From: Raillietiella orientalis
Lineage: Eukaryota
Assembly: GCA_036172245.1 (NCBI GenBank)
Contig: JAYWIR010000030.1
Coordinates: forward strand, 1,860,001-1,924,000
Direction: 5' to 3'
Length of the DNA stretch: 64,000 nt
Shown: positions 1-64,000 of the stretch, piece by piece
Layout: each line of letters starts with the position of its first letter
Numbering within the stretch: the stretch's first letter is position 1
Made by a program: the position numbers and the translations under genes
The notes under the pieces: model-generated
What the model was told of the DNA's origin: nothing
Database searches by the model: none
What the model saw: only the letters and a program-made list of their open reading frames with translations

Positions 1-930
1 AAATCTTCGCTGGGATCGACAGAGGAGATCATAGAGTCTGTAGCTATCAAAGATATGCAGAGGGCACTCACACGCCATGCACTTGGAAGTTCTTGTAAGA
101 GATCGCACATCTCGGGTCAAGTGCATGCACTCCCCTGGCGTCTTTATGCTATCGGGAGCGAATTTGAGAGATCCACATTGTTTCCGCCAATGGGCCCCTG
201 TAAATAATCAGTGAATCATTATGGATCGCAGAAGGCAGTTGTTCAAGAAAGCATGCATGATCACGAGAAGATTCTAGATTAGTGTTCCAAAAGATACGGA
301 AGCTCCCCGAATCCAAGATTCTTTTGCGATTCAGAGAGCACTGCAATCTGGGAATCCTCTTCTCTTTTGATCCAAATGAACAGATAAAGAGGGCAGCTCA
401 TCACACCGGTGAGTTTGCCCGTAGATCATGTATTCCCAAGGATGGCTTCTCGCGCCAGTTTTTAATTTGATTTGTCTTCAGGGAGTCTTATTTCCCTTAT
501 TGGTTGCCATTCAGATGTGAATACGATTGCGTACATGAGAGAATCGTTTTGGGTTTCTCCAGGAATCGGCCAATATTTGCGGGCGCAGTTGTTTGGAACG
601 CTGGAGGTCTCTGCTTCGTGGTTCGGAAATCCTCAAGGTTGAAAGTGTCTAAACAAAGGGAGACGTTGATGGAAGAATAGGCTGCCCCCGAGTTGACGTG
701 CCTTACGTGAGAAACGAACTCTGGGAATCAGACCGTGGGCGTGATGAAGCGCACCTAATTCAAAAGAGATAGAAAAGCGTTTGACTTGCAGCCTCCGGGT
801 GCTTGAGAGAAGATCCAAAGGTCCCTTTTGTTCGTGCAAGATTACAAGGTACTTTTGTGAAGACGATTCCATTTCTCTCTGAGTCCCATTTGATTTCCTT
901 GATTTTATCGTTCTGGCTGAAATTTGGCAC
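1..930 (-). mobile_element. Degenerate non-LTR retrotransposon RT fragment (runs off window edge)
   Basis: Minus-strand translations across frameshifts give RT-like motifs in order: KNWREK (NWRPI-like, ~450-470), SSRDHACFL (SV.H-like), LIIYRG, then a YDLL (ADDL-like) remnant. Heavily mutated. Confidence 0.5.
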
Positions 931-1154
931 ATAGCTGACTGTCAGCAGTGGTCACCAAGGAGACAAGTCCAAATGCCTGCTAAACTGTAAAAAGCAACAA
1001 CCACCGCATTGGTTGGTGTCCCACCTTGAGCGCTGCTGGTTGTCCTCCCAACAACAGCTGCTATCCCTGCTTTCGCTTTTTTGCTTCCAGTTTTTTCTTC
1101 ATGGCTTCCTTGTTTTTTTCGGTTTTCCAAGTGCTGAAGAACCTCCTGCCTCCC

Positions 1155-1320
1155 TAGGAGAGGCTCACGAAGCTCTTCATCACTGTTTACTCTACTCGAT
1201 GGGGCGTGTAACTCTTCGAGTTATAGGGAATAACCCCAGAAGGACCAAACTATAAATACAGGTAGGCTCACGCTTGGAAATGAGCCCCAAAGGATACCCC
1301 TGTCCTGGTTGTCTTCTATT
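1155..1320 (-). mobile_element. tRNA-headed SINE-like family, 3' fragment (copy 1)
   Basis: aggctcacgaagctcttc...gcgtgtaactcttcgagttatagggaataacc aligns with the family 3' end at ~17803, ~20151, ~26090 and (reverse) ~34480. Confidence 0.7.
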
Positions 1321-1334
1321 TCCACCAGAAAGAC

Positions 1335-3450
1335 CGTGGCTTTTCTTAATATTCAAAATAACCTCATACATTGTGGTGGGACACGTGGTCCATCACGCTC
1401 CGCTTGTGCATGGACCTGCAGGGTCGCCGGTGCGCACACCGGCGGGGCTGACTGACAGCGAAGGGGGAGGGGAGAGAACAGAAAGTAAAAAGAGAAAGTA
1501 AATAAAACTCTTTGCGAGGATCAGGAAGAAATCACTGTTTGCTATGGGGAGTCTGCATCCTTTGCAGGATGTCAGCTAGGCAGTCCTAAGTCCAGTATTT
1601 CGTCCGAACAGGTTCCAAGTGGGGCCATCATCTCTAAGGGGGGTTCCAAGTGGCCGCAATCCGCTAAAAGTAATCTACGAACTGGACGGCGTCCCTCTCG
1701 CTTCTTCCTCTGTCGGCTTCGCTCCAGGCTGCCACAATCCTGTGGATGCAGCAAAGCGCTTCAGGGAGTGCGGCTGGCTGCAGTACGTCCCGCACAAAGT
1801 GGAGCTGTAAGAAGTCCCTAGGGGTGCCAACTGGAGTCCGTAAGGTCGTTCCGAAAGCTTCTCACAGGAACTGGAGGGCAAGATATCCCACAAGCAGATG
1901 CGACAGGGATTCGCGTTCCCTGAATCTTCGACAGTCCGAGCTCAGTGTCCAGTGGTTTCGGCTGCGTCGTAGAGAAGACCCCTAGACAGTTCTTGCCCAA
2001 AGAGTCCACGGAAGGGATCAGATCCTTGTCACTCCTCTGAAGAGAACCCGAAAGGGCACTTCCAAATTTCTTTGAAGGGCTCTCCCTGAAGAAAGCAGCG
2101 CGCTTCTTACACTCTGGAGAAACAACTCTGGAGGGAGGTCATGGCTCTCTTATCACGACCGAAAGTTAACACCAAAGAAATCGGCTCCTTGAATCCTGGA
2201 AGTAACCCGGAGGATCAGTTTCCAATTCAGGTTACTCACGAGGACATACGGTTTCCAACTTCCACCAGCGCCACAGCATCATCCTGCGAAAGAACTCGAA
2301 GCCCACGACGTACCTCATTTCTTGGCGTTGCTCCTTACCCGGTGGAACATCAGCTCCTTCAATGTCCCCCCTCCTCCCCCCCAAACAGTTCATCTTGCGA
2401 CTTGTTCTGTGAAAAGTTGCTTAGACACCGATTCGCAGAAATGGCGCATTGAATCCGGAGGGCGTAAAACGAAGAGGACCAACCCTTTTGTCCTTTGTAG
2501 ATAACCTTTGTGCTGCTGCTACCGTTTCCTCTGTTTAACGAGCTGCTTGACATGGAAGAAAGTATCCTGTCTCATAAGTGTCGCCTGCCTTCCGGGTTTC
2601 CGTTAAAAAATTGAAGTCATCTTGAGAAATCAGGTGGAAGTAGTGCCTGGTTGGGAATTTCCATGTGGCCACTTCATTCCAGAGCCATCAGTGCACAGCG
2701 ACCGGATGCCATCTGGGCCAACTCCATCTCAACCAGGTCTGCACAGAGCAGAACCACCAGTGCAGAGCCTCCTATCGGCGACCAGTTGTTTACGTGTTCC
2801 TGACCAACTTTTTGGAACAACTGATGATAGCACCTGAGGAACACCTCGAGCTGTGGTGCTTCTTCACGAAAGACAGAGCTTTCGCCTGTCGTACAGGTCG
2901 CGCCACTGGGCAAGTGCGTCCATGGAGGGGCGAAAGGAAGCCTCTGAATATGAGCATGATGGCGCTTGGCTAAACTTTATGGAATCGCGGGAAAGGAGCC
3001 CGGCATCACCATGCACCCCCTTAACGGCAGCGACAAATCACAGCTGGCGTCATGGTAAATCCGCGCAATTTCGACACCTTCACTCTCTGGAGCCGCACGG
3101 TCGCGGCGTCCCTCGAGGCAGCTCCTGAAGAATCCTCTGCCACGACCCAAACCGTCAGAGAGATGCGATTTTCCCAAAGCAAATACGGAACTGCGATCCA
3201 AGGAAGCTCCTTTGAAAATTATTTTCACCATTTCCAAACGAACACCCCGTCAGCCGCGACGGGATGTGCGTCCACGAAGGAAGCAGATGGCATCTCCGTA
3301 AAGAATTCTGCGAACCACTCAAGAGAGCGGATCGAGAGTTTTTCTTGTCCCTTGGCTTGAAGGCTCCTTCCCGTATGCTCCGGCCCTATGCTCAACAGCA
3401 GCAAAGAAACCGAACTTCAAAACAGCCAGTCGTCCATGCGCTGACCATCA
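1335..3450 (-). mobile_element. Degenerate RLE-type non-LTR element (RT/thumb plus 3' UTR), interrupted by SINE copy 2
   Basis: VNNWSPIG (NWRPI-like) in ORF 2674-2913; LGVF...LSKI (thumb-like) in ORF 1818-2009. The 3' UTR at 1335-1575 is similar to the one at 27535-27795. Confidence 0.5.
2010..2350 (-). mobile_element. tRNA-headed SINE-like family, 5'/middle fragment (copy 2)
   Basis: ctctgaagagaacccgaaagggcacttcc and ccaacttccaccagcgcc match copy 4 (20440-20470, 20660-20675). Confidence 0.7.
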
Positions 3451-3499
3451 GAGAGGAACGACAATGGACCCCAAAGCGGACCAATCTCACGGTGCTACT

Positions 3500-4530
3500 G
3501 CTGATGTCTGATGGTCAGAGTTGTCCACCAGTGCACGCAAGGGTGCTTCATTGAAAGGAAAGGCACGTGGTGCTACTGGATGCCATCGAACAGGCAGGGA
3601 ACGGAGGTCGTGCTGCTCTCCGATCACTTGGTCGAGGAGAGAAGTCCTGTGGGAAGGGTTCGTCGTTTCCCGGAGCTGCAGAGTCGCTCGAAGAATCTCG
3701 ACTACGTCTCGGGTTGCGCCACCGCTTTTGCTCTGGAGAGGAAGTTCTCCCAATGGTAAGTGCACTCGAACAGGCGGGACACCACCGAGATGCCCAGGCC
3801 CAGACGAGATGCCCTTTCGCATCTCGTCTTCAAGATGCTCTCGGAGAGCCGAGTTCCACCTCGGCTCTTGCGCAGGGAGATGCCCTCCTCGCCAACCGGT
3901 CCTCGCGAGGCCACTTCGTCTCCCTGCCCCTGGCGCAGGGATGTCCAGGAAGCGGGGGACTTCTCTTGGCCGCCGGAACAGCTCCAACGAGCTGCGCCGG
4001 CGTCGTGGGTGCCGCGCGGGATGGCGAACGCTGCTGAGAGGGCAGATTCGAGTTCCTCCCGGAGGAAGAAGTGAGGCCGTCGCCGCACCAGATCCTCGGA
4101 GGCATTGCCAGGGTGGGCACGGTACTCGCCCTCCTGGCGCACCTTTACATGGTGGAGGGCGCCGCGGTCTCCCAGTAGGAGGTGCAGGATGGACCCATTC
4201 CTTCGATGCCATCCATTCCTTCGATCCATACCTCGCGCAGCTGAGGAAGCTTCTTCCCCCCGTCACGTGAGCACAGCACCTGCTGCACGCGAGTCCCGAT
4301 GCAGAAAAAGAATTGCTGTCTGCTGCGTGTCAATTCCTTTTGAGAAAGGTCCCTTGAGTGCGGAAGTGCCTTTGAAATGGTTACTTCGGCTGGATGAGCC
4401 GAGCTTGACCGCCAAGGAAATGGGTGACACTTGCAGTGGTAAGAGGGTCGAAGACCTCGGAACTGATGGACGAACCTCTTCTCTTGTTTTTCTCACGAAT
4501 TTCTAAGCCTTTTCAATGAAGAATTTCTGT
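3500..4530 (+). mobile_element. Degenerate RLE non-LTR fragment ending in the endonuclease region
   Basis: ORF 4105-4506 contains IAVCCVSIPFEKGP, matching the RLE xxxDVxxPFE motif. Confidence 0.5.
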
Positions 4531-4559
4531 TCTGCTGTTGTTTCTGCCGCTACTGTCTA

Positions 4560-4990
4560 CATGGTAAGGAAAAAATGAGTAATAATCCTATGATCCCTGG
4601 TGACCTCGACATTGCTCATCCATAGGCGATATAAATTGCGGAAGCTACAGGCAGACGATCTCTCCGGACATCATCATCATTTTCATCGGTGACAAAAATA
4701 ACAATCCTCGATGGTCGTGGTAACGTACAGGACATATGTCTTTTGCATTCCATAGACGAATGTTAGCTTGCCATTCGAATGCTTGCTGTGACTCAGATGC
4801 AGGAGCAGCAGCTTCCAGGGTTCGGATATCCTTTGGCACCTCAAAAGCCAGTTGGAAATCCAAAGTAATTGATCGAGCTGGCAAGGAATCTCCAGGAATT
4901 TACAAGCGCTGGCATAGTCCAACGAGGAGTGAGTCCATGAGGGATCGCACCATGCGTTGTATCCATGGAACGTGCTGTCTCGCTCACCGA
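4560..4990 (+). mobile_element. RLE endonuclease remnant
   Basis: SPDIIII (~4662-4682), then after a frameshift KITILD, and ISFGTSKASW (IVGxLGxW-like). Confidence 0.5.
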
Positions 4991-5639
4991 GAGAGCAGCC
5001 GGGAAAAAATTAGCTAGCTCTTCCCTTATTGTTTATCCCGTGCGGTTCCTGTAATGTCTCGCCTCAGCCAACTCTTCCATTTCTCCAGGCAGCCACATGG
5101 TGTTCCCTGGCATATTAACGCACGTGAGTAAACATTTGCCCGTCTTCTTTGATTGGATCATTCTCGACCTGACGAGCTCTAGCAATTCCGCGAATTTTCG
5201 CTGGAGACTCCGTCCCGAGCCAAAATTACTGCGTAACTTCCGATGTGCTGCATCCGGCAGGAATGCTAACTGCATCCCTGGAATCGCACCTGCAGGATAA
5301 GGGAAGCGATTTCCACCGAAAGAGAAGATCAGCTGCAGCGACTTGGCCACATAAATCGCCTTCTACCACTTTCACGGTCGCCGTTTGGGAGTGAAAATCG
5401 CCGCTGTCATGATGTGACACGTCTTTCGGATGCATACCGGCGACGGAGACAACGCTTAGAAACTCCAACAAGCTCCTCCTGAAGGTACGGAAATGGACCA
5501 GTTTCTATGGAAACGTGCAAAGGGTCCATACCTCGATTTCGGAAATCATGCATCTTCGGGGGGAGCATGGCTTTCGTTCATCTTGACTAGGCCGGTCAAC
5601 TCTTTTAAGTCTGCATCTCCAGGCCGCTGAACAGAAGTG

Positions 5640-7940
5640 AAGCCTGAGAGATGGTCGCTGCCACCGACAGTGGTGAACGTGCGGAGGTTTCCGTCCGCGG
5701 AATCCGTTCCCGAGTTGACGAAACGTCGTCTAGAAAAGCACCGCATCTCCCTTGAGCGAGTCTCCGTCCTTCGGACCGTCGGACTTGGAAGCGGGCGAGG
5801 GAAGCCACAGTGGGAAAGGACTGTTTTGCCAACTCTCAGCTTCCAGTTGGTCCGTAATAGATTCACTACACCGGGTGGCGTTTATTCCAGGACCGCAAGG
5901 GAAACAACTTTCGACCAGCGCTCCGTGGCGCTGTTTCTCCCAGGGTGCCTTCACTGGTACCTAGAAGGCTTTCAGCATCCACCATTTGCAGCTTCACACC
6001 TGCAGGAAGGAAGACAATCCCTCCAATCTCTATCCGGAAATCTCTCTCAGCCTCCCTCGGAAAGTATCAGACCCTGCACGGCTCGGACAAGTCGCTGCCA
6101 GCATTCCTCTCGTTCTCCCTTCCCGGGCCCTGTGGAACTCGTCGCTACGTGGCTCTCGATTCCCGGCAAGCCAGTTCCCGTGTCTGCCACTGCGTTCCTC
6201 CGCGGATGTCCTGTAGCCCTAGGCTTGTGCTCCCGCTACGCAGTCTGCTTGCTACGCTGCTCGCCGTTGGCAATTCCGCCGTCTCGGGACACCGGGATTC
6301 TGGCTGGTCGCCCTGTTTGCACCCTGAGGATTGGCAGACCAGCGACTTCCTGAAATCCGCGAGCCACTCGCGTGAAGAAACGATCCCCTGGATGGGGTGA
6401 TCTCCGTCAGCTACGACACACTCCGAAGCACAAGTGGCTAATCAGTATCCCCAGCTTCCCCTCAGAGGGCAGCATTAGCTTCTCGTTGATTGCTTTCACT
6501 AGCAACAAACATAATCCCCCCAGCATTCTGCCGAGCCCGGTGCACGACGAGACAAAAGGGTTCCTCCAAATCTGAGCCGGAAGTGCGTATACGAAGAGCC
6601 ATCCTCGTCCACGTGACCAGTTGAAGGTCTACCTAGGAGACCCGGAATCCGTGACTAAAGACTTTCGGGGATGGGGGAAGACGTTCGATCCGACAGACTT
6701 GCCAGCGCCCATCGCCGCTATAGTCGTGCTCGCTGATAATAGTCGCCGTCGTCTGCTGATGTTCTTCAATGTAGGGCGGTTGGAGGGGAGACTGCAATGC
6801 TCTCAGAAAAGCGACGATGGGTGATGGCCCTTCGTTCCTGACGATCCTTGAATCCCGGTTGTAGTCAAGTGACCTCATCCTTACGTGCCGGGTCACTTCT
6901 TCGAATAAAAAAGCGAACCAGTCGAACTCCCAAATGGAAGGGTCGGGCATGTCCTATCCAAGGGGTCCGAGACACACCGGGGACGCTATTACGAGGGATG
7001 GGGAGGACCTGCACCCAGCAGATGAACCAACGGAAATGCTGCGGACCGGACTCGCGCTGAGGTCATCCTGATTCCTGGGAGCTGCACCGCGCCGGACCGA
7101 CCGACACCTAAGTGGCTCGCGACTGCCTCAGGCATCCTTCCGGCACGGGCCGTTTCCGAGCACGACGAGGGACTTCTCTGCAGGACGGACGTGCCCTCTT
7201 TCCGCTGCTTCCGCTGCTCTCGTGGGTGGCGGAAAACGAGGCTGGGAGGAGTGGACAACTGACACTCTCGAAGTGCAGTAGCTCGTGGATCATCGGAATT
7301 TGCAGTGGATCAGTCTCTGCTGCACGCGAGATCGCCCACGCGACCGCGCGCGTCCCTTGGGCTTTGCTGGCAAGATGGCCACGTGCTGGTAGGGAAGAGG
7401 AAGGATGGCGATCGGGAATTTTTTCTCTGAGCTTCCCGAGAAAGTCCTCTCACCCACCATTTGTTCTCCTGATAAAGATGACGTGAGGGCGTGGTCTTCG
7501 AGGGTGGTTCGCGTGATTCCCCATGACGCGAAGGGTCCTGCACTTCGAGATCTGACAAGCCATCGGAATATGCGGAAATATTGATGGAAAAATTGACCTT
7601 TTCCTTCTTCCCAACAGAATAGAATGATGGCAGCGACAATTTTATTGTTCCGCCTCCATGTGATAAAATCTCTACCAGCCATTCCGCCGAAGGTAGCGGC
7701 AGGCTCAGGAGGAAGTCTTGAAATTCCCACAGGATTCCTCTGCTTAGCCGTTCACGTCTGCAATGTGGACGCTCGGATCGCGGATTCATCTCCACGGAAT
7801 GACAGTCGGCGCAGGATTCCATCTCCCGATTTGTTCGTTTATCGTGACTACTCGCAATGTATCTCTGGCAACCCGGCATCGGATTCTGACTATTCCAGTT
7901 TTCTTAATCTCTTTTCCCCCACGATTCCTACGTACTCCTG
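5640..7940 (+). mobile_element. Degenerate RLE non-LTR element (RT to RLE, pyrimidine-rich 3' UTR)
   Basis: KEDNPSNLYPEISL...KV (RT domain 2-like, ~6007-6068); IIGIC...IAH (knuckle/RHD remnant, ~7290-7340); SPDKDD..VIPHD...MRKY (RLE PD..D..P..KY, 7466-7581). Confidence 0.6.
6882..7536. repeat. 655-bp inverted duplication, left arm (partner 11902-12556)
   Basis: Near-identical reverse complement; mirrored ORFs 7112-7486(+)/11952-12326(-) differ by one residue. Confidence 0.97.
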
Positions 7941-10900
7941 TGCGTGATCAACCGTTCGTCACTTCATTTGCACTGAATGATCCAGGACGAATCCAGCACA
8001 GATCCAGGCTGAGAGGAAGTCAGTTTGACCGGGTGAAGGTGGAAGCACTGCGAGCTGGGGGACCCGACCGGCGTGCCCCCATGGATATTCTTTTCGCACC
8101 CTGAACTCCAGCTCCTTCGATCCATCCGCCTTCCCGGCCGCATCTCCGGCTGGAAACCGTTCCCAGGATCCGAGTATCCAAGGACGCAGTCTTGACCTCC
8201 ATGCCGCGAAATATTTGACAGGAAGGTCCTGTCTCACACCTGGGCTGGTTGCGTGCGTGCTCGAGGGAAGGAGCAGCGGACCAGATTTCTGGAGAGCCCT
8301 TCCCGGAATCGAAGGTATTTTCCGGAAGTGTTGTCCTGCGCACAGCTCAGGAGAGACTCCTCGAACAACACGGGCACGCGTCATGGGCTTCCAGCCACTT
8401 GGAGATACGAAGCAGGGGTGCTCGTTTTCCTCATTATAGTCGTCCTTTTTCTTCCTTGCCTCAGACGGATTGTGCCACTTCCATCCAGGCAGCGGCATCT
8501 CTCATCACTTGCGGGATGATCAGCGGCTGTCAGGAGTTCCCGTCAGGGATTCGATTCTCAGAAGAAACATCACGCGGGATGGATCGACGCCGTCTGCTCC
8601 TACCTCGGATCAAAAATAGAACAGCCTCCCGCCCCACCCATTCGCCGACGCAACCACCCGCTTGCATCCCTTCGGAGATACTCCGCCCGGGGAAGTGCAC
8701 AATTGACTATCCGACAAACGAGGAAATTCAAAGCGAACGCTGAAAGGTCACGACGGTCAGGATCAGACTATGCGGCAGCGGCTGCTCTGTGCCAGGTTGC
8801 GTCTCATCTCTCATGGCGATCGGAAAACCTGCTGAACCCGGTTCAAATCAGGCTCCAGGGGGCTTCAGAGCTCACAATTTGAGGATGTCAAGCTGAGGCT
8901 CTCTCTCTGGGCGATACTCTTTGCGAAGGCAGCTTTTGGGGGCAAAAAAATCGCAAAGCAACACGCTGTTCGAGTTCACTGAGAAGAGAGAGACAAGAGG
9001 CACCTGCAATCTAGATAAAGGGATTCGTTTGCCTAGCTGTGATGGATCTTCAAAGATATTTTTCACGGGTTTCGTTGAGGAACTCCAGATGAAGTGCCGG
9101 ATGCAACAGCAGTGGCGTAGACCACGAAGGTTGACAAGAAATCCCCGAAACTTCCACGTGTCACCTTGGATTTCTGTTGGAGGGTGGCCTATCCTTTGTG
9201 TGTTCTGCGGCAAATTCCAACTGTAAAGAGAGTTTACAACTGACCTTACATGAGGATGGTAAACTGATCTCATCCTCAAAAAGGAAGCCAGTGAAGAAGT
9301 CTCCTGCATTCCATGCGAGCTGCAGAAAAAAATGTGAAGAGCTTTAATCCATCGGTCCTTTCTTACAGACTATCCGTTCTTCCAGCGACCTGGCCTACGA
9401 GTCCGTGGCTGGCCTCCTCATCTTTGAATGCGAGAGTCCCAGAGCAATGGCTTCTTGCTTTGATGAGGAACTAACTCCTGCCTAACTTAAACAGGTTAAG
9501 AACCTGCCTCTAAAGATGGAACTCAACATCAGGTACAGTCAGGAGAGGAGACAGGTGGAGTGAAACACGCTCTTGTGGAAAATCTCCAGTTTCACAAAGA
9601 GAATTCCAAAGGTTCAAATCCGAGGTTTCTTCGACTCCGTGGAATTCCACCCGAGGCTAGGAGTTTTCATGGTGATTTTCGTGGAATCGGAAGGAATGTA
9701 GAGTTTGGGAATTCTTATCTCCAAACCAAGTTGTCCTTTCTTCTTTTCAACAACATACATTGGTTTCACTTTCGTTACAGTGGTTAGGCAATCCAAGATG
9801 CCACATTTAAGTAACTAAAGAGAAGCCAACTGGACAAAGAAGCGATGGACTAAAACGCTGAAACCAGCACGAAAGAAGACAAAAAGTGTTGCCGCTCTTG
9901 CCAACAGCGATCGCCCCACTGATAAATCTGTAACTGCGAACTTACTACACCTGGAGGTAGTCCAGGCTTTTCTCTTCGAGAACACCACTTGATTCTTTGA
10001 CTTTCTTTCGTGTGCAATAGGTGGTGTCCTGATGGTGAGGCTCTCGCAAGGAGGCAGTTTAAACATCTCAACGAATACCCTTCCGAGTAAGGGAAAACCT
10101 GGGAGCAGAAGGGCGGCGGTCAGTTTTCGGAAGCCCCTATCATTTTATCCTCTTCATCAGCTCGGAACAATCCGCTCGTGATCTTCTAGCTTCCCACTGT
10201 CTCCACAATCGGCTGCACCGAGATATGTGTGTTCCTCATGAAAGCAAACATACAATGTGGGAACACTCCCTTGTACTCAATGTTCCTAGCTCTGGAAAGG
10301 AGAGGGACGAACCATCCACTTGCACATCACCTACATGATAAGGCCACGAGCGTGAAGGCAGTTAGGGGTAAGAGAGAATGAATAATCAAAGGTTATAAAT
10401 AGGTAATGGGGTAAAGATCTCTGTCTGATCACGTTGCTTCTTCCGCAGCCAGTGCGCGATGCAGGCATCGCCCTTCTTCGCCTCTTGCTGCAGCGGGTGA
10501 GAACATCTGGTCACCCTCTTCGCTGTGCAGGGGTTTTTCGCCTTCGCAGGCTCGTCCCGACGCTCAGCGGGCGGCCGCCATCCTCTGGAGCAACACGGCG
10601 TGCCGCCGGGGCGTCCGCAGCAGGCAAAAGTCCGTCGAGAGCGAAACGCCGTCGCAGCAGCTCCTTGGGAGCGCCTTCGCAGACGGAACGGGACATTGCC
10701 GGTAGGCGTTGCCGACTGCTGCGGAGGACGGGGAGCAAGAGAGCAGGCGTTTCGGCTGCCGGCGAATCTGAGAGGGACTCCCGCGCTCGTCCAGGCACAC
10801 GGGAACACAGGACTCACCAGCTCCACCGGTGGATTTGCACGGAAGTGGCGGGAGCTCCTCAAGGGCGCTGGGAGTCGCAGCTCAGCCTGCTGGACACTCG

Positions 10901-11539
10901 ACAAGCCGTCTAGACTCGGCTACTCCTGAGAGTCAGCGGTGGGACGGGTGGTCCAGACCAGGCACGGAAGAAGCCGGACCATCCGCTTGACACTGGAGGA
11001 ACCGTTGCAAGGCAAACACCTCCTTCCTTTCCCCGTCCATCGCTCCTGGAACGAGCGCTTGAGCTTTTCCTCGCATTGGTGTGTCAGTTGCGACCCTTGT
11101 CCTCCCCTCGCGCCGAATTCCCGAGCAGCGCCGCGTCTGGACCGTGACTTCCTCCTCGCTGGAAGAAGGGGCACTGCGTATGCTGATCCCAGAGAGACGT
11201 ATTCCATGGCGTGTGCTTAAGTACGAACATGCCTGCGAGGCTTGACACCTGCGTCGTACGTGCGACCCGGTACCCCGTCGTACGTGCGAACACAGTTCGG
11301 AAATCCTGTTGGTCAGTTCCGTTGCTTCCCTCCCCTCGTATCTCCTCGAATAGACATGGCTTTCCTCCTCCAGAGATCCCTAGCAACCAGATGAGTCTCT
11401 GAGAAACGCTATGTTCTTCCGAGAGAAAACAAGTATGGATGCCTCTTTGAAATGCCAGAATGAAAATCTTCAAAAGTAGAAGGTGAAAAGAAAAATGCGC
11501 GCGTGCGCGCGCGCAAAAGTTCCTTTGTAACTTTTGTTT

Positions 11540-14500
11540 GTGCAAATTTTTTATGGTTTTTCTAATGGACCCCTCGTCCGGGATGTCAGCCTGTGTGGGA
11601 CCCCGAATCGAACGCAGAATTTGCGTGCGGATACTATCTGCAGAGGTCCGGATGAGCGTCGGCGAAGAGGAAACTCAGGGAGCAGTCTTGGATTTCATCT
11701 CAGCTTTCTTCGTCTTCACACCGAGAACTGGCTGCAGCGTCTTCCCGATCTGACGGTCAAACAAGGTCAAATGAATGCACAAGATGCTCCCTCACTTTCT
11801 CTCATCGCGAGACCGTGCAGGAGACCATATTGACAATGATGGTAAGCAAAGGGGGTGCTCAGGAAGCGCAGCTGGTGGCCTTCCGGATCTCTAGGTGTAG
11901 AACCCTTCGCGTCATGGGGAATCACGCGAACCACCCTCGAAGACCACGCCCTCACGTCATCTTTATCAGGAGAACAAATGGTGGGTGAGAGGACTTTCTC
12001 GGGAAGCTCAGAGGAAAAATTCCCGATCGCCATCCTTCCTCTTCCCTACCAGCACGTGGCCATCTTGCCAGCAAAGCCCAAGGGACGCGCGCGGTCGCGT
12101 GGGCGATCTCGCGTGCAGCAGAGACTGATCCACTGCAAATTCCGATGATCCACGAGCTACTGCACTTCGAGAGTGTCAGTTGTCCACTCCTCCCAGCCTC
12201 GTTTTCCGCCACCCACGAGAGCAGCGGAAGCAGCGGAAAGAGGGCACGTCCGTCCTGCAGAGAAGTCCCTCGTCGTGCTCGGAAACGGCCCGTGCCGGAA
12301 GGATGCCTGAGGCAGTCGCGAGCCACTTAGGTGTCGGTCGGTCCGGCGCGGTGCAGCTCCCAGGAATCAGGATGACCTCAGCGCGAGTCCGGTCCGCAGC
12401 ATTTCCGTTGGTTCATCTGCTGGGTGCAGGTCCTCCCCATCCCTCGTAATAGCGTCCCCGGTGTGTCTCGGACCCCTTGGATAGGACATGCCCGACCCTT
12501 CCATTTGGGAGTTCGACCGGTTCGCTTTTTTATTCGAGGAAGTGACCCGGCACGTAGGGGTGGGGAAGGTCTCTGTTGACGGTGGATGCGTCGATCCGTT
12601 TGCAGGAATGCCAGTCTTCGGAAGCTGACCTCACTTCAGATGGCCAAAGCACGAGAAGCATTCGATGAGCAGTGGCTGCTGCTGGGAGCGGAGAGAAGAT
12701 TCATCTGTACGCCCGTAAATCGGAAATTTGTAGCTTCAGGGCCCGTGGAAAGGCTGCTCACTGATCCTGCCTCCTTCTGGAGGATTCTTCCGAAAATTGC
12801 TCGTTCTGGAGGAGGAGGAGGTGAGTTCGCTTCAGTGAAGGGTGGGGAATCTCTTTCCTCAAATTCGGGATGGCTGGAGGGAATGGCTTGTGCAAGAACT
12901 GCTGGACCCACTTCTTTCACTGTAAAACTTTCTGGCTGAGCGAAAAAAAGCCGGTTGGGTAGAAAGAATGCTACATCCTTTAGCCCTAAAACGGAGGGGG
13001 TTTTCTTGTAGAGGTGATGATACTTGTATACAGTGGGGAATGGCTCGACCACCTCCGCGAGCCCAAGGACAATCGTCTAGTGCTTCTAGACGACAGGAGT
13101 AATGTCACAACCGTCTTCTCTCGAGTATGACTGAGGCCGTCGTTCCGTATCCCTGGCAACCGCAACGAGCCGGTGCCGAGCGGCGATTAGCGAACGAATC
13201 TTTGGAGCGTGCAAGGTTTGCTTCCGGATCAGCCTCCCTTTATTTGGCCTGAAAACAGACACAAATTGAGGAGCAATATTAATTCGCTTGCCACATGGGG
13301 GCGAAAGGGAAGCAGGCGCAGGAACCGGGTTTGTTCTTGCTGAGGGTCATCTTCGGAGATTTCTCCGGAAGAGTAGCAGCGACGGGTGGCCTCATGTTCG
13401 ATCTCCATTGTTGTGGAAGGGGAGAAAAAGGGGGTCCGAGAGACCTTAAGCAGTCGGGAAGGCAAGGGATGGGATGACAGGAGAAGGTGAGTGCCCACGA
13501 AACCCAGTCTTCGGTTCGGGTGGTCTCGTCCGCGATTCCTGAAGCTTCAGTCGTCGTCAAATTCCGGCTCCCGGAATGCAGGACCTTTCCTGGTGCACCC
13601 ACCTCTTGCGTGATGCCATCTTTAACAAATCTGCTTGACAAGATTCGCTAGGATCGTCCTCCAGAATGGCTGGCTCCACCCTCCCGCTTGCTTAATTTCT
13701 TCCGGAATCGAGAGGCGCAGGTTGGACCAAGAAGGAAAGGTGAGTGCTAGGTGAAGCCCCTGCATCTGGCATCGTTTCCTAGGGCCCTCTCAGGGAGCTC
13801 TAGGGGAAAAGGTGGATGAGTGGGAGGATCATGCCACGAAATCGAACACGCAGCGCCCAACTTGAACACCTTGGCAATGGTCTCCTCGCTGTCGGGCGGT
13901 CGCGGTTGCACACTGACTTCCAAGTTTCGTCAGGTGTCCCCTTTCGTTCACACCGAAGACGCACTGGCCTCTATCCTGGAAAATATGCTATTCCTTAGCT
14001 TCACGGATCAATGCAAATGGAGACAGGAGGTGCCTGACATCCGACCGGATGCTGGATGTGGATCTGCAAGATCTAAAGTCCTGTTGGAAGGCTCGTTCTC
14101 CGTGAGCAGAAGGAGGGAAGCTCGAAATGCTCCCTGGAAACCACCACGCTCAGGGCTGCTCTTCCTCAGAAAAGGAAGACTCGACAGGAAGGTAAAACGG
14201 GCATTTCTGCCACACCATCTTGGGGACGACGAGGACTTGGCGGTGGGCGTCCGCCGAGGTCAGCTGCCTGGCGGTTTGTTCTAACTAAGGAACTACTCCA
14301 GCAACTCTCCTCGACAGCCCCTTCCCTGTGGATGGAGAGCTCCGTGCTCACTCTCAGAGGTCATGGTGCTGTTCCTGCGCTGGACCATCCGAGAAGATGG
14401 AATCTCTCTTTCGCATACTCCTGGGTTGAAGCGCAGTTCTCTCCCCCTCCCTCCCTCTTCCTGGAGTATGAGTTCTTCTCGGAAGCTCTAGCGTTCCTGT

Positions 14501-14760
14501 GACCGACATGCGAAGAAGATTGACCGTTCCGGATGGCTCGACCACAGCCACATTGCGCGCACGTCAGCAATGCCGTGACTGCAGCCGGACGGAGGAAGGC
14601 GGAATCCTGGGGGCAGTCTTCTTGAAGAATTCCTGCTGCTACGGAAAGGACGCTAAAGTGCTCCATCATCCGAATTCTTATCTAGGGAGCCCAGGAGTCA
14701 ATCGCCCGCATCGCGCGCAAACTCGCTGGGGGATGAACCGAAATCCTCCCGGGACTCCTT
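11540..14760 (+). mobile_element. Degenerate RLE non-LTR RT fragment(s), interrupted by the 655-bp inverted copy
   Basis: Pre-RT-like RRICVRILSAE...DF and ENWLQRLP before 11901. After 12556, RWMRRSVCRNASLRKL...MAK...LLLGAERRF resembles RT domains 2-3. Further RT-like remnants continue to ~14760 and may be two pieces. Confidence 0.5.
11902..12556. repeat. 655-bp inverted duplication, right arm (partner 6882-7536)
   Basis: Direct sequence comparison; only a few substitutions seen. Confidence 0.97.
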
Positions 14761-17700
14761 CATCCCTCACGCACACGAAACGGTTTTTTTTTATTGATTT
14801 TGCATGCCGCTTTTCCTTCTCTGCCTCGCCGACCCATTCTCTTGGACACGTGACTGCGGGAAGATGCTGGTCTGATCCGTACATTGTGGGAGGCGACTTC
14901 CCTAGCAGTTTCCTTGTTCATCTATCTATGACTATCCATCTAGCTGGCGCAGCACCATGAGCAAAGTCACCAGTTTCCTGCAAGCAAATGCATGTAGGCA
15001 GGTACGGATGGATGAAGATGTAGATAGTTCAATGGACAGATGTATGGGAAAGGAAGATGGAGATGCAGGAGTAGACACAGACGTTCGTCATGCAGATCTT
15101 TGTAAGCTGACCTTGCTTTAAATGGCCAAAGCATGAGAAAGACACTGCAGACCGCGAATTTCTCGTAACGAGCAGCTGCTGTGTTACTTAAGAACAACGA
15201 AGAAAGTGTTCTGCCGCTTTCAGCCTCTTCCGGCAAGTGCGCGCAAAGAGCCCTCGGACCAAAGCGAGAAGGCGAGTCGTCGCCCCGACGGCCGCCATCT
15301 TCCGCGTCCCCCACCCCCCGCCTTCTCGGCCGACCTGCTGATTGCTTCCTCGGGATCAGGGCACGTATCAGCATGGAGTGAACGATGGGACGTGCTGCGC
15401 TGCTTGCAAGGGACATACTGGAAAGAGAAGGGCGCGGCCTTACGCCGCTTCCCAGAATTGTGGGAGGCGCCTCTGCAAGAGCAAAGTCCGCATCCTCCAC
15501 ATCTCGCGCCGTGCATGAGAGGCGCGCGGGAGGGACACATGCCGATGGTCAGACAGGAAAGCGCGCTTGCCTAGAGGTATAGGAGGAGGACAGAAGTGCC
15601 ATTTTCACTCCTACTCAACAGCCAAGTTGTCTAAGGAAGCACCGCTGAGACGAATGCGTTTCCACGTGCACCGAGGTGTGGAGGATGCGTAACAGCTCGT
15701 CTCCCCTCGAGAAGATACTCTTCTGAGATGAACGTAATGAATTTAAGTTACGTGTGCAGATGTGAGCACGTACTATCGCACGTAAATAATTCAGCTCAGA
15801 ACGCTTTGTGGCTGCTGAATCCAGGCGTCTTGAGCGGGAGCGACGTTGCGTCCGCACGGAATGGAGTGTCATCGTCGACGTGCGTCAGCCGCATATTCTG
15901 TCTGCGTATTTTCACGAAGCAAGGAATGGGAAAAAGATGTTTCGCTTACCTGGGACTTTTCTCGAAAAAAAAAAAATGCGGATTCTTTCAGAGAAGCGGA
16001 AGCTCCTCCGAAATAAAACCCGCTCTCTTGTCACGCGAGCGGAGGAAATTCGCTTTCCAGCTCAACTCTCAGTCTTTCGTCGCCAACGACAAATGTCCCT
16101 GGATGGCTCCAAGGAAACACCTGGACGCAAAACTATGACACAGCGTCGAATTAGTGCTCGCATTCGGCATAAACATCCAATTATCAGAGCCTCAAATCGA
16201 ACATGCTGCCGCTTCTTGCTTAGTGGAAGCCTCGATGCCTTCAGTTAACATGCATTTCGTTTTAGGCAACACGCTGAAGAGCTCGAACTCTCTCCGAATT
16301 ATTCCTGGTACATCGGACTGCGCTTTGGCGTAACTAAAAGCTGCTAATCTCAAGAGCATTGACTGAGCAAGAAATGAGAAACAGGAGCGGAAGAGCGGCG
16401 TTAGGAACGCGCGGCTTGATCATGGCGGCAAGCAGCAAGTCATCATGCAACCGAATCCTGATTTCGTCGTCATCGGCACAACCGGTCTTGTTTCAGGCGG
16501 GTCCGCATAAGTCTGCGCTCCGTTTCGAACCCACTTCCTTGAGGCGCACGCTGGCTTCTCCACTCTTCACGCGCCACGTACATTGTTGCGTATGACGGAC
16601 GGTCTCATCCACAGTGGTGAACTTTCACTTTCGGCGCACCGCTTGCTGAGGCACATGTCGCTGCTGGTAGAGGCCTGCTGCCGCCTCTTCATCCGGATGA
16701 TGGCCTGGACAACGCGTCCAAGACATGCACGTGTCCCTATCCGATGCGGACCTTCCGGAATCGTGTTAAGTACCGTGCGACCTCTCCATCCCATTGCCTA
16801 TTCGTTTGTTCGTTCATTGGCCCTCTTCCAGACCACCACGCTCCCCCCTAGTTATATCCTTAGTGAGCGTCCCTCGTCTTTATATAAATCGAAGTGAAAA
16901 ATTTGTATCGATTCATGTTAAATAGTTGGCTCGGCAATCCGGGGTGAGAAAGTTGGTTCCTCGGACGACGTGCGCACTCAGTGCGTGCCCCGTTCGCGCC
17001 GCACGTTGGGGCTCACCGTTCTGAGGGTGACTCGGGAGACCTCGAGTTCCCGTGCAAAGGGCTTGCATCATGGCATCTCCTGCCCATGGTGGGGTCGGTG
17101 CTTGCAACTTCCCGGTGGAGCAATGGAGAGCCACTCCAAGGCATCTGCTCCTCTCCATTCTGTCGTGACTCTTCGATTTTTCAAAGGGGCAGCAGATTTT
17201 CTAGGAGGCCATCTTGTTTTTTTTTCTCTGATACCAGTAAGGGCTCTTTCATTTCCTCTCTTTCCTCTTCAGACCACTGCTTTTGGTCGCCAAAGAACTT
17301 GGGCATTTCGAGAGGTCAGCTCTAAGAGCATGTGCAGGACGACGGCCATGCTCAGCCCTATGAAGTGCGCACAGTGCACAAAGTCGGGAGGATTCCTTGA
17401 ACGGGCGAAGAACGTGCCTCAAACCGACGTGCTGGGCTCCACCTTTCCATCTGTTCGACCCCAAGCCACTCGATTCCTGCCGACCTGAGGCGACGCGCCT
17501 CTATGAGTCCCTACGACACATTCGCTCATGCTGAAAATCTCTAGCAATCTGGCGCTACTCCTCAGCATGCTCACCACTACTTTAGTGTGCCTCTTGTGTT
17601 AGTACTTCTTTTTGCATCGCAAGGCATTTTGTTCATGGGCCCCCTGGCATCAGCCCTTTGGATCAGGATTATTCGAGTGCATTTGGAGGATGACGGAAAT

Positions 17701-17799
17701 CTTTCTGAGTTCTTTTTCTGTGTTTGCTGTTTCCCTTCCAGCATTGCTTTTTATTCGGGTTTCTATTTTTGGGGGTTCGCTTAAGAGCCGTCGCGCACC

Positions 17800-18385
17800 T
17801 GGCGGCTCACGCAGCTCTTTGAAACGGTTCTACGCTACCCGAAGGTGCGTGTAATTCCTCAAGATAGGGAGTAACTCGGGAAGGAACCGCCCTATCAATC
17901 CAGGAAGAGCACGGGGTCCGCTCCTCACACGCCTGGGGTGGGATCCCCGAAGGGAACCTCCACCCTGGTTGTCTCCGAAGGGGAACGCCGAAGGGAACCT
18001 CCTTCCTTATTCTCTCCGGAGGGACTCCCGGAGGAATCTGCTCCATTTTTCTTCTCCGAAGGGGAACCCGGAAAGGACCCGCTAGTAGGAATTTATTCTT
18101 CGGACCGAACCCGCAAGGGAAGAGCTCCCTGTCTTCTCCTCTGAGGAGAACCCCGAAGGGACACTTCCGAATTCAGAAAGGCGCTCCCCGAAGGGAACTG
18201 CACTCTTTCTCCTCCACTCTCTAGAGAGATGGCGACACACCTACTCCATGGTAAGACACGGAGGGTTCCCCCCGAAGAGGGGTTCTCTCCTTTCACAACT
18301 GGAAAAGAACTTCCCATTCCTTGATTCCTGGAACGAACCGGAGGTCGACTTCCATTGTTCCGGTCACTTATCAGGGGCATCCGGT
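17800..18385 (-). mobile_element. tRNA-headed SINE-like family, 5'-truncated copy (copy 3)
   Basis: Colinear with 20143-20660; eight ccgaag (reverse cUUCGg) motifs. Confidence 0.75.
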
Positions 18386-18449
18386 TTTAACCACTACAAG
18401 ATTGCCGCTTTGTACGTCGAGAGAGATTAAACCAATGGTTCTTAGTGCC

Positions 18450-19500
18450 AAAGGGAATTTTCCAGGACTTTTCAAATAATATAGATAGCCGTCCAAGAGC
18501 AACTCTTTAGCCGTATGCTGTGTCATTGTCCGTACAAACTTCTCGAGAGTACTACCTCCAGAGATGAATGTAAGGTACTATCCATGGAGTCAGTTCTTTG
18601 GTTCAAGAACAAGGCACTCATTGAGAAAAATCGGAAATTGCTGCTCTGTCTTTCACCTATGAAGTCATTGAGGATGCCATGTCCCCATACGAAGAAAAGA
18701 ACTTTGGTGAAGGTTCAAGGGACTATAAGGAGCAGCACATATGATATGCTCTTCCTTGACAATGGGGCACCAAACAACGTATTCATGGCAGGGGCTATCG
18801 TGATCAGGATCTCAGGTGCATGGGATCAAGTGAACATGATGCCTCGAGGTCATTTGAGCCTTGAAAGACTCCCGTTCGAATGTTGGCTGACCTCAATCTA
18901 GGAGCATTTGGTACCTTCAGGATATTTGCTGCGATCGCATGTCACTTCAGCTGATCTCGGATTCCTCCGACCCCTACAACCTCAGCGTGCTTACTGACGA
19001 GGGCGCCTTCTGTATGCGTTTACTCCATCCGGTTCATTAGCTGAAGTAGCAGTAGACTAACATGTAGCGCGAACTCATGGGTCCAGCATGTCTGATGACT
19101 CTCCTAAACGACAGCCAACTATTACCGGAAATTCAAGGAGACTGAATACAACCAATAGAAGCTCTGGACTCCTGTTTCGGGATCCCTGGAGCCGAACTAA
19201 TCTTTGAAATTTCTGTATCCATCTTAATCTGTATTCCATCTCTATCCATATTATCTGTTAAAGATGCTGGCACTTTTGGGCCAGCTCTTTCGTGGAGAAT
19301 CCACCTAGGAGTTTTTCCGCTCCAACGATGTTTCAGAACTCCCACACAGCCGGTAGGCCACTCTCATTGCTTTCCCATAGGGAAGACAGGGCTGTGGCCA
19401 AAGGTGTGGAGGATGCACGAGCCCACTTGATAGGTTCTTCGGCAATTCTCTGCAGGAGTATTCTGCCGAACCGCTGAACCGAAAGGAGATCTTCAGGGGT
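18450..19500 (-). mobile_element. Degenerate non-LTR RT fragment
   Basis: Minus-strand KAPSSVS (KAFDSVSH-like, ~19000) and IRTGVFQG (GVxQG, ~18860-18882) in the expected order. Confidence 0.55.
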
Positions 19501-20142
19501 GGTCTAATGAGCCAAGTGACGCGTCCAGACTAAAGCCATGCGAGAATACCTGCATTTTTATATTCTGTGTGTGTCACTTTGACCCACGTGTTCTTGAAAG
19601 CAGTCCAAATAAGCAGCTTCCAAGAACACAGTGAATAAAAATTTGCGCCGAGAGGTGTTCGAGGACGTTTTCTTTGACCTCAGCCTCCTTAGATAACCCA
19701 TTCGGTCTTCTACCAAGTACTTGAGCTGAGGATGAGTTTTTCGAAAGCCTCTGGAGCGATGCAGTCGACAGAAGAGGAGTTTTTATGTTCCAGAATCGTT
19801 TCCTTGTCTACAATCAACCAGAATGATCTCTTGTTGAAATTGTTTGCATTATGATTATGCTTCCGCCTCTGGTTTTCTGGTCATGAGAAAAACTCCGAAC
19901 CAAATACGTTGTGCTGACACCAAAGAGAGGTGTGTCTTTCAAACTGTCCTCAATTAGGGGTTCCTGAACGCAACAAAGTCCATGCACCAATAACAGCACC
20001 GGATCCAGGGTCACTGTAGCTGTGGTCATCTTGGTCCTCTTAAAAAGCGCGACATTACGTTCGTGTTGCTCCGTCCTCATCGTCGGAATCCTCTCTTTTC
20101 ACTGCTCCTTGTGTAGCCAAGTGTTGAAGGGCCTCTCGCCCT

Positions 20143-20830
20143 CTTAGGGAAGGCTCACTAAACTCTTTACGAACTGTCCACGCCACCCGAGGATGCGTGT
20201 AACTTCAGTTAGGAGTAACCCTAGAGCGACCAAGCATGAATCCAGGAAACCCGGAGGAGGGAATCCGTTTCCCTCATACTCCTGGGCGGGAACCTGGGAG
20301 GGGATCCGCGCCCTGGTTGTCTTCGGAGAAAACCTCTTCCTGATTCTTTCCGGAGGGACCCCCTGGTCTGTGGATTCCGCCCCATTTCTTCTCCTCCGCA
20401 GGAAACCGCCAAAAGGATCCCTTCCTGGTTTCCTCCTTCTCTGAAGAGAACCCCGAAGGGACGTTTCCAGATTTCTCTGATGGGCGCTCCCCGAAGGGAA
20501 CAGTGCGCTTCTTGAAGAGACAACTCCCGAAGGAAAGGACGTCTCTATTTTCAAAATTGGAGGGAAACCACGAAGAGAACCGAGTCCTTGATTACTGACA
20601 GAACCCCGAGGGATCAATTTGCAATCCCGGCCGATCAGCAAGGGCATCCAAGGGTTTCCGACTTCCACCAGTGCCTCACTCGAAGCCTACAGGCCAACCA
20701 GTGTCATTCTACGGGAGAAAATGGAAACCCATGACGCCCCCCCTTCTCTCAGTGTCGCTCCTCTACGTAGGGATTCGAATCCTAAACGCTTGGTACCACG
20801 AGTGGAGACTGTATCCACACCGCCGCCAGC
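20143..20830 (-). mobile_element. tRNA-headed SINE-like family, near full-length copy (copy 4)
   Basis: B-box-like GGATTCGAATCC at 20771-20782, hairpin-rich body, family 3' end gagtttagtgagcc. Confidence 0.75.
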
Positions 20831-20999
20831 GCGTCCATGTGCCTACGGGCCTTCCCCTTGTGTTGGACTCCAAGGTTCTCTGAGTTTGTAAGTCCAACTC
20901 CAAGGCCCTATTATGCGTCCAAGAATCGAAACTCCCTAAAGTTTAGCTTACTGGATTCTGTGATTGACCAGCGCCTAGGTCGGAGTTATGAGACTTGCA

Positions 21000-23250
21000 A
21001 AGCTCACGTGGTTGATCTCCTGTCCCTGAAAACCGGTCACAGTTGTTTCAGAATGGGTTGTTGCTGCATGGAGCCAACTTGTTGTCAGCCTTATTGAGCC
21101 ATACCAATGTTTCGAAGTTTCCACAGGATGCAGAGAAAGTCATCTGGCCCACGATCTTTCACTCGGTTGCAGCATCACTAAAAGATTGATTGATGGTGAT
21201 GAGCTGAGGCTCCTCCAAGATGAGGAACGCCATCACGCACCCGCAGTGAGGAGATCCAAGGAATGAGCACACTACGGAACCATGTGGACCACTTCAAGCT
21301 CACTTGCTCTCGGATGCGCATCTCAAAGGTTCTCCAGAACTCCGACGCCGCTTCCAGGTCCTGATAAGAAGAAAGCTCATCTCTTGGGCTTTCTATCTAA
21401 CGCCATCTTGCAGCACTGCGAGGAAACGATATCCCTTAGATGAAAAAAGGATGTTACCGACTTTCAAGAGAATTAGCTGCAACCGCAGTCGCTTACATGA
21501 GGAGTGCGGCTCAACATTGGCGTTCCAAATACCTTCGCATCCAGTGCTTCCTGCCGTCGGGCGTTCCTGTTCCGCGGTCGACAGGATATTCACTCCAGCA
21601 GCATCGGAATGGGGCGGTAACATTGACCCTAACTTCATTTTTGCTCGAGGCTGCGTGAGAGGGTCACAGCTAGTCCTCCACAGTTTATCGCATTCTTCAA
21701 AAGAACGAGCAGAAGGAGACACCAGTGATTGTCTCAGTGGCCCTCCATGGGGACCAACCAACCCCCGGAAGGTTCTTTGTGTCTGCATCTGTTCAATTAA
21801 GAGCAAGTTCAGATTTGCATCCAAGCTTGGGATAACCAAGTCCTTTAGTCACACCCTGGGTCTGGCGTAGCCTCACGGAACTCGCCGCATCAGACCGTCG
21901 AGTTGACGGCGTCCCCAAGAGTCATCAGGAGAAAGAGGAGCTCGACGGAGGTATTTCAACCCGTTGCCATCTCGGTTTTCTGTCTCGAAAGACCACGCTG
22001 AATATTCTTCAAGCAGGCATACCAAAACTGCCTTGTCAGAAACGGACCCATATATAACCCCTGTTCAGGGACCCTCTCCCACAGGAACGTGTGAATAAGG
22101 TGAATCTAGGTGAATCGGTGCTCATCCAGCGTCGGAACGAACTCCGCGTTTCTTGCCCGTCGGCCTGAATGTCTGAGTAGGGGAGAAACAGGAGCAGAAA
22201 GCCCAATACCAGGTCGTCACACCAGGAGTGCCATCGAGGTTGGACACGACATGGCCCAGAATGTGGCGGGACCTTATTCCGTATCATTTCAAAGAGCAGG
22301 CTGAAGAGCATCGAACTCTAGCTGTCTTTATGCTTGGAGTAAACAGGTCGCTGAGAAGGATGAACGCTTTGCTCCACAGCGAGTAAAGAGCGCAGAGCCA
22401 TTCAGTTCTCAGCGGCCATTCAAGCGGCTTGAGAGGGAACTTCTGATCAGCACAGCTGGGAACCCTTTGCAGTAAACTACTGCGGCCAACTCTCCCTCAA
22501 AGAGTCGATCGAGCTCTTAAGTCAGTCCATCTTAAAGCATCCGGAGCAGTTCCCAGTTTAAACCCTTCGGTAACGGCGATCATGCCGAAGGACTCGCTGG
22601 GACGACTGGATGTATGTGCTTGTTGGCCTCGCGGTGTCACCTGGCACCGTCTTTGTCGGAGCTCCTTGGAGAGCAGGTGAAAGCGGTGACCGTGCAGGAA
22701 GCAGCGCACGCGGTTTGGCAGCGGCGGAGTTCGGAGGGTCTGGAATGCCCGGAGGTCAGGTTTGCCTTCACCGTCAACGCGGCAACTCTGTGAGTCGCCT
22801 AACATTCGGCTGTCTTCCCGAAGTTCGAACATGGAGGAAGGCTTTCCTGCGCTCCTGCCCTTCGGCAATGCCTGCCGGGAGAAGAACGCCGGAGAGACGT
22901 CCGGAATATGCAATGAGATCCATTTGCTGGACACGAAAGAAAAATAAATAGGGTTACCGAAAAGAGATTGGCGGGACATGGACTGGCGCGAGACGAAGGG
23001 GCCCGTGAGGGAAGGAGAGAGGGAAGGTCTCCCACCGATCAAGCAGCCCGTCAGTTCTGCCTCCATGGAGACCACCCTTGCGCCCTGCTTGCAGCGTTGC
23101 CCCTTCGGCGCTCTGACTGAAGCGGCTGCTCTGCCCAGTGTCCAAGGCACCTGGTCGTCTGCAGCCCCGCCTGCCATACCGAAGCCAGAGATCGGGAGCC
23201 GACAGGGGGAAAAAGGAGACCTCCCTCCGGGTGCTCCCTGAGACCCTCCA
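21000..23250 (-). mobile_element. Degenerate RLE-type non-LTR element (N-terminal region, RT, thumb)
   Basis: GTAPDALRWTDLR (APGPDG-like, ~22515-22555), RVPEQGLYMGPFL (GVxQG..SP.LF-like, ~22037-22075), LGTP (YLG-like), VIPSLDANL (thumb-like). Confidence 0.55.
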
Positions 23251-23326
23251 TCTCAGCCGATCACATCGGGGAAGCCCCGATTCGGCAGCTGGAGAAGCAC
23301 CACTTTTTCAGGAAGCTCCTTGGCCC

Positions 23327-23514
23327 TTTCTCCGGGGACTTAGGATCGACTGAACCATGCTCAAAGGCTGTTCGCATGGAACCCTTCTCCACATCAGACC
23401 TCCAGGATCTCACTGAAGTATTTGCTACTACCACCAAGATCTGCGCCGACGGCGGCTTCAGGAGAGCTCGCGCCCAAACCCTTCTGCGCGCATCGTCGCG
23501 ACCCTCCTACTCGC
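23327..23514 (-). rRNA. Isolated 28S rRNA gene fragment (pseudogenic, ~190 bp)
   Basis: Reverse strand reads GAGTAGGAGGGTCGCG...GCAGATCTTGGTGGTAGTAGCAAATAC...GTGGAGAAGGGTTCCATGCGAACAG...GTCGATCCTAAG, the conserved eukaryotic LSU core just 5' of D7a. Flanks are not rDNA. Confidence 0.93.
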
Positions 23515-23519
23515 TGGAA

Positions 23520-23830
23520 CCTAGGGATGCCGCTGCGAGGACACCACCTTGAGAGGATTCCTCTCTGCACCAGGAAGAGAAATCAGTCGGAGGAAAGCTT
23601 CCCAGATGACCAATATGTGATAGTCCTGGGGTGTTTCTCTGCATGCCGCCAATACGGGAAAGGCGAGCGCTCCGGAGGGTGGAGAAATCCCGAGGAACAT
23701 CGTCCCTCTGTTCTCCTTCACCCAAGTCGCGCTGGTGGGGGAGGAAGCAGTCCCCATGTCTCTCCCTCCCTTTCCCACCCAGCACGCTTGACGCGTGCAG
23801 GGTGGGAAGATCTCCCTTCTGAATGATTGA
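23520..23830 (-). mobile_element. RLE endonuclease remnant
   Basis: ORF 23507-23785: DDVPRDF...SHIGHLGSFPP (DVxxP and VGxLGxW-like). Confidence 0.45.
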
Positions 23831-24364
23831 TGCTTCCGGGGGTCCTCAAGCTGGTTCCGTCGCGAGGGGCGTTGCCAAGGGCGACGCTCCTCGCGTGCGC
23901 CGTGAGGAGAGGAAGCCGAACGGCAGCAGACGCACGCAGGGAGAGCGAGGCGTGGGAGCAGCCTGGGGTCGTGGGAGGCGGTGCTCCTCCAGGGCGAAAC
24001 GACTCCAGCCCGGGGGGCGGGGGCTTCCTCCTAGCGGGATGGAAGAGGGCAAGAAGGATAGGCGGTTCGGAGACTTCCCTTCCTGCCCTTGCACTTTCAC
24101 TCCCAAGCCACGCTGCTTTGCGTTTCGCTCGTCGCTCCTCAATCGAGCCTCTTCCGCTGGACTTATCCTCGCCATCTGCGGTCGTCACTGCGGCGGTCGC
24201 GTCCCCTGCCGCTCTGAGTGGCTCTCCTGACGGAGTCTCTACCTGCCTCTCCATCCCAGGAGACCTCTCTGGTTCAGGCAGAGGCATCAGCCGCAGCCCA
24301 ATAACTTTTCTTCCCAGGCCGCTTTTCCGGATGAACTGATCTCCCTTCCCTCTTGAGACAGAGG

Positions 24365-24560
24365 TCATCTTCCAGAACAGTCGCTGGTAAAGCTAGCGAC
24401 GGAACTGACGGCCAAGATCACCACGCTGATGGCAAGGGTTATTGCCACCAAGATGGTGACTACGATGACGGCCAAAATCTTGATAGCGACCACGATGATC
24501 GCTACCATCTTTCTTGGAGGCGACCATGATGGCGGTGGGGAGAAAGACGGAGTCATCTTC
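24365..24560. repeat. Degenerate low-complexity repeat
   Basis: Recurring gatgacggcca(a/g)atc / gcgaccacgatgat-type units. Confidence 0.5.
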
Positions 24561-24599
24561 CTCTTTCCTTATTGAGAAGAGGAAGAGAGGTTGTTCCCC

Positions 24600-25150
24600 G
24601 ACTCATTCCCCAATGCTCGCAGGACAGGGACTCAGGGGCGTTTGCGATTCCTGGTAGCGGGCGCGCGATTTGCCGAAAGCCCCGGTTCTCCCACGATAAG
24701 CTGCTTCCTGTGGCTCCCTAAGGAGCAAGCTGAGGATTCGAGGAACGCCGTCTGGGTGGGAGCTAAACTGCCGCTTTTGATCACAGCAGATTTTCTCCTC
24801 GGACCTCTGACTGTCCTCTGTCTTTGCCCTGAGGTAATCTCCCGAGGCGCGCGCTGATATGACCACCGGGGACCGCTCCTCTCAGGATAATGGCCCTTTC
24901 TTCAGCCAGAGTAACATCTCAGAACGTGGACTAGCGGATCCAAACCGGTTACTTCGGGATTCTGATGCACCCATACACGTCTGTGGCACGCTTTCTCTGC
25001 GCTGCGGGTTCCAGGGTCCAAGGCGTTCCTCTTCTCTACTTCATCGCTCCCAGAAGCAGCGTTTGGGTTTCTTCCCGCATTGGTGTGACGGTTGCAGCTT
25101 CTCTGAGGAGGGATCTATCCGCTGCTGGTAACCGACAACTTCTTGGGCTT
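24600..25150 (-). mobile_element. Degenerate RT fragment
   Basis: NRFGSASP (NAFGSVPH-like, ~24926-24950) followed by DGVPRILSLLL (GVxQGxPLS-like). Confidence 0.45.
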
Positions 25151-26084
25151 GGAGGACGTCACCATTTGCGAAATCATCCCGTCTCCTGTTTTACTGATGA
25201 GCTCCCTGGAGCTCGCCCTGGCGGGCAGGGTCGACTCGTGCTCCGAAGGCGATGTGTCAACCAGGCAGGGAAGCCTCACTTCCTGTCGAAGTCCGTCGCA
25301 GCAGCTCCTTAGGAGCGCCTTCGCAGCCGATTCATGTCGGTGCTTGCAAAGCGTGCAATTCGGAGAGCAGCCTCCTTGCCCGGGGAGCAACAAAAAAAAA
25401 AAAAGGAAAGGAAAAAAAAAGGCAAGAAGATGCTGACTTTCATCGCTCGCGTGCGCCCTCACAGCTGCACCGATCACTCGCTCGTTCTTGATCTGCCATG
25501 GGAAACCCAGCTCTGCACAGCCCGGAATTCCGTGACGGCAGAATCATGCACGAAACCAATACTACTCGCCGGCTGAGCTCACATGCGCTTTCCATGCAAC
25601 GGCAGCTAGAGGAGCTTCTCCGTGCTTTCATCGTCTTCTTGAGCCTCCGGAACGATCCTGGGCGATGATCAGCCCAAACCACAAGGGAAACCATTCCGTG
25701 GAAACGACTCTGCGCTCTTGGAAGTGGATGCTCTTCACTCTGCCTTCTTGTCTCCGAAGAATTCCCCTCCAATTCACTTCCCGCACGTCACAAAAGAGAT
25801 GTGCGAAATCATTTGAAGGCATCGGAGATGCCACATCTGCAAATCCTCGTGCGAGTTGCCTCGTTGCTCTAAGACATCAACTGCTGCTTTTCTCGGTTCC
25901 TTCCCATTCTGAGTCATCTTGCAGCATTCGGTACGATATGATCTCACACATCCCTTGCAGGCATCGCTTTATCACTGGCACGCAGGATCCCTAACAAGGC
26001 ACATCTTCCACGTCATGCAACCCACGAACTCTGGCTGCTTGTAAGAATTTTGGGGGTGCTTGCTAAGTACTGAAGAACAGTCCG

Positions 26085-26900
26085 CCTAGAAGCTCCCGAA
26101 GTTCTTTGTCCTTGTTCCCATATCACCCGAGGTTGCGTGTAGCTCTTCAAGTTATAGGGGGCATCCCGAAGGGACCACCCTATGAATCCAGGACAGCTCC
26201 GAAGAAAGGAGTTCGTTCCTCTTACGCTTGGTAGGGGAACCTTGGTTCTCTCCGAAGAGGACCCTGGTGGGAACCTCTTCTTATTCTCTCTTCAAAGGAA
26301 CCTTCAGGAGAGAGAGCACTCTTCGTTTCTTCTTTAAAGGATATCCGAAAAAGATCCGCTCCAGAATTTCATAACCGTAGGGGAACCCGGAAGAGAACAG
26401 ATTCCTTGATTCCTGGAAGGACTTCGGAGTGTCAATTTCCAATCTCGACCAGTTGATGACGGATTCCTGTACCCGACTTCCACCGGTGCCGCACCTGAAG
26501 TCTGCAAGTCAACCAGCGTCATCCTGCACGGCGGACTCGAGACCCACGAACTCCTGGAGGGGACTGCTCTATTATTTCTTCTCCGGAAGGGACCCGCAAG
26601 GGAAGCTCTCCCTGTTTCCTTCTCTGAAGAGAATCCTGAAAGGGGGCTTCCCCATATGCTCTGAAGAGTTCTTCCCCAAGAAAAGAAACGCGCTTCTTAC
26701 AGTCTGGAGAGGCACCTCCCGAGAGGGGTATCAACCGGCTCCATGGCGAGGTTCCCGTTCCACAACCGGTGGGGAACCCTGAAAGGAACCATCTCCTTGA
26801 TTCCTTGAAGGGACCCCGGAGGGTCGACTTCTAATTCCGCTACCAGTCAACCGAGACATTCGGTTTCCGGCTTCCGCTAGCACTGCATCCCTTACAGCCG
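26085..26900 (-). mobile_element. tRNA-headed SINE-like family, two partial copies in tandem (copy 5a 26085-26545, 5b 26560-26900)
   Basis: The body segment tccttgattcctggaagg...ccgacttccacc occurs twice (~26400-26485 and ~26795-26880). Confidence 0.7.
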
Positions 26901-26999
26901 GCAGCCTAACGGCTTAATGGGAGGAGGTTTTTGTGGAAACCCCCGGAAGGAGGAAAGGACTGGGCGAGTGGTCCACGGGCCAGTTCACCAACGCTGCGA

Positions 27000-27795
27000 C
27001 CCCGAGTGCTTGACTTCATGGACTTTTGCGCCGGAGCGTAATACTGGGTATTCTGGAGGAAGACCTGCAGTGGCCTCCAGGGGTTCATGAACCACTCGCA
27101 CCCACCCCTTAAAGTTGCAGGAGTCGGCGTTGATGCAGCTGCACTGGGTCTCCCGTGCAACGCCAGCCGGCATCACTGAACATGGGAGGAGGGGTGGACC
27201 GGAACTGTGCTCGGTGTGGGGAGCGGGAACCCCTCCCGAACCTCCTAGTGAGCTATGCTGCCCTCTGGTTCCTTTGGGGACACTCTGCCGCGACCCATGG
27301 AACACCCGATGGCAACACCAGAGACGTTCTAAAGCGTCTCTTCCTGCGGGACGTCCTCACGCCGGCCGCATCCCTAGCAGCACTTTGTTGCCTACGCAGA
27401 ATCGTGAGTTCATGGAGCAGTCTCAGAGGAGGACAGTACGACAGGGATGACTTCTATTTTGCTGTCCTCTTTATCCTCTTCATAAGGACAGCGTCAAGAT
27501 GTCCCCATCTGGGAGTCTTGGAACAGGAACTTGCCGGCATCCTTACAAGGATGCAGAGGATGCAGACCCTCCAGAACACAGTGATCCCTTCCCGAAGGGT
27601 CCCCCTTTTCTCATTTTTTGACTGTATGTTTTTTGTTTTCTTTTTTTTTCTTTTTGTTTGTCTCCCCTTTCCTGTGCTGCCGAGGCGAACTCTGGCCTGC
27701 AGGCCAGTTCCCAGCAAGCTCCTTCTCGTATTTAAGAGTAACGTGGCAGGATCAAAAGTCCTGCCACAGACGTGCATCTTTATTTTTTATCAATA
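27000..27795 (+). mobile_element. RLE non-LTR 3' fragment (CCHC knuckle, RLE remnant, 3' UTR)
   Basis: RNCARCGEREPLPNLL (CRxCGxxETLxHIL-like) and LFLRDVLTP in ORF 27155-27796. The 3' UTR has a U-rich tract, a 9-bp hairpin at 27743-27767 and a terminal AATAAA. Confidence 0.65.
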
Positions 27796-27799
27796 AACT

Positions 27800-27986
27800 C
27801 CCCAGCGTGACCAGGTGTCAACCAGTGCCACACCTCGAAGCTAACGGCCCAACTGGAGTTATCCTGCAAGGTGGACTCGAAACCCACAGCGCACCCCTCC
27901 ATTCTCTGGGTCGATTCTCCACGTGGGGATTCGAACCCGCAACGCTTCAGTCAACAGAGACGCAGCCGCTGGCACGGGCACGTGGC
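27800..27986 (-). mobile_element. SINE-like family head (copy 6); best-preserved tRNA-like 5' end
   Basis: Reverse strand GCCACGTG...GCGTCT...GAAGCGTTGCGGGTTCGAATCCCCACGTGGA: intact B-box GGTTCGAATCC (27927-27937) and acceptor-like pairing CCACGTG/CACGTGG. Resembles tRNA-Arg/Asn, but the D/anticodon arms are broken. Confidence 0.75.
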
Positions 27987-30099
27987 TACCCATCTCTGTA
28001 ATGCAACTGCATGCGAACGCGGGTTTGCAAAGTGCCCAGGATCGACTATCAAAGCGATCCGGCACAGAGTTCAAGGGCACCGCGGCGAGTGGCAGGTAGC
28101 AGAGCTTGGAATTGCACTGGAAGTTTCGAAGCATCAGGGACACATATCTTCACGTTTTCCCAGAGAGCACCCGTATAATTCCAGTACTGTATTCTAAGAG
28201 CAATTCCAGGTCGCCTGAGGCAGCCCAAGTCAGTCATGCTGCAAGCAGTCGATGCCAGAGGCTCGCTGAACTTCATCCCATTTTTTTTTTTATCTCTTCC
28301 TCTCCCTGAAAGCAATTCATCTTCCGTTGGAAACGAGCGAGGTTTGCTGTCTTCATCTTCGAAAGGTACCTCACCTCGCTGTTTTTGCCAGACACTGAGC
28401 GTGACTTTTTGGAATGGAGCCTGAAGCCAGATGGCCTCATATCCGGCTAATTGCCACAAAGTTCCTAAACGATGAGGGAGCAAATAGGAGGAGGGGCAGC
28501 GGTGGTCTTGTGGGTTTTCAAATCTGCGCGGATGGATCACGGGGGCTTTACCACGCAGGAACTTCGAAACGGCGCCGGGTAGCAGGAAGGCGGTCTTCTG
28601 GAAAAAGGGACTCCCCTGATTGGAATCACGGGGTCGGCCGCAGAATTCGATGCGTGGTACTCTCCCCTAAAGACACCCCAAGAGGAGCGAAAATCCAGAA
28701 CGGGTTTTCTGTGCCAAACTCAAGGTCACGCATCATAATGCAGGGTTCCCTCGCTTGTTCCGATGAGGAATTCCTTCTTTGAAGAATTCCGTCCTCAAAG
28801 GACGCACGCCGCAACTATGGTCGTCCTGTGACCTACAAACGCGGCAGCGTAGCAGCAGCGCGCCAGCAGCTGGAAGCAGGGCAGAAGCACCCTGAGGCCT
28901 TCTTGCCACGAGGAGCACCTAAAAGTGACCCTGTCCTACTCAGGAAATCAGGGACAAGATCACTTCATCTCTCTTGGACTGAGACCACTCCCTTAGATCT
29001 TTGCTACTTCCGCCTTCCTCTGTACTATTAGGTAAAGCGGGATGAGGAAAGCCACCGCCTGACGAGCGATGATACGGGAAGTCCCCTTAAGAAACCACCA
29101 ACACCACCAACCCACTACAGATCTCTGTTTTACCGTCCTCCCTACTGATCTTTCCAATCCCTCCCAGTGATCACATGAGCGTACTGAGGGTAGGGACCCG
29201 TGTGCCCACCTGGCCCACGCAGAGGAAGCAGTCTCCTTACCGGCTTGCTGTTTGTGTATCTCATATGTAGGTAAACAGGCATTCCGAATTGATTCCTTTA
29301 CCCTGGATTTCCGGAACGTCTATTTAAAATAAATAAATAAAATTCCATAAGAAGAGATGGACCAACGCGAGCCGGCTGGGAGCTAAAGCAACCGACCCCT
29401 CGCTGAGGGCAACTAATGAGAGGAGGAAGGAAAGGGAAGGCCATAAATAAATGAGCAGGGAAAGGGGCGAGCTGCCCTTGCCGAGGTAAGTGATTCCCGA
29501 GGGCTTCAGTTGGTCAGAGGCGAGAAGGGAGGCACTGGGTGCTGTTTCTGGTTTCTGGTTTCGCACCCACAGTTGCCCCGAGACACCACTTGACACCATA
29601 GGATTTTCGGTTTGCACCCGTTTGCCTCATTCCGAAATGGAGGGCAGCGGAGGTCGCTACCAGCTCCCTCGGACGGAGGCCACGTCCTTCTTCCGTGCTG
29701 CCCCGCGTTCTTCTAGGGAAATCTCGAGCAAATTGATCCTCTTTGCAAGTTCTGGACGAAGTTGTTGGATGCAACCCCATGCGCAAGAGAAGGAGCCTCT
29801 CATTGGGCCGTGGGCTCGCGGGCGAGCCCCTAGTTACCTCCCACGGCGCAGGAGTGTCCCCTTTTTTCTACATTGGCCTCCTTATCTCTGATGACCGGGG
29901 CGTTTATTTGAAACAAAAAAAAAGAAAGAATTATACAGTTGTAAGGGGCTGTAATGGGAACAGCAAGCAAGTAAATAGAGAGTGGGATGCACCGGCCCCT
30001 TGGTACTCAGCATGGTTACCAAGTACCTGCGTAAGCTAGAAGAGGGATGGGAGGCAGGGATGGCGCGCTGATGCGCTCACTGGTGCCGGATCAATCTCC

Positions 30100-30720
30100 C
30101 GAAGGTTCCCTTAAACCGTGCGTTCCAGATGGCGCCATTCTGCCACTCATGCGAATGAAAGTCGCCAGCAAGGAGGCATCGGCAGCCTTGGGGAAGTGAA
30201 CGTTTCTCTGTGCAGATCCAGCGGCTCGGCACCGGGGAATATTGGGGTGATACTCGGCGGGCGATGCTCTCCTATCCCTGGCCGAAGCTTCCGCATTCAA
30301 GAGCAGGTCCATTGGTCCTTTCCTCAGCGGGACGGGTGGTGGAACCCACCATCCAGGAAGCACCATTCCGAAGGGATGGGATTCTGCTTTACCTCATGGC
30401 AAAAAGGAAGGTGGAAGCAGCAAAGATCTAAGCTCGGACTGGAAGCTGTGTTTACCTCTGAGTGTTCTACAAGAAGGGATGGGGATGCCACGGCAGTGCC
30501 ACGAGGGATCTGAATGCTCCGTGGTCTGGTGGATTGAGAGACTCCTGGAGAAAGCCATGGCTCCGAAGAAGACCTCCTTCCGCCTGCACGGATATTCTTG
30601 CCTCTAGGTGGGTAGTCCAGGATGCTGAGCCTTGTCGTTGGAGGAAGCGGCTCTGTTGCGTCCTCTCCGGACCCCTGGAGGACTGTACGTGGGCGCAAGG
30701 GAGAGATCCTGTCCTTCCTT
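30100..30720 (+). mobile_element. Degenerate RT fragment (domains 2-4)
   Basis: ORF 30210-30431: YW...PKL...AGR...IQEAPFRRDGIL (QxxFxxxDG-like). Confidence 0.45.
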
Positions 30721-31169
30721 CCTTCTAAACCACCGCCACTTGCTGCGGGGTAACGACGACGAGGGGGGAGGTCACTTCCGGACACGTGAAGGGCGCTCAC
30801 GGTGCGTGGTCGCAGCCTCCGACGTTTTCCTACCTTCCCTCCCCCTCCCCCCGTTTCTGTCTGCGGGAGCCGAGCGCAGGAAGAGGCGCGACAGCTTCCC
30901 ACGGAAGAGGAGGAAAAAGAGGGGAGGAAGGAGGCGGAAGATGATGCGCGCAGCAGCCGATGCCAAGACTTTGCCCGAACTTCGGGAGGAAAAAGTTGGG
31001 CACTCTCATGAAAGTTTCGTCGCTTAATCAAGAAAACCGGGACGTCCGTCACTCTCCTCGTCCTCCCCTTCCCTTCCCCCTGCATCTCCTGGATTCCGTT
31101 CCTATATATCCCCTTTATCCACTCTTTTTTTCATTTCTTCTTCCTTTTTTTTGGAAGGGGGAGGTCAAA

Positions 31170-33830
31170 TGAGCCAGAGAAGCCGCCGCCGCGCCTTGGG
31201 CTGGCTCCCGCGGAGCCACTTCTGAAGTCATCCATGCTCCTGCCTCGAGCAGAGACCACCACCTGAGTCATCCCAGAGCGCTCCCGAGGGAGGTTGAGAC
31301 ATCCCGCGATCCCTCTCCTCGTGCGATCCCTCCGGGGAACCTCACCTGCCCGGTTTCTCGGATCCCGGGCACATGTGGGACTCTGCTCGAGCTGCGTTCG
31401 CCGCCCTCCGCACTCCCAGGATACCGGCCGGGAGGTCGGTTCGCTCCCGGAGAGATGGCAGCCGATCCCGGCTTCCGTCTCCTAGGGAGACGGGACCTGC
31501 GCTGTTGCGGCTCCACCGTTCTGGGTCCTTGGGAGGACATAAACTTTCCCGCCTGCCCCTTCGAGTCTTCCGGATACCCGGAGCTTGGCAGGAAGGGGAC
31601 TCCGGAGACAGCTGAAGAGATGATATCTGAGAGGCTGGGTAGATGGCATCGTCACATCTTTCTTCCCGGAACGGAGCAATAACCGCCTCCCCCTCTTTTC
31701 TTCCTTCGAAACTTCCTGCAGGACCCGCGATGACGCAGTCGGGCGTTCCCTGCAGGAAGAGCGAATGAAAACAGCGAGAGGGATGGGGAAAATCGAAGGA
31801 TGCAGAGGGAACGCTCGCCCGTCCTCCCGGTCGCACGTGGAAACCAGGGAGGAACCCCAAGGAAATTCCTCCAGCCTTCGTTTCCACCGATTGCAGGCGC
31901 ATCTTCAGGGAGGAAACGACCGGGAGGGAGAGAAAGTGGGGGTAGGGAAAAAATTGCCTTCGGGAAGCGAACTGATCCCGTGGTTTCCGTAGAAACCTCT
32001 CACGGTGGACCAGACGTCACGATTTGCTCAGAAAAAGGAAAAGGCGGTAGCGGTCCAGGACTCTCTTCTCTGCAGAGTGGTCACGCGTCCGATCCAAGCC
32101 CAGCTTCCTCACTTCAGAAGATTGCTCCTGATCAGCGCCCTAAGCACGGAAAGCTCCTGACGCTGCTCCGCCGGCCGCAGCCTCCTCCAGTCGATATGGC
32201 GGAACGCATTGCCGTCCGAGGGGTGCCAGAGAGGACTGAAAGGGAAGACTCCCGAAGACACACCTTCCAAGAAGATGCGAGCATGAAGAAGCCTCACGTC
32301 ACGTCCCCGCGCGCTCCTCCCAGGAGAAGCGGGACTCTTCGCAGGGAAAGGGAGCTCCCGGAACGTTCCAGGCACTCCGTCCTCCCGCGCACTCCAGGAA
32401 GGAGGAGCTACGGGAGATGCTGCCCCCCCTTCTTCAGTCTGCGCTCGGTGACAGAAGTGTGGGGCACCTCCCGGGAGTGTAGGCCTCCTCCTTCGCTCGC
32501 CCTCCTCAATTGGCCTCCGGCGACTCCTCTGGGAACGTCCAGCCTCGACACTGGCGATGTCGTCTGGCGGAGGCGGTTCCTCCGGAGAAGGACCGCTACG
32601 CGCTCTCCACTCCAGGGCCTGCAGTTGAAGAATTCCCCTCATTTCCTCAGCCTAGGAGCGCTGTTCCTTCTTCCACCTCTTCCGCCTCGCTCCTCCGCGA
32701 GGATTCTCAAGCTTTAGAGAACCCGAGCCCCCCAACACCCCGCGGCTAGGGGATCTTTTGGAAGCAGCCAGATCCTGCGGGTGGGCGAGAGGGCAAGGAG
32801 GGGAAAGCGAGAGCAGGCCAAGCACCGCTCCCCTTCGGGGTCGGTTCGGTGAGGTTGCTGTAGCGTTGCCGAGAGGACCAGCAGAGAAGGAGCAGGGAGC
32901 GCAAGCTGGAGGGAGGTGGACGCGCCTTCCTTCGGCACGCGCACGAGGTCAGGACTCCCCCTCGTGCGCTGCTAGCGGAATGAAAGTGAAAAGTGGACAC
33001 CACCGAGTCCCTTCCCCAGGATCATGGGAGAGCTCATTGCCTTCCTCGAGAGGAGAAACTGGAAGATGCGACCCCTATCCGGCGATGGGATGGGAGCCGA
33101 TCTCTCAAAGCGCGCGCACGCGCCCGGAGAGGGAAGAGCTGCTCGCGCGGTCGCGAGGGGACGAGCCAGCAGGCTGACTGCCTCCCCGCTCTTCTCGATG
33201 CACATCCAGGGGCTGCATCATCCTTCCTGATCACTATATCACTATACCTGTACACACCTGTGAGTTCCTTGATACACTGGCTGTGTACAGCACGCTTCCA
33301 CGCACGAACCTTCACGTGCAGATGCGTTCTACCTGCGCTCTGGAATGTTTCCGCCCCGGACAGCCAACAGAGAAATCACAATGCTCCGGCGGGAGTGCCA
33401 AGTGTGCGGGAACGATGCTGAGGTCGTGTCACCAGCTGGACCAAAGGGAAAGCGTGCCGAAGAAGTCCTTGCACGCCTTCGTGCGTGGAGGAGCGCGAAC
33501 TGCGGGAAATCGGACGAGTACGGGTGGAAGTCGGAAGATGCCCTGAAGGTGAATCCCAAGATTTTTTTTTTGTTGCAGACCTAGGTTGCCAACCACTGCT
33601 TCTCTTGAAGACCGGGGAAGTGCTTCTCGGCTTCGCAGCAGGGAATTCAGCGTGAGACGGCACCTATTTCAAAATCCCTGTGATAGGACTGTGGGATCGC
33701 GCAAGTTCACTAAGGAGGATCCTCCCACATTTGACACGGAAGGCCACTCAGATCTCACACGTCGCGAAGCAACCAACGACGATGGCCACTGTCATGAAGA
33801 ACCTGCTCGTCTGCCTTCCCGGATCCCCTC
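31170..33830 (+). mobile_element. 5' part of an RLE non-LTR element, truncated in RT by SINE copy 7
   Basis: EEVLARLRAWRSANCGKSDEYGWKSED...KIF (RT domain 0/1-like, ORF 33345-33584) after a long GC-rich N-terminal region. Confidence 0.55.
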
Positions 33831-33834
33831 GAAG

Positions 33835-34485
33835 AATCGAGAAGTGGCCCGGGGGGTTCGCGTGGCTTGCGTCTCGATTTCGAATCCCCACGTGGAGGAT
33901 CGGCGCCGAAAACGGCCTTTCGAGTTCCCCCTGCAGGATGGCGCTGGCTCGCCCATTCGGGTGCGGCACCGGTGGACGGCGGGCGCCCCCGTTGACCGAA
34001 CTCCGGGATCGGAAGCTGACCCTCTGGGGTCCCTTCCAGGGATCAAGAAGTCCTTCGGGATTGTGAAAATAGAGCCGCGTACCATGGAGCTGGCTGATAC
34101 CCCCCCGGGATCGAGTGTGAGAAGCGCACTGTTTCCTGCGGGAACGACCCTTCAAGGAAAATATGGAAGTGTCCCTTCAGGGTTCTCTTCAGAAGAGGCA
34201 ACAAGGAGGGGATCCCCCCGGAGAAGAAATTTCAAGAACGGATCCTTTCCGGGTTCCCTTCGGAGAAGAAAAATGAGGAGTTGCCCTCTCCAAGGGGTCT
34301 CTTCGGAGAGAATAAGGAAGAGGTTCCTTCCGGATTTCCCATTCAAGAGTAAGAGAGGAACAGATTCCTTACTCCGGAGCCTTTTCCTGGATGCATAAGG
34401 TGGTCCCCTCCTGGGTACCCTCTAACTTGAAGAATCACTACACGCACCCCGGGTGGCGTGGAGATAGCGCGAAAGAGCTTCTTGA
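33835..34485 (+). mobile_element. tRNA-headed SINE-like family, near full-length copy (copy 7)
   Basis: A-box-like TGGCCCGGGGGG (~33845), B-box-like GATTTCGAATCC (33876-33887) followed by CCACGTGGAG; body colinear with copy 4 in the opposite orientation. Confidence 0.75.
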
Positions 34486-35196
34486 TGATTGTTAATAAAC
34501 ATCCTGTTTCCAATAAACAGCAATTTTGTAATTTACCTGTGTATCCTTGATAAGCAAAAAACTTACGTAAAGTTGGAACTTTTTCTTTGGCTATGACACC
34601 CTCCCTCCTCGTCTTCCCTCTTGTATGGAGGTGAATGGCTCTTTAGTGCTTAGCGTAGAATCATGAAAACTCGAGCATGTGGCCAGGAATGCCCCCGGAG
34701 AGCTCATCTTTCCTTTATCCTCCACGGTGCCAATCCAGACCGAGGCTTCTTCTTTTCCCCCTGTCAACGTAAACCGAGGAGAAGCTACCGATCTGAGTCG
34801 AGGAAGTCGATCTAAAATTTCATAGCCCATTTATGGATCCGTAAACGAGGGTATACACAATCTTCCTGCAGAAGCGGGAACTTATCGGGAAAAACAGGAG
34901 GGCAAAGACTGAGCCAGTCAATTTCGTCTCAACAAGTCCTTGCCGCCGCCGCAGCAGAAGAGTGCGGTTGTACCAGCGAACCCACCAGCGTTCCCCCCAT
35001 TCCCCTGACCTATCCCCAAACGGCAACAATTTCATGTTCGCACTGCTAGGGAAGAGCGCACGCCGATCGATCATATTTGGTCCACAACACGGATGATTCC
35101 GCAGCGTTTGATCACGGTGCACGTGCCTGCCTATTCCACAGCATGTGTGACAACCGGAGTCTGGCGTCCGTTCAGTACCCGGTTCAGTGTGTCCGT

Positions 35197-37126
35197 GGAA
35201 ACTTGCATCTTTGCCTGGGGTTCCCGTTCCTCTGACTTTCTTTGCTCACGTGCAAGCACGAAGACGGGGACAATACCGCGTTCCCGGTCGGGGCGGATGC
35301 ACAGCCACCAACGTAAGCCTCGATTTCGCGATACCTCTCGCAATTTTTCATTCCCGGTTGCCTCGTGGGTTACTTCTCCAAACTGCATATCTTTTAAATC
35401 AAAAACTTCATTCTGGAGAAATATTACCCTGTTAGGCGAAGAACACAGTGCGAAGCTTCACGGGGTGATGGAGTGCCTCGGTACGGAGCACTGGTTGTGA
35501 GCGAGGGAATGTGTGCAAACCATCACCGAGCAGATGGTCGCGTTTTTCCTTCCCGAGCCGCCAAGTAAAGCGCGCGCCTACTGCTGCAATTCCTTGAGAG
35601 GCGATCGCTGCCGGAGGAAGAAGACATCCAGCCACCTGCAAGCGTGAGCAGTCGGAAGGTGCCTCCCGAGAACGGGCATCGAGCGTTCGGCCAATGTCCA
35701 CGAGCTACGGGAGGATCCGGCGCCGACCTGCGTGGACTCGCCCGCAGAGCATTAGGAAGAGTGGCGGCCGTGGCAGCACGAGGAATTCGCATCTCTCGAA
35801 AGAATACGGTGCGGACGGAAGGAATCCTCTCTTTCCGTCTTCCGGATCACGGCTGCCATGGCTGAGCACTTCGGGCGATGCGCCCGTCTTTCGCTTCCTT
35901 CGCAGCCGCCCCTGCGTGCAACGCAACGCTCGGCATTCTTCCGCTAGCCCGCCAACGCTGGCGCATCAGCAGCACCAGCGCTTGGGGAACGCCGAAAGGG
36001 AGCGGCCGTTCGCACGGAGTGGCAGCAACGGAAAGGCAACAAAAGTGACCGCAGGCGAATGTGAATCTTCGTGTCGAGTTCCGCTTGGACCACTTGGAGC
36101 CTCAGCAGCGTCTTCCCCCTCGCTTTGCCCGCCAGACGCCTGCCACGAAGAGGGGGAACGCATCCGAAAGTTCCCTTGATTCTCCAACAGGGTACTCCCC
36201 TCCGCGCGCCCAGCACCACCTCCTGCGGTCCCACCCATCTGTGCCGATCCTTCTTCCGGAATGTGGACCACTCGGTGGACTCCTGGAAAGAGACGAAGAT
36301 GAGCGCCACGAGTTCCGCGGACAGCGGCTGTCGAACCGCGAGTGCTCACCCACACTCTCACGATGGCGGAGTCGTTCGCCTCAGCAGCGGGCCGGCAGTC
36401 CGTCGCCTTTTCTTCGCTGCGGCCGCTGGCGCCTCGGACGGGTCCCCCAGACAGAAGCAGGCTGCCTTCTCGCGGGAAACCATCTCTTCTTCCTCCTCCT
36501 TTTCCGTACGCAGAGGGCCAAGAGGCAGAGCAGCCAATCTCACGGGATCAGGCGCACCCACAGGCAGACGATAGTGCCTGAACATTTCAATCGCATCCTA
36601 TGGAAGGGAAACAGCGGGCGCGAAGCTGCCGCACTTCTTGCAATCGCGCTCGTTCGCGGAAACGAAGCGAACCGGCTGTGGCGGAAGTTTGCAGAAGCAG
36701 ACGAAATGACATCTGCTTGGTGCTCACGTAGACCCGCTTTCGATCTCGGGTCGCAGGCGCCCCCCTCCCCCCCCTGCAGAGAGCAGGGACTTCGTCGGAA
36801 GATGACGCGTGCGGAAAGAGGCAGCAGGCGGTGCCGCTGCTGCGCGCCGCCGCACCGGATGCCAGGACGGGTCTTGGCGATGTCAGGACGGCGCGCGGCA
36901 GGAAAAGGTGCGTCGGTCTCCGCGTAGCCGGAAGGGATGGCAGCGCATCCATCGCACAGGGGGGAAGGGGAGGGGGTTGGGGATCCTCTGTGGGCCACGC
37001 CCGTTCCGGACTCCCTTCTAGCCTGGAGCTGTGGACGAAGGCGGTGTCCGGGATTCGGGGAACGGAGCGGCGCAGAAGGCATCTCGATGGACCCCGTGAT
37101 TGCTTGTCTGTGGAATTTTCTTGCGG
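35197..37126. repeat. 1930-bp inverted duplication, left arm (partner 48727-50656); composite of retroelement remnants
   Basis: Mirror ORF sets (e.g. 36061-36927+ / 48926-49792-); about six substitutions seen. Contains KAVSGIRGTE...VEF, similar to the Utopia pre-RT segment. Confidence 0.97.
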
Positions 37127-37249
37127 ATCGTAGCATTCCTACCACTCCCGAAGCTTCTCATCTTGCGGAAGAGGTCATTTTGCGAAGTTCAAATACTGAC
37201 ACCTCGGACTGCATTTGCTTTCAGACTGAAGCCCTTCCCATGGTTCAGA

Positions 37250-37401
37250 ATTCCCTCGCTCACAACCAGTGCTCCGTACCGAGGCACTCCATCACCCCGT
37301 GAAGCTTCGCACTGTGTTTTTCGCCTAACAAGGTAATATTTCTCCAGAAAGAAGTTTTTGATTTAAAAGATATGCAGTTTGGAGAAGTAACCCACGAGGC
37401 A
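37250..37401. repeat. 152-bp segment present three times (inverted at 35359-35510, direct at 50343-50494)
   Basis: Direct comparison; three substitutions versus the other two copies. Confidence 0.95.
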
Positions 37402-40400
37402 TCATCAAAACTTTTGAAGACAAGATCAGCCTCACGATGCGAATTAAATTTTTGGAGCACATTAATCTTTTTTAGCTGACACATTTCCGTCCTCATGGAG
37501 TGATGAATCATCAGGCAAGATGATTTTCAATCTCCGTAGTTATTCATGATGGACTCAGCCGTGGTCTCTCTCTTTCGACCATTCGTTTACCATCTTCAGG
37601 ATGCAATGGCACCTCCCACTTCTAACGATTTCGTCCATTCACGTCACCTATACCCTAATCCTTAGGTCCGTTGAGTGGTTTGGCATTTGCCGGCCAGTGA
37701 TCGATTCATTTTGTCGATTGGCTGGAGCTAACTATTTTCTGCAAGTTGTCTCCCTTGCCAACAGTTTTTTTAATTTTTCCTCTGGAGTATCCAATGTGAA
37801 TCTGAGTAGTGATGCTGGATGCAATATTTGTCGATTCCTAGGCTGTTCGATGACCAACTCTTTGTGCAAGCTGCGGTCTTCCTTTGAATGCTTCTGCCCT
37901 CAAGAAATGAATGCTGATGAATGCATTCTGTCTTATTTTATTGACCTTCGCTGCTAAGTAACGCTTCAGGGCTCTTTTATTTGTTTTTAACGTTCTCCAC
38001 GTTCACACTGAATCCAGATTATGAGACCATGCAATCTCACTCATCAACATTCCTTATTTGAACCACGGGGTTATGCTCTGTGGCTGAGAATTCTGCTGTT
38101 CCCTCTCTTTCCAGCCTCTTGACACAGCCAGGGCACCTTCGGCTCACGTACACTGGTGACCGTCACGTTGAACTGTAGCGCCGGGACACTGGCTACCTCT
38201 AAAACTCCCCTTACTTTTTCATGAAATTGCGTTAGATGGCCCCTGTCACATTCCATTGAAAAAATACCTCACCATACAGGTTCTTGTTCCGGTGACTCAA
38301 AGTACTGTTGTCTCATCGCTCTATGTCTGTTCTCTTCAGCGAAGAGAGCACAGAGCAAGCACGACTCGGTGACTTTGAAGAAAACAGGCGTTGAAGACCT
38401 GATCAGCTTTGGTCTCACTAGAACGCGCTGCTATTCTTCAAGATTTGCTTCAGTTTCAGCATAACTACCACTCCCGGGACATCACAAACAAGAGAAAGCA
38501 GTAGCAGAAGCAAGGGAAGCAAAAGAAAATGCAGTGCTTCAACGCGAGAGTCACCAAATGCAGCACCTCCGATAGGAACCTAAAATGAGCTTTTTCCCAC
38601 GTGTCTTTGGCTTTTGAATCACCAACATGGTGGATGGGACAGGGAACTGAGGAAAAAGAATTCCCTGACATGTGACACGACACGCCTCCCACATCTCCCT
38701 TGCCGTGCTGACGAACACTTCTAGAAATCCCAATCCCTGGAGTAATTTTCAAACCTCAGGACAGAAACGGAAGTGGGCAATGTCTGGTCCATGAGTGAAT
38801 GCCAGAGGCTGGAAATGTCTTATGCCGACCTACCAAATGGTCTTCCGGTGCCTGTGAAGCGTGAAGTTTGAATGTCACGAACTTCACGCTTCAGAATATA
38901 TTCGAGCATCTCCTTATCATACATTTGAACATCTCCTTATCATTATTTGTGACGTTCGAGTATCTGCTTATCACATCGGCTAGGAACAGGAAAACCGAAA
39001 ACTATCAGATGTCTTCGATGTTAGGCGCCTTTCTTGGAGTCCCGACTTCCAAAAGGGTGGTCGTGCTCTTTCGAAATAGCTCCTATTTCCCGGCACTTGG
39101 TGGAGGCAAAGAGCACGAATCGCCGCACGAGGCGCCACGTGCGCCCTTATCCACTTTTGCGAGTGCTTTTCAAGATGACGAAAGGCACGGAAAGGACGAT
39201 CCTCCGCCAAGGCGAAGCCAAAGCTGTGCAACTCATTCCCTTTTTGAAGCTGTCGCTCATTACAGCTCATGGCAATGATGCAGGTATCGATAATGAAATT
39301 GTACTGACACTGACTTCATTTTCTCTCCGCTCGCTCCTAAGTAATTCCAGAAGGCCATTGCTCATGCTAAACATTGCTGGAGCTCCAACTCAAACAAATA
39401 GGTTTTCAACCTTCTTGATGCCTGCAGCCTTACAGCGCTTGCCTTGCCTGGCTTCGCTGAAAACCCTTGGAAAGTAGAGATGTCATCCATGGAACAACTT
39501 CAAGCAGCTACTTAATTACACGAAAATTCATCAGTCACGATCACAAATAAGGCAGCGAACTGATCGATGATTTTCACAGCACAGCTTTTGTTGGCTGCAG
39601 TGGAATATAGGAGCAGCATGCCCACGGAGATTCCGACTGCTCCCATAAATTTACTGCCGTGTCATCAAGTCTTGAAGTTGATGAAGCTGGAGATGGTAGC
39701 GTGTTAGCAATGTTTTGGACATGATGCACCTGAATCTCGGTGCCATATCTCTCAGCGATGTCTCCTCGGCAAACGAATTCGAGCATCTCTGTTTACTGAA
39801 TAAGCAGATGCTTATCCCGCTGGTCCCGCTTGTCCGTTTTCTGCGAAAGTTTTTTGATGCTCTGAGCAAAAGACCTGCATCGTTTGCAGGAGGAGCACTT
39901 TTTTTCATTTTGTTTACTCTTTTCGTGCTTCCTGTAAGAGTCGCAAATACTGCCCCGTGAGGGCAGGTCTTTTTCATCCTTACCCTCTTTTTTTTTTTTT
40001 CGTGTGTGCGTTTTTCTAGACAGAAATCGCTCGTCAGCAAACTGAGCGTGCGGTCCGACGACGTGTTATTCACTCGCATATCTGTAGGAGCTCGCATCTT
40101 CCTCCAAAAGTGAGATGCTTTAATCTCGGGTCTGTTACATTTGAAGCTTGTTTGCGGAGAAGCTTTCGCGTGCCAGCCCTGCATAAATGATTGCAAAACG
40201 CTTACTCCTTGGTTGCTAACTGATTGTAGTAAGTGTGCGATGCTATTGAACTTTCGCATGCTTTCATCTCATGGCGCGTGGAGGTAGAGATGGCAGCGTG
40301 CATGTGCTGCTGGATTACAACAGCCCAGGAAGGAGGCGGGTAATGGAATTTCGCATGATGCAAAAGACGTTTCTCTCCCAGTCGCAGCAGATCAGCTTCA

Positions 40401-40949
40401 CCTGTATGAATGACGGATAAACAAATCGATAACTCTCCGCACTGAGCGCTCCCTCGGAAAGGAATGATTCAAACTCCATCACGCTGAAATTCAAAATCCT
40501 GCACGAGCAGGAAGTTTTGGCAGGTCCGGTGCCTGCGAGCGAGAAGAAAAACGGATTATCATGGAGCTCCCAATTAGATGCGAGGGAAGGCGAAACCACT
40601 TCCACCGGAACACGTAAACAGACGAGAGTTTTCGTGCCTCAGCCCGGAGAATGCCGTGCACCATCAAAACGGAAAAAATTCGGCAGGATGCTGCATCGGC
40701 AGGAGCTGTTGATCCTTCGGCATCCCAAGGGCAGCCCTCCACTTCCAGGTCATACGCGACCTCCGAAGGCCCCAGAAACGAAATCGGACTTGCTGGGCAC
40801 ATCATATGGCACCAAACGTGTTGTAGCTCCGGACGTAGATCTCACGTTCTAAAGGTGACAACGGGAGCAAGAGGGTATTAGACGAGTGGAGCGCAAATTG
40901 GGGATCCAACGAATGAACAGGAAAAGATGGACGAACCGTATTTGCTTAC

Positions 40950-41036
40950 CTCGGCGCCGGAAAAAAATTATGAAGGATCCTATTAAAACTAAGAGAGCAA
41001 GAACTCCACACATCAGACTGAGAGAAATGGTTGCCT
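40950..41036 (-). CDS. Candidate exon encoding a transmembrane helix plus basic stop-transfer (possible host type I membrane protein gene or pseudogene)
   Basis: tttgctccggcAG acceptor and GTAAGC donor; 87-nt phase 1/1 exon encoding ATISLSLMCGVLALLVLIGSFIIFFRRR. Confidence 0.45.
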
Positions 41037-44000
41037 CTGCCGGAGCAAACATGACAGCTGCAATCAATAAAGACTAAATTTAGTGCTCGTAAAAGTCTCG
41101 ATTTGCTCACCCATACCAAAAGAAGACAAGCATTAGAGAGCATCAGCGAAGTCTGAGAAAACAAAAGCAGAGCACGATGGGGACGATCCATCGCCCAAAG
41201 TCCTCATGGGCAGTCAGGAAGCATGTGCGTGTCTGTAAGAAGGCCCTTTTTGCCGGGAAAGAAAAACGGTTCCTCCATGGTGAAGGAGGCCTTCTTTCTG
41301 GCCAGACGCAAGCAGGAAAAAACAAGACCGAGCGAATTCTGAGCAACGGCTTGCCCGCATCGTTTAAGAAAGGGAGAACTGGCTGGTCGTAACCAACTTG
41401 ATGAAACAAACACGGAGCCCTCCAGAGTGCACTTTGTCTGCTGCGCACATCTTTCGAATTTCGACCGAGAGTGGGTTCCCGAAAACCGAATGCGGGAAAC
41501 CAGAATGCAGATGGGTTTTTTATTCCCTGACGCACTGGGAATCCCAATCTGCAGCCAAGCACACTGGGTTCCATCTCGAGAAGCCAGCCAAATAAGGAAC
41601 TCCGACATGTGGAAAAAGAGAATCACGGAAGCATGTGAAGGAAAGCAGGGATGCTTTCCATCTCCTCCCCCTCCTGTAAACTTATCCAACATATTAAAAA
41701 ATGCAGTAATTGAAATTTCGTTCTCTCGCCCCAAAACAAAGTCAAAATTAGGGCTTGCTCGGAAGTCGGGAGGTGGTTTCTAGTGGATGATAAATGATTC
41801 AAAAGTGATTAGCCCCCCGGGATTCTGGATGACTTGGAACGCTCGGAATGGGAAAATACCTATGGGCATTAATTTCTTCTTTCTGATGTTGATATTCTTA
41901 AGTGTTTCCCTGGGTTTGACGTGGCGAGATGAGAAGCAGCGTAATGATTATGCCCAACGATTGAGATTTGAGAATATTTGCAAAATTCTTTTCGCATGGC
42001 ATCACAGATTGACTTGGATGCTACCGCCCATTTCTTCCTCGGCATCCGAGTCTCCGCAGCGCTTGTGTTGCTTTCTTGTTTCCAGGAGATCGTCCAGATC
42101 GGCGATCGACTTTTAACAGCATCAGTTGGTTGTTACCACGCAGCGAGCTAGTAAATGATTATCGTACTGGCACACCCCTACTATTGACTGCTGAGGCACC
42201 GTGACGCACTTGGCGTGGCGGATGCATTCAGAAGAAGACGCAGAAAGCTTTTTCCCGTACGGAAACCCAAAGTGATGCCTCGCTCCGCAAAGAGTAGATC
42301 GGTAACAGCTTATTCAGTAAATTAGAGACAGCCAAGAAATATCGAGAATGGAAAAAAATGAGGGAAGGCGTATGCTTCTCAAGGGATGCTGCTGCAGAAC
42401 ACCTTTCGAAAGAAGAGTTAAGTTTCCTGAGATCATGAGGAGGCACACTCTTTCCTTGGAAACGTCTCAGATCCCCTCAGCAAGAGCGTTCGCACCTCAT
42501 GTGTAGCCGTCGTCATCTCGAAATTCGCAGATTTAGCCTAACGCCCTATATTGTTTTCCAGTAGGGATTGAGATTTCTTCTGCTCACCTTCGTCACGCTG
42601 AAAGTATTTCTTGATTTCTGGGATTGTTTGGATGACAAAAAAACTAAGCTCATTGGAGAGAGGGGGGAAAAAGGGGGAAAAATCGATCGTTTTTCGATTC
42701 CAAACCCTGTCCCCAGCCCTAAGAGATGAGACAGTAAGTAACAGCAGGCTGCGAAAAGGTAGCTGTTTCCTGTTGTAGTGACGTGAGCAGTGTCACAGGA
42801 TCGTTACCGAGTCCACAAACACACAGTCCAGGAACGAGAACTCAGATCACAAGTCCTGGAATGATGGAAGGGTAAGAGATCTTCCATCGGTGATTGCTGG
42901 GGAGCTCAACGGATGCCCGAAGTAGCCGCCGAAAAATGAAAGATTTTCAAGAGCAAGATTTCAGTTAGCCCTTGATGCCGTATGTATACGTATACGTACG
43001 TACGTTTGAAGTCGGTCCGCATGAGTACAGGAGGGACAGAGTAAGTAACCTATTCGAAGCGAACGGTGAGCTTCGCTGTTTGAAAATTCGAAAAACGACG
43101 TGCAGCAGAATGTCCTTCCTGTAGCCACGCGCTCGGCACGATTCCTCCGTGCAGAGTGCAGAAAGGGAAAGCGTGCTCTTCTACTTTCAAAGTTGCCCAA
43201 TCTACCACGTCGACGTTCCCCTCGATAAAGTCAAGCCTTTTGCTGGATTCCAAAACACAACACCTGCATTGTGCCGTGCTGTCATCTCGACAACAAACCC
43301 AGAGAACGCTGCAAATGATACCCCTTCACCACCTCAGCATCCCATTCGTCACTGCAAGAAACACCTACGAGGAACCTGCGGTCTTTAGCATTTTTTGCCG
43401 TTTTTTCCTGTGAGCCCCCGAGACCGCACAATCAAAGGGGAATCGTTTTTGGAGTGGTCGTGATTGTTTTCCGAAGCTCTGTATCTGAAAGCCCGTCGCT
43501 TTGAAAATTCGATCCCACTGAAGAATGACTGATCAATAAGGCACTATTTAGGGCTCTAATCTCTTTCTCTTCGCCTCTATAAGTGTCTTGTTTCGTGTCT
43601 CACGAATGCAATCGCTGCTGAACGAAACTAGCTTAGTTTTCCATCTCGCTGATCTACTTTCCTTTGAGCCCACTTCAGCACTCCCAACTCGAGTTCGATG
43701 ACTAACCTAATAGTTGGATCGGCAACATCCAAGGGCATACGTATAAAATAAAAAGAAACAAGGAAAAAAAGGGAAAAAAAGAAAGGTACATAAGAAATCG
43801 TCTATTTTGAATTTTAAATTTATGCATTAGCATTCGCGGCATGGAAGAAAAAATAAATGGTGGGTCCAGGTGTTTGAAACGGACATACTACCCTTTGCGG
43901 CAAAAAAGACTCTCTTGATTCCCCGTAACATCCCGAGAGTTCCAGGAAACAAAGTGTGAGTCGATTAACAGGGTAGGGTAGATGATGTATATTCCGAAAA

Positions 44001-47000
44001 AGGAAGGCCAATAAGTGAAAGAAAATGGAGTCTGTTCGTCTCTAGCGGGGACATCCGATTAGAACCTGGACAATGTGTTCCTGATGAATTCTGCATACAG
44101 GAATTCTTGGAACAAGGATGTCGCTCGCAATCCGATGAAATGTGAGTCGTCTAATGTAGTCTGATAAGCATCCATAATAAATAGGAATAAGCGAACGCTT
44201 CATTGCAGACAACATCTGGGTGCATGAAGCAGACTGGGATCGGAAACAATCTCATCGGTTCCCTGAAAAAGATTTGACCTAGAGATCTGACCTTCTCAAG
44301 ATATCATCATATCTAAAGAGAGGGCTAGAGGAAAAAACAACTTCGGAATCAAATGAATTCGGTTCTTCTTCCTTGTAATCCGTTCTTGACGGATGCAGAG
44401 AAAACGATACGGAGAGCTCGTGGACTTTATAAAATCTGAACTTGTAAATCAATCTCTGCAACAAAGATGGAGGCGCCTTTCTGGAGACGGCTTGAAGCAG
44501 GGTGATCTCGCGATTCCGATCCAGAATATTTAATACTGATTCGCTGCTCAGCTGGAACGCGTTAAGACATCCATCTAGAAGACGATTCTTCTCTCTCCCC
44601 CTCTTGTTACTTCGATCACGTTGGATGAGTACCTTGATGATGAAAACGGAACGCGTTTTGAGGTACTTATTCTATAAGCTGCTGCTTGAAGATTGCTGAG
44701 ATGGAGGTGCTGAGGAAGTTTGCTCCGTCGTGACACAACCAGTGAGGAACTCTGGGTGTACTCAAAGCAAAAAGAGTTTTCTTCTTTTTACCTCATGGGG
44801 ACGATGGGAAATTTTGACCTGACCTTCGACGGGTCGAATCATACAAACGTGTGAGGGTGTGTCAGAGTAAAGTCGAAATTATCTTTACTGGAACGATCTG
44901 AAAACAAGTTCCAGCCTGCGTACATTTCTAATCCCTCTTCCCCCTTCTCCCGAGGAGAGGACTTTTGAATGGGGAGATCCTCCCATCCAAAAGGCCGTGT
45001 GAAAGTGGAAGGACCTGGATGAGTCGAGGAAAAGTGAAGTCGTTGAGCATTACCCCTATTTGCTGGAGGAATCAGCGAAGAAGAAGCGGCGCGAGGAACA
45101 GTCATATGTTGGAGCACGCAGTGAACGCAACCAAAAATGATTCCACCCAAGAAAAGGACTCCCTCAGCCGAAATCGAGGAGGAGAGATCGAACTTTCTCG
45201 AACCATCGAAAAAAAGTCAAATTATTTGAATTCCCTAGCTGCAGAAAGAGGATGATGCTCTTTCCTTAGAAATCGCGCGCACCGGGGGTTCGTACTCGGG
45301 GGGTTACCAGGGATGGGTGGTATACAAGTCACTGAATCCTTCGAAGACTTGCGGTTCAGGAAATTTCAGGGGATGCAGGATTTGAAAAGTGAAAATGCTT
45401 GACTCCCGTGGGCCTTGTGATGGAGCAGTGCGTTTGTGCATTCCATCTGTGCTCCACTTGAGCGGAAGCTCAGCACACACAATGCTTGCCGCTTGGGTTT
45501 TTCTTCAAACACCCTTATCGGTCCGATTTCCTATGGGTATTCTGCAAAATGGTCAGAGTGCTCTTTTCTCCCCGTTCATGTGAAGTGCCTGCCTCAAACA
45601 CGCCCCACTCTTCTCTTCTTTGACTGCAAATTATCTGCAGCAAGCGCTGAGCTGATTTTTTTTTTGTACAATGATGGACGTTATTTGCCGGCTTGCACTT
45701 TTTGCATGCATTCTGAAGCTCATTCCAATCTGAATCTTTTAGAGAACATCTATGACCCTCAGGTTTGATTTCTTTTTGCTTTTTTTTTATCATCTGCACG
45801 TTTTTGAACGAACCTCTTCTGATGCTGCTGGTTCCGAGTACGGAGTTCTAAGCATTCTTATCAGTTGTCTGATACGTGTACAGAATTCTCCAAACGGGGC
45901 CTCGGTCCTCAGCGAAATTTCCGAATTCCTACTCACAGGCTGGTCCTTAAAACCGTTTTTTTCAAATTGGATGAAATTCGAAACCCTTCCTTCCGCCTTG
46001 TTCTTATTTTGCTGAGAATTCGCTTCGTTGTAACAAGAGAAGCAGAGTTTGTTCTAAGACTCTGAAATTTTTTTTCTTTCGTGCATTTGAGATTTTTTTT
46101 TTTTTTTTTTTCGTCTTTGTTTTTAAAGAACTTGATGGATTTTATTTTAAGAATTTTTCACCTATGAAACACAACACGGAGAAATGAAAAGATGGAATTG
46201 TGCAGTTGCTAAGTGAAGTGAACACCGATTCGCTTGAGGCACACCCAAAACACCTTCCAAGAGTGGGATCAGCAGCGCAACGAAACGGATCAAAGAGGGA
46301 AGCTGTATCAGTAGCCATGTGCTGCGTGATAAGTTGAATTGCGTAAGCAGATTTCGTTAAGCAATCTCTTGCCGTGCATATTAGCAAACTACATGACTCA
46401 TTCATGGAAACTAATTTCGCGGCCCTACTAATAAACGCCGGTACGTCTGTCGCTCTGTCTTGGAGTATGCACTCCCAATCCTAGCAAAAACTATGTAATG
46501 AAGCCAAGCTGTTGGCGGTAGTTTTGTATCGAGGAATACAAACACAAAGAGCGGATCATAAATAACAAATGAAAACGCGGGTTAATCGAATAGCACGCTC
46601 GGCTTTCATCAGCGGGGGCCGAATTTTCGTTGAGATCCATCTAGCAGGTAAACTAATAACAGGCGAGATGGAAGCCGCTTTCTCTCTTGTCCTGGGAAAA
46701 CTTGCGGTAAAAGACTTTGAGCACGGAATTGCGGTCGGGATGACCAGAGTGGATGACCACATTCGAAAAGGAAAGTGCGGTTCCTGGAAACCGCCGCGTA
46801 ATTCCTGGCCAGTCAGTTGCACAACTCGTGAAAGAGGGCGCCTGTGGCTACGTCGAGAGCTTGAACCTTCCCGAAACAGCACGGTCAGGCGACAATGATG
46901 TCCCTGGAGAGCAGGACTGCCCAGTTTTGCAAATCAGGGAGCTGTTTGTGATTCAGTTCGTTGGCAAGGTGGGAGAGAGAGGGCAACTGTGCCTTGAGGT

Positions 47001-48726
47001 TGGTCGTTCTGCTCTGAAACCAATGCTCACAAAAAATTCAGACATTCCTCTTCACTCTCCCTTTCTTCTCTTATTAGTGGATACGCGGAAGACGGATCAT
47101 GGACTGGGATCCCTCCACTTTCCTTCTTCGGTAGATGGGTCAGCGGAAGCAGCAGAGTACTCGGAGCTACTCCCAAGCCTTGGCTGCTTTCCTCTGCTGT
47201 CCAAAAAAGGAAATCGAAAAAAGGAAGGTACCCTCAGTCCTTCTACTTTCCCACCATAACGATGCATTTAGATTTAGATTTAGTCGTAATCTCAGAGGAA
47301 GCGAGCTCATGCAAGGCATGAATACATTATGTTGCATCATGAGCAAAGATGACCACCTTTAAAATACGGAAATTTCATCTCTAAGCTGGAAACACGAAAT
47401 TCATAAGCAGCCCAGAAGTATCCTTTCTCCCAGCCTAGCTTGTCTGCGGGTGTTGTGCAGAAAATGTGCGCTGCGATGGATGCATTCCATGTTCCCGTAA
47501 ATGCTAATAGCATTTGCTGGGAACGCGTCGACACGGTGTGTTCAGAGAAGAAAGATTATCCTTTGAGGAGTATTCCAGACATCGTCGGAACTTCAAGTGT
47601 CCCTCTCGTTCTTGATCATCCTCTTTGGACTGGCAGTGATTGGGGCGCCTGACCAAGCGAAATTAGGAACTCGTGCTTCATGGCTCATTAAAAAAAGCTC
47701 AACGGAGTCTTTTTGGAACATGTGTGCCGGCAGCGCGCAGTAACAGTCTGCTCGCAAAATACGATTTTTCCGCTTTCAAATGAGTAATGAAGTTTATTAA
47801 CATTCCACGTTTACTGTAAATGTTTTCATCCTGAATTCGGCGCATGTATCACTGTGCCTTTTTAAGCCCTTACATAGTCAGCAGAATAAAAACGGCGGAA
47901 TGCTTCACGGCAAACATATGAAACAGTTCTCTTAGTGAACTCTTTATTCTTTTGCAAGATTCACAACACTTCTAACAAGGCAAACACACTCGAAACCGAT
48001 GATCACAAACACTGGTTCAAAAGACCTGATTAAAGGAAAACAGAAACACAGAGTCTATTTCGTTGTCATCCAACTTTTCAAGTGTGAAGCCCGTTGTCAA
48101 GACACTAAGCGCATTTCATCTGTAAAAATCCCGAAATCCGATTTCCATGGTGTTCCTAATGCTGCCAAGTATAATATGGTTTGAATAAAAATTCCGTGGT
48201 GACTGTCTGTTTGTCACAAATCCTTCAAAACGAAGTTGCCTACTCCCGATGGCTCTTATTCCATCATGGATGCAGTCCGAACACTTTTTGGAGACTGCGC
48301 TTTTATCGAATTCGAAAACTGTAACTCCCCCAATTTCAAGCAATTTGCACTTCTGCTGGAATAGCCCAGCTGCATCTGATAGCAAACACTCTTTGAAGAC
48401 AGAAAATTGGAATGCTGATGCTGCGTGATCTTTCAAGAGTATAAGGAACTGTACTTGTACGAATGAAAAACCAAATTACATACAGTATATACACTGCAAT
48501 AGACAGCATAAAAATTCGGATGTTCCGAGTCATCTCGCAAGCGCACAATTTTCTCTAATCTGCAATAGCGCAAAATCTCGCAATGGTGTGATATACAAAC
48601 TGAAGCTCAAATGATGCTAAGCAGCCACGGTTATCCTTCTTTCAAATGTACTTGATATTAACTTATCACAAAGTAATATTCAGCTTGAAATCCTAAATCC
48701 AGGTTTCATTCATTTCTCTCCATCGA

Positions 48727-50656
48727 CCGCAAGAAAATTCCACAGACAAGCAATCACGGGGTCCATCGAGATGCCTTCTGCGCCGCTCCGTTCCCCGAAT
48801 CCCGGACACCGCCTTCGTCCACAGCTCCAGGCTAGAAGGGAGTCCGGAACGGGCGTGGACCACAGAGGATCCCCAACCCCCTCCCCTTCCCCCCTGTGCG
48901 ATGGATGCGCTGCCATCCCTTCCGGCTACGCGGAGACCGACGCACCTTTTCCTGCCGCGCGCCGTCCTGACATCGCCAAGACCCGTCCTGGCATCCGGTG
49001 CGGCGGCGCGCAGCAGCGGCACCGCCTGCTGCCTCTTTCCGCACGCGTCATCTTCCGACGAAGTCCCTGCTCTCTGCAGGGGGGGGAGGGGGGCGCCTGC
49101 GACCCGAGATCGAAAGCGGGTCTACGTGAGCACCAAGCAGATGTCATTTCGTCTGCTTCTGCAAACTTCCGCCACAGCCGGTTCGCTTCGTTTCCGCGAA
49201 CGAGCGCGATTGCAAGAAGTGCGGCAGCTTCGCGCCCGCTGTTTCCCTTCCATAGGATGCGATTGAAATGTTCAGGCACTATCGTCTGCCTGTGGGTGCG
49301 CCTGATCCCGTGAGATTGGCTGCTCTGCCTCTTGGCCCTCTGCGTACGGAAAAGGAGGAGGAAGAAGAGATGGTTTCCCGCGAGAAGGCAGCCTGCTTCT
49401 GTCTGGGGGACCCGTCCGAGGCGCCAGCGGCCGCAGCGAAGAAAAGGCGACGGACTGCCGGCCCGCTGCTGAGGCGAACGACTCCGCCATCGTGAGAGTG
49501 TGGGTGAGCACTCGCGGTTCGACAGCCGCTGTCCGCGGAACTCGTGGCGCTCATCTTCGTCTCTTTCCAGGAGTCCACCGAGTGTTCCACATTCCGGAAG
49601 AAGGATCGGCACAGATGGGTGGGACCGCAGGAGGTGGTGCTGGGCGCGCGGAGGGGAGTACCCTGTTGGAGAATCAAGGGAACTTTCGGATGCGTTCCCC
49701 CTCTTCGTGGCAGGCGTCTGGCGGGCAAAGCGAGGGGGAAGACGCTGCTGAGGCTCCAAGTGGTCCAAGCGGAACTCGACACGAAGATCCACATTCGCCT
49801 GCGGTCACTTTTGTTGCCTTTCCGTTGCTGCCACTCCGTGCGAACGGCCGCTCCCTTTCGGCGTTCCCCAAGCGCTGGTGCTGCTGATGCGCCAGCGTTG
49901 GCGGGCTAGCGGAAGGATGCCGAGCGTTGCGTTGCACGCAGGGGCGGCTGCGAAGGAAGCGAAAGACGGGCGCATCGCCCGAAGTGCTCAGCCATGGCAG
50001 CCGTGATCCGGAAGACGGAAAGAGAGGATTCCTTCCGTCCGCACCGTATTCTTTCGAGAGATGCGAATTCCTCGTGCTGCCACGGCCGCCACTCTTCCTA
50101 ATGCTCTGCGGGCGAGTCCACGCAGGTCGGCGCCGGATCCTCCCGTAGCCCGTGGACATTGGCCGAACGCTCGATGCCCGTTCTCGGGAGGCACCTTCCG
50201 ACTGCTCACGCTTGCAGGTGGCTGGATGTCTTCTTCTTCCGGCAGCGATCGCCTCTCAAGGAATTGCAGCAGTAGGCGCGCGCTTTACTTGGCGGCTCGG
50301 GAAGGAAAAACGCGACCATCTGCTCGGTGATGGTTTGCACACATTCCCTCGCTCACAACCAGTGCTCCGTACCGAGGCACTCCATCACCCCGTGAAGCTT
50401 CGCACTGTGTTCTTCGCCTAACAGGGTAATATTTCTCCAGAATGAAGTTTTTGATTTAAAAGATATGCAGTTTGGAGAAGTAACCCACGAGGCAACCGGG
50501 AATGAAAAATTGCGAGAGGTATCGCGAAATCGAGGCTTACGTTGGTGGCTGTGCATCCGCCCCGACCGGGAACGCGGTATTGTCCCCGTCTTCGTGCTTG
50601 CACGTGAGCAAAGAAAGTCAGAGGAACGGGAACCCCAGGCAAAGATGCAAGTTTCC
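48727..50656. repeat. 1930-bp inverted duplication, right arm (partner 35197-37126)
   Basis: Direct comparison; a GC-rich block embedded in AT-rich flanks, with no TSD seen. Confidence 0.97.
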
Positions 50657-51076
50657 TACATATCAAACTTGGATAAAGAAATGTGCACAGCTTCTTCAAA
50701 TGGGCTGCCATCAATTTATTGAAAGAGCATACATTAGACGAAAGATAATCATTTCTTATTTTAGCAACGTGAGTATTTATTTATATTTGTTTTCCATTTG
50801 ATGTAGAATCATGGATAAATTGCTTGCGTCCATTCATTGAAAGGAGAAGACAAGCAATTTCATACATTCAGAGAGTCACTTTGCTAGGAAGGGCGAAATA
50901 TAACGAACCAAATGAATTGGGAGGTTGTGACTCCCACGAAGCATTGCGGCAGAGTTGGTTGCTCATAGTAACGCCCGCTGATGACGAAGTCATGCAGTTC
51001 GAATGGGATGGGATGTTCAGTAGACTTTCCTCCTGATGCAAATCCGAATGCTCAGATTTTTCTAGATGGAAATTTT

Positions 51077-51110
51077 ATATATATATATGTATGTATATGT
51101 ATGTATGTAA
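51077..51110. repeat. (TA)n/(TATG)n microsatellite
   Basis: tatatatatatatgtatgtatatgtatgtatgta. Confidence 0.8.
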
Positions 51111-54100
51111 GTATTTTTTTTTCCTACATTTCTTACTATGGATGCATTCGATTAAAAAAAAAAAGGGCTGGCGCTGAATGCAAGGTCTTTATCACATTCA
51201 CCGTTACATTGCTAACGAATGCTTCGAAGAACCCTCCGGTCATCGGCTACTTTTTACTTTTGGGTTTAGAAAATGAAAAACCGCACGGATAACAGCAACA
51301 TACCTGCCAGAATACGTAGTTGACGCTTAGGAAATGAAACGAAAACGTATATGAGTTTATTATCATAAGGTACACATGGACGGTAGCAACTAGTTTTTTA
51401 TCGGCCTGCCAGTGGATGAGTGACTTTCTGGATCGCTACGCGCCAACGAGGACTTCCAAATTCTTCGTTCCTAAGCAACGGAATCAACAGCGGCACTGAT
51501 AGGGCAGCGTAGTGAGGAAGAAACAAAAAAAAAGGAAAGAAGAAGCTGAAAGCGATTCGGAAAAGCAAACGCAGAAAATTCAGGGGCCGTAAATTCAGTT
51601 CATTGAGAATGTTGTTGTACGTTTTTTATTGTATTTTGCAGTAGATTCCAAAAATGGGAATCGATGACTGCAATCAGGAATTGAAAATGTAGAATGCTCT
51701 CTTGGGACTATCAGTTCCCGGCGGCCCCCAAACGTTTGAACAAGAAACGTGCTGGAGATAAACTCTGGCGACTTATTCCATTAAATTGGTAAGAGATGAG
51801 ATGATGATGATCTCACGAAGCGCAATCTCCTGTTGACTGTTGGCGGGCATTTGGTCACGTCAGCGTTGAATCCTCCGAGAAAACGAGGCGGCTAAGCCCT
51901 GCTCTTTAATCACGCTTAAAAGCATCTCTTCTAAATGAACGCAAGAGTGGACCAATCGCGTCAGCGGAAGCGAAACACCTTGAAGCAACCGAAAACCGGA
52001 GCCCGTGTAGGGACGGGGATGCACTTGAAATATGTAAGGGGATTACCTTCCTTTGTACAGAGTCTTGAGACCATCAGCATAAACATCAGATCAGTTCATG
52101 TGTGGCTTTCTTAACAGCGCGGGGAATCCAAATGGTGCATTACGGCCCGCGTGCCCGTGGAAGGGCAATCAAACGGAACAGTTGGGCTCCGGGAGAAGCA
52201 CTCTTTCAAAATTGAAAACGGATTGCAGGAATGTTGAATTAGATGTCATGGTAAGTGCCGCTTACGTTACTGGAGATAATTACAAGTAAGGAAACAAATG
52301 AGTTCAAGGGAGCGCACTTCTTTTCGTACGGCACGTCTTCACTGCAGACGATCCAAACGCGACGTACAGAAAGAAGCCGAGGAAGACGCAGACCGATGCT
52401 CGAAACGGAACGCTCGTTTTCCAGAATGATGCATTAAAAGATGCAGAAGAGTAGATGAGATTGCATCTCACGTAGGAAATCCGGCAGCCAGAGGAAACGC
52501 ACCACTTTGCTCGACTCGAATTCATGGGCGACATTTCTTTTCGAAAAAAAGCCGTTTTGCAGCAAAATGCACCGAGAACTCCAGCTTCCCCCTAGCGTAT
52601 AGGTAAAAAAATAAACAAATAGATAAACAGGATTGCAAAACCTCCACTTTTTCTTCAAAACCTCTGCAACCACCTTTTTTTCTCACTTTGCTCCAGAGCA
52701 GCTGCGCTCCCTGCATCGCGCTGGAATTTCCGAGTTAGCGGATATCCCCTACTTTTTTAATAGGTTTCCACCCCTCCTCTGATGCAATCCCTTCGTTCTT
52801 TCAAATCAGGAATCTCCCAAATGCAAATAACAAGCGTTGTGGTCCAATTTAGGGAATCCTCAAGGAGCCGCTGATCAATAAAACAAATGAAAGCAGAAAA
52901 GGAAGAATTAAAAACGAGACGTGAAAATTGCTTTACGAGGAAAAAAGCGCTGAGTAGGCTCTGGAAACTTGCTGAGGCGAATAGGGAGACTCTTCGGAAG
53001 AATTTCTTCAGAAGAATCTCCTTCTCTCTTTTTCCTTTTTTCCAGACCGATTATTGATCTCAAAGCCATCTCGGTACCATACCACCAGGAGATAAGGCGG
53101 AAGAAGAAATCGAGAATGGATCGCCTCCATATGCCAAGAGGGCCCAAATACCTGACGAGAGTTTCAGATCGGGCAGAGAGGATGCTTCGAAGGGGCACAT
53201 CTCAAGTTCACGCTGCAAGAAGGCCCGCATGCGTCTTCATGACTGCTGAATGGCGATGGAGGTGGCTTGAAGGACACCATCAACGGTTAACCACTTCGGA
53301 GGCATAAGCAGCGGATGGCTCTTCCTCGGAGACGCCAGCAGCACCAGCACCGCTTGCTGCTTCATTCCACACGCCTTCCTCGAACATGGATCTTCTGGAT
53401 TTCCGACGGTGCACCACTTTCTGATCTCCTCCTCAATCCCACTCACCTCAACTCCGCGGAAGACCTCGGGAGGATCGATGCAGGGTGTCTCCGCGTATGG
53501 GAGAGAGCAACTGTAGACCAGTGAGGAGCTCTTCCTCTTCTGTTCCTTCCCTTCCTCTCTCTCTCCCCGATCACCGCACCTTCCGCTGCCCCCTCCACCT
53601 CGCATGCTCTCTTCCTCTTCCACTTTGAAGCACCGGTGAAGCTCCCGGCAGGTGTGCGCGTACTGAGGTGAGCGCAGGATCGGCAGGGATGACACGTGAG
53701 CACCACGCAGATGGGCGGCAGAGAGAGGTAGCAGCGTGCCGAGGCGTTTGCGTTTGTCAGTCAAATAGTTTGGCCAAGGAAAGGGCCACTGGGTGACTTC
53801 GCTCGCCGAATTGACTGGGGCGGTAGTGGAAAGCGCGTTCTGACACGCTGCCTCTTTCAGGAATTTGCAGTTATCCCTTTCTTTCCGTTTCACGGTCCTC
53901 TCTGCTCTCTTCAATTAGCCTTAACGAGATGGAGGGGAGAAGGAGGAAGAGGAGAGATGAATCTCGCTCTTCAGCATCCCTGCTCTTCGGGCATTCGAGG
54001 CGGAAGAGGAAAACCGAACGAAGCGTTTCAAAGACGGCCCTGGCAACCTGGAAGGAGCAGCTTCTGCATCTGGTTCGACGGAGGGAGATCTGCTCCAGCC

Positions 54101-54213
54101 TCTGACATCTGGACCGTCTGAAGTTGTTGCTCCCTTCCCATGCTACCCGGGTTCTGCGGACGCGGAGGTGGCGGCGAAAGGAGACCGCCAGCGGAGGCGC
54201 CACTGGATCCGTT

Positions 54214-54500
54214 TAGAGTGCAGGGACACCCTCCCTAGAGAGACGACCCCTTTCTCACCTCGCTCCTACCGCCTCTCTGCCGGGGGGCGCCTTGGAGACT
54301 CCGCGATCTCCCGCCGCTTCCTCTGGAGCCCCGGTACTTTTCTTCATCTCAGGACACAGCCTCTAACACCGGAAGAGGAGATTAAGGGAAGCGAATTTTC
54401 CGAAGTCCCAAATTTTCCCCCTGACCCTGCCCTCCCCCGTGCCTTTCTCCCGGGAATCTACCGAGCTCGATGCGGGATCGATGGCAGCGGTTGCTCTGCC
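54214..54500 (+). repeat. ~287-bp direct repeat (partner 55897-56182)
   Basis: Shared ...ccgcttcctctggagccccggtacttttcttcatctcaggacacagcctctaac...; roughly 90% identical by eye. Confidence 0.92.
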
Positions 54501-54999
54501 GTCGCCGTCTCCTTCCGTGTTTCCCCAGGAACCGCCGAGCCGACCAGACGGACTCTTCGGGGGAGAGCATCACGCACGCACGTGCGTGCGTTGCGTTTTG
54601 TGTGGACGCGCATTACCCACGGCCGCCACTCCCGGGCCGACTCTGTTGGCAGTCACGTGACGGAGGAAGAATTTGCAGCTGCAGACCAGTGAGGAGCTCT
54701 TCCTATTCCGTACCTCACTCTCCCTTTGATCTCTTCGATCACCGTCACCTTCCGCTCCTCCCCGCATCCTTTCTTTCCCTTCCTCTTTGCTGCACCGGAA
54801 AAGTTCGTACATTTCCTTGCAAGCATGCAGTCGAACCACTTCGGAGACTCTATCAGCAGTTGACCACTTCGGAAATCCCTCAGCAGTTGATCCTCCGCAG
54901 CTGTGTGATGCATCCTCAGCGGCTTGTTGGCACTCTTCGACGGCAGGTTTGCACAGAATTTGCGATAGCCGCGGCCTCATATCTTCGACTCGCGGGGGC

Positions 55000-57900
55000 T
55001 GAGCTCATCAGAGTGGATAATTTCCAAAGTGGCAAAGTCCTCGTCCTCCCTTCTCGCCATCCTCGTGTCGAACTGATGCTGTCTCTTTAATCTTTGCTGG
55101 ACCATCTTTCGAGTGAATCCGGAAATAGTCGACCACTCAGACGATACCCTGAGATTTTCTTTTCCTTTGGGATTCCCACCATCCCCACCAATGTGTTTGG
55201 TCTTCATGGGTGCATCTTCACTAGACACTGCGCCACCAAACACCATCAAGTTCAATGCATGAGATGTCACCTTAGAGATATTTACTTACTAAAGCATCAC
55301 GCATGCAGAAACTGTCAGCATTTCCCAACGCGCATCTTCCGACCCTGCCTGCTTCAAGCCATTCAGCCTCACTTCTGTGTGCACACCATCTGTTGCTCTT
55401 TCGCTCAAGTGCAACAGGATACAAAGTGCGACACGACCTTTGGCACATGGCGTGAGTTCTGAAATTACCGCATTGGGCGCAAGACGGGAGGTGCCAAGAA
55501 CTTAGGTCTGGCTGGCAGTGCTCCTCCTCCTGACACGCAGGACGTTGTAGGTCAGGGTCACGGCGAGTTGATCAACTCTGAACTCCCAGCAGCCAATGCT
55601 CTCGTCGTATCAACCTCTGACTATTCAGCGGCTATTCCCGGACGAACTCGGGCCCGTTGTATCAACACCTGGCTATTCCCGGACGGACGCTTGTGACCTG
55701 ACATCCTCCCAGCTTGGTGTCGCTGAAGGATTCTTTGGTGATCTAAGGTAGTGGTCAGCAAAGCACTCGATCCACTTGAGGATATTACCTCATCATCCGA
55801 AGATAATACAGGGGACCTCTCCACGTCAGCTACCTGAACAGATTGTCAGCCGATTGGAACTTTCCTTAGAGATACATCCCTTGTCCGCACTGTTTCTAGA
55901 GAGCAGAGGCACCCTCCCTAGAGAGACGGCCCTTCCTCACCTCGCTTCTACCGCCTCTCTGCCAGGGGGCACCTTGGAGACTCCATGATCTCCTGCCGCT
56001 TCCTCTGGAGCCCCGGTACTTTTCTTCATCTCAGGACACAGCCTCTAACGCTGGAAGAGGAGATTAAGGGAGGGGAATTTTCCAAAGTCCCAAATTTTCC
56101 CCCTGACCCTACGCTCCTCCGTGCCTTTCTCCCGGGAATCTACCGAGCTCGACGCAGGATCGATGGCAGCGGTTGCTCTGCCATCCTTGAAGTCCCTGAA
56201 GTCCCTAAAGTCCCCGAAGAAAAATGTGATGCCACAGACGACGTTTCGGTCCTTGGGAAACAATTTACACGCGTGAAGAGCAGAATTCTCTCTGAAGACA
56301 AAAGAACTCTGATTATCTGGTTCCCTCACTGGAGCTCCCTAATGATTCTCCGTACTCTATCTGGAATTGCGATCCTAACACACAGCCATATACTTCTTCA
56401 TCGTACGACTCTGCAAATAAATGCTCTTCTACAAAGATGGAACCACAGACAGACCTGCACACCTCTCCCAGAGCTTTCAACAAAAACGTGCGATATTTGA
56501 GGAGCTCCTAAGCAACGAAGACTCCAGTTGGCAAAAAAATTGAGCTCACCGGCCTTGCTCTAAAATGAGACAGACTTTGAATATCAAACCACTCATTCAG
56601 GGAACCAGGAAGAAAGCAATCAACCCTGCCAAGAAATCCGAGATGAAGAAGTCCTACCGCAAAAAGAGTGCAGTCAGGTTCATGATGGCGACACCTGAGG
56701 CTCGCTCTACCGTCCCCATCTTGAAAGTAGAGAAGCACTAGGAGAAGGTCATTGAATCCTCAACTGCGAGTGGAGACAATTTCGCGCCAATAGCAAACTT
56801 TTATGAAGAACGAATTAAATAGACCCGTCAGTACTTACGAAGGATGCTGTTTGAACGTTACTAGGAAGCTCAGAAAACTTCAGACTGCCTAGACCAATCT
56901 ACTCAAAATGGAATTCCGTAGATCGGGAGGCTCTCCTTCTCACCGACTTATCCGACACCTGCTTACGTGAGAAGAAAGTATCCTGGTAGTGGAAACACTC
57001 CAAAAGCATCCTTTTCCTAGAGGTTTCTCCCAGGAGACTCCATGGACATCAAAGACAGTCTCCATCGACGACTCCATCATTCATGATACAGGTCCTACAT
57101 CAAGTGCCTGACTAAACGAATGTCTGCATGCATATCTCATAACAGCATTGTGTGCCTCCTGAAGAAAGGGTTTCTACCCTTTGATGGTGTTTTTGAAGAA
57201 AACTTTGTGCTGAAAGATACCCTTGACAATGCACGCTGAAGATCATGGGATTACGTCTGGCATTCACTTATATTTCAGATGCATTCGGCACGGTATCACA
57301 CCAAATTCCCATGGATTTTCTAACCTGTGCTGGTGCGGCCAATGAATTCATCCAAACTGACAACCGACCTTTACAAAAAGAGACTATATAAATCCCATTC
57401 AGACTCTGACACCACCAGAAAACAACATGCGGAGTCGAACAAATCCCTGTTCGACCCTCTGAGCACTCTACTTTCTTCAGTATCTATGGAACCGATACTA
57501 CATGCATTGTAGAGCACATATGGCGTAAAATGTCGATTAGCTTATGCAGATGATTCGATGTTCGTAGGCAAGTCCAAACGTGCACTGAGGTCCAAGCTGC
57601 ACACGTTGCAGGAACCAAAAGGGAACTGATGATCAGGTGCAAGAAGTGTGACTCGACTGCTGGACCAAAAATACCAAAGGCACGAGACCCCCCCGCTTCG
57701 TCACTAAAGGTGAAATGATGCCAGCGATCGAATATATGGAGTCCTTGGCAAGCTGTTTGGACTGGGCATGTCCACAGATACTCCTACAAAAGAAATCATC
57801 TCTCCAAAGCCACAGAGCTCATGCAATCTGGACGGTCCTCTCGGCCCAAAATGTGATGTCTTGAAGCCTTCTTTTTGAGTCAAGTGCAATTCCAAATCCT

Positions 57901-59101
57901 CGGGAGGTTTCAGAAAACAAAATCCCGTAGTGACGGATGAAGTCATCGAAACTCTCCACTGGGTAACCGAAAAGAAAGCAATGCTCCCGCCTCCAGCAGG
58001 CGGTGGTTTCGGGAGCTCTCTGTTATGGGATACGAGCGTCAAGTTCTCGCGAAACATCCGTTAAACATCCGAGGCATGTGGGCGGATGGCAGGAAGACCT
58101 CACGTAGGATGGCAGCGACCTGGAAACTTGCTGGCGGCGAACCAACGATCCCTATCAACGGCATTTGTATTTGATGGCTCTTGCTGGAAGGCTGGTGTCC
58201 TCTCTGTGCAATGTGTGCAACGTGCCGCGCCATGGTTTTCCTCCTGCAACAATCATCCTGACCAAGGGAGAGGAGGGTCATGCCCAGGTCCACACAAGCT
58301 CCCAGTCGCTGCTTCTTCACTGGAGAATATCTTCGTTTCTCGAGCTGCCGCTTTACTCATGCAGCCAGTTGAACCTCCTCCCGATGCGTGTTCCTTATGT
58401 TAGCAACGCCACTGCAAGAAGTGCCTCACGTGGGGAGGGGAAGAACGTTGCCCCACGTTCTCAATCATTGCAGGGGGCGTTCCCGCCTGTACACCCAAAC
58501 GCACGACAATACTGTAGCAAGAATCAAGAATGCTGTCTCCTAACGAAAATGACCGTGTACCGAGTGCCGATAGCAACGTACGGACCGCCCTTGCACTCAA
58601 GAAAGGAAACCGCGTAATGATAATTGACGTCCGCTGTCCGTTCGAAAACACTTACGCGGCAATGGAACGTGCTCAAGGAGAAATGGAAAGCAAATATCGA
58701 GATGATGCCCTTCAGCTTATGTCTAGAGACAACCAGACATCTGCCCACACCCATGTTGTTGGTTCCTTAGAATTGTGGAATACCAAGGGCGATGCAGTCA
58801 TTAGAGCACTTTGAATCCCTAGACAATATGCAAGCACTATGAGAAATCTACTTATGTCCTCGACTATACCTGCCATTAGGGACATTTACTGGACACACCG
58901 TCTTGAACTCTAATCGAATGAAAGAGCACAACAGAACAATATGCAAGAAAACCCACAGCGAAAAGAGCAGCAACCTCCAATTCAACTCACTAAGAACAGT
59001 GAATGGAGTCTTCCCTAAATGGCATTATTTGAAAACTTCAAATTTTGTGAATAGCGTCCCCTTGATCATCATAATTCCCATAATAACAAGCAGTAATGAA
59101 A
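55000..59101 (+). mobile_element. Near full-length degenerate Utopia/NeSL-like RLE non-LTR retrotransposon
   Basis: Cys/His zinc-finger remnants (55150-55480); YSKWNSVD...CLREKK..WK.SKSIL; KKGFLPFDGVFEENFVL (57162-57212); DAFGTVSH (57278-57301); DPLSTLL..VSMEP; LAYADD (57537-57554); HPDQG; CKKC..TLPHVLNHC (58413-58471); IIDVRCPFEN...SKY; VVGSLELW; RDIYWTH (58878-58898). Many stops and frameshifts. Confidence 0.9.
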
Positions 59102-59115
59102 TCTGTCCTTACCAG
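59102..59115 (+). other. Putative U2 snRNA-derived target-site remnant at the element's 3' junction
   Basis: TCTGTCCTTACCAG versus U2 TCTGTTCTTATCAG (12/14), directly after taatgaaa. Confidence 0.6.
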
Positions 59116-59364
59116 CGCACGATATTCGAATTTCAGTGTTCCAGAAAAGACCAGCAGGGTCTTGTCATTCCCCAAATGTTTCCCTTAGCGGTCCATGATC
59201 AGTCTGTGTTGTGCTTTTTGTGTATTTGTTTGTTGTGCGCTTGGCCTCTCTTTCAAGAGATTAGTCAAGATCCAGGCCGACCGCTTAAGGATGACTATGT
59301 CATTGGTGACTACTCCAAGGCCGACGTCTCGTGAGTAGTTCCCAGAAGTTGCACGCCTGCGAGT

Positions 59365-59950
59365 GTGAAGTGCACCAGGCCATCATCGGTTACAGCCGAT
59401 ACGTCAGAGACTGATGCTGGGATTCATGTGGATACGGAGAGCGATTTCGACAAAGTGGACCACAGCACGCTGCTGAAGGTGTCAAGGAAGCTGGGCTTCA
59501 GCCACTACGTGAAAAGAGTACTCGAAGAGCAACACTCCAACATTCGACATAAATGCACAGGATACAGATGGAGAGGGCAGCCCGTCAGGGAAACGCCCTC
59601 AATCCAATGTCGTCTGTGATTTCGATGGAGGCTGTGTCAGCATCAGTTCACCGAAGATGGCGCCTCCAAGGAATTACAGATGGATGATGACGGGTTGATT
59701 CGTCTGAAGTATGCGAGCGGTCTCCTCTTCCTGCAGCATGAGGGAACAGCATGCGTTCCTGGATGTAGGCAGATCTACGAAAATGGCACTGGGCTTCAAG
59801 AAGTCTCAACTCGTGCCCAACGTAATCCTAAACCTCTCCACACGAACAGAAAAGGAATGTGGTCGATGAAATCGAGCACCTAAGAGTCCGCATCGGTGAA
59901 GCCTCGGCTTCGCAGACTTTGTTGCAGGGAATCCTGGTGTAGGCGAGGGA
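59365..59950 (+). mobile_element. Second RT fragment (domains 4-7)
   Basis: VDTESDFDKVDHSTLLKVSRKLG (DxxxAFDxVxH...G) and RLKYASGLL (LxYADD-like). Confidence 0.65.
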
Positions 59951-62949
59951 GGAAGCAGCAAATTTCACCCGAGTGGATTTCAGCACGAAGCAGAGGGAAC
60001 GGCTACCTCTCGAGGTGCCCAATGGAGCGGCCTTCTGTCGAATGGGCGCGGATGGAAAGCAGAACGGCCACAACGAAAACTTCTACGGGAGGAGTACGAG
60101 CCGCAGTGGGAGACTCAAACTGCTGTCCCGGCTTCGAAAAACGGCGGGAACGGAATGAAGTCGCTCAAGGGGAAATAACGAGGGTAAGGCGACTCCCGGA
60201 TCTCGCCAGCGATTAGGGCAAGTGTATGTTCGAGGCTCATAGAGCCTACTCGAATCTGAACAACTCTAGAGGACTGAGGTCATCCCTACTGAGCAAACCA
60301 TGAGAGCGGCAATGGTTGCACCAAAGACCCATTCGAGGCTGCGAGCAGTTGGCTGCCAGTAGCAGGTGCCACAAAATGCGACTCTTGACTCCGGGAAAAT
60401 TCTCACAGAGCACGCAGAATCCGGGAAAATAACCAAGAAGAACACAGGATTCGGCGAAAAGATGGAGACCACGACATCCTATCCATAGCTGCCAGCCGAT
60501 AAGGGAACCTGCGAACGGTTTGGAAGACGGTCAGGTGGAAAGGACCCTCAACCGGACACTCATGACCATGCGTTTTCCACGGAGGAGGAATCCTGAGTAG
60601 ATCGAGGACCGGGCATCGAGCAGGCAACGTCGAAGACGAGCTGTGCGTGGCACGTGGGGCCAAGGAAACGCGGCTCCACGTGCTCGCCTGTCCGCCGCTG
60701 CCCCCACACCGGACAGTACTGGAGGCAGTGACGGACCTGCAGAGCGGAGCGAGAACGGAAATGGGATTGTTCGAAAGGAACGGCAATTTTCCCTGTAATG
60801 ATCCTGTGGTGCGAACCACAATTAGCCTCTTCGCCGCAAGCATTGAGACCAGAAGGGCCAAAATGAAAAGCAACGCCTGCCATCGAAATCCCGAGGGGAA
60901 TTGGCATCAGGAACGGCGGCAGAATCCCAGTCTGAACATATCTCTACGTATAAAAAAGAAGATGGATTTTTTCGAGTGCGTGGAGTGAGAAATCCAATAA
61001 CCCCAATTGATCAGAATCTAAAGATAAAAAAATTATTAACTCGGAAAAGTGAATCTTTGTGCTGTGACTGCAGGATGCTTCGAAGCGGATGCAAATGTCA
61101 GTCTTTTGGCTTTTGGTAATTCCTTGCTTCCTTCCTGTTTTACGGGAAACGTGCCAGTAGATGCACCAGAGGTTCACATTGAGCTCCCGTGACTGCGAGC
61201 AGTTCGTCACCAGGGACAACTGGCGTCAAATGCGGCTGTTCTCGTGGACGAAATGGTGAAAGAAAGATTCACTCTGGAGCGCGAGCCTTGGAAAAACCAT
61301 GCTTCCGGTGCGTGGATGCTGGTGACCAAAGCTAACATTCGCAATGGAATCCAAGATACTCACAAGGACGATGACTCCCTCGCTAAAGTTGCCAGCCGTT
61401 TACGAGTGCAGCACGGCAACGCGCGAGCAGTTGGATCACCAGTTTTGAGGAGTGAGCTACCACTGGACCCAGAAGATGACCTCACGGAGGCATCCTGACT
61501 GATTTAAGAACTCTCGACTGAGCATCCAAGGGATTATGTCTTCATGGCGTGTGACAGACTCGCCTGCCCGATGCTGCGCCCATATTGGAAAGCGCTAAAA
61601 TTCGGTGACAGACCTGCGGACGATGACCACATTGGAATTCCTTGCAGGATTGTTCGCAGGGAGTGGCAGCCTCCCCCGATAAAATTCCATGGAAAGAACA
61701 ACCATCGCTTTCTTTATCATGAACATCGTGATAGAAGAATAAGGAGGAGGAAAAGTGCAGCCACAGCAGTGGAGGTTGTGATAGGACTAATAGAAAAGGA
61801 AAGAGACGTTAGGAACGGTGGGAAAGTCTCGTCTGGACATAACGGTACATTTTGGAGAAAAAAAAGTAGGAAATGTCCAGATGCATGGGAACCCCAGGTA
61901 TCCCCCAGCTCAAAACAACCTTGAAGAGTGACTCCCGAACAGTGCACGGAGAAGCGACATCAGTGACGCAAATTTGTGTCGTTCAAGAAAATCGCACGAT
62001 TTTTCGTTTCTCTGGTTGTAAAGTGAATGAGATGTGTTGCAGTAAATTCACCCCACCGTTGTCCGTCTGGGGAAAACCGATGTAGGAGATGTTCGCGTAT
62101 CGTATGGCGAAGAGGTTTTCGGACCATGTGCATCTACAAGAACGAAAAGCCTTGCCGATCCCTGCTCTGAAGCTGGCAACGGTCAAATCTCCACTGAGTG
62201 TGTCTGTAATGAGCCAGACTGATTGAGAGATGGCCTTCTGCACCAGGAGAGACTGCCGGAATCTCCAGGTCTGCATAATCGTTTGGAGCGGCGTGCTGCT
62301 TTGGTGCCGGTTGAGTCGGCACCGATGGAGGAGGAGAGTCAAGAACTAGTGCGCGAGAAGGCTCTTCGAGGCAGAAGCTGGGAGGATCGAATCCACCTAT
62401 GGATGTGGGAGAAGATCCGGAACTGTCTCCTCTGGAATGTCCACTGTTCGAACAAAAGACTGGCTGTTTCGGAAATCATGATAGCGTTGTTGGTAAACCC
62501 ATCGGGAAAAGTGAAAAGCTGAACATGGAAGTAGTCGAAATCAGCTCTCCGGACGGAATGATTTCTTCAGTTTTTCATTCCCCATTTGACGCTCCCATTA
62601 CCGTTTCTTTTCCGAAGGAGATACCGTTTGGAACAGCTGGCTTCTCCATCCTGTGAGTCAGGGGGTTGGTGAAGTTGGGCTGGTTCTGGCTCATCTAATG
62701 ATGGGGGAACCGTGCTAGGGCGTGAAGAGAATATCCGAGAGCTTTCGGATGAAGAATACGATTAGGAGGAAAGGTGTGAACAGAGAACTGCTTTTCTTTG
62801 CAAAGCAGCCCTTGGAGATGCGGTACATCGTCTTCCAATCAGTAACACCTAATGAGATATTCTGATCAGTTGCTGGAAAGCAAAGCGAAATGCAAAGAGA
62901 TGCTAAAAGATGATGACTCGAACTGGGACGCATTTGAGCGTTGGTGCGA

Positions 62950-64000
62950 GCATTCTATGGGAAAAGCACGAAATTTTTCTGAAAATCGATCCTCCTAAGA
63001 TGTGTACGATCAGACCCTTCCAACAATACTAAAATACAGAGACTGCACCGAATGAACTGAAGAAGTGTCATCCGCACCACTATGGGATAGGATGAGATTC
63101 TCTGCTCCATAGAGCCACAGCAGGCCAGGAAGCACTTCCATAATCAACCTGAGCTCGTGGATACTGTTGATCTCAAGACCGCAGGAAAGAAACACCTAAG
63201 AGGAAATCGTCTGCAACATCTCTGAAAGTGGGACACTTTACAAGAGAGGAGGTTGCAACTTTGCTGCGGAAAGCAGAGATTTAGTTTCCGAACATCGACG
63301 GCATCACTCCAGATGGAGAATGGTGGACAACCCGATGCAGTTATATTGACGATAATCATTAATATTATGATGAAAGAGAGGTGTGCTCTATCAACGTGGG
63401 AACGCACAAGAATCATACTTCTCCCCTAGATGGCCGCAGCTTCCGAAAATCTCTCGGTTCGAAAGGCTGTTTCCATTGGGGGCAGCATACGCAGACTTTG
63501 CATCAAATACCTGACAAGATTCAGGGAGTGGATTCCAGAAAATGAACTGATCTGCTTCCAGCATCTGGGTGCTGGACCGGAATTTCGTTCTACAGACACA
63601 GCTTGACTTCACAAGTCCTCGATCTATGGACTTGAGAATGGTGTTTGCAGACTTTGCTAATGCATTTAGGACCATTCCCCGTGGCATGCTGTCCCCTACT
63701 TCGGAGAGAGGGCAGAAATAGGCAGTTCATTTGCCATCACTATGCTGAGCCTGTACTTCAACAGCACAATATCCATTCGACTGAGCTGGTCACTCGCAAG
63801 CCCTTTTTCTCCGCGGAGGGAAATGAATCAGAATTGCCACCAGAGTTCTTTGCCTTTCCTGGTTGCAGTGGAGCCCGTTCTCCGCGTCATGAGGGAGAGC
63901 CACGAGAAGGACCACGTTCCACCGGAGTGCGCCGATGAACTCGTCATCCCTTGAGGATTCCAAATAGGCTGCGCCATTTTCAAGATCTGGAGCAACGTTG
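62950..64000 (-). mobile_element. Degenerate RT fragment, RTE/APE-clade-like
   Basis: LNALAKSANTIL, KFRSS..ADQFIF (GFRxxRSTxDQIF-like), VFDAKSAY (DLxKAYD-like), SGCPPFS and GADDT in order. Confidence 0.6.

Follow-up and report, generated by a model that had tools for sequence, protein, structure and literature searches.

The tRNA-related SINEs described in SINEBase, including the quasi-oligomeric CHRS, are interspersed, present in far more than 100 copies and built of a head, a body and a tail, and in the body a short degenerate motif can be repeated more than 10 times (PMC3531059, in part). Under the rules given there a SINE is non-autonomous, is copied by LINE-type reverse transcription, has at least 100 interspersed copies and is shorter than 1 kb, and a tRNA origin is accepted at an identity of at least 60% over at least 60 nt (PMC3531059, in part). 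In mammalian B2, Dip and Ves a T run immediately precedes the A tail, which points to termination with A's added afterwards (PMC8466645, in part). Tailless retropseudogenes and SINEs, which in mammals are a minority and are defined by their duplication, are 3′-truncated copies ending at preferred positions, and some of the duplications overlap the end (PMC5322556, in part). Tx1-Mar LINEs insert in Mariner-N4_AMi of crocodilians at two sites in opposite orientations, and Tx1 inserts in Tx1D (PMC4494074, in part). The known LINE targets in the literature that we searched are DNA transposons, LTR elements, snRNA genes and microsatellites, and LINEs targeting a SINE at several sites were not found in it.

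We have analysed a family of repeats in a 64-kb stretch of the Raillietiella orientalis genome (the window) and in the 210-Mb assembly of 491 contigs to which it belongs. An EF-1alpha exon of this genome has 89-91% identity to proteins of insects and Daphnia, the highest among the matches listed, so that the host is an arthropod and probably a pancrustacean. The family has the dispersal, the copy number, the head-body-tail structure and the repeated body motif of the SINEBase families (PMC3531059, in part), a likeness of definition and description. Full-length elements measure 0.8-1.1 kb, at or over the 1-kb limit (most subfamilies 0.8-0.95 kb, a long subfamily 0.98-1.09 kb), the repeat unit is a hairpin-forming 40-mer, and the head reaches the 60% and 60-nt rule at chance level only. 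The T run directly before the A tail is shared with B2, Dip and Ves (PMC8466645, in part), whereas here, in an arthropod host, no AATAAA occurs in the terminal segment and a 41-nt hairpin precedes the T run. In contrast to the mammalian minority (PMC5322556, in part), tailless copies are here the majority and mostly lack a duplication. The nearest precedent for the LINE inserts is Tx1-Mar in Mariner-N4_AMi, where LINEs likewise favour fixed, unrelated sites in opposite orientations within an abundant non-autonomous element (PMC4494074, in part). Unlike that system, the target is a SINE rather than a DNA transposon, it has at least three sites, one of these coincides with the commonest SINE 3′ end, and the LINEs, which lack poly(A), have a few terminal bases resembling the target. 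The great length, the tailless majority and the role as a multi-site LINE target are the notable features of the family.

Judged from its sequence, the family is very probably a long tRNA-related SINE, apparently inactive now, with no match in anything searched. From 5′ to 3′ the element consists of a degenerate tRNA-like head, about eleven body units of ~40 nt, a terminal hairpin, a short T run and an A tail. No description of it was found in the published literature searched, including a search on SINE, tRNA-derived and UUCG. In the window, Rfam gave no match at gathering score, ARAGORN gave no tRNA, and Pfam gave no family at cut-off in 149 of the 196 ORFs (at least 105 aa; ORFs within SINE copies mostly left out).

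All of the ranges listed in the first-pass annotation are homologous to this one family. The eight pieces which it had counted as at least seven loci amount to six elements, two copies being split by a LINE fragment each, and its length of ~650 bp is too short. A profile search of the window gave seven merged SINE segments, and the features are as follows.

1062-1337, minus strand: element 1, 3′ part (model 572-848)
1338-1988, minus strand: 5′-truncated LINE fragment in element 1, in the same orientation as the SINE; 3′ junction at model ~573, site B
1990-2345, minus strand: element 1, 5′ part (model 65-505), which has lost the first B box and retains the second T-arm-like motif
17688-18408, minus strand: element 2 (copy 3 of the first-pass annotation), 5′-truncated and headless, starting at model 155-178, with eight CTTCGG
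17941-17958, minus strand: example UUCG hairpin in element 2, 6 of 7 pairs formed
20064-20833, minus strand: element 3, of the old subfamily and nearly full length (model 4-839)
20770-20781, minus strand: B-box-like motif of element 3
26052-26549, minus strand: element 5, incomplete and internally deleted (model 101-283 and 499-813), directly next to element 4
26552-26890, minus strand: element 4, body (model 154-561)
26891-27823, plus strand: 5′-truncated LINE fragment (~930 bp) in element 4, antisense to the SINE, site A; LINE 3′ end at 27814-27823
27818-27948, minus strand: element 4, head part (model 46-171), with the B box at 27926-27938 and the duplicated T-arm motif at 27873-27885
33859-34570, plus strand: element 6, old subfamily (model 48-828), with a B-box-like motif at 33878-33889

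The segments 1062-1316 and 1990-2345 are a single copy with a sense LINE fragment between them, the listed range 1155-1320 being its 3′ piece, and 26552-26890 and 27818-27948 are likewise one copy around an antisense LINE fragment. Element 2 is tailless and ends one base past a CATCATCC-type motif. A tRNA-like head had been described as common to all loci, which was not borne out, as the first B box is kept in three only (20770-20781, 27926-27938 and 33878-33889).

A first look through the assembly with one copy as query gave 3885 candidates (40 scored). In an unbiased sample of 40 evenly spaced 10-kb regions from contigs C1-C13, the profile search found 20 segments, which cover 10.9 of the 400 kb sampled (~2.7%) and amount to 19 elements once one split copy is joined. 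This density of about one locus per 20 kb gives ~10^4 loci if it holds genome-wide, an estimate that may be too high for the small, LINE-rich contigs, the sample being from C1-C13; the interspersed copies are well above the 100 of SINEBase. Fourteen of the 19 elements begin in the head and five are headless. The proposed association of head and body holds in this sample, with 12 of the 14 head-bearing elements running on into the body.

A tree of 71 long copies resolves successive subfamilies: an old one (33 copies, mean divergence 20%), a middle one (13 copies, 16%) and a young one (15 copies, 11%), with an additional four-copy group (O1 consensus); seven long copies lie outside all subfamily groups. 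The consensuses are 71-85% identical to each other and differ by gains and losses of modules, and the long subfamily turned up in addition among copies selected by their tail. The nearest other copy to a young query is 89% identical and the closest pair among the tree copies 94%, so the sampled lineages look inactive, the queries being copies outside the long subfamily. No CpG-specific decay was found in the SINE copies.

The first-pass annotation saw the body as full of stems closed by cUUCGg and proposed a highly structured mobile RNA. The motifs themselves are there: copy 3 has eight CTTCGG on the sense strand in 17839-18277, and the hairpin GGTTCCC-TTCG-GGGATCC given as an example is present at 17941-17958 (minus strand). 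The reported bias to the sense strand is also real, with CTTCGG found 18 times sense and 3 times antisense in the seven window segments (dinucleotide shuffles: mean 2.2, maximum 7) and 34 times and once in the 20 unbiased segments (mean 6.3, maximum 15). As a description of the family it goes too far, since three of the seven window segments have no such motif and copy 3 exceeds every subfamily consensus checked.

The UUCG richness is real and is explained by the internal amplification of one 12-mer. The body has a periodicity of 41 and 82-84 nt, and model positions 211-675 match themselves as about eleven units, each ~40-nt unit holding the doubled quasi-palindromic 12-mer GGTTCCCTTCGG. With up to 3 mismatches this 12-mer occurs 15, 15 and 11 times in three subfamily consensuses, compared with shuffle maxima of 6, 5 and 4. 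Because GGTTCCCTTCGG is a quasi-palindrome, its doubling gives a C(UUCG)G hairpin automatically, and because the motifs are copies of one amplified 12-mer, their count and strand bias need one origin only. Repeated duplication of this ~40-nt unit built up the body.

It is improbable that the UUCG tetraloops are instead held in the mobile RNA by selection, whether for stability or for protein binding. Sense-strand cUNCGg motifs number 14, 10 and 6 in the three consensuses, the old having 14 and the young 6, and at seven of the eight sites listed for the old consensus stems in the register of a four-base loop are at least as long as those in a three-base register. Consensuses fold better than shuffles, and the sense strand (z -2.3 to -5.8) somewhat better than the antisense in three of five, but the antisense strand also folds well (-1.6 to -4.6); G-U outnumbers A-C by 12 to 7, in counts that are not independent. 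Stems are kept or lengthened between subfamilies, several in the long subfamily being longer on both arms, with their loops replaced. Against selection on the loops, one amplified 12-mer accounts for the count, there is no CpG-specific decay which retention would have to resist, and younger masters have exchanged loops for UUCU or other sequences: one is UUCU in 9 of the 15 youngest copies, and two further loops are altered in the young consensus. Loops are substituted at rates similar to those elsewhere in the element (0.228 vs 0.182, 0.155 vs 0.150 and 0.086 vs 0.097).

Covariation of the stems, which a structured RNA was expected to show, does not exceed controls. Within subfamilies of this one genome, 60, 4 and 1 compensatory cells were counted against expectations of 47.7, 3.4 and 1.7, control pairs in the first case giving 1069 against 987, and RNAalifold gave no consensus fold for the old subfamily. 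Neither covariation above controls nor conserved loops, the marks of a conserved structured RNA, were found. The data do not support selection on the UUCG loop; weak selection on the stems, or palindrome-driven mutation, is possible, and master copies kept or lengthened stems while often altering loops. With a single 12-mer behind the loops, and younger subfamilies losing or replacing them, the structured RNA with selected UUCG loops is not borne out. The family is not a new class of structured RNA, and its richness in tetraloops is mostly an artefact of amplification. A reading of the motifs as DNA GAA triloops on the other strand was not favoured by the register test.

The 5′ end of the SINE is sharp, with GCCCGCG as its first bases. 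The head holds an A-box-like stretch at about +12 and what we take to be a B box at about +57. A second copy of the T-arm segment (48-84) lies 52 nt further on (100-136), and the second B-box-like motif noted at first reading, which is indeed present at 27873-27885 (minus strand), is this duplicate. Against 53 tRNAs of the same genome the head is 62-64% identical over 72-83 nt, where shuffled heads reach a mean of 60% and maxima of 65-66%, and its local score is 46 against shuffle maxima of 41-46. A tRNA covariance model run at permissive E-values gave no match in six SINE loci. The B box and T arm are clear by eye, and a tRNA origin of the head is likely.

Long Pol III transcripts require the absence of internal T4 runs. 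There are none in the old, middle and young consensuses, nor in 9 of the 10 tail-selected copies, and the four-copy O1 consensus has one; as evidence this absence is weak, shuffles being free of T4 in 2.5-18% of cases. From the geometry of the boxes, the scarcity of T4 runs and the T run before the A tail, we infer that the SINE was transcribed by Pol III. A master copy would be transcribed from its internal A and B boxes into an RNA of 0.8-1.1 kb without a T4 terminator, which would end in a stable hairpin and a U run and then receive an A tail.

The true 3′ end lies 45 nt past the CATCATCC motif. A 22-nt pattern gave 22 exact matches running past CATCATCC (control 0), and most of the 20 of these copies that were fetched extend into the 41-nt hairpin, T run and A tail. 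The same order is seen in 10 aligned tail-selected ends, the T runs are 1-8 long in 12 ends, and the tail folds with a z of -3.2. The SINE-like mobile RNA first proposed is here borne out: dispersed and in high copy number, with its head joined to its body, it has A-tailed full-length copies flanked by target-site duplications. Such duplications, of 11-14 bp and starting with A's, are present in six of eight full-length hairpin-ended copies (score at least 10; 0.1 expected), seven of the eight being from the tail-selected search and mostly from the one long subfamily, so that end type is partly confounded with subfamily.

L1-type target-primed reverse transcription leaves just this footprint of an A tail with an 11-14-bp duplication, and the family is therefore a LINE-mobilised SINE, non-autonomous and copied by LINE-type reverse transcription in the sense of SINEBase. 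These footprints show that the transcript is copied back at a primed target by a reverse transcriptase of L1/Tx1 type. Helitrons or another duplication-free mechanism are ruled out by the A tails with duplications. One A-tailed copy with a 14-bp duplication (L210) lies inside decayed large-subunit rRNA sequence (120-249, 1518-1622). The terminal hairpin of another copy (L048) is duplicated in tandem, and at five loci (L035, L058, L197, L209 and L211) a SINE copy stands beside a second, oppositely oriented one.

An A tail is missing from most copies, which stop close to CATCATCC or at another LINE site. The two 5-nt bins around the end of CATCATCC account for 22 of the 46 ends in copies not selected by tail. 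Among 27 full-length tailless copies without an adjoining LINE, 22 show no duplication and five do (score at least 6; 0.9 expected); four of the five duplications (L003, L004, L016 and L022) overlap the element end by 2-7 nt. By analogy, tailless copies may arise by internal priming, and as the majority they offer thousands of natural events on poly(A)-independent priming. A partner LINE was sought through a shared tail: the best 30 of 150 scored reverse transcriptase loci (3358 candidates) form one group with ends unlike the SINE tail, and 16 matches to the tail motif without a SINE body looked like chance matches. These 30 loci (L061-L090) are an L1/Tx1-like group, many with open frames of more than 1000 aa.

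A hairpin followed by a U run and an A tail, together with tailless copies, is also typical of retroposed cellular RNAs (PMC5322556, in part), and the copies could be read as processed pseudogenes of an unrecognised functional host Pol III RNA. This is very improbable, because the family has successive subfamilies whose consensuses are 71-85% identical and have gained and lost modules, it numbers ~10^4 loci, and Rfam matches within its copies are at chance level only, in keeping with the window search. A solo LTR or a non-autonomous LTR element of the Helenus (TRIMp3) type, itself a dispersed repeat whose LTRs contain tRNA-like sequence (PMC10886601, in part), would suit the 0.8-1.1 kb length and the many copies without an A tail but is scarcely credible, since A tails with 11-14-bp duplications, as against 4-5 bp in Helenus (PMC10886601, in part), refute it for the A-tailed copies, the 5′-truncated copies with an intact 3′ part and the ragged 3′ ends also speak against it, 30 loci share no common sequence past their ends, the element begins with GCCCGCG and not TG, and no paired LTRs, PBS or PPT were seen.

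The LINE-mobilised SINE is itself a target of LINEs. Three or more fixed sites are used: site A, antisense, at model ~170; site B, sense, at ~573; and site C, sense, at the CATCATCC motif. The 3′ end of the site-A LINE has 204 exact matches genome-wide (control 1), and in 58 of 100 matches listed, of the 204 (hand count), the antisense 12-mer of the SINE at site A (up to 3 mismatches) follows directly. Of 14 good matches fetched, 13 continue as SINE body beyond the insert; the inserts have 13 different lengths (83-1323 bp), and a duplication is visible at 10. The site-C LINE end has 83 matches, with the SINE terminal sequence (up to 2 mismatches) following it in 18, and 42 begin with ATC (hand count); in 16 fetched, the SINE lies directly upstream in 10 and the SINE hairpin downstream in seven. 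The site-B junction occurs both in the window and at locus L048. A fourth site may exist at model ~144, where L053 (1655-1949) has an antisense LINE junction. Five of the 19 unbiased elements carry a LINE insert.

Sequence-specific LINE subfamilies use the SINE as a landing pad, independent insertions being found at one nucleotide with a duplication, and at least one LINE subfamily lands mainly in the SINE. It is so used because of its abundance. The inserts are ORF2-like: an intact endonuclease-reverse transcriptase ORF of the same genome matches four loci by tblastn (E 3e-7 to 3e-4). This query has endonuclease and reverse transcriptase domains and a sub-cut-off zf-RVT match, and the inserts are probably target-specific LINEs of Tx1 type, placed near Tx1 by domains and tblastn rather than by a tree. 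SINE-LINE chimeras, formed by template switching or from a composite master, are ruled out at site A by the 13 insert lengths with SINE on both sides, and at site C in the 7 of 16 loci with the SINE hairpin downstream of the LINE. Four of the 16 site-C loci have the order SINE, LINE, ATCC and unrelated DNA, and these may be chimeras.

The last bases of the LINE ends at sites A and C resemble their targets, which suggests RNA-DNA annealing. With their targets, these LINEs are natural pairs for testing how target choice is divided between endonuclease and RNA-DNA annealing. A closed loop between SINE and LINE can be proposed, in which the SINE serves as a multi-site platform for poly(A)-less LINEs, the site-C LINE also primes on CATCATCC in the SINE RNA, and the hairpin array acts as a scaffold. 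Priming on CATCATCC would explain why most copies end there without an A tail. The loop as a whole is a tentative and rather doubtful proposal; if true, the SINE would owe its spread to its own LINE parasite, every new SINE copy would restore the target of that LINE, and the array would keep a 1-kb Pol III RNA stable enough.

The window holds other repeats as well. Decayed pieces of LINE ORF2 are found at 59338-61733 of the window (29-48% identity to an intact ORF of the same genome). An inverted repeat of 1930 bp and 99.7% identity (35197-37126 and 48727-50656) encloses ~11.6 kb, and a 152-bp piece of it recurs at 37250-37401. Pfam gave no family at cut-off in its scanned ORFs, and it could be either a recent large inverted duplication or an element with long TIRs. 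A second inverted repeat, of 680 bp and 98.5% identity (6873-7552 and 11886-12565), has its arms ~4.3 kb apart. Direct repeats occur in 53507-56185, at 54214-54503 and 55897-56185 (92%) and at 53507-53644 and 54675-54806 (74%). The genome is strongly mosaic in base composition, with a GC content of 0.32-0.66 among 10-kb regions (L157-L196).
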